A DNA stretch of 63,901 bases, the filler included, from Octopus bimaculoides (lineage: Eukaryota): NCBI RefSeq assembly GCF_001194135.2. It is 5 parts of 5 records of this genome, joined end to end, with 100 filler letters (N's around TTAATTAATTAA, not from the genome) between each part and the next. Parts side by side here need not be neighbours in the genome. Positions count along the whole stretch, not along the records: positions 1 to 20,729 come from NC_068985.1; 4 more parts are not named here. One strand, written 5' to 3'. Shown piece by piece: positions 1-63,901 of this stretch (position 1 is the first letter of the stretch; every line of letters starts with the position of its first letter). The translations under genes and the position numbers were made by a program. Below the pieces are notes generated by a model. That model saw only the letters and a program-made list of their open reading frames with translations, ran no database searches and was not told where the DNA came from.

Positions 1-374
1 GTGCTTTTGTAGCTCATTCATTCTTTTCTTCGATATCTCGATATCTTCTGTTGAAAAACCTTCAAATTCAGAATCACTGCTTGATAGCATGAAACTCCTC
101 TCCATCTTCAAAGTTGAAAAAAATTAACGCCTCAAAAAATGTGGAAAAAAATCTTCCAAAATTCACTGAGTTCAAATATCACACCAAACAATGTTGGAGA
201 CAATAACTCAACTATTTGCAAAGTGAAATCAGGTGTTTTAACGAATGTACTAACGAGATTTGGGTTCAAATGTACATTCAAATAACAATGGGTACTCTCG
301 GCTAGCTATGGCCAGGTTGGTTTCATGAATCAAAAAATTTTATGTATTATTTGGAAGAGGACTTTTATGGACTT

Positions 375-985
375 TTTAGTTTTTATGTATTTTCAGATCA
401 TTAAAATGGAATGACAAGTGGACAAAACTGAGCATTTTCAACACCATTTGCCTTTTGCATTTAATCAAGATATTAAGCCCACCAAAGCTGCATGTGAGAT
501 TTGTGCAGTGTATGGATGAGGAGCAATGCCTCAGTGTACACCCTGCTGTTGGTTTCTGTTCCTCAAAAATACAAATTTTGATCTCAAGTACAAATCACAC
601 ACACTGGTCAACCACTTGAGTTCAATGAACGTTGTCCATTGACAGAAGGTTGTTCACCAGTTTTTTTATCACACTCGATCCAATCTGCCAATTCTCTGGT
701 CGTTTGATGTGGATTTTTGTGGAGATGTTGATTCAACCACTCTTCATCAAACTCAGTTGGTTGACTGGTGTGTGAGCCATTATTAATCTCAAAAATTCCC
801 ATTTTTGAAGCGCATAAACCAACGGTGGGCAGTACTTTGAGCTATTGCTCCTTCTCCATACATAGCACAAATCTCACAAGCAGCTTCGGTGGCCTTAACA
901 CCTCAATTAAATGCAGAAAGCAAATGGTGTCATTTTAATGATCTGAAAATACACAAAACTCAATAAAATTAAAAAATCAAAACAC
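375..985. mobile_element. Fold-back (palindromic) mariner/Tc1-derived non-autonomous element
   Basis: The + arm (~375-640) encodes a decayed mariner N-terminal HTH region (HFQHHLPFAFNQDIKPTKAACEICAVYG). The - arm (~640-985) is an inverted copy of the same region (ORF 608-802 ...EFDEEWLNQHLHKNPHQTTRELAD). Both arms share 'tattttcagatcattaaaatg'. Confidence 0.75.
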
Positions 986-1093
986 ACTATTTTGTAGAGC
1001 AAAAAATTCTCTTTCAGAAAATATAACAGATTTATGAAAGCATCTTATTTCTGCATGCATTTTTCAATTTGAAAAAAAAAATAAAAAAAACGT

Positions 1094-1235
1094 TCATGAA
1101 TCATTCGTCAAGCCAATACATTGTTGGAAGTGTTGCCTGTGGTTAGGCTGCGGTCCAATTTTAGACAACATGAAGAGATTATCTGTTGAATTAATCCCAA
1201 CACTGACATGAATTGAAGTAGAGGAAGGACAAACT
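1094..1235 (-). CDS. Putative terminal coding exon X, copy A (unknown protein)
   Basis: Acceptor ttttattcag|; phase-2 frame VCPSSTSIHVSVGINSTDNLFMLSKIGPQPNHRQHFQQCIGLTNDS*; paralogous to 12023-12125 and 18753-18855, with several synonymous differences. Confidence 0.55.
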
Positions 1236-1959
1236 CTGAATAAAAATTTAAAAAAACACCACCTGCACTGGATTTGATCCTATGACTTAAGAGTATGCAA
1301 TCCAATATTTTATTCCCACAACCATAGCATTTCTGCAGGTGTATATACTTTGGCAGTTTATAATTAAATAATACCAGATTTAGTAACAAATTAGTTACTT
1401 TTAGCTCTGTTTTAATCGTTTAGCCCTAGGTCAGTCCTCCTCCAGTAGACCTATTATCCCAGAAGAACGTTTCTTATGACTAAACCCAAAAAGGACACTT
1501 TTGCNNNNNNNNNNNNNNNNNNNNNNNNNNNNNNNNNNNNNNNNNNNNNNNNNNNNNNNNNNNNNNNNNNNNNNNNNNNNNNNNNNNNNNNNNNNNNNNN
1601 NNNNNNNNTCCAATTTTAGACAACATGAAGAGATTATCTGTTGAATTAATCCCAACACTGACATGAATTGAAGTAGAGGAAGGACAAACTCTGAATAAAA
1701 ATTTAAAAAAACACCACCTGCACTGGATTTGATCCTATGACTTAAGAGTATGCAATCCAATATTTTATTCCCACAACCATAGCATTTCTGCAGGTGTATA
1801 TACTTTGGCAGTTTATAATTAAATAATACCAGATTTAGTAACAAATTAGTTACTTTTAGCTCTGTTTTAATCGTTTAGCCCTAGGTCAGTCCTCCTCCAG
1901 TAGACCTATTATCCCAGAAGAACGTTTCTTATGACTAAACCCAAAAAGGACACTTTTGC
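1154..1959. other. Identical 351-bp duplication flanking an N gap (probable assembly overlap artefact)
   Basis: 1154-1504 is repeated base for base at 1609-1959, with the gap exactly between the two copies. Confidence 0.8.
1323..1332 (-). CDS. Candidate 10-nt micro-exon, copy A
   Basis: ctgcag|AAATGCTATG|gttgtg. AG, length and GT are conserved at 12210-12219 and 18944-18953, but the donor is weak and the phase is unresolved. Confidence 0.3.
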
Positions 1960-2047
1960 AGGGCCTCCATCACTGGTAGGAAAAAGGGGGGATGAAACCA
2001 TCGATTGTTTGGTATCATCAGACCATTTATCTCAAGTGAATGCTTAC

Positions 2048-2063
2048 TACAGGAGGAATTCCA
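2048..2063 (-). CDS. Putative 16-nt micro-exon, copy A
   Basis: gcattcag|TGGAATTCCTCCTGTA|gtaagc; identical at 12480-12495 while flanking bases differ; phase 2->0 reads GIPPV. Confidence 0.5.
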
Positions 2064-2806
2064 CTGAATGCACCAAAGGTACAGCTGATGGTATTAGAAT
2101 GGTCAAGGGATAAAATCTAACACCAAAGAATAAGTAAAGTCCATGCAAAAGAGCTTGCTGCTACCAAATTTCATACACAACATTTGGCTTAACCACAGGT
2201 TAGGGGTTGAGTATTGAGATTGAACCTGAAATCACACAATTCCTAAGTAAACTTTTTAAAGCATATCAATGCTTGTGCCTGCTTTGTGGGTGTGAAAGTG
2301 GATGGCTGTATTTTAAATAGAAGTGGCCGTGGATGGCTGGCAAAGATATTTAATTTGAAGCTATATGGTTCCTGATTCAATCCCAATGCACATCAACTTG
2401 GGCAAGTGTTTTCTACCACAGTAATTGTTTGACCAATTTCTTGTGAATAAAATTTGGTAGATGGAAACTGTGTAGAAGACCAGCTGTTGCATGTACATTG
2501 AAGCCTCCCTCTGTCTACAGCACAATGTTATCTAAGGAAAAGACAAAGGCCAATACAGTTTCACAGTATGGCTGTGAGAAGGGAAAGGGCAGGATGAGAT
2601 ATCACAAGGCATCCAATCAAGTGTTTTAGCAATCCTGGACTGCTATTATTATTATTACCAAATTCAAAAAGGGAAAGGTACAATTAACTGCATTGATATT
2701 TGAACTCAGAATGTAGACAACCAAGACAAATATCGCTAAGCCTTCTACATGATGCTCTTATCACTCTGCCAATATACTGCACAGTAAATAAATCATATCA
2801 ACTAAC

Positions 2807-2840
2807 CTTAAAGTCGAAAAAGTATTTTGTTGCATATCTC
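2807..2840 (-). CDS. 34-nt exon Y1, copy A (RYATKYFFDFK)
   Basis: tttcttttgcag|G AGA TAT GCA ACA AAA TAC TTT TTC GAC TTT AAG|gttagt; same length and frame as copy B at 13637-13670. Confidence 0.7.
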
Positions 2841-3282
2841 CTGCAAAAGAAACAAATATTTTCATCACATCATCACAATCACCATCATTACTTCTGCATC
2901 AACTCACAAAAAGAACCATTACAGAAATGTCATTTTGTGTTTGTACATTTTATTATTTTAATCTAAATCTAGAATTCATTTCAATAGGTTTACTCTCTGA
3001 ATATCACCAGCTGTCATATTTATGGATGTTATGGATGTCTGTAGAGGATCAAACCTTCATCGATCATTAATCTTGAGAGAATGCTGAAGATTTTTGCAGT
3101 TTTCTCAAAAATGTATTTGAATGAGTTTTTTTATGGAACTAGATAGGTTAATAGTATTATTTTCTCTTCTTATTTTTATTATGCAAACTTTCTTTTCAGA
3201 TGCATATTGTTGTTGTCCCCCATTCCAGGGTCTCATGGGATTACACCTTCCACACCCTCAAAGTCAGCACACCTAATGTTTG

Positions 3283-3855
3283 AAGTGTCACACCCTAACA
3301 GTGGAAGGAATCTGTGAAGAGATAAACTCAGAAAGACCTGGGATGAAGTGGTGAACACAGCCTTCAAATGTTGGGCCACACAGAGGCAATGACAAACAAC
3401 CGAGACCTTTGGAGATATGCTCTGCTTGAAAAGACCCAGCAAGCCAAGTGAGATCATAGCTGTGGCATAAGCCGGTGTCGCATAACCAGCCCATTTAAGT
3501 GTACCCTTCAAGTATTGGGCAATATTCCGCGCTTAAGAAGATATGTTGAGTGAAGTGAAATTGTTGTTGTGGCTGATGCCAGCACCGCCTGATAGGCACC
3601 TGTGCTGGTGGCACATAACAAGCACCATTTCAGCGTGGTTGATGCCAGTGCTGTCGGACTGGTTCCCATACTGGTGGCACATAAAAAGCATCCACTACAC
3701 TCTCAGAGTGGTTGGCATTAGGAAGGGCATCCAGCTGTAGAAATATTACCAGATCAGATTGGAACCTGATGCAGTCTTCTGGCTAGCCAGTTTTCAGTCA
3801 AACCATCAAATCCATGCCAGCATAGAGAGCAGACATTAAATGATGATGATAATAA
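3283..3855 (+). mobile_element. RTE-clade LINE 3' fragment (decayed)
   Basis: C-terminal ORF remnant (TLTVEGI...RKTWDEVV), the shared 3' UTR (gtggttggcattaggaagggcatccagctgt) and an (ATG)n tail. Confidence 0.8.
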
Positions 3856-4084
3856 TGATTCACATTGTGCATGAATGTTTTATATTCAGAATCAATGTTC
3901 TTGATAATTGGTCACAACCACTTTACTCAGATGTCAAGAACCTTTCTTACAATCCTTGCTCTTCCCAATACAGAAGATTTCAGAATTGATGCAATTCTTG
4001 TAGTTACACAAAACTCAATAAAAGACAACTAAGATTATTAATTGTTCTAAGTTGATATCTTTATTGTTCCTTAAATTTGTCCTA

Positions 4085-4936
4085 CCTTGCTTCTCCTTGC
4101 CTGGCTGACTGGGGTAGCCAAGTACCCCCTCTATAATAAGACAACTATCTCTGCCTCTCTGTCATACACTAACCTCTTGACAGGCTCACAGCCATATCCC
4201 TCGATTCCTCCCCTTCTCTCAACCAGGAGCCCTTTGTCTTGCAAGTCACTTGGCAACTCCACAGGTGCTGGTGCCACGTGACAGCACCTGTGCCACTGCC
4301 ATGCAGGAAGTTCCCATGCTACTGCCACATAAAATGCGCTGAGTACACTCTGTAAAGTAGTTGGCATTAAGAAGGGCTTCCAGCAGCAGTGACCATGCCA
4401 AAACAAACAACTGGAGCCCGCTGTGGCCCTCCAGCTTGCCAGTTCCTATCAAACTATCCAATCCATGCCATTAAATGATGATGGTGATACATGATAATGA
4501 TGGTGGTGGTGTAAAAGGTCTTTACTTTTTATAATGGAATCAGGGCAAAATGAAGACAGACCAGGTTGAGATGACAATCATGTTAACTGACAGATCTTGC
4601 AGATCTAAACAGGATTATTATATATAATGGTAAATATCTTTACATGACTTTGTAGCACAGAAGATTTTAAAGATATAATTTCTTATACATTATTCGTTAT
4701 TTGTATCAAATTTAAGATTTGATTTGAATTTCAGCTTTATAAAAATGAGAAACTTTCATGAAAAAGCAATCAAGATTGGCAGATGATTTTATCCAAAGTT
4801 TGATGTCATCATCATCAACATCATTATCATCATTTAAAATCTGTTTACCATGTTAGCATAGGTTGGACTGTTTGACTGGAGGTGGCAAGGTGGAGAGCTG
4901 CAACAGGCTCCAGTCCTCTGTTTTGGCAAGGTTTCT
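4085..4936. mobile_element. RTE-clade 3' UTR fragments (+ copy ~4085-4500, - copy ~4805-4936)
   Basis: Same 3' UTR motif and (ATG/CAT)n tails as the copy at 9130-9780. Confidence 0.65.
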
Positions 4937-5184
4937 NNNNNNNNNNNNNNNNNNNNNNNNNNNNNNNNNNNNNNNNNNNNNNNNNNNNNNNNNNNNNNNN
5001 NNNNNNNNNNNNNNNNNNNNNNNNNNNNNNNNNNNNNNNNNNNNNNNNNNNNNNNNNNNNNNNNNNNNNNNNNNNNNNNNNNNNNNNNNNNNNNNNNNNN
5101 NNNNNNNNNNNNNNNNNNNNNNNNNNNNNNNNNNNNNNNNNNNNNNNNNNNNNNNNNNNNNNNNNNNNNNNNNNNNNNNNNNNN

Positions 5185-5212
5185 GTGTATGGAATAGGCT
5201 TGAGCCTTTTGT
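5185..5212 (-). CDS. Putative terminal exon, copy A (TKGSSLFHT..., truncated by gap)
   Basis: Acceptor ttaactgcaag|; identical to the start of the copy B exon 14448-14510; 61-nt upstream intron. Confidence 0.4.
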
Positions 5213-5273
5213 CTTGCAGTTAAGTACATACAAACAAAAATAGTGTATTAAAAGTTGCATAACCAGGACTTAC

Positions 5274-5286
5274 TGAAGTTGAAATA
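5274..5286 (-). CDS. 13-nt micro-exon, copy A (xISTS)
   Basis: atgttcag|TATTTCAACTTCA|gtaagt (consensus donor); phase 2->0 fits the upstream 56-nt exon. Confidence 0.65.
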
Positions 5287-5446
5287 CTGAACATATAGAT
5301 TCCATGTCTCATATCAACAATGTCATGGCTTCTCTTACTATTTCCTACATTTATATTTCCTTATATCGTTATCATATTTATACAACACAATCTCCTCATA
5401 ATTCAAAGAAAAAAAGACTTAAGCAGAATGTTACATAATCACTTAC

Positions 5447-5502
5447 TTGGCTTGTATGCGGTTAAAACCATCAATTGCTTCTTTTTTAAAGTCTTCAAAT
5501 TG
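5447..5502 (-). CDS. 56-nt exon, copy A (QFEDFKKEAIDGFNRIQA)
   Basis: ccttttctag|CAA TTT GAA...GCC AA|gtaagt; open in phase 0->2; the copy B paralog is 65 nt (+9, in frame). Confidence 0.75.
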
Positions 5503-5604
5503 CTAGAAAAGGTTACAAAAGTATTTGCTGTATGTTTATAATGACTGGATATGAAGAGTTGTATTTTGGACTAGTTTCAACTCTTCAATGAAGCAAAACA
5601 TTAC

Positions 5605-5620
5605 CTGACACATAGAAACA
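5605..5620 (-). CDS. 16-nt micro-exon, copy A (xVSMCQ)
   Basis: gttttttgcttaag|TGTTTCTATGTGTCAG|gtaatg; phase 2->0 fits the downstream 56-nt exon. Confidence 0.6.
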
Positions 5621-6104
5621 CTTAAGCAAAAAACAACTGATCTTTTTCTCAGCCCATGCTAACTTCCAGTAAAGAGCTGAAATCATTGACTGATGGGGGA
5701 TATTACCTAACTTGAGAAGTGATGCAGTAAAGGGACGTAACATAATACTACATGGCACTTCATCTTGCACTGTCAACTGATTTTGATATACCTCTCTTAA
5801 AAAGATTCTATGCAGTCACTAAAAGATAGCAGCAAATATCTCCCTTAAATCTTGCAAAAAACTAAAAGGTGTGGCTGTGTGTTAAGTCTATTATATGTAG
5901 CAAGTTTATATTTGAAAGGAGGAATGGGTACTTCTCTTACCAACCACAAACTCTACCTCTGCCCATCAACTGAAAGGTTATTTGTTGTCTTATCAGACAT
6001 GAAAAGAAGGAAAGCTATGATAACCTCAGCATGATTTTGAATACAGAATTTCGTGAAAGGTGTTATGCTGTTATTCAATCAGCTCAGCTACATCTTCATC
6101 AACT

Positions 6105-6552
6105 ATCATCATCATCAGCTTCATTCAATGTCTGTTTTCCATGGTGGCATGGGTTGGACTGTCTGACAGGAGCTGACTAGTCTCCATGTCTACTTTTGCA
6201 TTGTTTCTATAGCTTGATGCCCTTCCCAATGCCAACTACTTTATAGAGTGTATTGGATGCTTTTATGCAGCACCGGCATGGATGTGTATAGGCGGCACTA
6301 GACTGGGTGTATTTTATGTGGCACCAGCTCCCAATGAGTCTCCAAGATTATGAATGCTCAGCTAGGAAAGGATGCTGTGAGTATGCCAGTATGTAAGGAC
6401 AACTACACCTCTGCATAGCTTGACATATCTTGTCAAGCACAGCAAACCACCAGGAGTCCCAGACCCTGTCCTGTCATCCCCTCTGTAAGACCCAACATCT
6501 GAAGAACTCTCACCACTTCATCCCACATCCTCCTGGGTCTACTCCTTCCACT
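6105..6552 (-). mobile_element. RTE-clade LINE 3' fragment inserted in copy A only
   Basis: Encodes GRSRPRRMWDEVVRVLQMLGLTE plus 3' UTR and (CAT)n; the site is empty in copy B (~15818). Confidence 0.75.
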
Positions 6553-6639
6553 TTAAAGTGTTTTAAATAAGTTTTTCAGTAGGGACAGCTTAGTTTCCAT
6601 TTTCATTTGGTAAAGCTGTTTGTTGTTTGACCTCAACAT
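6553..6639 (-). CDS. Putative exon 'MLR', copy A
   Basis: Strong acceptor tttgttttttccttcag|. Phase 0 gives MLRSNNKQLYQMKMETKLSLLKNLFKTL*; phase 1 gives DVEVKQQTALPNENGN*. Frame unresolved. Confidence 0.45.
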   Translation of the reverse strand: MLRSNNKQLYQMKMETKLSLLKNLFKTL

Positions 6640-7275
6640 CTGAAGGAAAAAACAAATGGATGGAGAGGAAACTGTTGATTTGATCCAAATGCATGAAAGT
6701 GAGAGAATTGATGCTAAAGGCACCCAATAAGCAAATGGTGGTGTTAAACTGGGTGGCATGTAAACCCTGTACCCAGTTTCCTGATAAAGCAAAGGAGTTT
6801 GATGAAAACCAAACAGCTGGTCATCTTATGTCCATATGAATGAAAATAACAACCTGTAGATTGGAAATCATCATCATCACCATCATCATAGTTTTAATAT
6901 TCACATTATATAGCCTTCATGGGTCTGGCAGAATTCATTCACGTAGATGTTTTTTTACAGTGTAAGCATTTAATGTGTTTCCTTGGTGTTTAGACTCACA
7001 GGGAAAGACAATTGGAGCTAAACAACAATAACTGTAATAGTAACAACAATAACCACAAACATCACAGTCAATGCTTCTACTGCTACTGCTGCTGCTGCTA
7101 CTCCAACTATTTTAAAAAAGGAAGACCCCCAACAATTCACCTTAACAGCAAAACAATGCTATCTCTAAAAATGACTGTTAAGGGCTCTGGTTTGAGATAA
7201 AACAGATGAGAGATAAGAAGCCTGTGGTCAGGATGCTTGTCTGTTTCAGCTCACATTAACAGAGGATCTACTAAC

Positions 7276-7288
7276 TTATTTCCAACAA
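7276..7288 (-). CDS. Candidate 13-nt micro-exon, copy A (LLEI)
   Basis: tgtgtag|TTGTTGGAAATAA|gttagt; copy B differs by a synonymous TTG/CTG; only 55 nt from the upstream donor. Confidence 0.35.
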
Positions 7289-7343
7289 CTACACAAACTC
7301 AATATGCTGCCTCATAATAAATAAATAAATAAGAAGAACTCAC

Positions 7344-7377
7344 TGTCGTATATCCACAATGTTTTCTTGCTAGATTT
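7344..7377 (-). CDS. 34-nt exon, copy A (NLARKHCGYTT)
   Basis: atttcttttgcag|...ACG ACA|gtgagt; same 34-nt, phase 2->0 architecture as exon Y1. Confidence 0.65.
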
Positions 7378-7409
7378 CTGCAAAAGAAATAAAGGGACAC
7401 ATATCATCA

Positions 7410-7850
7410 TATAAGCTGGAGACTGATTTTAGATTGGCCAATAAAGTATTCTGGCAGAATATCTTCACACTTCGTAACAAGCCCTCTTCCATCCCTGCCA
7501 GAAAGAACTCACCTGGAATTCCTCTCTGTAAAAAGCAGAGCATTCTTTGGGGTGGAAGAGAATACTTTAAGGATCTATTCAATTTGATCAGGATAAGATC
7601 TTCTGGGTGACATGAGGTGCATCTAGGACTAAAGACTAACCTCACAGAGGCTAAAGTCGCAGAGGTGATTAAAGCACTCAAGTGTGGCAAGGCAGCTGAA
7701 GTGGATGAAATGTTAAGAAAATTAAAAGGAGAAGGTATTCTCTGGTTGATTTGTTTATAGCATGGACTTCTGAAAGGACACCAAAACAATGGCAGTCTGG
7801 GGTGATGATCCCAATTTTGAAAAAGGGAAGGAAAACTGAAGGAAACAAAT
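7410..7850 (+). mobile_element. Decayed RTE-clade LINE internal fragment (region upstream of and at the start of RT)
   Basis: Broken frame ...EYFKDLFN...EVIKALKCGKAAEVDEML... and ...PKQWQSGVMIPILKKG, typical of non-LTR RT domain 0/1. Confidence 0.75.
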
Positions 7851-8039
7851 GTTTGGACTAGGAATTCCTTGATTTGTATATGTGTTATTCCTTGTTTCTG
7901 TTCTGGGTTGATATAAAAACTATAAAAGTTACATGACAAGGACTTCTTGAATTTGAAATACTGAATATAAATATAAATTCTTTCTCAAATCAACATTGTC
8001 ATGGATACTTTTGCTATTTTCTACCATCCACCACCACCA

Positions 8040-8660
8040 TCACTTAGCATCCATTGTCCACAGTGGCATGGGTTGGATGCTTTGACCAGAGATGGTAAGG
8101 TGAGGGACTGTACCAAGCTCTAGTCTGATTTGGTATTATTTCTACGTTTGGATGCCCTTCCTAACACCAACCACTCCAAGAATGTAATGGGTACCTTTAT
8201 GTGCCACCTGCAGGAGTGCCAGTTCTATGGCACTAGTATCTGCCACAACTACAATGTCACTTGGCCTCATGGGTCTTCTTCTCAAGCACAACATATTATC
8301 AAATGTTGCAGTCATAGTTCATTGCCTCCATGAGGCCTGATGCTCAACATTATCATGATGATGATGATGATCATCATCATCATTTAACGTCTGCTTTCCA
8401 TGTTGGAATGAGAGAGACAGTTTGACAGGAGCTGGTCAGGCAGACTTCTGTCTGTGTTAGCAGGGTTTTTACAGCTGGATGCCCTTTCTAACACTATCCA
8501 CCCAGTGGAATGGATTGAGTGATCTTTGCATGGCCAGTTTTGACAAGATTTTTACAGATGGATGCCCTTCCAAATGCCAACCACTTTACAGTATAAACTG
8601 AATGCTTTTTAAGTGGCACCTGCACTGACAGGGTCACCAAGTAACTTGCAAGAAAAAATC
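8040..8660 (-). mobile_element. Stacked RTE-clade 3' UTR fragments
   Basis: Repeated 'ttccatg..catgggttgga...ggatgcccttcctaa..ccaaccac' after (CAT/CAC)n runs. Confidence 0.65.
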
Positions 8661-9129
8661 TTTTGGGAGGGGAGGGAGCATTGCAGGAGGTGATCTAAGA
8701 TGATGAACTGTTATAGTGAGCCAGAGGAGGTACAAGATTACGTGGCCAGAGGGAGGAGGGAAAGATCAGGAATGAGGACAGAAACAGGTGTGTTGCCATG
8801 AAGGAGATACATGGTTACCAAACCTGAGGGAAGAGCAGGAGAATGAGAAAGACGGAGGGAAATAATGAGAGAAACGGTGGTGAAGAGCTGGACAAACTAA
8901 CAAGGGATGGAGATAAGAATGTAAAGGGGAAGGTCAAGGGCTAGAGGGTAGCAATGATACAGTGAGGAAGGAGGAAATGTGAAGAAGCGAAGAGATGTAG
9001 TTTGGTTTGTTGGGTTAGGGCAAGGGTCACCAAACTTCTATCATGGCAAGCCAGGTAACTGAGAGAATGATGAGGGCAGACTGTATAAACATTTTGTTTA
9101 ATACAATACAGTGAATACACAAAAAATAA

Positions 9130-9985
9130 AGACGACCAACATATTTATCAACAGTTGTGGCGTGCAAGAGAGACGATTGCGCTGGTATGGACATGTGGTG
9201 AGAATGGAGGAGGATAGCTGTGTGAAAAAGTGCCACACCCTAACAGTTGAGGGAACCCGTGGAAGAGGTAGGCCCAGGAAGACCTGGGCTGAGGTGGTGA
9301 GGCAAGACCTTCGTACATTGGGCCTCACCGAGGCGATGACTACTGACCGAGACCTTTGGAAATGTGCTGTGCGTGAGAAGACCCGGCAAGCCAAGTAAGA
9401 TCGTTGCCAGTGCCCCTGGACTGGTTCTTGTGCGGGTGGCACATGAGATGCACCATTTTGAGCGTGGCCGTTGCCAGTACCGCCTGACTGGCTCCTGTAG
9501 GATTTTCGAGCGAGATCGTTGCCAGTGNNNNNNNNNNNGCGGGTGGCACATAAAAGACACCATTTCGAGCGTGGCCGTTTTCGTGCGGGTGACACGTAAA
9601 AGCACCCACTACACTCTCTGAGTGGTTGGCGTTAGGAAGGGCATCCAGCTGTAGAAACTCTGCCAAATCAGACTGGAGCCTGGTGTTGCCATCCGGTTTC
9701 ACCAGTCCTCAGTCAAATCGTCCAACCCATGCTAGCATGGAAAGCGGACGTTAAACGATGATGATGATGATGATGATGAAAGCAACATTAGCAATAAGGC
9801 CAGTGGCACGTAAAAAGCACCCACTACACTCTCAGAGTGGTTGGCATTAGGAAGGGCATCCAGCTGTAGAAACTCTGCCAAATCAGATTGGAGCCTGGTG
9901 CAGCCATCTGGTTCGCCAGTCCTCAGTCAAATCGTTCAACCCATGCCAGCATGAAAAGCGGACGTTAAATGGTGATGATGATAAT
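9130..9985 (+). mobile_element. Young RTE-clade LINE 3' end plus a second 3' UTR copy
   Basis: Intact C-terminus VQERRLRWYGHVVRMEEDSCVKKCHTLTVEGTRGRGRPRKTWAEVVRQDLRTLGLTEAMTTDRDLWKCAVREK*, CpG-retaining 3' UTR, (GAT)n tail at ~9755-9780. Confidence 0.9.
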
Positions 9986-10149
9986 GATAATTATATCACA
10001 CCTAGTGCGCATAAATCCCAATTTCACAAACTAAGCAGCAAAAATAGTTCATGAAATTTGTGAAACTGGTGTTTAGCTTTTAAGATATCATCAATTTTTG
10101 CTTTACAGTTGTTGCATCCAACCAAGAGAATTGCTTTCAAATGTTCATC

Positions 10150-10615
10150 AGTCAACCTCATTCAATGTGCTGACTTCACATACTTCATTTTTGGAAATGT
10201 TTGCTCACAGACATAAGTTGTCCCAAACACTGGTGCCATACCAGAGGCAAATGAACTCTCATTGCAGGGGCTTACACAAAAGATACAGTGTAGCAACGTC
10301 TTCTTGAGTCTCCTTCTTCTGCAGGTACCATCCACTTTCAGACATTGGCACTTCTTTATGCAACTGTCCTCTTGCATTCATATGCCTCACATGTCCAGAC
10401 CAATGTGGTCTTCTCTCTTTCATACTACATTTGATTCCTCTTATGTCCAACTTTTCCCTCAATACATTTGCACGTTGTTCTACATGCACACTGATGATGC
10501 ACAACCACAAAAGCATAATGCCTTCATTTCTCTCCAATCTACACATGTCTTTTGCATTCTGAGCCCATGTCTCAATACCATGGAGTATAACCATTCACAG
10601 TCTTATGAATAGAGG
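10150..10615 (-). mobile_element. Decayed RTE-clade LINE C-terminal fragment
   Basis: LHGIETWA..KDMCRLERNEGIMLLWLC...LREKLDIRGIKC..ERRPHWSGHVRHM. Confidence 0.85.
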
Positions 10616-10659
10616 TAGAACTCTGAACTTCCTCCATCTGATCCTTATTCTAGAATAGT

Positions 10660-10860
10660 TCAAAACTTTGGCACAAGGCCAGCAACTTCAGAGAGGGCTA
10701 ATTCAATTAAATTGAACCCACTGCTCAATTTTTACTTATTCTATCAAATGTGTAAGGATGAAAGGCAAAGTCAACCTGAGCTGAAATTTGAACTCACAAT
10801 GTAAAGATGGATGAAATGCCACTAAGCATTATGCCTGCTGTGATAACGATTCTGCCAGCT
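10660..10860 (-). mobile_element. tRNA-derived SINE family S1 (CpG-decayed), shared with copy B at 16785-16960
   Basis: Core 'aaggatgaaaggcaaagtcaacc...tttgaactc'; same insertion at the orthologous position in both units. Confidence 0.75.
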
Positions 10861-10879
10861 CACAAGCTTATATATATAT

Positions 10880-11025
10880 ATCATCATCATCGTTTAGCGT
10901 CCGCTTTCCATGCTAGCATGGGTTGGACGATTTGACTGAGGACTGGTGAAACCGGATGGCAACACCAGGCTCCAGTCTGATTTGGCAGAGTTTCTACAGC
11001 TGGATGCCCTTCCTAACGCCAACCA

Positions 11026-11028
<3 letters not shown>
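10880..11028 (-). mobile_element. Young RTE-clade 3' UTR, truncated by (TA)n and a gap
   Basis: Near-identical reverse complement of 9620-9770. Confidence 0.85.
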
Positions 11029-11063
<35 letters not shown>

Positions 11064-11396
11064 NNNNNNNNNNNNNNNNNNNNNNNNNNNNNNNNNNNNN
11101 NNNNNNNNNNNNNNNNNNNNNNNNNNNNNNNNNNNNNNNNNNNNNNNNNNNNNNNNNNNNNNNNNNNNNNNNNNNNNNNNNNNNNNNNNNNNNNNNNNNN
11201 NNNNNNNNNNNNNNNNNNNNNNNNNNNNNNNNNNNNNNNNNNNNNNNNNNNNNNNNNNNNNNNNNNNNNNNNNNNNNNNNNNNNNNNNNNNNNNNNNNNN
11301 NNNNNNNNNNNNNNNNNNNNNNNNNNNNNNNNNNNNNNNNNNNNNNNNNNNNNNNNNNNNNNNNNNNNNNNNNNNNNNNNNNNNNNNNNNNNNNNN

Positions 11397-11830
11397 GTAG
11401 ATTTGGTCCAAATGCATGAAAGTGAGGGAATTCTCAGTAAAGTCACCCAAGAACCATTCTATTAATTATTTTGGTAGAAAACAAGAGAAATCTCAGTCAT
11501 GACATCTCTAATTAGAAACACATCAGAATGAACAGGTGACTTAGATGAAACTGCACCTTGTTACCTAATGTGATGCCACAGGTAGGCTAATGATATCGTT
11601 TACCTTATTTCTTAAATGAATTCTTAAGTCTTTAGAAAAACCTTCATAGATGACAGAATGTTGAAGGTTTTTGCAGGTTTATTTTTAATCCTTTAACAGA
11701 TTATTCAATCAAATGCAATGGATATTTATCCATATTGTCCTGAATTAATCATGCATTATCTTGTAGATTTAAGGTTTTGATTATGTGATTGTCTACTGAT
11801 GAAACCCAAACTGCTGGTCATGTCTACCTC
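11397..11830 (-). repeat. Segment W (older internal duplicate of the intron upstream of the MLR exon), unit A
   Basis: Matches 18199-18610; shares 'ttcttgggtg..tcactttcatgcatttggaccaaatc' and 'gaccagcagtttgggtttcatc' with 6660-6830 and 15945-16120; contains a partial piggyBac-like MITE at ~11686-11795. Confidence 0.7.
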
Positions 11831-12022
11831 CATATGAGTGCAAATGAGGACTTGTAGATTAGATGTTACTACTATTACTACCACTGCTGCTCCTACTACT
11901 ACTACTACCAGCACCACCACCACCACTACGAGAAAGAGAAGACCACAACAACCACCAGCATTACTACCACCATTACATTTACCACAGGACTACTGCAGTG
12001 TCAACTGACATTGTTGCAAGTG

Positions 12023-12125
12023 TCACCTGTAGTTAGGTTGCTGTCCAATTTTAGACAACATGAAGAGATTATCAGCTAAATTAATCCCAACACTGACATG
12101 AACTGAGGTAGAGGAAGGGCAAACG
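12023..12125 (-). CDS. Putative terminal exon X, copy B
   Basis: ctgtttattcag|c GTT TGC...: VCPSSTSVHVSVGINLADNLFMLSKIGQQPNYR*(TGA). Confidence 0.6.
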
Positions 12126-12479
12126 CTGAATAAACAGAAAAAAAATAACCAACAGCACTGGATTTGATCCTATGACTTAAGAGAATATAAAATATTTTAT
12201 TCCCACAACCATAGAATTTCTGCAGGTGTATATACTTTGGCAGTTTATAATTAAATAATACCAGATTTAGTAACAAATTAGTTACTTTTAGCTCTGTTTT
12301 AATTGTTTAGCCCTAGGTCAGTCCTCCTCCAGTAGACCTATTATCCCAGAAGAACGTTTCTTATGACTAAACCCAAAAAGGACACTTTTGTAGGACCTCC
12401 ATCACTGGTAGGAAAAGGTGAGGATGAAACCATCACTTGTTTGGTATCATCAGACCATTTATCTCAAGTGAATGCTTAC

Positions 12480-12495
12480 TACAGGAGGAATTCCA
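12480..12495 (-). CDS. Putative 16-nt micro-exon, copy B (GIPPV)
   Basis: gcgttcag|TGGAATTCCTCCTGTA|gtaagc. Confidence 0.5.
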
Positions 12496-13636
12496 CTGAA
12501 CGCATCAAAGGTANNNNNNNNNNNNNNNNNNNNNNNNNNNNNNNNNNNNNNNNNNNNNNNNNNNNNNNNNNNNNNNNNNNNNNNNNNNNNNNNNNNNNNN
12601 NNNNNNNNNNNNNNNNNNNNNNNNNNNNNNNNNNNNNNNNNNNNNNNNNNNNNNNNNNNNNNNNNNNNNNNNNNNNNNNNNNNNNNNNNNNNNNNNNNNN
12701 NNNNNNNNNNNNNNNNNNNNNNNNNNNNNNNNNNNNNNNNNNNNNNNNNNNNNNNNNNNNNNNNNNNNNNNNNNNNNNNNNNNNNNNNNNNNNNNNNNNN
12801 NNNNNNNNNNNNNNNNNNNNNNNNNNNNNNNNNNNNNNNNNNNNNNNNNNNNNNNNNNNNNNNNNNNNNNNNNNNNNNNNNNNNNNNNNNNNNNNNNNNN
12901 NNNNNNNNNNNNNNNNNNNNNNNNNNNNNNNNNNNNNNNNNNNNNNNNNNNNNNNNNNNNNNNNNNNNNNNNNNNNNNNNNNNNNNNNNNNNNNNNNNNN
13001 NNNNNNNNNNNNNNNNNNNNNNNNNNNNNNNNNNNNNNNNNNNNNNNNNNNNNNNNNNNNNNNNNNNNNNNNNNNNNNNNNNNNNNNNNNNNNNNNNNNN
13101 NNNNNNNNNNNNNNNNNNNNNNNNNNNNNNNNNNNNNNNNNNNNNNNNNNNNNNNNNNNNNNNNNNNNNNNNNNNNNNNNNNNNNNNNNNNNNNNNNNNN
13201 NNNNNNNNNNNNNNNNNNNNNNNNNNNNNNNNNNNNNNNNNNNNNNNNNNNNNNNNNNNNNNNNNNNTTCTTGTGAATAAAATTTGGTAGGTGGAAACTG
13301 TGTAGAAGACCAGCTGTTGCATGTACATTGAAGCCTCCCTCTGTCTACAGCACAATGTTATCTAAGGAAAAGACAAAGGCCAATACAGTTTCACAGTATG
13401 GCTGTGAGAAGGGAAAGGGCAGGATGAGATATCACAAGGCATCCAATCAAGTGTTTTAACAATCCTAGACTGCTATTATTATTATTACCAAATTCAAAAA
13501 GGGAAAGGTACAATTAACTGCATTGATATTTGAACTCAGAATGTAGACAACCAAGACAAATACTGCAAAGCCTTCCACTCGATGCTCTAATCACTCTGCC
13601 AACATACTGGACTGTAAATAAATCATATCAACTAAC

Positions 13637-13670
13637 CTTAGTTTCTACGAAGTGTTTCGCTGCAACTCTT
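13637..13670 (-). CDS. 34-nt exon Y1, copy B (RVAAKHFVETK)
   Basis: tttcttttgcag|A AGA GTT GCA GCG AAA CAC TTC GTA GAA ACT AAG|gttagt. Confidence 0.7.
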
Positions 13671-14447
13671 CTGCAAAAGAAACAAACATATTTTCATCAC
13701 ATCATCACAATCATCATCATTATTTCTACATCAATGCTCAAACGGAACCATTACAGAACTGTTATTTTGTGTTTGTACATTTTATTATTTTAATCTAAAT
13801 CTACAATACATTTGAACAGGTTCAATCTCTGATTATCACCAGGCATCATATTTGTGGATGTCTGTAGAGTATCAAACTGGAATGTATTTAGTGTACTAAG
13901 ATTTCTCTGTCAGCAAAAGCAGCCATGGTGAGTGAACGTCAGTTTTAGGTATGTTTTAACTGGCTTTTTAACAAGAGCATGACTCTTGCTAATAGGTAAA
14001 GCATCTTGGTTTTCCAAAAGGAACAAATGAATAAATGATATCACAAAGTATTATAAATGCTTCAAATTTTCATTAATTAAGCTTGAAACTCATCTTCGTT
14101 CATTCAAATTAAGCTTCTATAAATTACTCTAGAGAAAGACTTTTGTCATTGAATAACAAGCGATTCTTCCTTATCTCCATTCTATACTGCACACTGGCCA
14201 GTCCTTGGTCAGTTTTGGTAGCATCTCAGGCATTTTCAGAAGAGGTTGCAAGCCCTTTGATTTAACCCTTCCCCAATTATAGAGACAGAGACACTGTGAA
14301 TGTGTCCTAAGATATTTTACACAGTATAATGGCACTAATGCAAAGAAAGTAAGAAAGTTCAATTCATTTCTTTTGTTCTTGACTAAAGTTCATTATTTCA
14401 ATGTGAACTGGAGAAAGAAATGATTCTGAATTGAAAATCCCACCCCC

Positions 14448-14510
14448 TTATTCTGTTTCTCCCCTGTCTCTGTTCTTTGTGGGTGTATGGAATAGGCTTG
14501 AGCCTTTTGT
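14448..14510 (-). CDS. Putative terminal exon, copy B (TKGSSLFHTPTKNRDRGETE*)
   Basis: First AG 61 nt after the 13-nt micro-exon donor; open in phase 0 to TAA; no GT before the stop. Confidence 0.4.
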   Translation of the reverse strand, partial: TKGSSLFHTPTKNRDRGETE

Positions 14511-14571
14511 CTTGCAGTTAAGTACATACAAACAAAAATAGTGTATTAAAAGTTGCATAACCAGGACTTAC

Positions 14572-14584
14572 TGAAGTTGAAATA
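14572..14584 (-). CDS. 13-nt micro-exon, copy B (xISTS)
   Basis: atgttcag|TATTTCAACTTCA|gtaagt. Confidence 0.65.
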
Positions 14585-14748
14585 CTGAACATATAGATTC
14601 CATGTTGTCTCATATCAACAATGTCATGGCTTCTCTTACTATTTCTTACATTTATATTTCCTTACATCGTTATCATATTTATACAACACAATCTCCTCAT
14701 AATTAAATATAAAAGTAAATTTAAGCAGAATGCTATAAAATTACTTAC

Positions 14749-14813
14749 CTGACATCTTCGCCATCAAAATCTTTGGAATAGTAATCAATTTCCTTTTTGA
14801 ACTCTATATATTC
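14749..14813 (-). CDS. 65-nt exon, copy B (EYIEFKKEIDYYSKDFDGEDV)
   Basis: acttttctag|GAA TAT ATA GAG TTC AAA AAG...GTC AG|gtaagt; phase 0->2. Confidence 0.75.
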
Positions 14814-14927
14814 CTAGAAAAGTTTACAATAAAAGCATTTGTTGTAACTTTATAATAAAAGCAATGGTTTGACATTAATAATTCTATTTTGGACTGGTTT
14901 TGACTCTTCAATGAAATAAAACATTAC

Positions 14928-14943
14928 CTGACTCACAGAAACA
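14928..14943 (-). CDS. 16-nt micro-exon, copy B (xVSVSQ)
   Basis: ctttttttctgtttaag|TGTTTCTGTGAGTCAG|gtaatg. Confidence 0.6.
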
Positions 14944-15189
14944 CTTAAACAGAAAAAAAGCTAATCCTTTTCTCTATACATTCTAACTTCCAGGAAAGAG
15001 CTGAAATCATTGACTGATGGGGGATATTGCCTAACTTGAGAAGTGATGCAGTAAAGGGACATAACATAATACTACAAGGCATTTAATCTTGCACTGTCAA
15101 CTGATTTTGATATTCCTTTCTTAAAAAAAGATTTTATGCAGTCACTAAAAGATAGCAGCAAATATCTCCCTGAAACCTTGCAGAAAAAA

Positions 15190-15560
15190 GGCATGGCTAT
15201 GTGGTAAGAAGTCTGTTTACCAACCACATAGTTAAAGGTTCAGTCCCACAACATGTAACCACAGGCAAGTGTTTTCTACTATAACTTTGGGCTGACCAAA
15301 GTCTTGAAAGTGGATTTGGTTACAGAGACCGAAAGAAGCCTGCCACACATGTGTGTGTGTGCATCTTTGTTTATCCAGAACTACTGCTTGACAACCAGTG
15401 CTGGTGTGTTGATGCCCCGATAACCTAGCAGTCCACCAAAAATGATCAACAGAATAAGTACCAATCTTAAAAACAATAGGTACAAGGGTTGATACATTCC
15501 ACTAAAAATTATGAAAAGTGGTACCCCAGCATGGCCACAGTTTAGTGACTGAAACAAGAT
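15190..15560 (+). mobile_element. tRNA-derived SINE family S2 (CpG-decayed), copy B only
   Basis: 'ggctatgtggtaagaa...accaaccacat..ggttcagtccc' head and 'ccccagcatggccacagtttagtgactgaaacaag' tail. Confidence 0.75.
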
Positions 15561-15818
15561 GAAAGGTGAAAGATATATTGTATATTGCTGTATCAAGATA
15601 CACAGTGAGTCCATTAGCTTCTATTCCAAAGGAAGAATGGGTACTTCTCCTACCAGCCACAAACTTTACCTCTGCCTATCAGCAAAAATTGTTGTATGTT
15701 GTGTTATTAGACGTGAAAAGATGGAAAGCTATGTTGACCTCAGCACAATTTTGAATACAGAAATTAAAGAAAAGTGTTATGCTGTCATTTGATTGCTCAG
15801 CTAAATCTTCATCAACTA

Positions 15819-15923
15819 TCATCTGTAAAATGTCTTAAGCGAGTTTGTTAGAAGAGGCAGGTAAGTTTCATTGATATTTTGGTAGCGCTGTCTCAGACTT
15901 GTAAGAATTTCCAACCTCAACAT
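15819..15923 (-). CDS. Putative exon 'MLR', copy B
   Basis: Same acceptor as copy A. Phase 0 gives MLRLEILTSLRQRYQNINETYLPLLTNSLKTFYR* (12-nt in-frame indel versus A); phase 1 gives DVEVGNSYKSETALPKYQ*. Confidence 0.45.
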   Translation of the reverse strand: MLRLEILTSLRQRYQNINETYLPLLTNSLKTFYR

Positions 15924-16583
15924 CTGAAGGAAAAAACAAATGGATGGAGAGGAAACTGTTGATTTGGTCCAAATGCATGAAGGTGAGAGAACTGATGCTA
16001 AAGGCACCCAAGAAGCAGATGGTGGTGTTAAACTGGGTGGCATGTAAACCCTACCCTGTACCCAGTTTCCTGATAAAGCAAAGGAGTTTGATGAAAACTA
16101 AACAGCTGGTCATCTTATGTCCATATGAATGAAAATAACGACCTGTAGATTGGAAATCATCATCATCATAGTTTTAACATCCACATTTTATAGCTTTCGT
16201 GGGTTTGGCAGAATTCATTCATGTAGATGTTTTTTACAGTGTAAGGATTTAATGTGTTTCTTTGGTTTTTAGACTCCCAGGGAAAGACAATTGGAGCTAA
16301 ACAACAATAACTGTAATAGTAACAACAATAACCACAAAAGTCAAAGTCAATGCTGCTGCTGCTACTACTGGTCCCAATGCTGCTACTGTTACCTCCACGC
16401 TGTTTACATGCATTTTAAAAAAGGAATACTCTCAACAATTCACCTTCAGAAGCAAAGAAAAATCGTAAATCTCAAGATGACTGTTAAGGGCTCTGGCTGG
16501 ATGAGATAAAAGGATGAGGGATACCAAGCCTGTGGTTAGGATGCTTGTCTGTTTCAACTCACATTAACAGAGCATCTACTAAC

Positions 16584-16596
16584 TTATTTCCAACAG
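16584..16596 (-). CDS. Candidate 13-nt micro-exon, copy B (LLEI)
   Basis: tgtgtag|CTGTTGGAAATAA|gttagt. Confidence 0.35.
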
Positions 16597-16651
16597 CTAC
16601 ACAAACTCAATATGCTGTCTCATACAAAATAAATAAATAATAAGAACTAAC

Positions 16652-16685
16652 CTGTGTATATCCACAATGTTTTCTTGCTAGATTT
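16652..16685 (-). CDS. 34-nt exon, copy B (NLARKHCGYTQ)
   Basis: ctttcttttgcag|...ACA CAG|gttagt; stays 34 nt despite compensating changes versus copy A at its 3' end. Confidence 0.65.
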
Positions 16686-18198
16686 CTGCAAAAGAAAGAA
16701 AGGGACACAGATCATCATCATGATCTTCATCATTTTTATGTCTTGAGGCAAAGATAAACATCATAAGAATGTAACTTTAGTATAATTTCAGGAGAGGGCT
16801 AAGTCAATTACATTGCCCCCACTGCTCAGTTTTTACTTATTCTATCAAATGTGAAAGGATGAAAGGCAAAGTCAACCTGGGCTGAAATTTGAACTCACAA
16901 TGTAAAGATGAACGAAATGCCACTAAGCATTATGCCTGTTGGGCTAACAACTCTGCTAGGTCACTACTTTATAAATATACATATATATATAAATTACCGT
17001 GAATTTTTTTAGAGACACTTTCAAAATTATCAGAATATTGGACTGAAGATTTGGAATAGAGAAATTTTCATTCTCTTAACCATGAAACGATCGTATCCAA
17101 TTAACTAAAGACTTGTTTTGTTTATGCTTTTCCCTCCGGTTTTTTGTTCTATGTGTGCCATAAATATCGCCATCCGTTTAGAGAAAAATTTGTAGTTTAG
17201 AATCAGTAGTTCTTTGACTGCTATTTCTAAATTTTCAGTATGTTGGAGAAGCAACTCAATGCTAATCCCTGTATATTTATGATTATATATATATATATNN
17301 NNNNNNNNNNNNNNNNNNNNNNNNNNNNNNNNNNNNNNNNNNNNNNNNNNNNNNNNNNNNNNNNNNNNNNNNNNNNNNNNNNNNNNNNNNNNNNNNNNNN
17401 NNNNNNNNNNNNNNNNNNNNNNNNNNNNNNNNNNNNNNNNNNNNNNNNNNNNNNNNNNNNNNNNNNNNNNNNNNNNNNNNNNNNNNNNNNNNNNNNNNNN
17501 NNNNNNNNNNNNNNNNNNNNNNNNNNNNNNNNNNNNNNNNNNNNNNNNNNNNNNNNNNNNNNNNNNNNNNNNNNNNNNNNNNNNNNNNNNNNNNNNNNNN
17601 NNNNNNNNNNNNNNNNNNNNNNNNNNNNNNNNNNNNNNNNNNNNNNNNNNNNNNNNNNNNNNNNNNNNNNNNNNNNNNNNNNNNNNNNNNNNNNNNNNNN
17701 NNNNNNNNNNNNNNNNNNNNNNNNNNNNNNNNNNNNNNNNNNNNNNNNNNNNNNNNNNNNNNNNNNNNNNNNNNNNNNNNNNNNNNNNNNNNNNNNNNNN
17801 NNNNNNNNNNNNNNNNNNNNNNNNNNNNNNNNNNNNNNNNNNNNNNNNNNNNNNNNNNNNNNNNNNNNNNNNNNNNNNNNNNNNNNNNNNNNNNNNNNNN
17901 NNNNNNNNNNNNNNNNNNNNNNNNNNNNNNNNNNNNNNNNNNNNNNNNNNNNNNNNNNNNNNNNNNNNNNNNNNNNNNNNNNNNNNNNNNNNNNNNNNNN
18001 NNNNNNNNNNNNNNNNNNNNNNNNNNNNNNNNNNNNNNNNNNNNNNNNNNNNNNNNNNNNNNNNNNNNNNNNNNNNNNNNNNNNNNNNNNNNNNNNNNNN
18101 NNNNNNNNNNNNNNNNNNNNNNNNNNNNNNNNNNNNNNNNNNNNNNNNNNNNNNNNNNNNNNNNNNNNNNNNNNNNNNNNNNNNNNNNNNNNNNNNNG

Positions 18199-18610
18199 CA
18201 TGAAAGTGAGGGAATTCTCAGTAAAGTCACCCAAGAACCAATCTTTTAAATTATTCTGGTAGAAAACAAGAGAAATTTCATTCATGGCATCTCTAGTTAG
18301 AAACACATCAGAATGAACAGGTGACTTAGATGAAACTGCACCTTGTTACCTAATGTGATGCCACAGATAGGCTAATGATATTGTTTACCTTATTTCTTAA
18401 ATGAATTATAAGTCTTTAGAAAAACCTTCAGAGATGACAGAATGTTGAAGGTTTTTGCAGGTTTATTTTTAACCCTTTAACAGATTATTCAGTCAAATGC
18501 AATGCATATTTATCCATATTGTCCTGAATTAATCATGCATTATCTTGTAGATTTGGGGTTTTGATTATGTGATTGTATATAGATGAAACCCAAACTGCTG
18601 GCCATGTTTA
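18199..18610 (-). repeat. Segment W, unit B
   Basis: Paralog of 11397-11830; strong acceptor-like tttctcttgttttctaccag at ~18257, which is mutated to CAA in unit A. Confidence 0.7.
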
Positions 18611-18752
18611 TCTCCACTACTGCCAAGGCCACCACCACCACAAGAAAGATGACAACGACCCCACAACCACCATTACTACTGCTAGAGATACTGTCACCAC
18701 CACTATAGTTACCACATGTCTACTGCAGTGTCAACTTACACTGTTGCAACTT

Positions 18753-18855
18753 TTATCTGTAGTTAGGTTGCTGCCCAATTTCAGACAGCATTAAGAGATT
18801 ATCTGCTAAATTAATCCCAACACTGACATGAATTGAGGTAGAGGAAGGGTAAATG
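18753..18855 (-). CDS. Putative terminal exon X, copy C
   Basis: gtctatttattcag|c ATT TAC...: IYPSSTSIHVSVGINLADNLLMLSEIGQQPNYR*(TAA); stop at the same codon as copy B. Confidence 0.55.
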
Positions 18856-18974
18856 CTGAATAAATAGACAAAAAAATAACCATCTGCATTAGATTTGATC
18901 CTTTGACCTAAGAGTGTGTAATGCAATAGATTATTTCCAGAACCATCTCATTTCTACAGGAGTATCTACTTTGG

Positions 18975-20132
18975 TTAGGGTAGGGGCCCATCAAGGAACA
19001 GTCTTCAGCCCCCTCTTATTCATCATGGTCTTCCAGGCAATAAGAGAGGAATTCAAGACAGGATGCTCCTGGGAGCACCGTTATGCTGATGACCTTGCTC
19101 TAATAGCTGAGTTACTATCAGAACTAGAGAAGTTTCAGGAGTGGATGCAAGGTATAGAATCAAAGGGCCTTAGAGTGAATCTAGCAAAAACTGAAGTCTC
19201 AGTAAGTAGGAAGGCAGACAAATCAGGTAGATGGCACAGCTCGAACTGTAGAAAAGGCGTAGGTAGAAACTCCATAAGATGTACCCAGTGTAAGCTATGG
19301 ACACATAAGAGGTGCAGTAATATCAAAGGAAGGCTATCTGGGAAGATAGTTTTTGTGTATGGCAGATGCACAGGGGCAATAAACATTGAAAATGTGCAGA
19401 AAACAGCTTCTCTCACATGCTAGGGGGGAAAAACTAGAAGCAATTGGTAGCTTCCGTTAGCTAGGTGACCAAGTCAGTAACAGGGGTGCATTCTCTGAGA
19501 GTATAGCTGCTAGAATAAGAATAGTCTGGACAAAATTCAGAGAGCTCCTACCTCAGCTGGTAACAAAAGGCCTCTCACTCAGAGTGAAGGGTAGACTGTA
19601 TGATGCATGTGTGTGAACAGCCATGCTACATGGAAGTAACACATGGGCTGTGACTGTTGAGGACATGTGTAGGCTTGAAGGAAATGAAACCAGTATGCTC
19701 CGCTGGATGTGTAATGTCAGTGTGCATACACAACAGAGCGTAAGTGCCCTGAGAGATAAGTTGGACATAAGAAGCATCAGATGTGGTGTGCAAGAGAGAG
19801 ATGACTGTGCTGGTATTGTCATGTGTTGTGTATGAATGAGGAGAGCTGAATGAAAAAGTGTCACACCCTAACAGCGGAGGGAATCTGTGGAAGAGGTAGA
19901 CCCAGGAAGACCTGGGATGAAGTGGACAAGCATGACCTTTGAAAATTGGGCCTCATAAAGGCAATGACAAGCAACCAAGACCTTTGGAGATATGCTGTGC
20001 TTGAGAAGACCAAGCAAGCCAAGTGAGACCGTATCTATGGCCTATCCCAGTGCAGCATAACCAGCCCATTTAAGAGTACCCTTCAATCATTGGGCAATAA
20101 ACTGTGCTTGAGAAGACTTGTTAAGTGAAATC
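18975..20132 (+). mobile_element. 5'-truncated RTE-clade LINE with RT core
   Basis: VRVGAHQGTVFSPLLFIMV...YADDLALIAE...GLRVNLAKTEV, then a Cys-rich insert (CTQCKLWTHKRC) and C-terminal MLHGSNTWA...; frameshifts and stops present. Confidence 0.92.
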
Positions 20133-20249
20133 TTTTTTGGTTTTGTCATAAGAAACACTCTCTTGGGATAATAGGTCTGCTGGATCAGGACTGGCCTAGG
20201 GCTAAACAATTACAAGAGAACTGAATTGTTAGTAAATCTGGTATTCCTC

Positions 20250-20526
20250 CTCATCTTCATCATCATTTAACATCCGCTTTCCATGCTGGCATGGGTTGTA
20301 CAGTTTGACTGAAGACTGGTAAGCCAGTATGCTGCATCAGGCTCCAATTTGATCTGGAAAGGTTTCTAAAACTGGTTGCCTTTCCTAATGCCAACCACTC
20401 CGAGAGTGTAGTAGAGTGCTTTTTACGTGCCACCAGCATTAACCACACTCCATTGGTGCCTTTTACATGTCACTGGCATGGATGCCAGTCAGGCAGTACT
20501 GGAATTAGCCATGACAATGATTTCAC
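20250..20526 (-). mobile_element. 3' UTR and tail of the same RTE copy, now inverted
   Basis: Read on the - strand it starts gtgaaatc, where the + body stops, and ends in (GAT)n. Confidence 0.75.
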
Positions 20527-20729
20527 ATACTTGCTAAGTAAACTTTTTAATGCATATCAATGCTTGTGCCTGCTTTGTGGGTGTGAAAGTGGATGGCTGT
20601 ATTTTAAATAGAAGTGGCCGTGGATGGCTGGCAAAGATATTTAATTTGAAGCTATATGGTTCCTGATTCAATCCCAATGCACATCAACTTGGGCAAGTGT
20701 TTTCTACCACAGTAATTGTTTGACCAATT

Positions 20730-20829
20730 NNNNNNNNNNNNNNNNNNNNNNNNNNNNNNNNNNNNNNNNNNNNTTAATTAATTAANNNNNNNNNNNNNNN
20801 NNNNNNNNNNNNNNNNNNNNNNNNNNNNN
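20730..20829. other. Artificial scaffold spacer 44N-TTAATTAATTAA-44N
   Basis: The same 100-bp construct recurs at 46850-46949, 53217-53316 and 58647-58746; the 12-mer has stops in all six frames. Confidence 0.95.
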
Positions 20830-21080
20830 CGTCGTATATATGTATGTATATGTATATATATATATGTGTGTGTATATGTTTGTGTGTCTGTGTTTGTCTC
20901 CCCAACATCGCTTGACAACCGACGTTGGTGTGTTTACGTCCCCGTAACCTAGCGGTTCGGCAAAAGAGACCGATAGAATAAGTACTATGCTTACAATAAG
21001 TCATGGGGTCGATTTGCTCGACTAAAGGCGGTGCTCCAGCATGGCCGCTGTCAAAATGACTGAAACAAGTAAAAGAGTAA
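20830..21080 (+). mobile_element. SINE family S2, 3' half (CpG intact)
   Basis: 'cgcttgacaaccgacgttggtgtgtttacgtcccc...gcggtgctccagcatggccg...gactgaaacaagtaaaagag'. Confidence 0.85.
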
Positions 21081-21329
21081 TTGACTTAGCCCATTTCTCG
21101 AACGTGCTGTCCCTGAGCCAAAATTTGAAACCGATATATCGAGTTGTATTGTAATCGTTGGATCAAAGAATGGTACAGGATCGCATCAAACTAGAATCGA
21201 ATGACGGTGTTTTATATCAGAAGACAAACTTAGAAGAATTAGAAATACATTAATACTAACCCATTTGCCCAGTATCGATTACTGTCTTTCCTGGAATAAC
21301 TGCAATAATGGTTTGAAATTTTGTCACAA

Positions 21330-21730
21330 GGGCAGCGATTTCTTTTTGGTGGTGGTGGGGTGTGAGTCAATTTTGTCGACCCCAGTACTCAACTGGTACT
21401 TATTTTATCGACCCCGAAAGGATGAAAGGCAAAGTCGACCTCGGCGGAATTGAACTCAGAACGTAGCGGCAGACGAAATACTGCTAAGCATTTCGCCCGG
21501 TGTGCTAACGTTTCTTTTCTACTCTAGGCTCAAGGCCCAAAATTTTGGGGGAGGGGCCAGTCGATTAGATCGACCTCCCCAGGACGCAACTGGTACCTAT
21601 TTTATCGACTCGGAAAGGATGAAAGGTGAAGTCGACCTTGGTGGAATTTGAACTCAGAACGTAAAGACAGACGAATTACCGCTAAGCATTTCGCCCGGCG
21701 TTCTAACCTCTCTGCCAGCTCGTCACCTTT
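21330..21730 (-). mobile_element. Two tandem copies of SINE family S1
   Basis: 'ttttatcgaccccgaaaggatgaaaggcaaagtcgacctcggcggaatttgaactcagaacgt...ctaagcatttcgcccgg' twice; on the - strand a tRNA-like head with B box (gagttcaaattcc). Confidence 0.9.
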
Positions 21731-23189
21731 TGACTAAATGTATTAATGCTATCATTACAGAGTGGCAGCACTAAGCAGTGAGGTGTATAAATACAAGCTT
21801 TTTAACCGGTTAAAATATGCTTGGGGCATATTCGAACCCGTAAGAAAGCTCTTCGCCGTGTTTTGTCATGGAGAAAATTTCTTGTTGTAGAGACAAATGA
21901 TGTTAAAACACCTTAAATCAACTCGCAATGCCCAGACTGAAATGCAAGCATTTTAGAGTGCTTGTATCCTCTAAAATGAGATTGTCTCCCTTATGCTATT
22001 CCGTCATCATACAATGACTGGTAGCGCTAATCGGCGGCTCACCGTAAACAATTTACGGGGTGGTAGAGCTAAGCAGTGACGTCTACAAATGCAAGGTTAT
22101 CATCAGTCTAAATGTACTTGGGGTACCTTCTAACCCGTAAGAAAGCCATTCTCTGTCGTTTTGTCATGGAGAAAAAATTTTGTATAAACGGCCAGGGTGA
22201 TGTTCTATTAAAATCCTTTGAAGAATATAAAATTGCGTTAATACTGTAACTTACAACTGTATATTTGTCTAACGCTCTCTAAACTGGTCTATTCCGGCTG
22301 CAGATGGGTTCTCTGCGTGGTTGCAGGATATGCTAGAAATAACAGCATAATCAGTCTCAAATTTGCAAACTGCAGTCTTACAAAAGAAGAGAACGCTGGA
22401 TGATGTGATTCTATAGACAAGGTGCACTGTGCCTGGTTAAAAGTCCCTACTGGGATATTTTGTTTCATAAACCTGCTTGATCAGGTCTAAGAGTTAAAAA
22501 TTACCAGCAACAAAAATAGCGAACAACAATAAAACAAACAATTGCTTAATTTTACAGAATTACATATTTATTACAGTTTCTAACATTCATGGCAAGATCA
22601 GTGAGGCTGGTTGACCGGGGTTGACTAAAGGATGAACATCACCACGACGACGACCACCACCACCACCACCACCGCCAGCAGCAGCAGCAGCAGCAGCTCA
22701 ATAAAGGCTGATCTAGAGTTAAAACAACATTGACAACTGCAACAACAGAAACAACCCAAACGTACATCAACAGATTTAGACATTTATTAGAGTTTGTGAT
22801 ATTCAACAGCAATTAAATAGGAACCTCATTAGTGGGATCTAAAGAGGGGAAGGTTATGTCAGGTTGTTCCCTGCCAGAAGTGATAGACGACTGGAGACCA
22901 AAGAAGGGAGGTAATTACGAATAGGCTGATTCTAATCCTCATTATTTTCTATAAACTAGGGAACAAATGCTTTGCGGCTTTTCCTTCGGCTTTTCGTTCT
23001 GTGTTCAGTCCTGTCGAGGCTATTTTGCCTTTCATTTATTCGGGGGCAATAACTTTAGGTTACATTTATTCTTTGAGGAGTTAAAATTTTCGTCGCACCA
23101 CTGCGTCCTGGTCACTGACAGAGTTCCACGGTTAAAGGCTATCGTGGAATAATTTATTTCGATATTTCTTATTGTGCTAGGTACTTTTA

Positions 23190-23820
23190 AACTGCAGTTA
23201 AAAGAGCTTAATTTTAAAGTAAGCGGCTAAATTTTTAGAACCAGTTGGTTTTATCTAGGTGCCAGTTAAAGAGGTTAGCTGCCTTAATTTAAGAGCTAAT
23301 TCAAAATTAACTGTCTTAATCTAAGTGCTAAGTAAAAAATAGATATCTTAATTTAGACGCTAATTAAATAACTATCTTAAATTTAAATGCTACTTAAAAA
23401 ATAATTTAATTTAAATTCTAATTTAAAAAAATGAAGATTTAATTTAGATATTAAATCAAAAATAAATATCTTATTTTAGGTACTAATTAAAAAGAAAATA
23501 TATGTCTGAATTTAGTGCTAATTGAAAAAAAAATAAACAGCCATAAATGAGGTAATAATTTTTAAAATAAACAACCTTAAATGAAGTAATAATTAAAAAA
23601 AACGATAACTGCTTTAATTTCAGTGGTAATTTTTTCAACGCCTTAGATTTAGGAGCCACTTAAAAAAAAAGTTATTTTTATTAATAATTTGGGTGCAAAT
23701 TTTTTTTAAATAGCTACCTTAATTTTGGTTCTAATTAAAAAAAAAAAAAGATGATTTCATTAATGTTATTAGACACTAATTTAAAAATGAATTGCTGCCT
23801 TAATTTAGGCACTAATGTTT
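23190..23820. repeat. Degenerate AT-rich minisatellite, unit ~30-36 bp
   Basis: Recurrent cttaattta(g/a)..(g/a)ctaatt(a)n..taactgc, roughly 18 copies. Confidence 0.75.
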
Positions 23821-24212
23821 CTTTTGTTAGAAAAGCTGCTTTATTCGAAATGACGTAGCGAAAGAAATGTTGATTCAGTGCCAGAGGCTGAAACGACTGA
23901 AACCTGATGAGTTCTCAATCGACTCCAAAGATACTAGTCTCTTTATTAAGATTACTGTTCTTTCTTTAATGTATCCAAAATGTGGCAGTGGATGAAACTG
24001 TGCTTTGACTACAACGCGGTCCATTATGTGTCTCGTTGATAAAACACCGAGTAGATAGTGTCAGCGTTCATTGGGAATAATTACTGCATAAAAGAGAGAT
24101 ATTTCCTGATAAAGAAAACATGAAGAGTGATTGAGAGGAGTAAAGGAGAAGAAGAAGACTAAGACTTCACGACAATAACAAACACTAAGCGATTGCAAGT
24201 CATACATATGCC

Positions 24213-24280
<68 letters not shown>

Positions 24281-24329
24281 TTGGTTGTAACGATCCAATA
24301 TAATCAAGGCATATGAACGTGTAGGACGC

Positions 24330-24830
24330 CGGAATGGCTAGGCATTATTACATAAAGCCCACAGAGACTGATAAACAACATTGAACACATCAAATGTTAG
24401 GATATTGAAAAATATGCAGGTACCAAATCCAATTTAAATCGTAGATCCGACTTTAGGACTGATCCTTGGTGCGGCGTAGGTAAAAAGGTAAATACATTTG
24501 TGTTTATATTACAACAGATAAATACACTGCAGCACATTTTCTGTTCCTCAACTGGTCCTGTCCTATTTAACATTGTCTCAAAACAGATCAAAGAGGAAAA
24601 TGATCCCATTACCTTTAAGCGGAATCTGGGCAAATTTCTTCAAGGAATACCAGATAAGCCACCTATACCTGGGTACAACTCACTCAACAAGAACTCACTA
24701 CCTGAATGGACCATGATACCACAAAACTTAGCTTAAAAGGGATTTAGATAATCCTATCAGGTGGTGCTATTAAGTTAGACATGGCCTGGACCAATCTTTG
24801 GTCGACAAATATCTAAGTTTATCTATAATA
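24330..24830 (+). mobile_element. CR1/L2-group LINE 3' fragment
   Basis: GPVLFNIVSKQIKEENDPITFKRNLGKFLQGIPDKPPIPGYNSLNKNSLPEW resembles the C-terminus of CR1-group ORF2. Confidence 0.65.
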
Positions 24831-24865
24831 ATAAATGGAAAGTTTGTGTGTTTCTGAATTTCGAC

Positions 24866-24920
<55 letters not shown>

Positions 24921-24926
<6 letters not shown>

Positions 24927-25091
24927 TACGCCACTATATGTATATATAAATAAAAAAAAACGGAATAAGAACGTAACGGATGACAATGAAAACACACACA
25001 TATATATANNNNNNNNNNNNNNNNNNNNNNNNNNNNNNNNNNNNNNNNNNNNNNNNNNNNNNNNNNNNNNNNNNNNNNNNNNNNNNNNNNN

Positions 25092-25166
<75 letters not shown>

Positions 25167-25312
25167 GAGAGAAAGCTGCGAATGTTCCATCCTGGTTTTC
25201 CCGGTCCGTCTCTGCATCGTCCATCTGTCCGTATGTTTTTATTGTCGTCCGTTACGTTCTTATTCCGGTTTTTTTTTTTTAATTTATATATACATATAGC
25301 GGCGTACGTACA
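24921..25312. mobile_element. Putative MITE with ~66-bp terminal inverted repeats
   Basis: 24921-24987 is the near-perfect reverse complement of 25241-25312 (tgtacgtacgcc..tatatgtatatataa..cggaataagaacgtaacgga.gacaat). Confidence 0.6.
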
Positions 25313-25730
25313 CATATCCAAATTAAGGGAATGGAGCAGGTAAAATCCAGGCTGCATATGTTTCCTTGCTAGCATCCATTAACAATTATTTTTAATACTT
25401 TTCTCACTGTATTGCGTGTTCTTTTCCTTTTTAGCATCTGTTATCTTATTTATGATCTTCTATATAAAATGAAAACATATCCTTTGTTTTGCTGCTTTTC
25501 TTTACTCGAAATGAGAAGATACTTTGCGGAACTGATATTTTAACAAGTTATATCTATTTATCACCTTAGACACATCTGCACCGTCGGATGCTCTTAAACC
25601 AGTTGTTAAATATCCTACCCGTGAGGGATCGATGCTAGATGTGTTCAAACAATTGTGATTAATAAAAATTCTCGTATCTTCCACCTTTCATTTACCATGT
25701 ATCTATCTATCTATCTATCTATCTATCTGT

Positions 25731-26115
25731 AGAGGCGCAATGGCCCAGTGGTTAGGGCAGCGGACTCGCGGTCATAGGATAGCGGTTTCGATTCCCAGAC
25801 CGGGCGTTGTAAGTGTTTATTGAGCAGAAACACCTAAAGCTCCACGAGGCTGCGGCAGGGGATGGTGGCGAACCCTGCTGTACTCTTCCACCACAACTTT
25901 CTCTCACTCTTACTTCCTGTTTCTGTTGTGCCTGTAATTCAAAGGGTCAGCCTTGTTACACTGTGTCACGCTGAATATCTCCGAGAACTACGTTAAGGGT
26001 ACACGTGTCTGTGGAGTGCTCAGCCACTTGCACGTTAATTTCACGAGCAGGCTGTTCCGTTGATCGGATCAAATGGAACCCTCGACGTCGTAAGCGACGG
26101 AGTGCCAACAACAAC
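25731..26115 (+). mobile_element. tRNA-derived SINE family S3, full length
   Basis: A/B-box head (tggcccagtggttagg...ggtttcgattccc), unique body, (AAC)n tail; other copies at 33577-33912 and 43995-44270, decayed at 51445-51670. Confidence 0.9.
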
Positions 26116-26119
26116 ATCT

Positions 26120-26502
26120 ATGTTCTTTTACTCTTTTACTTGTTTCAGTCATTTGACTACGGCCATGCTGGAGCATGGCCGTAGTCAACCTCTTCTTTGT
26201 AAGCCTCGTACTTATTCTATCGGCCTCTTTTACCGAACCGTTAGGTTACGAGGATGTAAACACACCAACATCGATTGTCAAGCGATGGTGGGGGGATAAA
26301 CACAGACACACAGATACATACATACATATATATATATATGCATATGTATATGTATGTATATATATATATATATATATACGACTGGCTTTTTTTCGTTTCC
26401 GCCTACCAAATCCACTCACAAGGCATTAGCCGGCCCGAGACTTTAGCGGAAGAGACTTGTCCAAGGTGCCACGCAGTGGGACTGAACCCAGAACCATGTG
26501 GT
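26120..26502 (-). mobile_element. SINE family S2
   Basis: Reverse complement of the S2 consensus, with an internal (TA/TG)n block. Confidence 0.85.
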
Positions 26503-27103
26503 NNNNNNNNNNNNNNNNNNNNNNNNNNNNNNNNNNNNNNNNNNNNNNNNNNNNNNNNNNNNNNNNNNNNNNNNNNNNNNNNNNNNNNNNNNNNNNNNNN
26601 NNTATATATATGTATATATATATATATATGTATTTAATATTTGTTTTTTGTTATATTTTGCTAAAACGATTCCCTCGATGAACACATACTATGGAATGAT
26701 GTATATGCTGTATTGCATTGAGTACGTTTTGATGTGTTCCAGGCTCTATAAGCATTTACATCGTTATATGCACGTCTGATACTAAACATGGTGGTTTTGA
26801 TAACAGCGGTGTAACTATTCCTAGTAACTGTTTCATTTGAAAACAATATGGAGTTACTCTCAAATTGAGTAACTGTCCAAAACACTTTATTGTTTTTCCA
26901 TGATATGTTTCCTTCATTATATAACTGTCCCAGTGATATCCCCAATCCTGCTATTTCAACTGCGTTACCCCAAGAGACCAGTCCTCAAATTACTCCCTTT
27001 TCTCAATTTTCATTAATGGTTTCTATTATTTCTTAGAGGGAACACCATTAATATGTTGCTTTTTTACAGCTTGATCCCATCGACAAATAAATAAATAAAT
27101 AAC

Positions 27104-27140
<37 letters not shown>

Positions 27141-27522
27141 TTTTTTAATGCTTTCTAATTGATGTATCAATACCAGCAGATGACAACGTTTCCCTAAAAG
27201 AAATGGAGAAACTTTCAAAATACAAAGAGCTGGATGGAAATAGAAGTAACTCGAATGTGGAATCTAAAAACAGAAACAATTCCTATCATAGTAGGCGCCT
27301 TAGGTATGATAAATAAATATCCAGACAGATACATAAAAACACCAAGACTTACAAATATATATAACCTAGAGAAAATTGCACTACTGGGCACTGCACACAT
27401 CCTACGCAAAACACTTTCAATACAGTAACCATAAGAGCATCACAGCAAACCACAGCACATACCCAAGGCACACAGAGCTGCGCTCGGTAGTGAAGTGAAA
27501 GCACGTTATAAAAATAAAACTA

Positions 27523-27526
<4 letters not shown>
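27141..27526 (+). mobile_element. R4/Dong-like LINE 3' fragment (restriction-like endonuclease end) between (AAT)n runs
   Basis: IDVSIPADDNVSLKEMEKLSKYK..EIEVTRMWNLKTETIPIIVGALG...TAHILRKTL; flanked by (AAT)n at 27104-27140 and 27526-27580. Confidence 0.85.
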
Positions 27527-27583
<57 letters not shown>

Positions 27584-27923
27584 TTTTATCACCGTGTAAA
27601 GAACTCATTCCCTACGCAGCTTTCGTAAACTTTCGGTTATTCTTTTGGTAGCATCTCTCTCTTTTTTATAGTGTTCGTTTCCTGTGAATATTGTAAGAGG
27701 GTGTCAGGATAATCTTCATGGATATACAAATGTGTACTGTGCCTAAACCAATTATTTGCGTGCGTGCCTACGTGTGTATTGGAGCGTGTGTGTTTGTGCA
27801 TGTATGTGTCCGCGTGTGTGTTGTGTGTGTGGTACATGTATTATATGCATATTATTTTTGTGAATTTGTCTGTAAAATTATTTTGTTTATTATAACATGA
27901 AAACAAACATTAATACTTATCTA

Positions 27924-27994
<71 letters not shown>

Positions 27995-28181
27995 CTATCT
28001 ATCTATCTATCTATCTACCTACCTACCTACCTATCTACCTACCTGTGTGTGTGTGTGTGTGTACTTCATTATTATTAAGACTGCAAAAACATCATAAAAA
28101 TATCACAAAAAACTGCTACTCAGTTTCACGTTCCCCTTCGTTGGACAGCTTAGATTGTTTCACATTTTTCTGCTTAATTTG

Positions 28182-28217
<36 letters not shown>

Positions 28218-28268
28218 NNNNNNNNNNNNNNNNNNNNNNNNNNNNNNNNNNNNNNNNNNNNNNNNNNN

Positions 28269-28375
<107 letters not shown>

Positions 28376-29294
28376 TGCATGCATACAGACGTATGTTTCG
28401 GAATAAGTACTGTATACACGTGTGCTTGGCAGTGAGATTGAATTTTATATAATGGTAATTATTTAGTTTATGTTATTGTATAATGGCTATATTGTCTAAT
28501 GCGTCCTCAATTCTTTATACGATGCCACGGTGCGTGATTTGATGAGAGTTTTGTGTTTAATTACAATAACGACGACGACGACGATGATGATGATGATGAT
28601 GATAATAATGTTGTTGTTATTGTTGTTGTTGTTGATGATGATGATGAGGAGGAGGAGGAGGATGATGATGATGAGGATGATGATGAGGATAACTCTCATG
28701 TTGGCCAGAGGCCAGTTATGACAGGAAAAGTATAATGAATTAAAGGAACTATAACGATCTTGTTATTTGATTGGGTCTGGTTTTATTGATATTTTATCGA
28801 TATTATATGCCTACATCATATTTATCGGCAAATACGTGGCTGTGTGGTAAGAAGTTTACGTCTGCAGCAGATGGCTATTGGTCCAGTCCCTCTGTATGAC
28901 ATCATACAAATACGAATGAATAAATAACAGAAAGGGTCTTTCGACTATCGGAGGAACTTAACGTTAGCGTAACAGAAAAAGACATACATATACAATGGAC
29001 AAACGCCTTTCGGCTATACAACAAAAGGAAAACGATTGCAACGTAAGTAAATACCAGAAAAGGTCTTTCGACTATCAGACAAACGTAGTAAGTTAGCACA
29101 AGGGGTAAAAAATGAAAAATCGTAACAAACTAAGTGGGAGGGCAGACGAAAGTGACCTGCTCGAACAGCGGTTGGTCGAAAAAGGACGACAATGTCTTAA
29201 CCGGACAGCGATCACGTGGTAGGAGAGGGAAAGAATAGAAGAGGGAAGAGCGACTAAGGAATAGGAGGGAGGGGAAAGAAATCCTAAACAAATG

Positions 29295-29700
29295 GGCGTA
29301 GGCGTGGCTGTGTGGTAAGAAGTTTGTTTCCCAACCACATGGTTCTAGGTTCAGTCCGGCTGCGTGGTACGTTGGGCAAGTGTCTTATACTATAGCCTAT
29401 GGCCCACCGAAGCCTTGTGAGTGGGTTTGGTAGATGGAAACCGAAAGAAGCCAGTCATAGATATATGTATCTGTGTGTCTTTATGGGTATGATTGCCCCC
29501 ACCAACACCACCTGGCAACCGGTGTTGATGTATTTGCGTCCCTGTAAGTTAGCGGTTCGGCAAAAGCACTTGATGGAATAAACACCAGGCTTTAAAAAAA
29601 GAAGTACTGGGGGTTGATTCGTTCGACTAAAAAATCCAGGTGGTGCCCCAGCATGGCCACAATCTAATGACTGGAACAAGTAAATGATAAAAGATAAAAT
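29295..29700 (+). mobile_element. SINE family S2, full length
   Basis: ggcgtaggcgtggctgtgtggtaag...ggttcagtcc head through the gactggaacaagtaa tail. Confidence 0.85.
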
Positions 29701-30139
29701 ACATATACCATACCCACACAAAGATATACACCTCCCCCCACACATATATGCAAAGATGGAGAAAGAGAGAGAGAGAGTGTTTGTGTGTGTGTGTGAAAGA
29801 GAGGCTCAAAGGAAGTTTGAGGAAAAAAGAGGTAGATAAAGGAAAAAGAAGAACTGACCTGAATGTCTTCGGCCTTGCTTTGCAAGACTCTTCATCCGAT
29901 GCCTTCCTGGGTGTCGTACCTTTTACCAAAATCTCGTGGTTAAGCGTTTCAGTAACTTCACGGTACTTCTCTTTTTTTTTTTATCAGTTTTGCAACGTAA
30001 TATGTCTTGCAGACTCAGACCAACACCAGCCTCTTCGTAGTTTGCGTGGTTTTACACACACACACACACACACATACATACGCATACATACATACAAATA
30101 CTTACATGTATACGTACACACACATAACATGTATGTATG

Positions 30140-30655
30140 AGAGAGCAGTGCATGCCATCAAAGTGACACTGGGGTAAAATATACGAAGCCCAGTATACCC
30201 ATCATGACTACTCGTCTGATAAGGGTACACCAGGTACATGCATCCCAACCATATGTGTGCGACATGGTGATCTCATATCAAGATAAACAGCGCATGACCT
30301 CGCAGGTGGGGCCCAGTTAGAATTTTCACCAGGTCGAGTAGCCCATTCCGCTCAAAAGGTCTCTGAATAAGGTTTGTTTAAGGATGTTGAATGAAACATC
30401 CATGTTTCCAAAGGTGAATTATCCAAACCCTAAAGAATCCCTCTCAACACATGGCTATGATGCTTCCCCACTACTTCTGCTCGTGGTCAGAGATGCACAT
30501 ATTGTCAGACACTAAGGGTCATGCTCAATTGGTTAAGGTCAATCTGTGATGTTGAGCAGAATATTTGCTGTAGCGCATCTTTTACACCAAGACAAAACAA
30601 TGTACATGATAACACTTCCAATCATTTAAGATCAAAAGCCATAAGAGCTACTGCC
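30140..30655. mobile_element. Interspersed repeat family S4 (unclassified)
   Basis: Inverted partial copy at ~41570-41755 (gatatgagatcacc...cagtgtcactttgatagcatgcactgctctctc). Confidence 0.7.
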
Positions 30656-32089
30656 TGGAATGTATGTATGTATGTACGTATGTATGTATGTATGTATGTA
30701 TGTATGCATGAATGTATGTATAGGAAAGCACTGAAACAAATTTGGAAATTCGTAATTTCTTTGTTTACGCAAACAAAAATTACATATGTATNNNNNNNNN
30801 NNNNNNNNNNNNNNNNNNNNNNNNNNNNNNNNNNNNNNNNNNNNNNNNNNNNNNNNNNNNNNNNNNNNNNNNNNNNNNNNNNNNNNNNNNNNNNNNNNNN
30901 NNNNNNNNNNNNNNNNNNNNNNNNNNNNNNNNNNNNNNNNNNNNNNNNNNNNNNNNNNNNNNNNNNNNNNNNNNNNNNNNNNNNNNNNNNNNNNNNNNNN
31001 NNNNNNNNNNNNNNNNNNNNNNNNNNNNNNNNNNNNNNNNNNNNNNNNNNNNNNNNNNNNNNNNNNNNNNNNNNNNNNNNNNNNNNNNNNNNNNNNNNNN
31101 NNNNNNNNNNNNNNNNNNNNNNNNNNNNNNNNNNNNNNNNNNNNNNNNNNNNNNNNNNNNNNNNNNNNNNNNNNNNNNNNNNNNNNNNNNNNNNNNNNNN
31201 NNNNNNNNNNNNNNNNNNNNNNNNNNNNNNNNNNNNNNNNNNNNNNNNNNNNNNNNNNNNNNNNNNNNNNNNNNNNNNNNNNNNNNNNNNNNNNNNNNNN
31301 NNNNNNNNNNNNNNNNNNNNNNNNNNNNNNNNNNNNNNNNNNNNNNNNNNNNNNNNNNNNNNNNNNNNNNNNNNNNNNNNNNNNNNNNNNNNNNNNNNNN
31401 NNNNNNNNNNNNNNNNNNNNNNNNNNNNNNNNNNNNNNNNNNNNNNNNNNNNNNNNNNNNNNNNNNNNNNNNNNNNNNNNNNNNNNNNNNNNNNNNNNNN
31501 NNNNNNNNNNNNNNNNNNNNNNNNNNNNNNNNNNNNNNNNNNNNNNNNNNNNNNNNNNNNNNNNNNNNNNNNNNNNNNNNNNNNNNNNNNNNNNNNNNNN
31601 NNNNNNNNNNNNNNNNNNNNNNNNNNNNNNNNNNGTCTCTTGATAAATCTTTCTTTAGTCTCAGTAAAAATGTAAAAATGTACATGTGTAATTATGTGTA
31701 CAAAAAAAACTTTTTAAATGAATTAATGTTTAGTTTTGCTTTGGCATTTTTGGATATAGTAGGATCGTAACTCTTAAAGGACAAGAATAAGTTATTTTCC
31801 TTTCTCTGTACATTACAATCAACTGTAATAAACAAAATACAAAATACATTTCGATACAGAAAGGTGAAGAGGCGAGCGAGAAGTGGGTAAGAGGAAGGAA
31901 AGAAGACGAGAAGATAAAGGTTAATGTGAAAGATGTAAGTTGTGCGAGTTATAAGGTCATTCACACGTGTACACACATACATGCTTACGTACACACATGC
32001 GTACATACATAAACACATACATACATACACACATACATATATACATATATGTGTGCATGCTTTAAATTCATGTATGATTCTTTTACTCT

Positions 32090-32480
32090 TTTACTTTTAC
32101 TTGTTTCAGTCATTTGACTGTGGCCATGCTGGAGCACCACCTTTAGTCGAGCAAATCGACCCCAGTACTTACTCTAGTACTTACTCTAGTACTTACTCTA
32201 TCGGTCTCTTAGGCCGAACCGCTAAGTTACGGGGACGTAAACACATCAGCATCGGTTGTCAAACAATGTGCGTGGACAAACATACACACACACACGCATA
32301 CACATATATACATATACACGACGGGCTTCTTTCAGTTTCCGTCTACTAAATCCACTCACAAGGCTTTGGTCTGCCCGAGGCTATAGTAGAAGACACTTGC
32401 CCAAGGTGCCACGCAGTGGGACTGAACCCGGAACCATGTGGTTGGTAAGCAAACTACTTACCACAGAGCCACTCCTACGC
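32090..32480 (-). mobile_element. SINE family S2 with an internal 12-bp triplication
   Basis: Full-length - strand copy; agtacttactct x3 at 32164-32199. Confidence 0.85.
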
Positions 32481-33576
32481 CTACTGATTAGTAAAGATGT
32501 CTGCAGATTGTATTATACTGTGTACAGGTAAGAGATTATTTGTAGTTGTAGATGATCAGTAGTAGTAGTATGACCCAGTTATGTAATAGGTGTTTCTCGC
32601 AGTGTCTACATTTTCAGAAATTTTCGGACTTTGTGTTCAAATAGAGTTCAGTGCTGCGCTGGGTTTTAAGGACGTTGTTTTTCTCAGCTGTGTAATGATC
32701 ACAATTATTTTCATTTATTCTGTAAAGATATGATCTTTCAAAATCTTCTGTTTGGTTTACAAACGGAAACATTTTCATCTCCTTACCATAGGTAGTTGAA
32801 TATTTTATATTTCTTTTTCGATGTGTCTGGAATTGGAAATATGGTTGTAACATCACTTTATGAACTTTCCTTTGGTCATTCTTATGTAGCTTTTATCTAC
32901 CACGTCCAGGTTTAGTTTAGTAGATTAACTTTAGCTTTGAATATAATGGTTGATATAAATTGAAAGATAGCTATCAACAAACACCAACGAAAACGCTAGG
33001 TGTTCAATGGACCGTTACTTAGTTGAATGTCCATTCTTCTGTCTTATAACCTACGATACCGACTTAAAACTATTTTCTGTAACAAAACTGAAAATTTCCA
33101 CATTCTTCATCGATTAATCGCAATTTCTAATATCTGCTGTAATAAATTCCTGGCAGATTCAACATCGCTATTGTTATATCATTCATCAACAATTAATGTC
33201 TTGTCGCTAAATGACCTGAGAATGGAATGAAGATATGTGTAATTTGTGAAGTTTGTTTCGTGGTGGAACGGCATCAATCATTCGGTAGTAAAGGCCTTGT
33301 CTTGATTAAACGAAGATCTGTTAAGTCTTCATAATAATCGGTCTGACTACGAAGCCTAACTGAACAGACAGAATAACAACAGAAAACAAAACAAGAACAA
33401 ACATGGTTAATTTTATAATTTTATTCTGAATTGTTGTCAAAACTGAAATGGTATTATGACAACGTTGTTATGGTTGAAGCTGTTGTAACTGCTGTTACTT
33501 TGTTGTTATTCTTGTTGTGGTTGTAGCAGAAGTTGTTAGTGGTAGTGGCGTCCTTGTTATAGTAGTAATAGCTGCG

Positions 33577-33912
33577 TGGAGGCGCAATGGCCCAGTGGTT
33601 AGGGCAGCGGACACGCGGTCGTAGGATCGCGGTTTCGATTCCCAGTCCGGCAGGGGATGATGGCGAATCCTACTGTACTCTTTCACCACAACTTTCTCTC
33701 ACTCTTTCTTCCTGTTTCTCTTGTACGTGTATTTCAAAAGGCCTGCCTTGTAACACTCTGTGTCACGCGGGATCTCCTCGAGAACTACGTTAAGGGTACA
33801 CGTGTTTGAGGAGTGCTCAGCCACTTGCACGTTAATTTCACGAGCAAGCTGTTCCGTTGATCGTATCAGCTGGAAGCCTCGTCGTCGTAACCGACGGAGT
33901 GCCAACAACAAC
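33577..33912 (+). mobile_element. SINE family S3 (internal deletion)
   Basis: Matches 25731-26115. Confidence 0.88.
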
Positions 33913-34589
33913 AGCAACAGTAATAGTTGCTGTTGTTGGTGGTGGCGGCGGTTGTGGTGTTGCTGCTGTAGTTATTGTTTTTGTGGTTGTTGATTTCGTG
34001 TTCGTTGTTGCGGTGGTTTTTAACCCATATCAACTCTGACCGAGCCGATCAATAATCAAAGTAGCAACAGCCGTGACCATCCCATCATTTTGTATTATGA
34101 GAGTGTGATTGGTTGTTTGTTGTTGTTGTTACCTTTTAGACCCCGGTCAGTTCTGAGTAATCAGACCTATGACCAAAAACGGCCATTACGTGCATTCTTA
34201 AAGCATTGTTTATCTAGGAATAGCGTCTTCTCCCAGTCCTTTTAATTTTGTCTTCCGCCCCGCATACAACCTCTTTTACCAGAACTACAAAACAGGAAAA
34301 CTAGGGTCAGCTGATAGCCGAATCTGTCCGACACTTAGTAATACGTGTTTGATAGATTCAATTTGGATCACCCAACGTGTTTCTTTTTCCATGGTCACTT
34401 TCTAACATTCGGGTAATTCTGTCAGAACTTGTGAAACTGTCTGAATAGATTTTTGACGCTTTTACACCCTCATCACCTGTGTGAAACTCCCACGCATTCC
34501 CAGAGTGAGTTGAAGATGGTATTTCAGGAGCCCACGAACACTAACGAATTATATTTGTGACTCTGAAAAAGTAACATTGGTTTCGCATT

Positions 34590-34790
34590 TTAGTTCAAAG
34601 CTAGCAATTTCGAGGGAGGTGGTAAGCCGATTATATCGACCCCAGTGCTCAACTGGTACTTATTTTATCCACCCCGAAAGGATGAAAGAAAAAGTCGACT
34701 TCGGCGGGATTTGAACTCAGAACAAGGACAGACGAAATACCGCTAAGCATTTTGCCAGGTGTGCTAGCCATTCTGCTAGATCGTCGCCTT
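34590..34790 (-). mobile_element. SINE family S1
   Basis: S1 core and tRNA-like head. Confidence 0.85.
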
Positions 34791-34818
34791 ATTAAGGAGT
34801 AATATTGGTAGTAGTAGC

Positions 34819-34875
<57 letters not shown>

Positions 34876-36094
34876 TGCTGCTGTTGTTGTTGTCGTGGCT
34901 GTTGTTTGACACTAATCATTAAAACTTCCTACACGTCAAGCTTTTCTTGTTAAATCGGTATTACATTGGTTTGTATAATAAACACGGTTCTTTATTGGAA
35001 CTTCTTCTCTATAGAATTTACCTCCTGAATGTGTTTTCTCAAAACCTTTGAATAATGTGTAATATACTTCAAATAGCAGGCTCTATTCATACCATTTCAA
35101 CCATTCTTTTTCTGAAGTTATGCTAACACCAAACCGCTGCTCACTGGTTTTACTTTCTTGGAACACGAAAAACTAAGAGTCCAGGTTGTCTTCCGTTAAA
35201 TGTTGAAGCTAGGTAATGTTAATATCAATGTGCACTAGACTGGAATTTGAGTTGGTCTTCACAACAAACTGTTTAAGTCATTCAAAACAACAGATGCGGT
35301 GATGGCGCTGAATGGGTAGTTGTGCAGATCACTTTGAAACGATGCTGTTTTGGTTTCAATCCCACTGCATGTGTACTTTATCATAGCCTTGTGAGTGAAA
35401 ATGTGAAAGAAAGTAACTATATGGAAGTCAGTCGCAGAAGGAGAGAGAAGTCCTGCTTTCAGGTGCTAACGTTAATCTCTCATCCAGATTAACACCGCCA
35501 CTTCTACCATGGATGGTTTAGCGGTCGCCACACTATTGCAAGCATCCTTATTAGGGTTTCAGTCTTAGAATGACATCTTCTCTTTCCTCTACTAGTTTCC
35601 GAAGCCCTGAAAAAGGTTACAGGTGGACGGTTTTCCCTTGGAATGGTGGATCTCCGTTGTTCTACGATAAAGATTCAATTAATCAATAAATCGAATTACC
35701 TGCTATTTGAAGTTGGTCTGTTAGTGGCCAAGTATTCCACAACCACTCGTACCCTCAGCGCAATTTTCGGGCATAATCATCACTTTTTTAATTACTGGTA
35801 CAATTAATTCGGTGAGTTTGATTGCAGTTTCCATCTACTTAATTTCACTTACAACGTATATTAGTTAACTTAAAGCTACAGAAAACATTTGTTCAACAGA
35901 ACACCTTACACTGGGACCAAAATTCAGAGCAACGTGGTTGTGAAGTGGACTTTTTAACCATTCGGCCATACTAGCTCCACCCTCATCTGAGTGATAGCGA
36001 TGGGGATGGTTCTCCGTCGTTCGATTATGACAATTCAGTTGCTTGATCAAACCGAAAGCTATGATTACAACGCAATAATATTCTTTTCTTTACT

Positions 36095-36300
36095 ACTCTA
36101 GGCAGAAGGCCCGAAATTTTGGGGGAGGGAGCCAGTCGATTAGATCGACCCCAGTACGCAACTGGTATTTAATTTATCAACCCCGAAAGGATGAAAAGCA
36201 AAGTCGACCTCGGCGGAATTTGAACTCAGAACGTAAAGACAGACGAAATACCGCTAAGCATTTCGCTCGGTGTGCTAACGCTTCTGCCAGCTCGCTGCCT
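36095..36300 (-). mobile_element. SINE family S1
   Basis: Near-consensus copy; an S2 fragment lies at ~36470-36670. Confidence 0.88.
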
Positions 36301-36816
36301 TACAACGCAGTAATATTGTGTTTGTAATTGTCTTGACAGCTGACGACGCAAGGAGTGTTAGACCCAAAAACGACAGCTCTGTAACAATATCTGTCAGTGT
36401 AAACAATGTTTTAATGGACAACCGGGGAACATCGAAAATTACTTTAAATCTTTTCAAAATATTTTTCTCTTTTACATTCTTTTACTTGGCTCAGTCATTG
36501 CACTTCGGGACCATGCTGGGGCACCACTTTGGAGGATTTTTAGTCGAATACATCGACCCTAGGACTTATTTTTTAAGTCGAGCACTTATTCTATCAATCA
36601 CTTTTACCAGACTGCTAAGTTACAGAGACGCAAGCAAACCAACACGAGGTGTCAAGTGGTGGGGTGGGAGCAATCAGTCAAAGAGAGAGAGAGAGACACA
36701 CACACACACAATTTAAATAAGGAAATAAAGAAAGAGTTTAAGATATCGTTAATGATTAGTTACAATTGTTTAGTACCATCTCTGTTTTTCACACCATTGC
36801 TGCAAAAGTTCCTTGT

Positions 36817-36878
<62 letters not shown>

Positions 36879-36882
36879 TACA

Positions 36883-36914
<32 letters not shown>

Positions 36915-36964
36915 CACATGTATATACACATGTATATATATATGTGTGTGTGTGTATGTACATA

Positions 36965-37012
<48 letters not shown>

Positions 37013-37512
37013 NNNNNNNNNNTTTATTATATGTATTTATTTTCTCCTAATTAATAAATAACTCGGACAAAATAAATTGGTTAATAGATACCAGGGTAGC
37101 AAAGATCACAAAATAACTGTGGTGTAACTCCTGTTTATGGGGTAGAAACTCCTTGATATTTTGGGTACTTGAGTATATATTAATTTAACGAATGGAGTAA
37201 AACGCATATTTCAACTGCATACTTTTATTTCCGACATATGTTTCGAAGAATTACAATTTATGCGATCCATAGGAATCGGAGATGTTAAAAATGTAAACTT
37301 CTCTTCAGGGAAATGTATGGGAACCAGCTTAAATGTAAGACATTATAACCGAATATGAGAACTATAGTTGGAGAAGGTTATAACGTAATTTATTTGAAAA
37401 GACCGTTGGAGATTAGGACGCTACCAGATAGTACGTTGGACAAGAAGGGAAGAAAAGAAGAAAAGAAAAAAGAAAAAAAGAAAGAAAATTCAGAGTGTAG
37501 AGTCGGGAGAAA

Positions 37513-37566
<54 letters not shown>

Positions 37567-37589
37567 TTATGTATGTCGCTTCTATTTCT

Positions 37590-38580
37590 TTAATTATTAT
37601 AAATCTTCCACTGAGTAGGGAGCTGGTTTTCAACAAAGATACAAAGCTTCATCTTTAGGATGTAGTTCATATAGACAAATTTACATTTGAAACTTGAGAA
37701 AAGTCTTGCATATTTTTACTGTTCCACTCACAGACTACACTTGTAATGTATGAAGCAGCCGGTCAGTTTCTCTTTCTGAAAATCCTAGTTTTTCCACATT
37801 CTCTTTTAAGCATTTACTAACAAAACCTAGCGCTCCAATTATTATTGGTATGAATATGAATTCATTGTCTGGATAGAGAAGCTGAAGGTTTCGAAGCAGT
37901 TGTCCATAGATATCCTCTTTTTCTTTGATTTTCAAAGAAATATTTTTATATGCAGGGCAGCTGACCTCTATGATGGTACATACCTTTGCCCCTCTGTCCC
38001 AAACAACAATATCCGGCCTGTTATGTTTACGTTTGATGGGAATATTTCGCCAATATTCCTTGAGTTGGTGTTTATGAATGTATTCCATAACAGAGGGATT
38101 TTGTAAGTTTATTTCAGGACAGTCTTTTTTGCGGATGGTATTGTAAATTGTTTTAGCAACAACATCGTGCCGCATAGGGAGGTAGTATCTTGACGAAATT
38201 TTAGGACAGCTGCTAATCACATGCGTAATGTCTTCGGCGGAAACATGACATAGCCTACTCATGCGGTTGCACCTTGGGATTACAAGAGTGACACTGTCTC
38301 ACCTGTTCCCCAGGTACTTTGTGGTAATCTCCTGTTCCTGCTAACGTATAGCCTTCAAAGTGTGATGTGATGTAGTGGTCTTGTGTCCAAGAGAAGCTGC
38401 GCTTCGTGTCAACTCTACTGTCTTCAAGTTTCAAGGCAGCATACCCATGCATGGTCGTTTTTTTTTGTTTTTTTTTGTATGTTGAGTGCTTTCCATCCAG
38501 GTCTTCTCTGAAGTAAGAGAGCCCAGCTGTTTTGGGGCTGAATAGATTATCAGGAAGAGAGTGTTTCTTGAGGAGTTCAC
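37590..38580 (-). mobile_element. R4/Dong-like LINE (second family) 3' fragment with CCHC and REL domain
   Basis: SRLCHVSAEDITHVISSC...RHDVVAK...HNRPDIVVWD..KVCTIIEVSCP...KIKEKEDIY..L...IPIIIGALG; related fragments at 43795-43965 (+) and ~54420-54480 (+). Confidence 0.85.
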
Positions 38581-39321
38581 TGCCAACTCGTACAATGTTG
38601 TATGTATGTATGTATGCATACCGCTAAGCATTTCGCCCGGCGTGCTAACGGTTCTGCAAGCTCGCCGCCATAAAAATTTCACGCGTTTCGTTTGTTTCAA
38701 TGGTGTTCGAACACTCAAATGAATATACAGGCATGGTAAGGGGTAAATTCTAGTAGCTGTCCCTGGCAAATTTGACGGCGGAGATTTGGGCACCCTTAAC
38801 GCTAAATTCGAAATCATGATATNNNNNNNNNNNNNNNNNNNNNNNNNNNNNNNNNNNNNNNNNNNNNNNNNNNNNNNNNNNNNNNNNNNNNNNNNNNNNN
38901 NNNNNNNNNNNNNNNNNNNNNNNNNNNNNNNNNNNNNNNNNNNNNNNNNNNNNNNNNNNNNNNNNNNNNNNNNNNNNNNNNNNNNNNNNNNNNNNNNNNN
39001 NNNNNNNNNNNNNNNNNNNNNNNNNNNNNNNNNNNNNNNNNNNNNNNNNNNNNNNNNNNNNNNNNNNNNNNNNNNNNNNNNNNNNNNNNNNNNNNNNNNN
39101 NNNNNNNNNNNNNNNNNNNNNNNNNNNNNNNNNNNNNNNNNNNNNNNNNNNNNNNNNNNNNNNNNNNNNNNNNNNNNNNNNNNNNNNNNNNNNNNNNNNN
39201 NNNNNNTATATGGAGCGATAAGTTAGTAATTGACGTCACTAACATTCACGAAGAGGAAAAACGCTTGAAAATTCAAATATAATCATAAACTTATTTCATT
39301 TCTGACAAGAAACATCTAACC

Positions 39322-39558
39322 AAAGCGGCGAGAGGGCAGAAACGTTAGCACGCCGGGCGAAATGCTTAGCGGTGTTTCGTCTGCCGCTGCGTTCTGAGCT
39401 CAAATTCCTCCGAGGTCGACTTTGCCTTTCATCCTTTCGGGGTAGATTAAATGAGTACCAGTTACGCACTGGGGTCGATATAATCGACTTAATCCGTTTG
39501 TCTGTCCTTTTTTGTCCCCTCTGTGTGTGTAGCCCCTTGTGGGCAGTAAAGAAATAAG
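39322..39558 (+). mobile_element. SINE S1 variant with an alternative 3' tail and target-site duplication
   Basis: Head and core as S1, but tail 'tgtctgtccttttttgtcccctctgtgtgtgtagccccttgtgggcagtaaagaaataa'; flanked by aagaaacatctaa / aagacacatctaa. Confidence 0.85.
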
Positions 39559-40104
39559 ACACATCTAAGCAGGGACAGTTCCTTTGTAACCCTGAAGCAG
39601 AGACTTGTATGTCCCGAAATATTGGATACACATAAGACCAAAGATTACCAGGTAACTTACTTTTAGTTTTCGTTACCTCATCTTAAAATCTATTTGCATT
39701 GTTTAGCCTTTTACATCTTTCAACAATATATATATATATATATATATATGCGAATGAAAGCGGGCGAGTGAAAATATATTTAAAAGAGGCTCCACATTAA
39801 TTTCGAATTTGCTAATTTCAAGATTAAAATCTTAAATAGATTTTTTCCCATCGTCAGCGCAATCAATACATGTAAAAATATACAAACAAGTATTAGTACG
39901 TACACATAACAAAGCGAGTTTGCACATCTATGCACAAACTCTTGCAAGTATAGATTCTAAAAAAAGTCAAGTTTAAATCTTCTCACGACGGCCGCATGTA
40001 TTCATATCAAAATAGGACCGCTTTGTGACAGGTTGTACTACCGGTGGCTCGCCCGTAAACAAAATGTGGAATTGTCATGGAGAAAACATATTAGACTATA
40101 TTGT

Positions 40105-40530
40105 TTTCTACTCTAGGCACAAGGCCCGAAATTTTAATGGGAGGGGCCAGTCAATTAGATCGATCCCAGTACGCAACTGGTGCTTAATTTATCGACCTCA
40201 AAAGGATGAATGGTAAAGTCGACCTCGGCGAAATTTGAACTCAGAACGTAACGGCATACAAAATACCGCTAAGTATTTCGCCCGGCGTGCTAACGTTTCT
40301 TATTTCTTTATTGCCCACAAGGGGCTGAACACAGAGGGGACAAACAAGGACAGACAAAGGGATTAAGTCGATTACATCGACCCCAGTGCGTAATTGGTAT
40401 TTAATTTATCGACCCCGAAAGGATGAAAGGCAAAGTCGACCTCGGCGGAATTTGAACTCTGAACGTACCGGCAGACGAAATACCACTAAGCATTTCTTCC
40501 GGCGTGCTAACGTTTCTGCCAGCTCACCGA
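40105..40530 (-). mobile_element. Two adjacent S1 SINEs (one of each tail type)
   Basis: Core repeated at ~40190-40290 and ~40410-40520. Confidence 0.85.
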
Positions 40531-40904
40531 CTTTATATTGGACTATATTAAAGAATGCGTTAATGGTGTTGCTGCCAGTTCCAAATATTTGCACAAAAGG
40601 AACAAATAATCCTGTTTTTCGTATGCTATTTGCTGTAGCTGGAAGCCATTTTGCTTTTAGCTTATTGACGTAATCATGAAACCACTTAACCACTGAGGGT
40701 TTATAAAAAGAGCAAGGATGATAGACAGAACTATAGAACGCAATAGAGGGTAGAATTATATGAAGGCGCATAAACAGTAAATTAACATAAACCAGGGAAA
40801 TTAGTCAAACAAGAAATAATTCACCGAAAGGAGGCTTCTGAGGGTTGCTCGTGGAAACCCCACATTATTATTTTATTACCAATACATCTAAAACATCAAT
40901 GATG

Positions 40905-40967
<63 letters not shown>

Positions 40968-40969
40968 GC

Positions 40970-41000
<31 letters not shown>

Positions 41001-41002
41001 GC

Positions 41003-41033
<31 letters not shown>

Positions 41034-41511
41034 NNNNNNNNNNNNNNNNNNNNNNNNNNNNNNNNNNNNNNNNNNNNNNNNNNNNNNNNNNNNNNNNNNN
41101 NNNNNNNNNNNNNNNNNNNNNNNNNNNNNNNNNNNNNNNNNNNNNNNNNNNNNNNNNNNNNNNNNNNNNNNNNNNNNNNNNNNNNNNNNNNNNNNNNNNN
41201 NNNNNNNNNNNNNNNNNNNNNNNNNNNNNNNNNNNNNNNNNNNNNNNNNNNNNNNNNNNNNNNNNNNNNNNNNNNNNNNNNNNNNNNNNNNNNNNNNNNN
41301 NNNNNNNNNNNNNNNNNNNNNNNNNNNNNNNNNNNNNNNNNNNNNNNNNNACAACATCCATTCATGAATTTTTTTTTTTTAAATACATATTTTATCTGTG
41401 AATTTGCGTGTGTGAACTGGGAATGCATACAACGAGTTTCTCTGCCCTAGGTGTACGGAAAACACTCGGCGAGAACTGGAAGAAAATTTGAAGAAAGAAG
41501 AAAAGAACAAC

Positions 41512-41570
<59 letters not shown>

Positions 41571-41752
41571 TGGATCCCACCTGCAAAGTAATGCGCTGTT
41601 TATCTTGATATGAGATCACCCTTTTGCACACATATGGTTGTGATGCATGTGCCTGATGTGCCCTTATCAGACGGGTAGTCGTGATGGGTATAATGGGCTT
41701 CGTGTATTTTACCCCAGTGTCACTTTGATAGCATGCACTGCTCTCTCACTCA

Positions 41753-41810
<58 letters not shown>

Positions 41811-41907
41811 TAATAATAATATAAGCACAAAGCCTGATATTTTATGGAAGGGGGTTAGCCCATTACCTCGACCCCAGTACATGACTGGTAATTATTTTAT
41901 CCAAAAA

Positions 41908-42525
41908 TCATATTGTCTCTGGCTGCCCAGTCCTGGCTAAGAAGGAATATATTCACAGACACGACAGAGTTGGGACCTACATACACTGGAAGCTATACCA
42001 ACACTATGGAATGACAACAGAAAAAAAGATGGTATTGGCACACCCCAGAAAAGGTCACAGAAAACGAGAAAGCAACTATACTCTGGGATATGCCAGCACA
42101 CACAGATAAAGAAATCAAGGCTAATAGGCCGGATATAGTTGTCAGAGATCACCAAGAAAAAATGCTTTCTAATCGATGTATCAATACCAACAGATAGCAA
42201 CGTCCATCTGAGAGAAAGGAAGACACTTTAGAAATACAGAGATCTGGAAATAAAAGTAGCTCGAATGTGGAATCTAAAAACAGAAACGGTTCCTATTATA
42301 GTAGACGCATTAAGTATGATAAATAAAACACATTCAGTCAAATTCCAGGACTTACAAGTATATATAACATGAAGAAAATAACACCACTAGGCACCGCACA
42401 CATCCTATGTAAAACACTTTCAATACAGTGAAAATAAGAGCACCACCACAAACCACAGCACATACCCAAGGCACACAGTGATGCGCTCGGCAGTGCAGTG
42501 AAAGCACGTGATAAAAAAAGACTAC
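41908..42525 (+). mobile_element. R4/Dong-like LINE 3' fragment (same family as 27141-27526)
   Basis: HIVSGCPVLAKKEYIHRHDRVG...IKANRPDIVVRD...IDVSIP; followed by (GAA)n. Confidence 0.85.
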
Positions 42526-43444
42526 TGGAGAAGAAGAAGAAGAAGAAGAAGAAGAAGAAGGAGAAGGAGAAGAAGAACGGTGCTAAGCTCAACTGTATGA
42601 GAGGCATGCAGGAAACAAGACACTTCATGATCTCTGACAAAACTGATTAAGTTGAAGGCTTATTAAGTGCTATTGTTGTTAATTTACTTATGTTTCGTTG
42701 TTGGTAGAATATTTCGATTGCATGCAAGCAAAGGAGATTTTCAAGCCGATCAAAGTACATAACATTTGTAATCCAACTAAATAAAGAAGATTTGTCCGGA
42801 GTTTGTTTAATTATAAGTGTGTTTAATTATAAGAAAAATTACACAACGAAGGCTGGAACACGACGAGAAAGACCAGAAGGTTTATTTGGAAGTAATCGAT
42901 ACGTATTCATTAAGCTAAAACAAAATCTTAAAGACAAAAAAGTATAATAATAAAATAATAGAGAGAGAATGAATATGCTTTGTGATTTCAACTGAATGAA
43001 CAAACAGTTGTTACCATAGAGACTAATTGGACGATAGAAGAAAAAAAAAGCAACAAAGAAATAATAAAAATAATATTATAATTGTAGCAGAGAAGTGGTG
43101 ACTAAGCAACGAAAATGAGAGATAGATGCATTAGCTTACCTGGAAAATCATTGAATCAGAGATTTAGAACAATAATGGCAACAACAACAACAACAACAAC
43201 AACAACAAGAGATATAATAATAACATTACAACGACAATGGCGACAACAATAACATCATCAATAACATAATTGTGTTGTTGAATGTAATTAAAAGGCGTCT
43301 GTGTGCGTATGTATGTGTGTGTATGTGTATGTGTGTAGATGTGTATGTGTGTAATATGTACATGTGCGTATGTATGTGTGTATGTGTATGCGTAGGTGTG
43401 TATCGCCCTTGTAATCATATATTCTGGACCAATATAATGACGGT

Positions 43445-43625
43445 CTCAAATTTTGGCACAGGGCCAAATGTTTTCTGCAGAGAGAGAGAGAAGTCGATTG
43501 CGTCGAGCCCCGTGCATGACTGGTACGGAGGTCGATCCCATCGAAAGGATAAAAAGTAAACTCGACGTCGGCGGAATTTAAACTCAGAACGTTGCGACAG
43601 ACGAAATGCTACTAAGCATTTTGTC
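43445..43625 (-). mobile_element. SINE family S1 (diverged)
   Basis: S1 core. Confidence 0.7.
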
Positions 43626-43652
43626 AATAATGCAAATTAAACTAATCTGAAT

Positions 43653-43723
<71 letters not shown>

Positions 43724-43994
43724 CACGCACACACATACACACACATACACACACTCACATACACACACACATACATACATACATATATACATACATACTT
43801 GTAATTATTGGGGCCCTGGGGCACGTAACACACTGCCTGAGTACAAATCTTGAGAAATTGGGTTTCTCAAAACCAGAAAGAAGAAAGCTAATTCGAAGAC
43901 TACAGATCCAATCCATCACTGGAACTGTAAAGATCAGTAAAACTTTCCAGAAGTTTATCATTTAAGTATATATAAGCATGTCTAGATATGCAAG

Positions 43995-44270
43995 TGTGGA
44001 GGCACAATGGCCCAGTGGTAAGGGCAGCGGACTCGCGGTCAGAGGATCGCGGTTTCGATTCCCAGACCGGGCGTTGTGTGTGCTTATTGAGCAAATACAC
44101 CTAAAGCTCCACGAGGCTCCGGCAGGAGGTGGTGGTGACCCCTGTTGTACTCTTTCGCCCCAATTTTCTCTTACTCTTTCTTCCTGTTTCTTGAGTAACG
44201 TCCAGCTGGGGGGGGGGATACGCCATAGAAACCGGGAAACTGGGCCCATGAGCCTGGCAAGGCTTTAAAA
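43995..44270 (+). mobile_element. SINE S3 head with a different 3' end
   Basis: Head as 25731; diverges after 'ttcctgtttc' into 'cttgagtaacg...ccgggaaactgggcccatgagcctggc'. Confidence 0.8.
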
Positions 44271-45149
44271 GGACGCATAAATAAGAAAAAAGATATGCAA
44301 GTATATGCATGAGAATATATACATAAAACAAAACATGCAAATCTACGTATATACATACATACGTGCATACACACACAAACACGCACATACATACATACAT
44401 ACATACATACATACATACATACAAAAATACCCTGTTGTGGCTGTTGAAATTTCAATGAAAGAGCCTTGAATCTAGGTTAGAAACCGGTTCTTTCTTTATT
44501 GGCAAGAAATCTTGAAATGAAATCTAACAATGACATATATACATGCATACATGTGTGTATGTATGAGTGTGTGAGTTCCTTCTATACCTATGCATGCATG
44601 TGCGAACATATGTGTGTGTATGTCTTTTTTTTTTCCATACCTGCCAGGTCTGACGAGCACGTGGTGTTACATAACGGGGTTGTTATCTAACATCGGATTT
44701 AATATTCAGTGCAAAACCAGGTCGTAGAGGATATAGAATACAGTACATTTTGATCAATTTTTCTCCCACTCCTGACAAATATACGGGTGCATATGTTAAA
44801 ACACTCACGTTAAGTTGGATATCATGAATACCTTTTGATATAAAATGGGTTCTGACGCTAATAATTAGCACACACACACACATACAGACGCACATATCTT
44901 TTATATTTTATTGATTTGAGCTACAGGCTGAGGCCATGCTAGAGTACCGCTTTTGATATTCTTGTCTGTACAGTTCCTGGGGAGATAGCGAGTTGGTCGG
45001 AGCTGTTCTCCTTTGTACTCGGTAACACGATGTAGGTTCACCTGCTATTACAGGCAAAGATTTTTCCAGAGGCTCTTTGACGACCTCCACATCTACACCA
45101 CGCAAGTCTCTTAGGTTGTTTGGCAGAATTTTGAGCAGTTGGGGACCCT

Positions 45150-45245
45150 ACACACACACATACACACACACACACAAATACACACACACACACATAGATG
45201 TATATGTGTGCATGTGTTACTCATATATGTGTGTATATATATGTA

Positions 45246-45330
<85 letters not shown>

Positions 45331-45405
45331 ATACATACATGTATATATATACATATATATATATATGTATAAATATGTATATATGAATAAATACATGTGT
45401 GATGT

Positions 45406-45450
<45 letters not shown>

Positions 45451-45600
45451 TATATGTACATATATATGTGTATATATATATATGTGTGTGTGTGTATACA
45501 TGTGCATGTATATATGCACACACGTGTATAAATACATAGAAACAGACACACACATACGCACACACATAAAGAGAAACACGCGCGCGCACACAGAGAATAG
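45150..45600. repeat. Compound (CA)/(TA)/(TG) microsatellite, representative of dozens in the window
   Basis: Direct reading. Others: (AAT)n 40905-41032 and 55390-55480, (TAG)n 34808-34875, (ATCT)n 27910-28040 and 49650-49735, (GATA)n 57367-57455, (ATC)n 61345-61465. Confidence 0.95.
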
Positions 45601-46127
45601 TGAATGTGAGTGATGCGTGTATGTGAAAGGCATTTGTTGTTTTTTTCTTTTTCGTATTTACATGCAATCATTTATTTCCAACTCTTCGTTTTGTACCAAT
45701 ATAACTTAATCTGTAAACACCTTTAATGAAAGCGAAGTACATACCAATTTATTCATTTACGATCCCCCAGGGGACATCGGCATTAGTACTTGCTTAGCCA
45801 GGAGTCTTCTTGAAAATGTAATGAATTGAGGAAAGAAAGAAACTGTCGAACTATAAAGAAATAAGGACATAAATCGCGAATACAAAGTTGATTACGGAAG
45901 ACTAAGAAGATTTCCTTCAAGGAATTTTCATTTTAGTCCTGCATTTTCTGTGTAGACTGAATTATTTCCTGTAGCTTTTCGCATCGTTTACGCTGCTGTT
46001 GTTGATGTTGCTGTTACTGCCGCAAGTATTATAATAGGTCATTGGGAAAGGTGTTAACTCAACAAAGGAGTCACCATCATTATTATTATTATTATTATTA
46101 TCATTATTATTGTCGTTGTTGTTATTG

Positions 46128-46580
46128 AGGCGGCGAGCTGGCAGAGTCGTTAGCACGCCGGGCGAAATGCTTAGCGGTATTTCGCCCGTCATTACGTTCT
46201 GAGTTCAAGTTCCGCCGAGGTCGACTTTGCCTTTCATCCTTCCGGGATCGATTAAATAAGTACCAATTACGCACTGGGATAAATGTGATCAACTTAATCC
46301 ATTCCCCCAAATTTGAGGCCTTGTGCTTCCAATAGAACGTATTATTATCATTATTGTTGTTGTTTTTTTAAAGCGGCGAGCTGGCAGGATCGTTAGCACG
46401 CCGGGCAAAATGCTTAGCGACATTTCATCTGTCTTTGTGTTCTGAGTTCAAATTCCGCTGAGGTCGACGTTACCTTTCATGCTTTCGGGGGTCGATAAAT
46501 TAAGTACCAGTCAAGCATTGGGATCACTGTAAACGACATACTCCTCCCCCAAAATTTCGGGCGTTGTGCTTATATTAGAA
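46128..46580 (+). mobile_element. Two tandem S1 SINEs
   Basis: ggcggcgagctggcag..cgttagcacgccgggc heads at ~46128 and ~46372. Confidence 0.88.
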
Positions 46581-46585
46581 AGGAT

Positions 46586-46849
46586 TACTATTATTATTAT
46601 TATTTTATGTTTGACTTTTGCTTTGCATTTGTACAAGTTGGATCCAAGTCTCATCCAGAGACCCCAAGAGACAACAAGTTAGAAGTTCATGTAGGTGTTA
46701 TGCCTAGGGTACCATATATTTGGATTTGTACATAGTGTTGTTCTAGAGAATGTTTAAGAAACCATAAGAAAATTATGTGTTTGTTTTAAAATTTGAGATC
46801 TCATAGACAGTATTTTACGTAGGATATGGGCAGTTCCCATGAGCACTAT
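46586..46849 (-). mobile_element. R4/Dong-like LINE extreme 3' end with (TAA)n tail
   Basis: The - strand reads IVLMGTAHILRKILSM, then UTR and aataataat. Confidence 0.65.
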
Positions 46850-49651
46850 NNNNNNNNNNNNNNNNNNNNNNNNNNNNNNNNNNNNNNNNNNNNTTAATTA
46901 ATTAANNNNNNNNNNNNNNNNNNNNNNNNNNNNNNNNNNNNNNNNNNNNCATGTGTTCATTTTGTTGCTTCAATAGAAAAGAGGTTTTTTCAAACTGAAA
47001 TACACGTAAGCAGAGAGAGGGAGAGAAGGAGAAGACACATGAAGATAAGCGGAATTAGCATTCTTTTGGAAAAATAAGAGCCGGAATAAAGAATGTCAGT
47101 AATTTTGAAAAGAGGAAATAAAAGTAGCAAAGTAAAATTATTAGCATAAGTAAAAATTAACTAAAATGTATATAAAATATAAACATAAATAAATGTTGAA
47201 TTAAAGAAGGAGAAATAGGAGAGAAAAGGAAAATAAAATGATCGAATCTGGAATGTTCCTTGATGATTTCCAAACAAGGATTTTTCTTTTCAAGATGGTT
47301 TTGCAGGAATACGTATTCGTTACCAATACTATCAATTGATTTGCAAGGATTAAACCGAGGAATAAAATATGTGGGGCATATAAATAGCTTTATTCTGCTA
47401 ATAGAATGCTGTTCCCAGAATCTGCTGCTACAAAAACCATCAAATGAGAATATGAGAGAAATGAAAAAAAAAAAGAAAATATAACAAAACAACACATTAA
47501 ACAAAACACACACAAACAAAAAAAAAAGAAAAAATGCGGCAAACGAATTTGTAATAAATAGTGAAACCTTTTAAGAGAAGGAGGTTTTCTTATTAAAGTT
47601 AAAAAGAAAATGGTGAGCCCTGAGTAAGTTCCTTAAACTACTTCGTCGAAGTAAATGATGAAACGAAAAAACGGTGTTTTTTCTTCGTTGATCGAAAGTG
47701 TGTCTTATAATTTCTTTTTTTCTGTCATACATATCATATCACCGTCGATAAGAAATTCACGTAACAGGTGGTTCCTATTTCGATCCTACGATGCAGCACT
47801 TTGGCTAATTGTCTTGTATTATATATTTGGCTTGACCAATATCATTGGAATGGAATTTGGAAAACTGTTTGGAAGCCCTTTCTAGATACACATCCATGCA
47901 TTTCTTTCTTTTGAGTTCTCAACTACTTGATGCAGTCTTAAGAGGCCCGGTGGTTATATACAACATACAATGAGCATTAAGCATTTTCGACCTAGCGCGG
48001 TCTAATTCTTTCTAGCTCTGATCACAGTCAAATTCTTCCAGAAGAAAGAGAAGCAAATATGAAAGAGAAACTGAGTAGTCAACCCCCGGGGTATGTATGT
48101 ATGTATGTATGTATGTGTGTATGTTTATGTGTGTGTATGTATGTATGTATGTATTTGTGTATGTATGTATGTATGTGTGTATGTATGTAGCTACGTATGT
48201 GTGTATGTATGTATGTATGTATGTATGTGTGTGTATGTGTGTGTATGTATCTATGTATGTGTGTATGTGTTTGTGAGTATGTGCATGTATGCTTGTATGT
48301 ATGTGTGTGTGTATGTATGTATTGCCCAATTATGACCTCAGCTTTGAAGCTGAAACAATTTATAGATTTAAAGATTTATAGGATAACGATACGCGTTTCC
48401 AATAGGTTCTTGCTGTGGAAACACTCACCTAGACAACATTTTAAAACACGGCTTGCGTCTCCAAGCAATCTACGGGCTCTGAGCATAAGCACATATACAT
48501 ATGTGTTTGCATGTGACGTTCTTTACACTAAGATACCAAGCCAACTGAAGAATATTAATACCCCTGCTTTGCTTACTGGAAACGTATAGTATCAGTGAGG
48601 GCATTTCAATAGAAACTAACGAATTTATAGAAATTTCTTATCTACTTGCCCTGCCTGTAATGGAGCATTTATTTTCTCAGTCGTTAACATTAACGTGTAT
48701 CAGGATATGTGTGTGATCTATCTGTCAGCATACAGCCTTTATCAATGGACATCGATGAGGTAACTGCCAACCGACGTCCATTGAGCGGAGCCCTATGTTA
48801 CATATATTCTTCTGTAGCTTGTTATCCAAACTGCCTGTCAAGCTGACTAGTCTTTAGGAATACAAAGGACGAACAATTGGCTCGATGGAAACCTGAGACC
48901 AAACGAGTTATTATCCACAAATACCGGGGCAAATTAAATCTAAAAATAGATATTTACGCAAGGGATATTTCTTCAAAAAAATTCTTCACATTCTTCCGTT
49001 ACATTTAAGCTCCTTCATAAGTTTATTAGTTATTTTGCTCTATGTTATGCAATGTCCTTGGAGAGTTTATTCCAAATAAGTTTTTAAAAGTTTAACGATG
49101 AAAATGTCAATATTTTCTATCGATATAAGATTTCTTATTGGCCTGCTATTTCGGTAAAAGTATAATTAAAGAATAAGAGATGGATATGCGTGTATACATT
49201 CTAATAAAAGTCGTTATGTATGTCTGTATGTATATATGTGTGTGTGTATGTGCGTATGTTTACTTCTGTTATGATCATGTGACTAAATACATAGAATAGT
49301 GTATATGTAAAGATGAATAAACGACTTGGAAACTAAAGAATACAATTATCGAAAAACTATAAGAACTTCATTAAATTTATCGCCGTTTAAATTGCTGCAT
49401 GACACCCTCTCCCCACTCACCCATTTCTTACTCATACACACGCACATACACACATAAATACAAACACACACATACATACATACACACTCAGACTCCCGTA
49501 CACCTCTATAGACTTATGTATGTATATATATGTATCTATCCATCTCCATCTATATATATAGGTATACATTTGTGTATGTATAAAATGTCTGTCTGTATAT
49601 CCATCCATCCGTTCGTCCGTCTGTCTGTCCGTCCGCCCGTCCGTCTGTTTG

Positions 49652-49721
<70 letters not shown>

Positions 49722-51254
49722 AATCTATCTATCTAATATGACTGTCTACATGCATAAATATACATCTTAAATCTTCTCAAATATAAGGATATATTTACAA
49801 TGTTTTGTATACTTTGTTGAACAGTAGTCCTTTGATATCATTTTGTGCTGGGCAATTACAATTACAAAACACAGAATATATACATACATTCATACACATG
49901 CATACATGTATATATACATATGTATGTTTTTCTCTCCATAAATGACGTCTAGTTCGCGCGTTCTTAAACATTTATATTTAAGGTTGTATTCCGAGAGACA
50001 TAGTATTATCTTCGATGCCTAATAATATGTTTTCTGGTTTTTTTTTCTCCTATGCTTCAGCGTTAAAAAATGCTATCTCGGGAGATTAGGAGACCAGTAA
50101 ACAACAGTGGGTAAACCAGTACAAGGCACCAAGAAATGACTGTTTCATCTCTTTAAGGAAAATTCATGTATTTCCAGACTTTGACATGTATGTCCATGAT
50201 AGTAGACACCTTTACGCATATGACATGAAAACGGGAATCAAATTGCTCGATGGGGGAATGTCTTTGTGGTTGGCCATTTTACTAGAAATAGCAGCCAAAA
50301 GTCCCTTCAAATTCTACACAACCATCATAAGTAAGATAAAGTTATAGGGACATAAACAAACTGACACCGGCTGCCAAGCCGTGAGGTATCGGGGAAACAA
50401 ACAAATACACATACACATGCACATATGTATACGATAAGCTTCCACAGTTTCCGTGGACAGCGTTCGCTCAGAAGGCATTGGTCGACCGGGCGTTATAGCA
50501 GAAGGTACACTCTCCCGATGTGTCGCGAAGTGGGATTGAACTCAAAAGCACGTAGCTGCAAAGCCAACTTATTAACCATACAACATAGCTATGCGTTTGT
50601 GCAATTTAAAAATACTTCTTTAACTAAATTTATAACTTAGAATGCAAATTTTCAACCAGTCCACCGTCGTTAAGTATTCAAACCATGATATGGTTCCGAA
50701 GCTCTAGAAATACGTTTTAAATCCTAATTTCGGTTTCTCCAATGATTCACATTAACAGCTCAAGCCTGCATGTTTTCTATAGAATCAGGTTTAGTTGAAT
50801 AAGCATTCTTTACGTCTCTCCGTAGAATAAAGTGGAAGCAGTTATTAAATATTCAAAAATAATGAAAAATAAGAAATCTGTTTCATTGTCAGCGATAAAA
50901 TAGACGCATCAGGCTGTTAAATGTTGTTCCCAGATTAATTCTGTCATTTATAGAATTAAAGGTATAAACATTTAGAATTTTAAATTTATAATTCCACAAG
51001 GGTTTTATAATGACCCTGCATGTTGAAGGTCTACTCTGCTGTAAGCAATAAATCGATAATTCTCAACGCTGAATTATTGACAGAGTGAACCGTGATTGAA
51101 AAATCCTTATCTGAACCCGTACTAATAACATTATAGATGACGTGGAAATCGATTAATATCACCACTTCCTAGTGGAAATTTCAAGATATCTTTGTAGAAG
51201 AGCAATTCATTCGGCTATAATGCTGATTTCAAATTTTTACCCAAGAGCAGCAAT

Positions 51255-51670
51255 CTAGGGGGACAGTATAAGTCGACTAGATCGAGCCCCGTGCTCAACT
51301 GGTACTTATTTTATCACCCCCGAAAAGATAAAAGACGAAGCCGATCTCGGTAGAATTTGAACTTTGAACGTATAGGCGGACGAAATGCTGCTAAGCATTT
51401 TTGGCCGTCGCGGTAACGAGTTGGCCAGCTCACTGCCTTTGTCCTGGGCAAGATATAAACATCAAATGGTGAGGTAGTAGCGCGGGATATCAGCTGGCAA
51501 AATGAGCAGCATCTGTATTTCAAAGGATCAGTTCTCTCACATTCTGTGCCGCGCTGAATCTTCATGAGCGCGTGTGTCCGCAGAGAGCTCAGCTGCTTGC
51601 CCGTTGATTTCACGAGCAAGCCGTTCCCTTGGTCGAATCAGCTGGAACAATGTCCAACGTACCCGACGAA
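51255..51670. mobile_element. Diverged S1 (-) and S3-related fragments
   Basis: Recognisable cores with many substitutions. Confidence 0.65.
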
Positions 51671-52526
51671 GTATAAGTTTGGTACAGAATTCGTAGGCCA
51701 CTGTAACAGACACTGATGTTATGTGAACCAGTCTCCTTATCTAAGGGTTAGGTAAAAAAAAAAAAGGCCATGTGACTTAAGTGACAGCTCGGAATAACAC
51801 AAGACCTTTAAATTATTATTTCCGTTAATCGTAGGTCTTAGTCCAAAGCTGGAATTGGTGGTCATATTTATCATAAGTTAGATGTACTAGGAATGATTTT
51901 GATCGACAACAACATTCATATATTAGTGGTAGCCATTTTATCTTCTGACTCGGTTAATCTCCTGAGAAAACATCGAATATTCATCAACATGACAACCATT
52001 CTTCCATCCATCCATCCATCCATCTATCTATCCACCCAAACCAACATCCATCTATCCGTGTGTGTGTGTGTGTTAATTTATATTTATATTTATATATAAC
52101 TGGATTTGTTTGCACTGGTCATATGTATGTTAGACAAAAAGACCAGTCACAAAGTAGACCGCCCTATTTTAAAACGAGACCAGACATTTGTACATGCAGT
52201 AAACATCGGTTGCCAATGTTCATATACTAGTTTTGGCAAAAAGACACAAATTAACATCACTGCCAATTTCTATGGTATTTTTTTTATTGTAGAACTAAAC
52301 ACGCATACATATATACACAAATACACCTACGTATGTCTTTATATACGTATTACACAAACACACACACACACAAACACACACACACAGACAAACACACACA
52401 CACAAACATACACACACATATACAGACTCATATACGGATATGTTCACATGTACCCACACGCATATATCTATTTCTGTAACTGTATCACTACAGCTATATG
52501 GGATTATATATAAACGTGTGTGTGTG

Positions 52527-52590
<64 letters not shown>

Positions 52591-53316
52591 ATGTACCTCT
52601 CTAAGTACATGGTATTTACTCTACTCGAAGCATATATTTATTGAGAGCGTTATTATTTGAACCGAATTGCTTCTACGATTGATATATACACGCGCACTCA
52701 GGCCCCGCGCGTATGCAGAAACGTACGCCGAACTGAGATACATGTATACACAAACATATACACACACGCATACACATCTATAGTTAAGACAAAACTATCA
52801 TAGATAAAGTGGCGTGTCATTCAAAATATATTTGTAATTAACTTTGCCATCGTGAGGTGAAGGAAATTCGTTAGTGTAAGCTAAAATTACTTTCAAAAGA
52901 AGTAAGGGAGGGAACTCGTAAAACTACTTTTCGCTAAAAAAGACATTCATGGAGATAGGCTGCAGCTATGGCTGCGTGGTTAAGAAACTCGCTTTGAAGT
53001 TATGCTGCTTCGGGTTCAGTCTCACTACGTGGCACAGTGAGAGAAATTAACTTCTACTATATCCCGATTCGACCAATACTTTGTGAATGAAATTGGCAGA
53101 TGGAAATTGTGCGGAAGCCTGTATTATGTATATATGTGTGTGCGTATGTTTGTGACAGTGCGTATGCGTTCGTGTTTGTAATTGTCAGCTTAAAGCTGGG
53201 CAGAATGCTTAGCGACNNNNNNNNNNNNNNNNNNNNNNNNNNNNNNNNNNNNNNNNNNNNTTAATTAATTAANNNNNNNNNNNNNNNNNNNNNNNNNNNN
53301 NNNNNNNNNNNNNNNN

Positions 53317-53360
<44 letters not shown>

Positions 53361-53401
53361 GCACATACATGCTCGCGCACACACACACATACATATACAT
53401 G

Positions 53402-53449
<48 letters not shown>

Positions 53450-54374
53450 AATGAATCAATCAATGAACGACTTAAACAGTTCATTACAGGTAATTAATGA
53501 ATAACTTCAACATTTATACTCATCTCAGATCACAACAAGCATCAGAGAAGAAAGGTAACCAATCTTAATAATATCCGTGATGTGTTTGGATTGTAATTAC
53601 CAAGTCACATGCGTTGCATTCTGGGTTAAAAAAAATCATAATTCGTTACATATAACTATAAAAATAGAAACTCACCCAATAACAGAGTCCTAAATGAATT
53701 GACCCGTTAGAAATAACAACCAAATCGTCTCAGATCACACTTTATTTTCTTTTTAAAAAAGTGAAGGATGTTTTAAATAATGTAGTTCTAGATAACTCCC
53801 ACCTCACACCACTCATTGAGCGATATAAAGTCGTGATAGACATGGTTGGAACGTTGTGATCCGCAGATCTGCTTTATCAGAGCTGAAATGGGACCAACAA
53901 AAACGGGCTTTACTAATAGCAGGAGGCATGAAAACGAGGGCAATGAAGAGTACAACAACTGCAAGGCTTCGTTTGTTTGAGTCGTTAAGTCAAGTGTCCA
54001 AGCTGAGGTGAAAATTTATCAGATGCTGGCTGACATATTAGTGACACTAACAGCTAGCAATAATGGTCAAACTGTGTTCACTTGACTGAGTGGATGTGAT
54101 CGAGTGTTTATCTGGAAGAAAGAAGATGGAGCGAGTAAAGCTCAACTTTCTAGCAAACTAAGCTGAAGAGATTGTTAGGGACGACTATAAGTGAAGAAAT
54201 TTACTCCCCAGTTTCATTTGTGGGACTGTAATTAGGGAAAAGCATATATATATAGAACTGAATACGGGGTACGGCAAAAAAAAAATGTACCTGATTCACC
54301 GTATTTGATAAACGTTTCAGCAGTAAACGCATGGTGTGAGTCAGTCCAAACCATGAGGGTGAATGATGATAATG

Positions 54375-54423
<49 letters not shown>

Positions 54424-54687
54424 CAATAATTGTCGGAGCCCTGGGAACAGTGAGCAAAAATCTCGAGAAGTAAATAGAACAAATAGGGGCTGCAATAAGC
54501 ACTGCTTGGAACAGCTCGAATACTCCGAAGGTGGTCGAAAAATAAGTGGTGTTACCTTAGTTCACTGTTAGTGAACAGCTGATACCGTAGTACATCTCCA
54601 GCGTTAGAAGCTGCGGAAAGGCAATAATAATNNNNNNNNNNNNNNNNNNNNNNNNNNNNNNNNNNNNNNNNNNNNNNNNNNNNNNNN

Positions 54688-54751
<64 letters not shown>

Positions 54752-54759
54752 TGATGGTT

Positions 54760-54905
54760 TCAAATTTTGGTACAGGGCCAGCAGTTTTGAAGCTGGGGCC
54801 AAATCGATTAAATTTACCCCTGTAATCAACAGGTACATATTTTTTTATCGACTTCCAAAGGATGAAACACAAATCCGAACTCCGCAGAATTTAAACTCAG
54901 AACGT
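54760..54905 (-). mobile_element. Diverged S1 SINE between (AAT)n runs
   Basis: ttttatcgac.tccaaaggatgaaa...aactcagaacgta. Confidence 0.7.
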
Positions 54906-55389
54906 AAAATAATAATAATAATAATAATAAACTTAGTTACGAAGGCACCTTTGCCATCTATCTAAATTCAGTAGTGGCAGGGTGTGGCAGAAATTAAATC
55001 CTGTTGGAGGTTTTTCTGGCACACATTTATAATCGAATATTCAGTCTATCTTATCGTTCCTATGTATCTTCACACCATCCCTTTTATTTTTCGATTGAAT
55101 ATTTATTTATTTCATGTATTGTGTTGTCACACTAAATATTCGTATGACCACATTTGACCGCTTTTCTCATATCGAGGACACAAGTTCAGCGTCCTCTAGT
55201 ATTATTATTATTATTACTAATATTAGATATCAAAGTATCGATTTCATCTTTGGTTCCAATTCGCAGCCTGTTGTAACATTAACAAGTTATTGCTTATTCT
55301 TGGAAAGTGCACATCGATTTATCAACAATAATTTTCTTTAAAATCAATTCGATAATTAACCGAAAGTAAAACATTACAAAAACACAGTG

Positions 55390-55482
<93 letters not shown>

Positions 55483-56453
55483 TGAGCAACACAAGTGACA
55501 GTTTCGGTTCGGTCAATGAATTTTTGTCGACTGATACAGTAAACAAAATTATAGATTTTCGAAATTTCGATTTTATTTATTTTATTTATTTGTTTATTCA
55601 TTTATCTATTTTCGTGTATTTTTTTGTCTTTGTGTAATATTTTGTGTTTTTGTTTTCTTAAATAACGAATATATGAATTTCAGTATAAAATATCTTATGT
55701 AAAGACATATTGATTTCTTAGATTGGTGTAGGGACAAAAGTTCATAGAGAAGAGGTATTGTCAATTAATAAGACTTCCACTAAGACGACGGTAATACTTT
55801 CATAGTTTAAATTTATCCACAGTTTATAGCTTAAATGTATCCACAAATGTAGCTAATCCCTTCCTTATACTAATCAATGAGCACTTCCCCACTTCACATA
55901 TATATCAAAACAGCTCCAACGAAAATTATGCTAAGGTAAGCTATAGTTGTTCGGTTTATATAATATTACACACATCTACCTCGAAAATTTTGAGTCTATT
56001 AGGTGGTCTCTTAAAATAACGACCAAAGTCAAAATCCTTGACCTTCTCAGGATATGTATGTATATAATGTAATAAGCACAATATAGGTTTTTATGTGCCA
56101 CTATTAGATTCAAGTGATGAGAGCATGCCAGACAGTATTTTTCAACACGTCTGGTGTCTAAACACAATCTTCAGTGAATGGCCACGAGGCAGTGCCATCA
56201 TACAACAGTACACTATATATAGCGGCCAGATTGGAACAATATTGAGTATAACCAGCCGAAATTGCGAAGATAATCTGGATCTCGACTGAGGAAAGAAAAC
56301 TCCGAATGACCTGTCCTTGTTTTCTTTGTATCGTCTATCTGGATGTTTTGTTGTCCCTTTCTTGTATCACCTAACTCTCTGGATGTTTTGCGTTCTTGTC
56401 CCATTTTGTATTATTTATATATATATATATATAGTGGTGTACGTACACTTTGT

Positions 56454-56503
<50 letters not shown>

Positions 56504-57365
56504 CATCAGTATGTATGTATGTATATTTCAGTATGCTGGGCTATTAAAAGTGTAGGACTCATCTTGGAAGCTGAGATATTTGCATCTACGTTGCTGATAA
56601 TATGCACAGTGCCTCGTATTCTAGAGAAAACGATAACACTCTATGTGAGCCTTTCATTTTATACTTGATCGTTTAATGCATTTTATGAAACTCAACTTGA
56701 AGCATGTACTGAATAGCATAATGTTGAGAAAATCAACTTTCCCCGAACCAAAAGAAGGTTGGCATAATCTTTTGAAAGCAAACTATTCCAAACCTGTATT
56801 CATTGGTTCCGTGTAATATCCTTATGTATAAGCTCAAGCAATACCCATTTAACATACCTACAGACATACGGATATAACTACATACACGCATACAGATATT
56901 ACATTATGTTATATAATACAGCACTAATGTTTTTTATGTATACAGGTAAGCACACACACATATACATATGTAGTCAAACGTTCGTTGAAGGATTACTCAA
57001 TAGATTTATGCAGAGTAATAACATATGTATTTTTACAAGGAAATCGTTCAGTAACACACACATACACTGATAGGCATTCCACTCACATCTTATTGCCTCT
57101 TTTCGCATCCTTTCACCATGTCTGTATCGTTCATTTATCAGTTTTCGGTTTGGTTTTGTTTTTTTCATCAGAATACTATTTCTCAGATGAGGATAGTATT
57201 AGTTCTTTAAGGTCGTCCAATGTTTCTCAGCCGATCAATGTTAAGATTGAGTAAACCGATCAAAGAACGAACCTATAATGATTATCGGAAACAGCTGTAA
57301 GTGTGACTTACTACAATAAAAGAATATGTAATGACAACTATTTATACTTTGTCTTGTATATTTAT

Positions 57366-57444
<79 letters not shown>

Positions 57445-58526
57445 GATAGATAGATCTTTAGTATATATGCTATATATGAATACTTGTATAATATTATACT
57501 ATATTATACTATATTATATTATATACGTATAACAATTAAATTTCTACTATAATGTATATTTCTTTATTTGGATATTGTTCTCTTCCTTCCTTTCCATAAA
57601 TGTTTTGTATGTGTATTTGTCAGCCTCAGTGTCATTTATATATATATATACACGCATACATACATACATACATACATACATACATANNNNNNNNNNNNNN
57701 NNNNNNNNNNNNNNNNNNNNNNNNNNNNNNNNNNNNNNNNNNNNNNNNNNNNNNNNNNNNNNNNNNNNNNNNNNNNNNNNNNNNNNATATATATATATAT
57801 ATATATCTGTAAATAATATGTGACAATTATTCGGTATATATATATATCGTCACTACGACGATGTTTCAACCTCTTATAAGGACGGTTCCATCCAAGTTGC
57901 ACTGGTTTAATACATATTATATTGTTAAGAAGTGTTCCTTCAATAAATATATTATAAATATCAAATATTATTAAGTAAGTAAATGGAGAGATTTAATCGA
58001 TACAAATTAATTAATTTATTAATTAACATTGCCTACAATTGTTTCCGTGTATATTGAAACAATTGCAGGCAATGTTAATTAATAAATGAATTAGTTTATA
58101 TCCAATAAATCTCTCTATTTTCTTACGTAATAATAATATATATATGTATGTGTGTGTGTATGTATATGTGTGTATATATATGCATGTATATTTATGATTA
58201 TATATATGTATGATACTCACACACTACCTATATATATATTTATACGTGCTTGTACATTTGTATACTTACATACACACGAACGCAAACACTAACAACTTTT
58301 GATGTGTGTGTGTGTTTGTACACGTGTGTATACGTTCGTACCTCTGTGTGTGTGTGTGTGTGTGTGTGCGTGTGTGTGTGTGTGGGTGAATACTTTAGCC
58401 TTTACCCATCACGCACTGGCAGACATTTACGCATGCTGAAAGCTGATTGGTTCGTTTATTTTGCTCATGTATGTGAATACCAAATGGTTGGTGCACACGG
58501 AGTTAAACCGACTTGAGTGCGAAAAC

Positions 58527-58578
<52 letters not shown>

Positions 58579-58746
58579 CACTGCTAATTCTTCTTCTTCT
58601 TCTTGCTGTGTTATATATGCTCAAACAGAGACTCATATCTCAACATNNNNNNNNNNNNNNNNNNNNNNNNNNNNNNNNNNNNNNNNNNNNTTAATTAATT
58701 AANNNNNNNNNNNNNNNNNNNNNNNNNNNNNNNNNNNNNNNNNNNN

Positions 58747-58789
<43 letters not shown>

Positions 58790-59015
58790 AATGTCACACA
58801 ATAAGAATGAGTGCTCAACACCGCATTGGTGGATAAAGATTCTTTATTTGTGTATTAAGGCTACCATTGGTTTCATGTTGAGAAAATATCTTAGCAATTT
58901 TTCAAGCTGATCACATGGAAAAAATTCGTATTCATCTCCATTTTGGATTAATACATGATAAAGCACCTATATACACATATACATGTATATATATATATAT
59001 GTATGTATATATATA

Positions 59016-59060
<45 letters not shown>

Positions 59061-59129
59061 GTGGGTGTGTCTTACTGTCACCATCATACAAAACCTGTCT
59101 TTCATTTCCAAGTACTTAGTGACAAGCGT

Positions 59130-59285
59130 GTCTGGTTGTGGGGATATATTACCTTGCTTTTGAAACAGGTGAGGATTGGTGACAGGAAGGGCATCCCACC
59201 ATAGAAAACCCTACCTCAACAAATTCCTTTTGATCCATGCGAGCATGGAAAAGTGGACATTAAACCAACCATGGTGATGATGAAA
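59130..59285 (+). mobile_element. RTE-type 3' UTR fragment
   Basis: ggattggtgacaggaagggcatcc...agcatggaaaagtggacattaaa. Confidence 0.65.
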
Positions 59286-60170
59286 CGGACGAAGAGCAAA
59301 GTCGACCTAAGCAACATTTGATCTCAGACTGTTTGTCTTCCACTTGATTCATGATTATCTCCCCATTTTACCAGCAAATTAATTTGGTTTCTGGTTGAAA
59401 CCTGTCAGTCGGGTTATTGACAGTATTGAATTCACTTAGATAGGCAAACTATTTACCCATGGTTAACCTTGTGTCTTTTACTACGCTACCTTATTACATG
59501 CGCACGGCAGGCTGTAACCCAGGTGGCCTCATTGCTCTCAGGACCCAATTCAGACCTACGTATTTTGTGGCTTTCAGTTAATAAATACTTTAGGGCCCAG
59601 TACATTGATTTGATCGAGGGCCTATAATAATGCCAAGACGGCTCTGGTCTTTTATGGTAATCCTAATGAAGACTTAGTTATGCAGTTCCTTATCTTGAGA
59701 ATTTGCACAACAAGGCAGTGTTTCTGATGGCTAAATGCTTACTCATTTAACAAGTAAACCAACGTTGCCTACAAATTCATTTGATTTTGCTCTTTTCTGT
59801 TTCAGTTTAAAATTTTCTCTTTCGCATTTCCTTAATCTCCTCTTCCTCTCTGTCTCTCCCCTCTCTCTGTCTCTCCTCTCTCTCTCTCTCTCTCCTCTTT
59901 CTAACAACCAATCACCACAAGAGTTCTCCCTGTGTTCTTCCTACAGAATTAGTGACCTTGCTTTCTATAATATACTATGTTAGCATTCTTCAATAAACTA
60001 GAATTATGGTTTCTAGCCAAAAATTTTCTATTTCTTTTTTGTTTTTTGTTTTCTTTTCTTCTCTTAGCCTTTCCATTTTGTGTCTCACATACATACATAC
60101 ATACATACACACACACATACATATATATATAAACACACACACATATATACATGTATATATATTTATATTA

Positions 60171-60203
<33 letters not shown>

Positions 60204-60311
60204 TANNNNNNNNNNTGTGTGTGTGTGTATATATATATATATGTATATACATATATCCATATATATACATATACATGTATATATGTACACATATACTTGC
60301 ATATGTATGTT

Positions 60312-60349
<38 letters not shown>

Positions 60350-60587
60350 TACATACATATACATACACGCATAAACAACTATATATATGTATATATGTAC
60401 ACATATACTTGCAAAGATATATATATATTTATATATATATATATATATAAATATAATCTTTATGCACCCGTCTCTTCTTTGTTGAATGAAGGCCTCCTTT
60501 CCATCAATGCTATCTAGATTCCTCTCATAGACATAAACTGAATCATTTTCCTATATTGTAGATTGTGAATGTTTGTTTAGTTTATAC

Positions 60588-60625
<38 letters not shown>

Positions 60626-61957
60626 TCTATAACTTTCTTTATTAGATACTTTCATGATAATTCTCTTCTTGTTTCTTTGCTTCTTGCTCTCTCTCTCTCT
60701 CTCTCTCTCTGCCTTGCTTCTTTGCCCCCCCCCTTCTCTCCACTTTTATCTCTGCATTGCTCTCATTTAGGTTTCTGTCTCCTCGACTATTTCGTAACTG
60801 CCTCAAATCTACCTCCCTACTAAAGCCAAAACAACAGTTCATGTGTTCTGACCACATTCATTTTCTTAGAAGAGTACTGAGTTATTTTTAGTCTTCCTTC
60901 CTCGCCCCCTCTCTGTATTTCAGTGTGTGTAAGTGTGTGTATGTCTCTATAGTGAAAGATGATGTATAGAACATCAAAAAATATCTATTCACATTAAATT
61001 AAGAACTCAATTAATTATAGGTTGTTAAGTACCAACGCATTATAACATTGCAGTTATACACATACACACGAACACACACCTATATATACTTATACTTATA
61101 CATGCATATATATAAAGGGTAAAGACCCCTTTGGTCGTGACTGATCATGGGATTGCACCTAGAAAATTTTATATTCATATTGTTATTTGGTGTGTTGGTT
61201 TTTGTTTGCTAAGCAACACCCAGTGTAATGAGTAAACTAATTAGGGTTTGTGTGTGTCTGTGTGGTTAGTTGACTTAATGACTAAATTTCAGTAAAATGA
61301 TATTGCTACTATCTTGCAAATAAAAGGGATCATCTTTATCCTCATCACCATCATCATCATCAGTCACCATCATCATCAGTCACCATCATCATCATCATCA
61401 CTCACCATCATCATCAATCTTCATCAGTCATCATCGTCATCATCAAGCATCATTATCATCATCATTGGCAGTGGCATTGTAGGTGGCCTCATCATCATGA
61501 TCATCACGCCTTTTGTACTTTGCTTTCCTTGTTGGTTTGAGTTGCGTGACATTGTCATAGACCAAGTCAGTTTTTATTTGAGGGTTAATGCTCTTCGAGA
61601 TGGGGACTGCATCTCAAAGGAACCTTATTAAATTTGGCTCTCTTTCTACAACATCAGCCACTTCACAGACTACATTGATTTCAGGTTTTGTGATTGCTTT
61701 CCTTGCTGGTATGGGTGGATGAGTCATCATTGATTGAGTCAGTTTTCATTTGGAAATGTTGTTCTCCAAGATGAGTACCATGTCTCAGTGGAAAATTTAT
61801 TAAGTATATTATTGTTTTGACAACTAGATGTCCTTCCTATCATTGACTAATTCAGATTACTGGTTCATTTAACTATAGCACCAGCCCTCAAGAAGTTATC
61901 GTGTTCTCAGCCAGACAAAACTAAGGGTTCTGTCAGGCCTACATAGTTTCAACATGT

Positions 61958-62180
61958 TTAACCCTTTAACATTCAGATTATTCTACCAAGTGCAATGCTT
62001 GTTTATTCACATTGTTTTGATTAGTCATGCATTGTTTCGCAGCTTTGAGATCTCAATGATTGTTTGTATTCAGAATGACATCATAATGAATGCCTGAGAG
62101 GCTGAATCTGGCCAGTTTGAACCTAAAATAAGGTAGAATATTTGGGCTGGATGTGGCCAGTTTAAACGCTAAAAGGTCAA
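61958..62180. mobile_element. piggyBac-like MITE (TTAA-CCC ends, degenerate)
   Basis: ttaaccctttaacattcag ... aaacgctaaaaggtcaa; partial copies at ~11686-11795 and ~18469-18580. Confidence 0.55.
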
Positions 62181-63767
62181 AAATGCTTTAAGTAGCAAAC
62201 CTTTAGACAGTATCTGCAGTAGGGACATGATGGCTACAGCTTGAAGGTCGAACGACTTTATCAGGTCCCATCTCTGCAAAAATTTATTCTTCAAACAGAA
62301 CTTACCAAGGTTGTTCAACAATAAACAACAGCAATACCATCACTGCCACCATTGACAACAATAACAATGACAACAACATTGTACTAAATATATTTTGTGT
62401 AGCAGACTTTAGTTTTTTTTGTTTTTTTTCTGCATATTATATAACGTAACAATCGCTATATAGAATAATTTATATTTAAGTACTTTAACTTTTTTTTTTC
62501 TTTTTTCATATTGGTCTGTAACATTTTGCAAGTCATATTTACTCTCCTCTGTTGCAAATATTCTCTCTTTTCTTTTCTCGTGACTGTATTGTATATCATT
62601 ACACAGGAAAAAAAAAAAATGAATAAATAAAAAAAGTAAAACAATAAACATGAAAAATTTCAAGTAATAATTTGTAAAATTATACAAATAAATATAGAAT
62701 GACAATTTATAAAATTCCTTTTGCTTTAAAAGTATGATTTTGAAGCATTACGCAAAAGTGCTATCTTTAAAAAATTTAGGTTAATAGAATAGTTGTGTTA
62801 AATGAAATTAGGAAGGTCATGGTTATTGGGTCCAGTCTATATGGCCAAGCCTTGTGAGTGGCTTTGGGAGATGGAAACTGAAAGAATCCCATCATGTGTG
62901 TGTGTGTGTGTGTATGTGTGTGTGTGTGTGCATATGTATTTTATATATAAAAGGGTTCTATAGCCTCAGTCCAAGCAAAGTGAGTGGATTTGGTTAGAAG
63001 GAAACTGAAAAAAGCATATGTATATATTGTGTGTGTGGTACTTTGTTAGCTTTAGGTGCTGTGTTCAGTTCCACTTATGGTGAATATTGACAGTGATAGA
63101 CTGGTTTCCCATTGAGGGTAAATTCATCTTATTCATCTGCTTGACATCACAGAAACAGAGAATAAAATCCTAATCTGGTAGGCCATAGATGTCTCTGAAG
63201 GAATCATGATGTCAAACAATGGGATACAATCATTAGACGCAATTGTCCTGTGTTGGGTCATTTATTTTCTTTCTCTCATTCTTTCTGCTTGTCACTTTCT
63301 CTTCTGTAAGAATTCAATTGTATTCAAACCTGGAAAGAGATGGGCTCCAACAGGGGTAAAGAATACCAAGGTACATCATTTGACATGGCAGTATCCCTAC
63401 AACTCCATCAAGGGATTAAAAGCCCATAGCATCATTGGACACAGTCCTGCATCCATGAAAGAGGTTTTCTTCATATGTTCTGATCCAAATATTTTAACTT
63501 TAAAAGGGTCTTCGGTGAAGCTGTACTTTTCCACAAGTAGAGGTAGCACTCTGAAACTGATATATCTTTGTAATTGGAGTGGTACTACGCTGGAATCCTA
63601 ATGTGGGTATAGCTTAAGGAGACACCTTTTCTGAAGCTAAACGATTTATTTATTTGATCATCACAGATGGATGGATATTTTTGATAAGAGGAAGTCATAT
63701 TATTGACATTTATTACAATTTCATATGTATATGTATGCATATATACACATGTGTATATATACATGCA

Positions 63768-63803
<36 letters not shown>

Positions 63804-63864
63804 GCACACAAACATAAATATGTGTATATACACACAAATATATATTTATGTGTACATATGTGTA

Positions 63865-63901
<37 letters not shown>

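Follow-up and report, generated by a model that had tools for sequence, protein, structure and literature searches.

Short exon-like cassettes in a tandem segmental duplication of Octopus bimaculoides

The micro-exon genes (MEGs) of schistosomes contain symmetric micro-exons of 6-36 nt, the lengths of which are multiples of three, and exon skipping keeps the frame. Such consecutive micro-exons make up most of the coding sequence, together with a 5' exon for a signal peptide and a longer 3' exon that completes the frame; the transcripts include exon-skipping variants and are expressed in secretory tissue. In venom-type families, which include the conotoxins, the snake three-finger toxins and PLA2, the genes are tandemly duplicated, and the flanking intron and splice regions are kept better than the exon centre. 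Their products are secreted and built on a cysteine framework, and dN/dS exceeds 1 across many copies. The sea-urchin Sp185/333 (SpTransformer) genes are two-exon genes in microsatellite-flanked, concertedly evolving tandem arrays, and their transcripts and proteins are well documented.

The window is a stretch of 63,901 nucleotides of O. bimaculoides DNA, filler included, of which positions 1,094 to 20,729 are treated here. A first-pass annotation had described them as a tandem array of minus-strand micro-exon genes organised like those of schistosomes. The likeness consists of serial short AG...GT segments, a tandem or multi-copy arrangement, a variable peptide segment and the lack of a recognisable protein domain. 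However, none of the octopus lengths (34, 13, 16, 56/65 and 13 nt) is divisible by three, so that the schistosome comparison fails. The octopus locus also has no clear signal-peptide exon and no sequence similarity to these genes, and it is known from DNA alone.

With the venom-type families the locus shares tandem duplication and, in part, paralogues whose flanks are better kept than the centre. The latter is true of two candidate exons, K(b) and the 56/65-nt segment (e65), and not of K(a) in A versus B nor of the 16-nt, 13b and terminal segments, all of which are listed below. In contrast to those families, the octopus peptides have neither a cysteine pattern nor a demonstrable conserved signal or propeptide region, divergence at e65 partly spills into the intron, and the two copies are too few for a dN/dS estimate. 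The mosaic of unit identity, the microsatellite-rich junctions and flanks, and the variable elements in a homogenised frame are reminiscent of Sp185/333, where, however, two exons with documented transcripts and proteins face an octopus locus read from genomic sequence only. Finally, the K(a) and K(b) cassettes resemble Dscam-type mutually exclusive exons, as they have the same length and phase, kept splice flanks and divergent centres. Unlike in such clusters, an octopus unit has only two K cassettes, which are 3 kb from each other and separated by further candidate exons and a SINE.

The repeat is composed of the following units.

1117-11832, minus strand: unit A, defined by self-BLAST blocks against B; contains LINE and SINE sequence
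11966-18616, minus strand: unit B, about 6.7 kb including 1.65 kb of N; the most complete copy
18696-20729, minus strand: unit C, partial; unit sequence at 18737-18974 and 20523-20729 only, the remainder LINE and SINE

Units A and B lie head to tail and are 83-94% identical in seven collinear blocks according to self-BLAST. No gap interrupts the A/B junction (11397-12513) or the B/C junction (18198-20729), and the tandem order is therefore real. The locus is truly a segmental duplication arranged head to tail; the unit measures roughly 6-7 kb and is present twice in full and once in part. A and B are true paralogues and not an assembly duplicate, since each has its own transposable element (TE) insertions or deletions (A 7411-10683 and B 15189-15615). 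While the order and the completeness of A and B could thus be confirmed, the claim of at least three copies holds for the third one only in small part. Unit C overlaps with the repeat unit over only about 0.5 kb, namely at 18737-18974, which is 82-85% identical to A and B, and at 20523-20729, which is 98% identical to A 2232-2438. No part of the proposed exon chain lies inside it, and the 'exons' are therefore present in two copies, not three. Identity between the units is a mosaic, in which runs of 100% (e.g. about 270 nt, A 2491-2760) stand beside tracts of 80-88%; one block of A versus C has 98% and another 82%.

Several assembly gaps affect the units. Positions 1154-1504 (351 nt) are 100% identical to 1609-1959, which indicates that gap 1 is an unmerged overlap with 351 nt falsely duplicated. 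Unit A is enlarged by a false duplication of 455 nt at gap 1, by the A-specific TE block at 7411-10683 and by an A-specific stretch at 3030-4936. The gaps at 11064-11396 (A) and 17299-18197 (B) occupy equivalent positions of the unit, and a further gap is located at 12514-13267. The gap at 4937-5184 truncates the A copy of the terminal exon after 28 nt, and the A stop codon is therefore unread; none of the claimed splice junctions spans a gap.

The skeleton of the units had been called free of TEs, which is not correct. It contains old SINEs, and both S(a) and the B block at 15189-15615 have matches among the repeats of a random O. vulgaris locus.

16807-16962 (B) and 10736-10861 (A): S(a), a SINE matching high-copy repeats in a random O. 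vulgaris locus
15189-15615, minus strand: SINE insertion, intact only in unit B, within 'intron 1' of the proposed chain
7411-10683, no strand assigned: A-specific TE block between S(a) and K(a)

A second element, S(b), is called a SINE solely from its 65% similarity to S(a). The A-specific block includes pieces of LINE ORF2 (7374-7860, plus strand), a LINE tail (9111-9398), a LINE piece (10259-10594, minus strand) and SINEs at 8064-8620 and 9588-9988. A 189-residue ORF on the minus strand (7370-7939) was considered as a gene and rejected, as it is antisense to a frameshifted LINE ORF2. Microsatellites of the types (GAT)n, (GGT/GTT)n and (AT)n are abundant at the unit junctions and in the cassette flanks.

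Exon-like signals are found at two 34-nt cassettes.

16652-16685 (B) and 7344-7377 (A), minus strand: K(a), 34-nt exon-like cassette with an acceptor-like site and a donor
13637-13670 (B) and 2807-2840 (A), minus strand: K(b), 34-nt cassette, an old paralogue of K(a)

The acceptor-like site of K(a) scores 13.7 in B and 11.2 in A, and its donors are GTTAGT (B) and GTGAGT (A). The cassette motif TTCTTTTGCAG-N34-GT(T/G)AGTT (GTKAGTT) occurs four times, always on the minus strand, versus 0.06 expected occurrences, and the minus-strand orientation proposed for the best splice-like signals is upheld. K(a) and K(b) are 65% identical over 154 nt. This identity is unevenly distributed: 34/40 and 33/40 positions agree in the 40-base flanks versus 19/34 and 14/34 in the centre (p=0.006 and 0.0003). 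Between the A and B copies of K(b) the centre carries 12/34 mismatches versus 1/40 in the flanks (p=0.0002), while for K(a) the centre is not more divergent than the flanks. SINE copies adjoin both cassettes, and we considered whether K is part of a composite SINE; this was rejected because the order is swapped (S-K versus K-S) and because, of these elements, S(a) alone matches high-copy repeats of the random O. vulgaris locus, whereas K does not. K as a C/D snoRNA, suggested by TGATGA boxes upstream, was likewise rejected, there being no D box and no Rfam match.

The remaining segments of the proposed chain, with the AG...GT segments at the minus-strand positions originally given for A and B, are the following.

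14988-15000 (B) and 5664-5676 (A), minus strand: 13a segment, acceptor -0.1, donor about 2
14928-14943 (B) and 5605-5620 (A), minus strand: 16-nt segment with moderate splice-like sites
14749-14813 (B) and 5447-5502 (A, 56 nt), minus strand: e65, 65-nt variable exon-like segment, GTAAGT donor in both copies
14572-14584 (B) and 5274-5286 (A), minus strand: 13b segment, GTAAGT donor, weak acceptor (0.6)
14448-14510 (B) and 5185-5212 (A, truncated by a gap), minus strand: proposed terminal segment ending in TAA, acceptor -1.9

Among these, e65 is the most exon-like. Its GTAAGT donors score 12.6 and 8.5, the net indel of 9 nt preserves the frame, and 25 of 56 aligned bases are substituted versus 11 of 53 in the intron next to it, which is itself divergent (p=0.007). 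The high divergence around e65 also spans about 65 nt of the upstream intron; the intronic part of the e65 island has a tandem duplication of 26 nt. The segment with the highest divergence of all is a microsatellite indel. The patchy divergence is therefore not strictly exonic. The 16-nt segment is no more divergent than its flanks, and the A/B divergence of 13b and the terminal segment is not above that of the flanking introns. A third, degenerate copy of 13b at 7923-8024 has lost the donor.

The six-segment chain does splice in frame in both copies as had been claimed, but this is no better than chance. Three of its sites cannot be told from random AG or GT by their scores: the 13a exon, with acceptor and donor alike, the acceptor of 13b and that of the terminal segment. 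If the splice thresholds are set as lax as the weakest sites of the chain, in-frame chains of 145-232 codons are found on either strand and in every shuffle, and in-frame chains of at least 83 codons are found in 30/30 shuffles. Such chains are expected at the required site quality, and an in-frame chain is therefore not evidence for a gene. AG...GT 'exons' are also common in general (35 on the plus and 62 on the minus strand) and occur inside TEs. The donor hexamer GT[AG]AGT is found 13 times on the minus strand versus 8.8 +/- 2.9 expected, with A/B duplicates counted twice, and is not enriched. Open frames across the variable segments are only weakly improbable, with p estimated at about 0.1-0.3 once all six frames are taken into account, and the strand composition skew is too small to serve as a sign of transcription. 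The proposed chain of 6-8 exons is not supported beyond chance.

A start codon or signal peptide had not been recognised previously. In both copies, K(a) is immediately preceded by candidate in-frame ATGs and a hydrophobic stretch (MMKIMMMICVPFFLLQ in B, MMICVPLFLLQ in A), which provides a weak lead at best. The hydrophobic stretch is a translated polypyrimidine tract, and the K(b) copies differ in frame at the corresponding place because of a 2-nt indel.

Protein searches were performed with the B chain, a 351-residue composite and the ORF of a further divergent segment (island 3, see below). Neither the 51-residue chain nor the 351-residue composite of all skeleton ORFs and alternative exon frames nor a 92-residue ORF had a protein match. 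A database of 5.8 billion sequences, O. bimaculoides and O. vulgaris included, contained no match to the chain or to any skeleton ORF, and no relative was found among 1.84 billion representatives. The proposed comparison of the spliced peptides with proteins gave no octopus or other match for any candidate peptide. Rfam at a permissive threshold returned two chance-level matches only, ARAGORN found no tRNA, and a metagenome scan for the 13b core gave no hit. Literature searches gave nothing relevant on cephalopod or octopus micro-exon genes or on tandem lineage-specific secreted genes in O. bimaculoides.

The reading that we favour, to which we give about an even chance, is that the segmental duplication carries a small number of real short exons belonging to an unannotated, lineage-specific minus-strand transcript and has been partly homogenised by gene conversion. 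Old SINE copies were present in the units before these duplicated, and further TEs have come or gone in each unit separately since then. Patchwise homogenisation by gene conversion or unequal crossover has left tracts of 98-100% identity beside those of 82-88%. Good splice signals enclose the credible candidate exons, namely K(a), K(b) and e65. Splice flanks and spacing appear to be kept, while the centres seem to stay or grow more different than the neighbouring intron, a pattern which may reflect diversification of paralogues against a background of concerted evolution. Of the earlier interpretation, two segments, the 34-nt and the 56/65-nt ones, act as true exons would, their centres being unusually divergent; the idea of a rapidly diversifying gene family draws on two copies only. 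Against a genic reading we count the lack of a protein match, the chance-level chains with their three weak sites, the non-enriched donors, the divergence that is not confined to exons, the open frames that are only weakly improbable, and a copy number of two, too low to measure selection.

Several of these points lend weight to a non-genic duplication of TE-rich intergenic or deep-intronic DNA, which we consider possible rather than probable. The AG...GT segments, frequent as they are on both strands and within TEs, would be chance motifs like the in-frame chains of every shuffle, and the lack of a homologue or annotated protein would be expected. The divergent patches would be unconverted tracts or small replacements and indels caused by microsatellite slippage or local tandem duplication, as the microsatellite indel in the most divergent segment and the 26-nt intronic duplication at e65 illustrate. 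The 82% identity of A and C indicates that unconverted divergence can be high, and if a background of 20% is assumed the 12/34 mismatches of K(b) reach only p=0.03. However, chance motifs do not explain why paralogues of 65% identity are best kept at acceptor- and donor-like motifs with a fixed spacing of 34 nt in four copies, nor why the centre of the 56/65-nt segment has about twice the divergence of the adjacent intron and ends at a consensus GTAAGT.

The first-pass model, in which each unit is a complete MEG-like, rapidly diversifying gene of 6-8 micro-exons (34-13-16-56/65-13-terminal) for a possibly secreted protein of about 83 residues (67-83), is improbable. It draws on the chain being open in both copies, on the ATGs and hydrophobic stretch upstream of K(a) in both, and on a variable exon between constant ones. 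However, the chain is at chance level with site scores of -0.1/1.9 (13a), 0.6 (13b acceptor) and -1.9 (terminal acceptor), the 'signal' is a polypyrimidine tract at which the K(b) copies are out of frame with each other, K(b) is located beyond the supposed stop codon, a 3.3-kb TE block adjoins the candidate start in A, and no protein matches. With exon lengths that three does not divide, a skipped exon would alter the reading frame, whereas in micro-exon genes it would not. More doubtful still is that the cassettes are alternative, mutually exclusive or untranslated exons of a larger host gene or spliced non-coding RNA, whose other exons lie outside the 20.7-kb piece. The lengths of K(a), K(b), the 16-nt and the 13-nt segments are 1 modulo 3 and that of the 56/65-nt segment is 2 modulo 3, so that the strong exons form two interchangeable phase classes; moreover, the unit has no convincing first exon or promoter, and the array runs off the edge of the piece. 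Non-coding exons, however, should not outpace introns in divergence, and no flanking constant exons are visible.

If the cassettes are real exons, as in our favoured reading, they would belong to an unannotated, cephalopod-restricted gene whose paralogues are kept distinct at some short exons while the unit otherwise evolves in concert, and thus to a candidate family of diversified secreted or recognition peptides, such families being poorly known in this lineage. An unlikely extension is a larger octopus-specific array in which K-type and 56/65-nt cassette exons are kept distinct between units, the introns and the constant parts being homogenised. This would amount to a germline repertoire of variable small peptides without known relatives, with a logic like that of immune or venom arrays. 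Should they not be exons, what remains is an ordinary TE-rich segmental duplication, of use mainly as a caution that AT-rich DNA always yields in-frame micro-exon chains by eye.

Two further segments of the units adjoin each other.

15819-15924 (B) and 6553-6640 (A), minus strand: island 3, a divergent segment starting after a pyrimidine-rich AG
15925-16041 (B) and 6641-6757 (A), minus strand: P cassette, 93-100% identical in A versus B

Island 3 starts with ATG directly after tttgttttttccttcag, an AG site recognised by eye. One frame is open in both copies (34 and 28 codons), with a 12-nt indel and a stop at the end. About 80 nt of the P cassette are repeated at the unit tail (18198-18280 and 11397-11480), where they run into the gaps.

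The usable sequence of positions 1-20729 has about 36% G+C and contains six runs of N. Self-BLAST aligned unit A (1117-11832) with unit B (11966-18616) in seven collinear blocks of 83-94% identity. The A/B and B/C junctions both lie within uninterrupted sequence, and the transposable elements (TEs) differ between units: A carries the block 7411-10683, and the SINE 15189-15615 is intact in B alone. Because the junctions are uninterrupted and each unit has its own TE insertions and deletions, the units are paralogues and not an assembly duplicate. The first-pass annotation had described a tandem array of at least three copies; the repeat is real and A and B are collinear, but unit C, which begins at 18696, is mostly LINE/SINE and has unit sequence only in two short pieces (18737-18974 and 20523-20729).

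The overall mismatch of the aligned skeleton, the unit sequence which had been called non-TE, is 12.3%. Runs of 100% identity between A and B (e.g. about 270 nt, A 2491-2760) stand beside tracts of 80-88%, and between A and C one self-BLAST block has 98% identity, another 82%. Such a mosaic is what gene conversion or unequal crossover leaves behind, and the array has undergone tandem duplication with concerted evolution. The unit junctions (11833-11965 and 18617-18695) are low-complexity and (GGT/GTT)n-like, and are plausible sites of unequal crossover. An 88-nt unit-head element (1406-1493 and 12293-12380) is inverted in unit C at 20132-20219, adjoining a SINE, which points to a rearrangement or to a TE fragment common to the units.

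The gap 1505-1608 is flanked by two copies of one 351-nt sequence (1154-1504 and 1609-1959, 100% identity), and B aligns collinearly once the duplication is left out; this gap is an unmerged assembly overlap which lengthens unit A by about 455 nt. Where B has the gap 12514-13267, A has 356 bases of unbroken sequence. Two further gaps, 11064-11396 (A) and 17299-18197 (B), lie at the same unit position, beside (AT)n and directly after the tail copy of the conserved P cassette (15925-16041 in B, about 80 nt of it repeated at the unit tail), and could hide a second variable segment.

The TE check was a comparison with a random 21-kb O. vulgaris locus. This locus matches the obvious TEs of the array, and within the skeleton it also matches the SINE-like stretch S(a) (16807-16962 in B, 10736-10861 in A) and a B-specific block (15194-15573), so that the skeleton cannot be regarded as free of TEs. 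The reverse-transcriptase ORF 18899-19420 (Pfam RVT_1) is most similar to TE-derived proteins of Octopus bimaculoides and O. vulgaris (63-74% identity); the protein database searched thus includes octopus proteomes. The longest ORF (189 residues, 7370-7939, minus strand, without Pfam match) was rejected as a gene, as the plus strand there carries frameshifted LINE ORF2 pieces (7374-7860), to which it is antisense.

The AG...GT-bounded segments of the proposed six-exon chain are found where they had been placed, none of the claimed splice junctions spans a gap, and the chain is open in both copies (34-13-16-65-13-63 nt in B, 34-13-16-56-13-28+ nt in A, where the gap 4937-5184 cuts the terminal exon after 28 nt and leaves its stop codon unread). 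Scored with a generic metazoan site matrix, the 13-nt exon 13a (14988-15000 in B) has an acceptor of -0.1 and a donor of 1.9, and the acceptors of 13b (14572-14584) and of the terminal segment (14448-14510) reach 0.6 and -1.9. Since a score of 0 or more is reached by about 40% of all AGs, and one of 2 or more by about 22% of all GTs, these weak sites fall within the ordinary range of random AG and GT dinucleotides. When chains from ATG to stop with at most six exons were built at lax thresholds in the same 2.4 kb, the longest had 232 codons (minus) and 212 codons (plus), against 83 for the proposed chain, and all 30 shuffles exceeded 83 with 145-224 codons. Exon-like AG...GT pairs are common (35 plus, 62 minus, many inside TEs), and GT[AG]AGT donors are not enriched after discounting A/B duplicates. 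The open chain therefore carries no evidential weight; the full gene model is very unlikely to be correct. A degenerate third copy (78%) of 13b with about 85 nt of upstream flank, its donor GT gone, was seen at 7923-8024 within the A-specific TE block.

Three features are conspicuous: the K cassette, in its two forms K(a) and K(b), the 56/65-nt segment and island 3.

K(a): 16652-16685 (B) and 7344-7377 (A), minus strand, 34-nt exon-like cassette in the motif TTCTTTTGCAG-N34-GT(T/G)AGTT
K(b): 13637-13670 (B) and 2807-2840 (A), minus strand, 34-nt exon-like cassette in the same motif
Island 3: 15819-15924 (B) and 6553-6640 (A), minus strand, divergent segment with one open frame kept

Chance would give 0.06 occurrences of the K motif; four are present, always on the minus strand. 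All four keep the 34-nt spacing exactly and share one open frame (offset 1). K(a) and K(b), about 65% identical across 154 nt, are old paralogues. Compared in the two units, their flanks are identical at 34/40 and 33/40 positions and their centres at 19/34 and 14/34 (p=0.006 and 0.0003). The young copies of K(b) differ at 12/34 positions in the centre and 1/40 in the flanks (p=0.0002), which against a 20% "unconverted" background falls to p=0.03 only. Directly downstream of K(b) lies a second, older copy of the S(a)-type SINE.

The 56/65-nt segment (56 nt in A, 65 nt in B, net indel 9 nt) has an acceptor of fair quality; its donors match the GTAAGT consensus, with scores of 12.6 and 8.5. Substitutions affect 25/56 aligned bases, against 11/53 in the adjoining, itself unusually divergent intron (p=0.007). 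In an objective divergence scan the island at this segment also takes in about 65 nt of upstream intron, and the top-ranked segment is a microsatellite indel. Just upstream of the 65-nt segment, unit B alone has a 26-nt tandem duplication (14828-14882, 2.1 copies), which explains some of the local divergence from A. Island 3 starts just after a pyrimidine-rich AG read by eye; one frame with a 12-nt indel is open in both copies, and a stop closes both. Open frames through the variable segments are only weakly improbable, and two copies are too few to measure selection.

Neutral decay would leave unexplained why acceptor-like and donor-like motifs persist at fixed spacing around a divergent centre in old paralogues. 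For this reason we regard the K cassettes and the 56/65-nt segment as probable minus-strand exons of a candidate transcript, and put the chances that some cassettes are genuine exons at about even. The suggested likeness to schistosome micro-exon genes does not hold, because their defining symmetric exon lengths (multiples of three) are absent from the octopus chain. Accelerated-exon families and concertedly evolving tandem families offer a closer analogy in behaviour. A start codon or signal peptide had been reported as missing; in both copies K(a) is immediately preceded by in-frame ATGs and a hydrophobic stretch. The stretch is the translated pyrimidine tract, and a start codon there is only a lead. 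The corresponding stretch has a 2-nt indel between the two K(b) copies, and in A a TE block adjoins the candidate ATG region.

External evidence is entirely negative. A search of 5.8 billion proteins found none with a word triplet in common with the spliced 51-residue chain, proposed as a query. At E <=10 there was no match either to a 351-residue composite made from every skeleton ORF and the alternative exon frames, and a 92-residue ORF across the P cassette and island 3 had no relative among 1.84 billion representatives. Rfam at a permissive threshold returned two hits at chance level, ARAGORN predicted no tRNA, and a metagenome scan with the 13b core was empty. Nor did literature searches on micro-exon genes of cephalopods or octopus, and on tandem, lineage-specific secreted genes of O. 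bimaculoides, yield anything relevant.

To the left of the array, positions 441-629 and 930-743 form an inverted repeat (about 190 nt, 76% identity), perhaps two TE copies in opposite orientation. An ORF at 1-123 on the minus strand, which extends past the left edge of the sequence, reads MERSFMLSSSDSEFEGFSTEDIEISKKRMNELQKH...; its acidic, Ser-rich start is reminiscent of the N-termini of piggyBac-type transposases.

Follow-up and report, generated by a model that had tools for sequence, protein, structure and literature searches.

The classic cases of exons that evolve faster than introns are reportedly those of Nakashima et al. 1993/1995, on crotaline snake venom PLA2 isozyme genes, and of Metz et al. 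1998, on abalone lysin. In both cases, dN is higher than dS and also higher than the divergence of introns. Arrays of snoRNA host genes, e.g. UHG and the SNORD116 cluster, consist of tandem units in which the short exons are poorly conserved and the introns better. In conotoxin genes, the mature-peptide exons have Dn values of 0.35-0.53 and Ds values of 0.34-0.68, versus 0.02-0.13 or less for exon 1, and trinucleotide indels occur together with conserved introns (PMC3862624). Divergence islands that persist under interlocus gene conversion are an established pattern (PMC3728101, PMC3924837, PMC7042247).

The window analysed here is the whole stretch of 63,901 nucleotides of Octopus bimaculoides DNA, filler included, to which all coordinates refer. 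It contains at least three tandem units on the minus strand, apparently an unannotated, octopus-restricted transcription unit of very short exons. The units are ~6 to 11 kb long and collinear in self-BLAST matches. Unit A (1118..7410) shares a homologous core with unit B, which in A is broken up by transposon insertions specific to this copy and by the gaps 1505-1608 and 4937-5184; its blocks 1118-2081, 2438-3054, 5185-5886, 5903-6110, and 6630-7410 match unit B at 83-93%. Unit B (11397..17298, ~6.2 kb including the gap 12514-13267) is bounded on either side by homologous junctions of acceptor flank, gap, and (AT)n. The flanks of its internal gap are collinear with A 2081/2438, and thus order and orientation are consistent. 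Partial unit C (18198..20729) comprises only the part downstream of exon Y1, the variable exons lying past the end of the piece. Positions 18198-18616 are 94.7% identical to B 11414-11832, and positions 20523-20729 are 98.1% identical to A 2232-2438.

Each unit seems to be built from two old sub-repeats, i.e. a 34-nt Y-type exon followed by an M-type exon with a stop codon. The order of exons is X (56/65 nt), Y1 (34 nt), and a gap-hidden M' in one sub-repeat, and e1 (34 nt) and M in the other. Y1 and e1 are paralogous, their intron flanks included. M' is probably located in the gap 11064-11396, because the adjoining segment of unit B (11397..11456, minus strand) is a paralogue of the intron directly upstream of exon M, with 82% identity to 15958-16017 and 6674-6733. 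The equivalent flank in unit C (18198..18230, minus strand) adjoins the gap 17299-18197.

A strict search for combined acceptor and donor signals revealed no exon candidates on the plus strand, and on the minus strand only the following segments. Exon X has 56 nt in copy A (5447..5502, QFEDFKKEAIDGFNRIQA+AA) and 65 nt in copy B (14749..14813, EYIEFKKEIDYYSKDFDGEDV+AG), and leads from phase 0 to phase 2. Exon Y1 has 34 nt in both copies and leads from phase 2 to phase 0 (A: 2807..2840, GAGATATGCAACAAAATACTTTTTCGACTTTAAG, (K)RYATKYFFDFK; B: 13637..13670, AAGAGTTGCAGCGAAACACTTCGTAGAAACTAAG, (R)RVAAKHFVETK). Its conserved paralogue e1, also of 34 nt and with the same phases, encodes NLARKHCGYTT in copy A (7344..7377); copy B is found at 16652..16685. 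Exon M, called the MLR exon in the initial annotation, leads from phase 0 to a stop codon, so that the phases form a consistent chain. It encodes MLRSNNKQLYQMKMETKLSLLKNLFKTL in copy A (6553..6639), where a TAA stop is formed at a transposon-insertion junction, and MLRLEILTSLRQRYQNINETYLPLLTNSLKTFYR in copy B (15819..15923), where the stop is TGA. Since the stop codon is reached in both copies, exon M is either a short ORF or the last coding exon; an internal exon was ruled out. Neither a start codon nor a signal-peptide exon was found inside any unit, and the gene model is therefore incomplete. Splice signals, compatible frames, and in-frame indels are the sole basis for regarding these putative exons as coding, because the substitutions (13:13:19 by codon position) have no significant codon periodicity. 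The predicted peptides are rich in K/E/D/F/Y and poor in cysteine.

Between units A and B, the only two copies of the variable exons in the window, exons Y1, X, and M diverge 3 to 5 times more than introns, which bears out the initial annotation. Y1 differs at 12 of 34 nt and 6 of 11 residues (phase 2), i.e. 35% substitutions, compared with 45% for X, 31% for M, and 8.0% (156/1942) for the aligned intron (Fisher p=1e-5, 8e-13, and 2e-9, respectively). Against intron more than 300 nt away from any gap, which has a divergence of 10.8%, the values are 2e-4, 4e-10, and 7e-7. The low divergence of the 46 nt after the Y1 donor (3 differences), the net +9 nt in exon X, and the 12-nt indel in exon M were also found as described, and both indels are multiples of three. 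Exon e1 is an exception and not accelerated (4/34, not significant, with all differences at its 3′ end). The splice signals, e1, and ~2 kb of intron differ by only 8-11%. The islands of divergence start and end at canonical AG/GT signals that are conserved and lie on one strand; around exon X, excess divergence extends ~60 nt into the upstream intron, which has a 26-nt tandem duplication in B, and ~50 nt downstream. Exon M has retained 14 invariant residues and the same ancestral stop. Such splice-bounded, hyperdivergent islands with in-frame indels have the appearance of hypervariable coding exons.

A pairwise Nei-Gojobori comparison of A and B, covering Y1, M, and the first 8 codons of X (141 aligned coding sites), gave a pN of 0.29 and a pS of 0.46, corresponding to a dN of 0.36, a dS of 0.70, and a dN/dS of ~0.5. 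A ratio above 1 had been expected for Y1 and X; the pairwise value provisionally speaks against this, and positive selection in the strict sense (dN/dS >1) as the cause is not demonstrated by the data. Synonymous sites in the exons have diverged about as much as replacement sites and ~4 to 6 times as much as the intron (0.46, ~12/27 sites, versus 0.108; Fisher p=1e-5). Among the 23 codons that specify the same residue in A and B, 6 differ synonymously, while ~1 would be expected at the intron rate. Therefore, a recent duplication together with amino-acid selection alone cannot explain the contrast. What stands of the proposed diversifying selection are the splice-bounded, in-frame islands; the dN/dS value and a pS above the intron level are at odds with it.

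As in the PLA2 and lysin genes, divergence between paralogues or species is greater in coding exons than in introns, but in octopus dN is lower than dS, and dS itself exceeds intron divergence. The array also resembles Conus conotoxin genes in its architecture: conservation of the introns and of an upstream exon goes together with hyperdivergent coding exons downstream, indels in multiples of three are concentrated in the variable exons, and both are multi-copy mollusc gene families. As in conotoxin exon 3, both dN and dS are raised (PMC3862624), and the numbers thus resemble those of conotoxin genes, a likeness that does not by itself show membership in the conotoxin class. In contrast to conotoxin genes, the octopus array has no detected signal-peptide exon, propeptide, or cysteine framework, its exons are much shorter (34-105 nt), its introns span 0.7-2.6 kb rather than >3 kb, and its predicted peptides have no sequence similarity to conotoxins.

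The identity of introns between A and B is patchy. The longest identical run of 167 columns was reached in 0 of 5000 permutations, and divergence is 4.6% within 300 nt of gaps versus 10.8% elsewhere. The tract 2438..2732 is ~99.5% identical to B 13268-13560, which ends at the gap 12514-13267, and the tract 5185..5307 is 100% identical to B 14483-14605 and ends at the gap 4937-5184. Similarity across the three copies forms a mosaic: A-C identity falls from 98% to 83% between adjoining segments, and other segments have values of 90.5% (A-B) and 94.7% (B-C). This pattern is indicative of gene conversion or of assembly effects; conversion or collapsed tracts had been named initially as a possible objection, but they do not abolish the contrast between exons and introns. 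Some of the intron identity may have a technical origin, because the most identical tracts adjoin gaps and one gap-flank artefact of the scaffold is proven, i.e. 1154-1504 is identical to 1609-1959, an exact 351-bp duplication across the gap 1505-1608. None of the eight exon copies is in contact with an assembly gap. Neither the e1-to-M intron nor the M-to-X interval contains a gap in either copy; the gap 4937-5184 falls within the X-to-Y1 intron of A, whereas that of B has none.

Searches with the exon-encoded peptides revealed no signal peptide, no cysteine framework, and no Pfam domain. No annotated or predicted protein in the searched database, which includes the proteomes of O. bimaculoides and O. 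vulgaris, shares these exons. The effector, venom, immune, or reproductive function proposed initially is thus left with nothing to build on, and the best reading of the array is an unannotated, lineage-restricted tandem family.

We favour, with a probability of about 0.5, an explanation in which the non-coding backbone of this family evolves in concert while short coding segments stay behind as hypervariable islands. The peptides concerned would be small, charged, and probably helical, with the exons coding for their C-terminal part. The backbone would be homogenised by a fairly recent duplication and by ongoing short-tract gene conversion or unequal crossing-over, a process deduced from mosaicism between two or three copies within the window. 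The islands might persist because converted exon variants are selected against, i.e. diversity is favoured, and/or because the exons have already diverged too far to be crossed by conversion tracts. Acceleration focused on the exons as in conotoxin genes, with raised dN and dS and common trinucleotide indels, is an equally good fit to the numbers and may operate jointly with conversion. In paralogues that follow the Teshima-Innan model (primate red/green opsins, ruminant CEACAM1, and Tigriopus GOT1), the copies are also tandem with mosaic identity, identical tracts are longer than expected by chance, the closest pair of copies shifts along the unit, the islands of divergence correspond to coding segments, and synonymous divergence in exons exceeds intron divergence (PMC3924837, PMC3728101, PMC7042247). 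These cases concern well-characterised proteins with normal-sized exons and include comparisons of orthologues, whereas the octopus comparison is confined to two or three copies within one window.

A secreted effector gene that was recently duplicated in tandem and then came under positive selection in its exons, with the intron as a neutral clock, would account for the sharp edges at splice sites, the in-frame indels, and the combination of a conserved e1 with hypervariable downstream exons, which is reminiscent of the first and mature exons of conotoxin genes (PMC3862624). We consider this scenario unlikely in view of the low dN/dS, the synonymous excess in same-residue codons, and the empty searches for product identity; moreover, intron identity is demonstrably heterogeneous, and the intron is therefore a poor neutral clock. 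Distinctly less probable is an arrangement in which a single larger gene, with constant exons outside the window, uses the units as alternative cassettes, either as a series of 3′ ends with a separate stop in every M-type exon (as in lola and mod(mdg4)) or as mutually exclusive exon groups. In that case, variation in the exons would generate diversity among isoforms and not among paralogous genes. The recurrence of stop-bearing exons (M', M, M', M), each with short exons of compatible phase before it, the confinement of all splice signals to one strand, and the missing first exon agree with such an arrangement. However, the entry phases of X (0) and e1 (2) differ, so that no single upstream donor can serve both, no inverted repeats usable as docking or selector sequences were found in unit B, and no annotated octopus protein contains any of the exons.

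The contrast could also be mostly technical, if a collapsed or gap-filled short-read draft inflated intron identity or if A and B were divergent haplotypes misplaced in tandem. The gap-flank duplication, the near-100% tracts that stop exactly at gaps, the lower divergence near gaps, and the contig breaks of B and C at homologous positions all argue in this direction. Yet the contrast holds after removal of all gap-proximal sequence, and in both copies a distance of more than 1 kb separates exon M, its upstream intron of 700 nt, and e1 from any gap. A and B are also distinguished by several large transposon insertions found in one copy only and by a non-homologous segment of 0.6 to 1.9 kb, and a third unit exists; collapse or a simple haplotig duplication therefore does not fit, and we regard a mainly technical origin as very unlikely. 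Least credible is that the exons are non-coding, i.e. belong to a spliced lncRNA or to a host gene for functional intron products (snoRNA/miRNA), with drifting exons and conserved introns. The short variable exons and better conserved introns in tandem units do resemble snoRNA host-gene arrays, the substitutions show neither codon periodicity nor a purifying signal, and neither a homologue nor a complete ORF was found. Nevertheless, unconstrained exons cannot outpace an unconstrained intron, and conservation of the introns is broad (~90% over kilobases, including transposon fragments and microsatellites) and does not mark discrete elements. Rfam gave no match at a permissive threshold, and neither tRNAs nor C/D-box candidates were found. 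In contrast to snoRNA host arrays, the octopus introns yielded no snoRNA, miRNA, or structured element, and the most conserved tracts fold no better than shuffled sequences (z from +0.1 to −1.3). The open, phase-compatible frames with two in-frame indels would be improbable by chance (~0.005 by a rough estimate).

Transposon insertions distinguish the copies further. An A-specific LINE 3′ tail plus SINE (6111..6552) is located exactly at the end of the M ORF, where the final two codons have been deleted and the 3′ flank is displaced by it; B is uninterrupted there, and homology in A resumes at 6110. A second A-specific block of nested LINE and SINE fragments (7411..10683) lies directly upstream of e1, and B has a SINE-like insertion between M and X (15209..15615). 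Because several insertions are copy-specific, the units are not brand new. Copy A, full of such insertions, one of them at the stop codon of M, may be in decay.

Self-comparison of the piece at positions 1-20729, which is AT-rich and crowded with SINE and LINE fragments and microsatellites, revealed three collinear units in direct tandem orientation, i.e. tandem paralogues. The core of unit A extends from 1118 to 7410 and is followed by an A-specific transposon block of 3.3 kb (7411-10683), unit B extends from 11397 to 17298, and a partial unit C occupies 18198-20729. The units contain four types of short putative exons, all on the minus strand, i.e. e1 (A 7344-7377, B 16652-16685; 34 nt), M, the “MLR exon” (A 6553-6639, B 15819-15923), X (A 5447-5502, 56 nt; B 14749-14813, 65 nt), and Y1 (A 2807-2840, B 13637-13670; 34 nt). 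A polypyrimidine tract with AG flanks each of them at one end and GT(A/T/G)AGT at the opposite end. When acceptor/donor pairs of this kind were searched for by pattern, essentially only these four came up, with nothing on the plus strand.

The phases of the putative exons link, with X leading from 0 to 2, the Y-type exons from 2 to 0, and M from 0 to a stop codon. The codon at the X/Y1 junction encodes Lys in A and Arg in B, and the length differences between the two copies, 9 nt in X and 12 nt in M, are in frame. The M peptides have 14 invariant residues in common (pattern MLR, Q, YQ, ET, L, LL, N, KT), and both M copies share an ancestral TGA stop; in A, a LINE/SINE insertion at 6111-6552 has generated a new stop two codons before it. 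Cysteine is absent from the X, Y1, and M peptides and occurs once in e1. The exons e1 and Y1 are paralogous, intron flanks included, which implies an older internal duplication of the type [Y-type exon ... M-type exon] within each unit. A second M-type exon per unit (M′) is probably concealed in the inter-unit gaps 11064-11396 and 17299-18197, which lie at homologous positions, because these gaps adjoin a paralogue of the intron stretch that precedes M. The former is flanked by an (AT)n microsatellite (11029-11063) and a paralogous copy, 60 nt long, of the acceptor flank before M (11397-11456), the latter by an (AT)n microsatellite (17284-17298) and a paralogue of the same flank (18198-18230). 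The putative exons are very probably real short exons of a tandem family, hypervariable in the case of M, X, and Y1.

The gene model, if there is a gene, is incomplete. The units revealed neither a start codon nor a signal-peptide exon. Both strands were scanned for an ATG with a hydrophobic run and then a donor, without a convincing candidate conserved between A and B; a signal exon could sit in a gap or beyond the window. The M frame is open for about 40 codons upstream of the acceptor (6640-6759 in A, 15924-16043 in B, minus strand), starting at a conserved ATG (MPPSLTPP...CIW.KSTVSSPSICFFLQ|MLR...). The ORF spanning M comprises 74-79 amino acids, with a hydrophobic N-terminal and a hypervariable C-terminal part. 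The flank of the paralogous M′ lacks an ATG, each of the five differences between A and B upstream of the acceptor is non-synonymous, and the hydrophobic stretch is atypical. We read this 40-codon frame as intron, with a single-exon model including a signal-like leader as a possible alternative.

Several further candidates were discarded. The plus-strand ORFs over Y1 (2700-2966 and 13530-13793) lose their mutual frame after a 2-nt indel, and the one over X is cut short in B. Between e1 and M, an AG..GT segment of 24/27 nt contains a stop in A and has weak acceptors, while an “MLRPFT...” segment at about 5745 lacks an acceptor, has the wrong phase, and has a mutated donor in B. If e1 were a first exon beginning at an upstream ATG, the polypyrimidine tract would simply be translated, and a candidate of 45 nt located upstream of e1 in B is in the wrong phase. 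X was also considered as a first exon following a TATA-like motif, but in copy B the sole ATG frame is closed.

The initial annotation had stated that the exons diverge faster than their flanking introns between A and B. All its figures were reproduced, and the contrast is far beyond chance. The aligned intron sequence has 156 substitutions at 1942 positions (8.0%), compared with 35% divergence in Y1 (Fisher p 1e-5), 45% in X (p 8e-13), and 31% in M (p 2e-9); the value for e1, 12%, does not differ significantly from that of all introns. The contrast with the variable exons persists against intron sequence more than 300 nt from any gap, which has a divergence of 10.8% (p 2e-4 for Y1, 4e-10 for X, and 7e-7 for M). 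As seen in the identity profile and the mismatch map, the divergence in Y1 and M starts almost at the acceptor, a few bases away at most, and ceases just before the donor. In X it spills into both flanks, which is partly due to a tandem duplication of 26 nt on the upstream side in B.

An assembly artefact contributes to the highest identities. All putative exons are clear of gaps. The intron between e1 and M and the stretch between M and X contain no gap in either copy, and the X-to-Y1 intron is uninterrupted in B and crossed by gap 4937-5184 in A only. An artefact cannot account for the contrast at M, since the nearest gap is over 1 kb away in A as well as in B, and it is at odds with the large structural differences between the units. 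For example, the middle of the X-Y1 intron consists of a unique segment of 607 bp in B (13877-14483) without a counterpart in the corresponding 1.9 kb of A (3054-4936), which are mainly transposons plus a gap; either the segment has been replaced, or the A homologue lies inside gap 4937-5184. A local artefact is almost certain at gap 1505-1608, which is flanked by an exact duplicate of 351 bp (1154-1504 = 1609-1959, 100%). As the homologous unit B has this sequence once, the gap and one copy are almost certainly spurious products of scaffolding or gap closing. The flanks of gap 12514-13267 in B are collinear with A 2081/2438. Unit B has a contig break at 13268, and the piece ends at 20729 within unit C; both positions align to one and the same base, A 2438, where a SINE-like element (A 2232-2438) has its edge. 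This suggests that the assembler broke repeatedly at this element boundary.

Positive selection on venom, immune, or reproductive effectors had been proposed as the cause of the contrast, with dN/dS >1 expected. We applied the pairwise Nei-Gojobori method (NG86) to Y1, M, and the initial eight codons of X, which are unambiguous. The coding divergence between A and B amounts to a pN of 0.29 (dN 0.36) and a pS of 0.46 (dS 0.70), i.e. a pairwise dN/dS of about 0.5 at 27 synonymous and 114 non-synonymous sites, from two copies, which are too few for site models. The differences are distributed over the codon positions as 13:13:19, without codon periodicity, a point against coding status. In the codon alignments, 6 of the 23 codons for the same amino acid differ synonymously, compared with about one expected at the intron rate. 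The exon pS of 0.46 exceeds the value of 0.108 for the flanking introns (p=1e-5), so that the silent divergence of the islands is higher than that of the flanks. Therefore, the exons look older or more mutated than the introns also at silent sites, an excess that selection on the amino acids alone does not predict. The pairwise value in these two copies is below the expected dN/dS >1, with dS high as well, and the data lend no support to the effector label. The reading as positive selection following recent duplication is partly supported, in that hypervariable short exons are very probable, but selection is not shown. The units are not newborn, as both A and B have several transposon insertions of their own.

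The introns are no uniform clock, diverging by 4.6% where a gap is at most 300 nt away and by 10.8% in the remainder. The longest identical run between A and B spans 167 columns, a length reached in 0 of 5000 permutations (Sawyer-type test), and the longest tracts adjoin gaps. The ranking of similarity among the three units shifts along the unit. The identity of A and C falls from 98.1% to 83.4% between adjacent segments, that of B and C is 86.2% and then 94.7%, and that of A and B 90.5%; the segments common to all three copies are short. The silent excess, the uneven introns, and the shifting ranking together are the signature of a homogenised backbone with divergence islands. Gene conversion or unequal exchange would keep the non-coding backbone alike, while certain segments would persist as islands. 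Such islands amid gene-converted paralogues are known from the literature (PMC3924837, PMC3728101, PMC7042247), and the octopus array resembles paralogues with interlocus gene conversion in its tandem units, overlong identical tracts, shifting relationships, and islands with a silent divergence above that of the flanks. The caveat of the initial annotation that collapsed assembly or conversion tracts might account for the intron identity was partly justified, i.e. part of this identity resides in homogenised or gap-adjacent tracts, but the contrast persists away from gaps.

An exon-specific acceleration as in conotoxin genes, in place of conversion of the backbone, has to be taken seriously, because the two systems give the same numbers. 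The mature-peptide exon of conotoxins has Dn values of 0.35-0.53 and Ds values of 0.34-0.68, with values of 0.13 or less for exon 1, trinucleotide indels are frequent, introns are conserved, and the pattern has been interpreted as exon-specific acceleration (PMC3862624). Hypervariable exons (31-45%), indels of 9 and 12 nt, and conserved flanking introns (8-11%) are shared by the octopus array. In contrast, conotoxin genes have a conserved N-terminal signal-peptide exon, which the scan did not reveal in the octopus units, and a conserved cysteine framework in the variable region, while X, Y1, and M are devoid of cysteine. Conversion and exon-specific acceleration, which two copies without orthologues cannot separate, may act together. 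The array could possibly also represent mutually exclusive or alternative cassettes of one larger gene, in accordance with the lack of a visible first exon. However, the entry phases of X and e1 differ, and unit B has no inverted repeats for a docking-selector pairing, apart from (AT)n. Dscam-type clusters consist of alternatives of the same length and phase between constant exons, whereas the octopus unit mixes exon types, some of which end in stops. A non-coding host gene with functional introns (snoRNA or miRNA) has no support, i.e. there was no Rfam match at a permissive threshold, no tRNA, and no C/D-box candidate, and the most conserved tracts fold no better than shuffled sequences. In addition, unconstrained exons cannot outpace unconstrained introns.

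Homology searches with the exon peptides were negative. The concatenated peptides of copies A and B gave no candidates among 5.8 billion proteins, none of which shared three 5-residue words with them, and a profile of the M exon had 0 hits among 1.84 billion representatives. Pfam, NCBIfam, and PDB contained nothing meaningful for the exon peptides, an exact look-up of the 74-aa ORF across M (copy B) returned no record, and a search of the literature for octopus families of comparable architecture found nothing relevant. As a control, the reverse-transcriptase fragment of the window retrieved Octopus bimaculoides and O. vulgaris proteins from the same protein database. The sequence is accordingly of octopus origin, octopus proteomes are present in the database, and the empty search is informative.

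A gene at this locus, if there is one, is thus unannotated and lineage-restricted. A bolder reading, to which we assign a probability of only about one in four, is a lineage-specific octopus array for small, cysteine-free helical peptides, a counterpart of the conotoxin genes, with exons actively kept hyperdiverse in a concertedly evolving backbone. Selection favouring diversity, possibly plus an exon-focused mutation process, would maintain this state, and all current annotations would have missed the array because its exons are just 34-105 nt long. If the exons are transcribed and translated, the locus represents an unannotated, fast-diversifying cephalopod peptide family and a compact natural case for concerted intron evolution versus exon-targeted acceleration, a debate that is continuing for conotoxins; it also shows that micro-exon genes can escape standard annotation. 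If the contrast is partly an assembly effect, it is a warning concerning rate contrasts beside gaps in draft genomes. The locus is an unannotated new example of a known evolutionary pattern and as such moderately interesting.

The reverse-transcriptase fragment is of the LINE type (18914-19423, plus strand; Pfam RVT_1, E=2e-8) and has a weak cysteine-rich motif (PHD/C1-like) after it. The best protein matches of the fragment are from Octopus bimaculoides and O. vulgaris, and some of these entries bear the name PHD-type zinc finger protein. Related LINE 3′ tails are located at 3283-3554, 6428-6541, 9111-9404, 10259-10599, and 19612-20129. Two head-to-tail copies of an abundant SINE family, 91% identical and with a period of 215 nt, are found at 9589-9988, and the same family recurs at about 3635-3859, 4310-4470, 4800-4936, 6105-6328, 8029-8625, 10879-11029, and 20245-20473. 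The A-specific sequence below 1117 contains a palindromic element (381-958), in which 441-930 is about 69% identical to its own reverse complement and is flanked by 28-bp inverted repeats (381-408 and 931-958, 96%); it looks like a MITE or a foldback DNA transposon.
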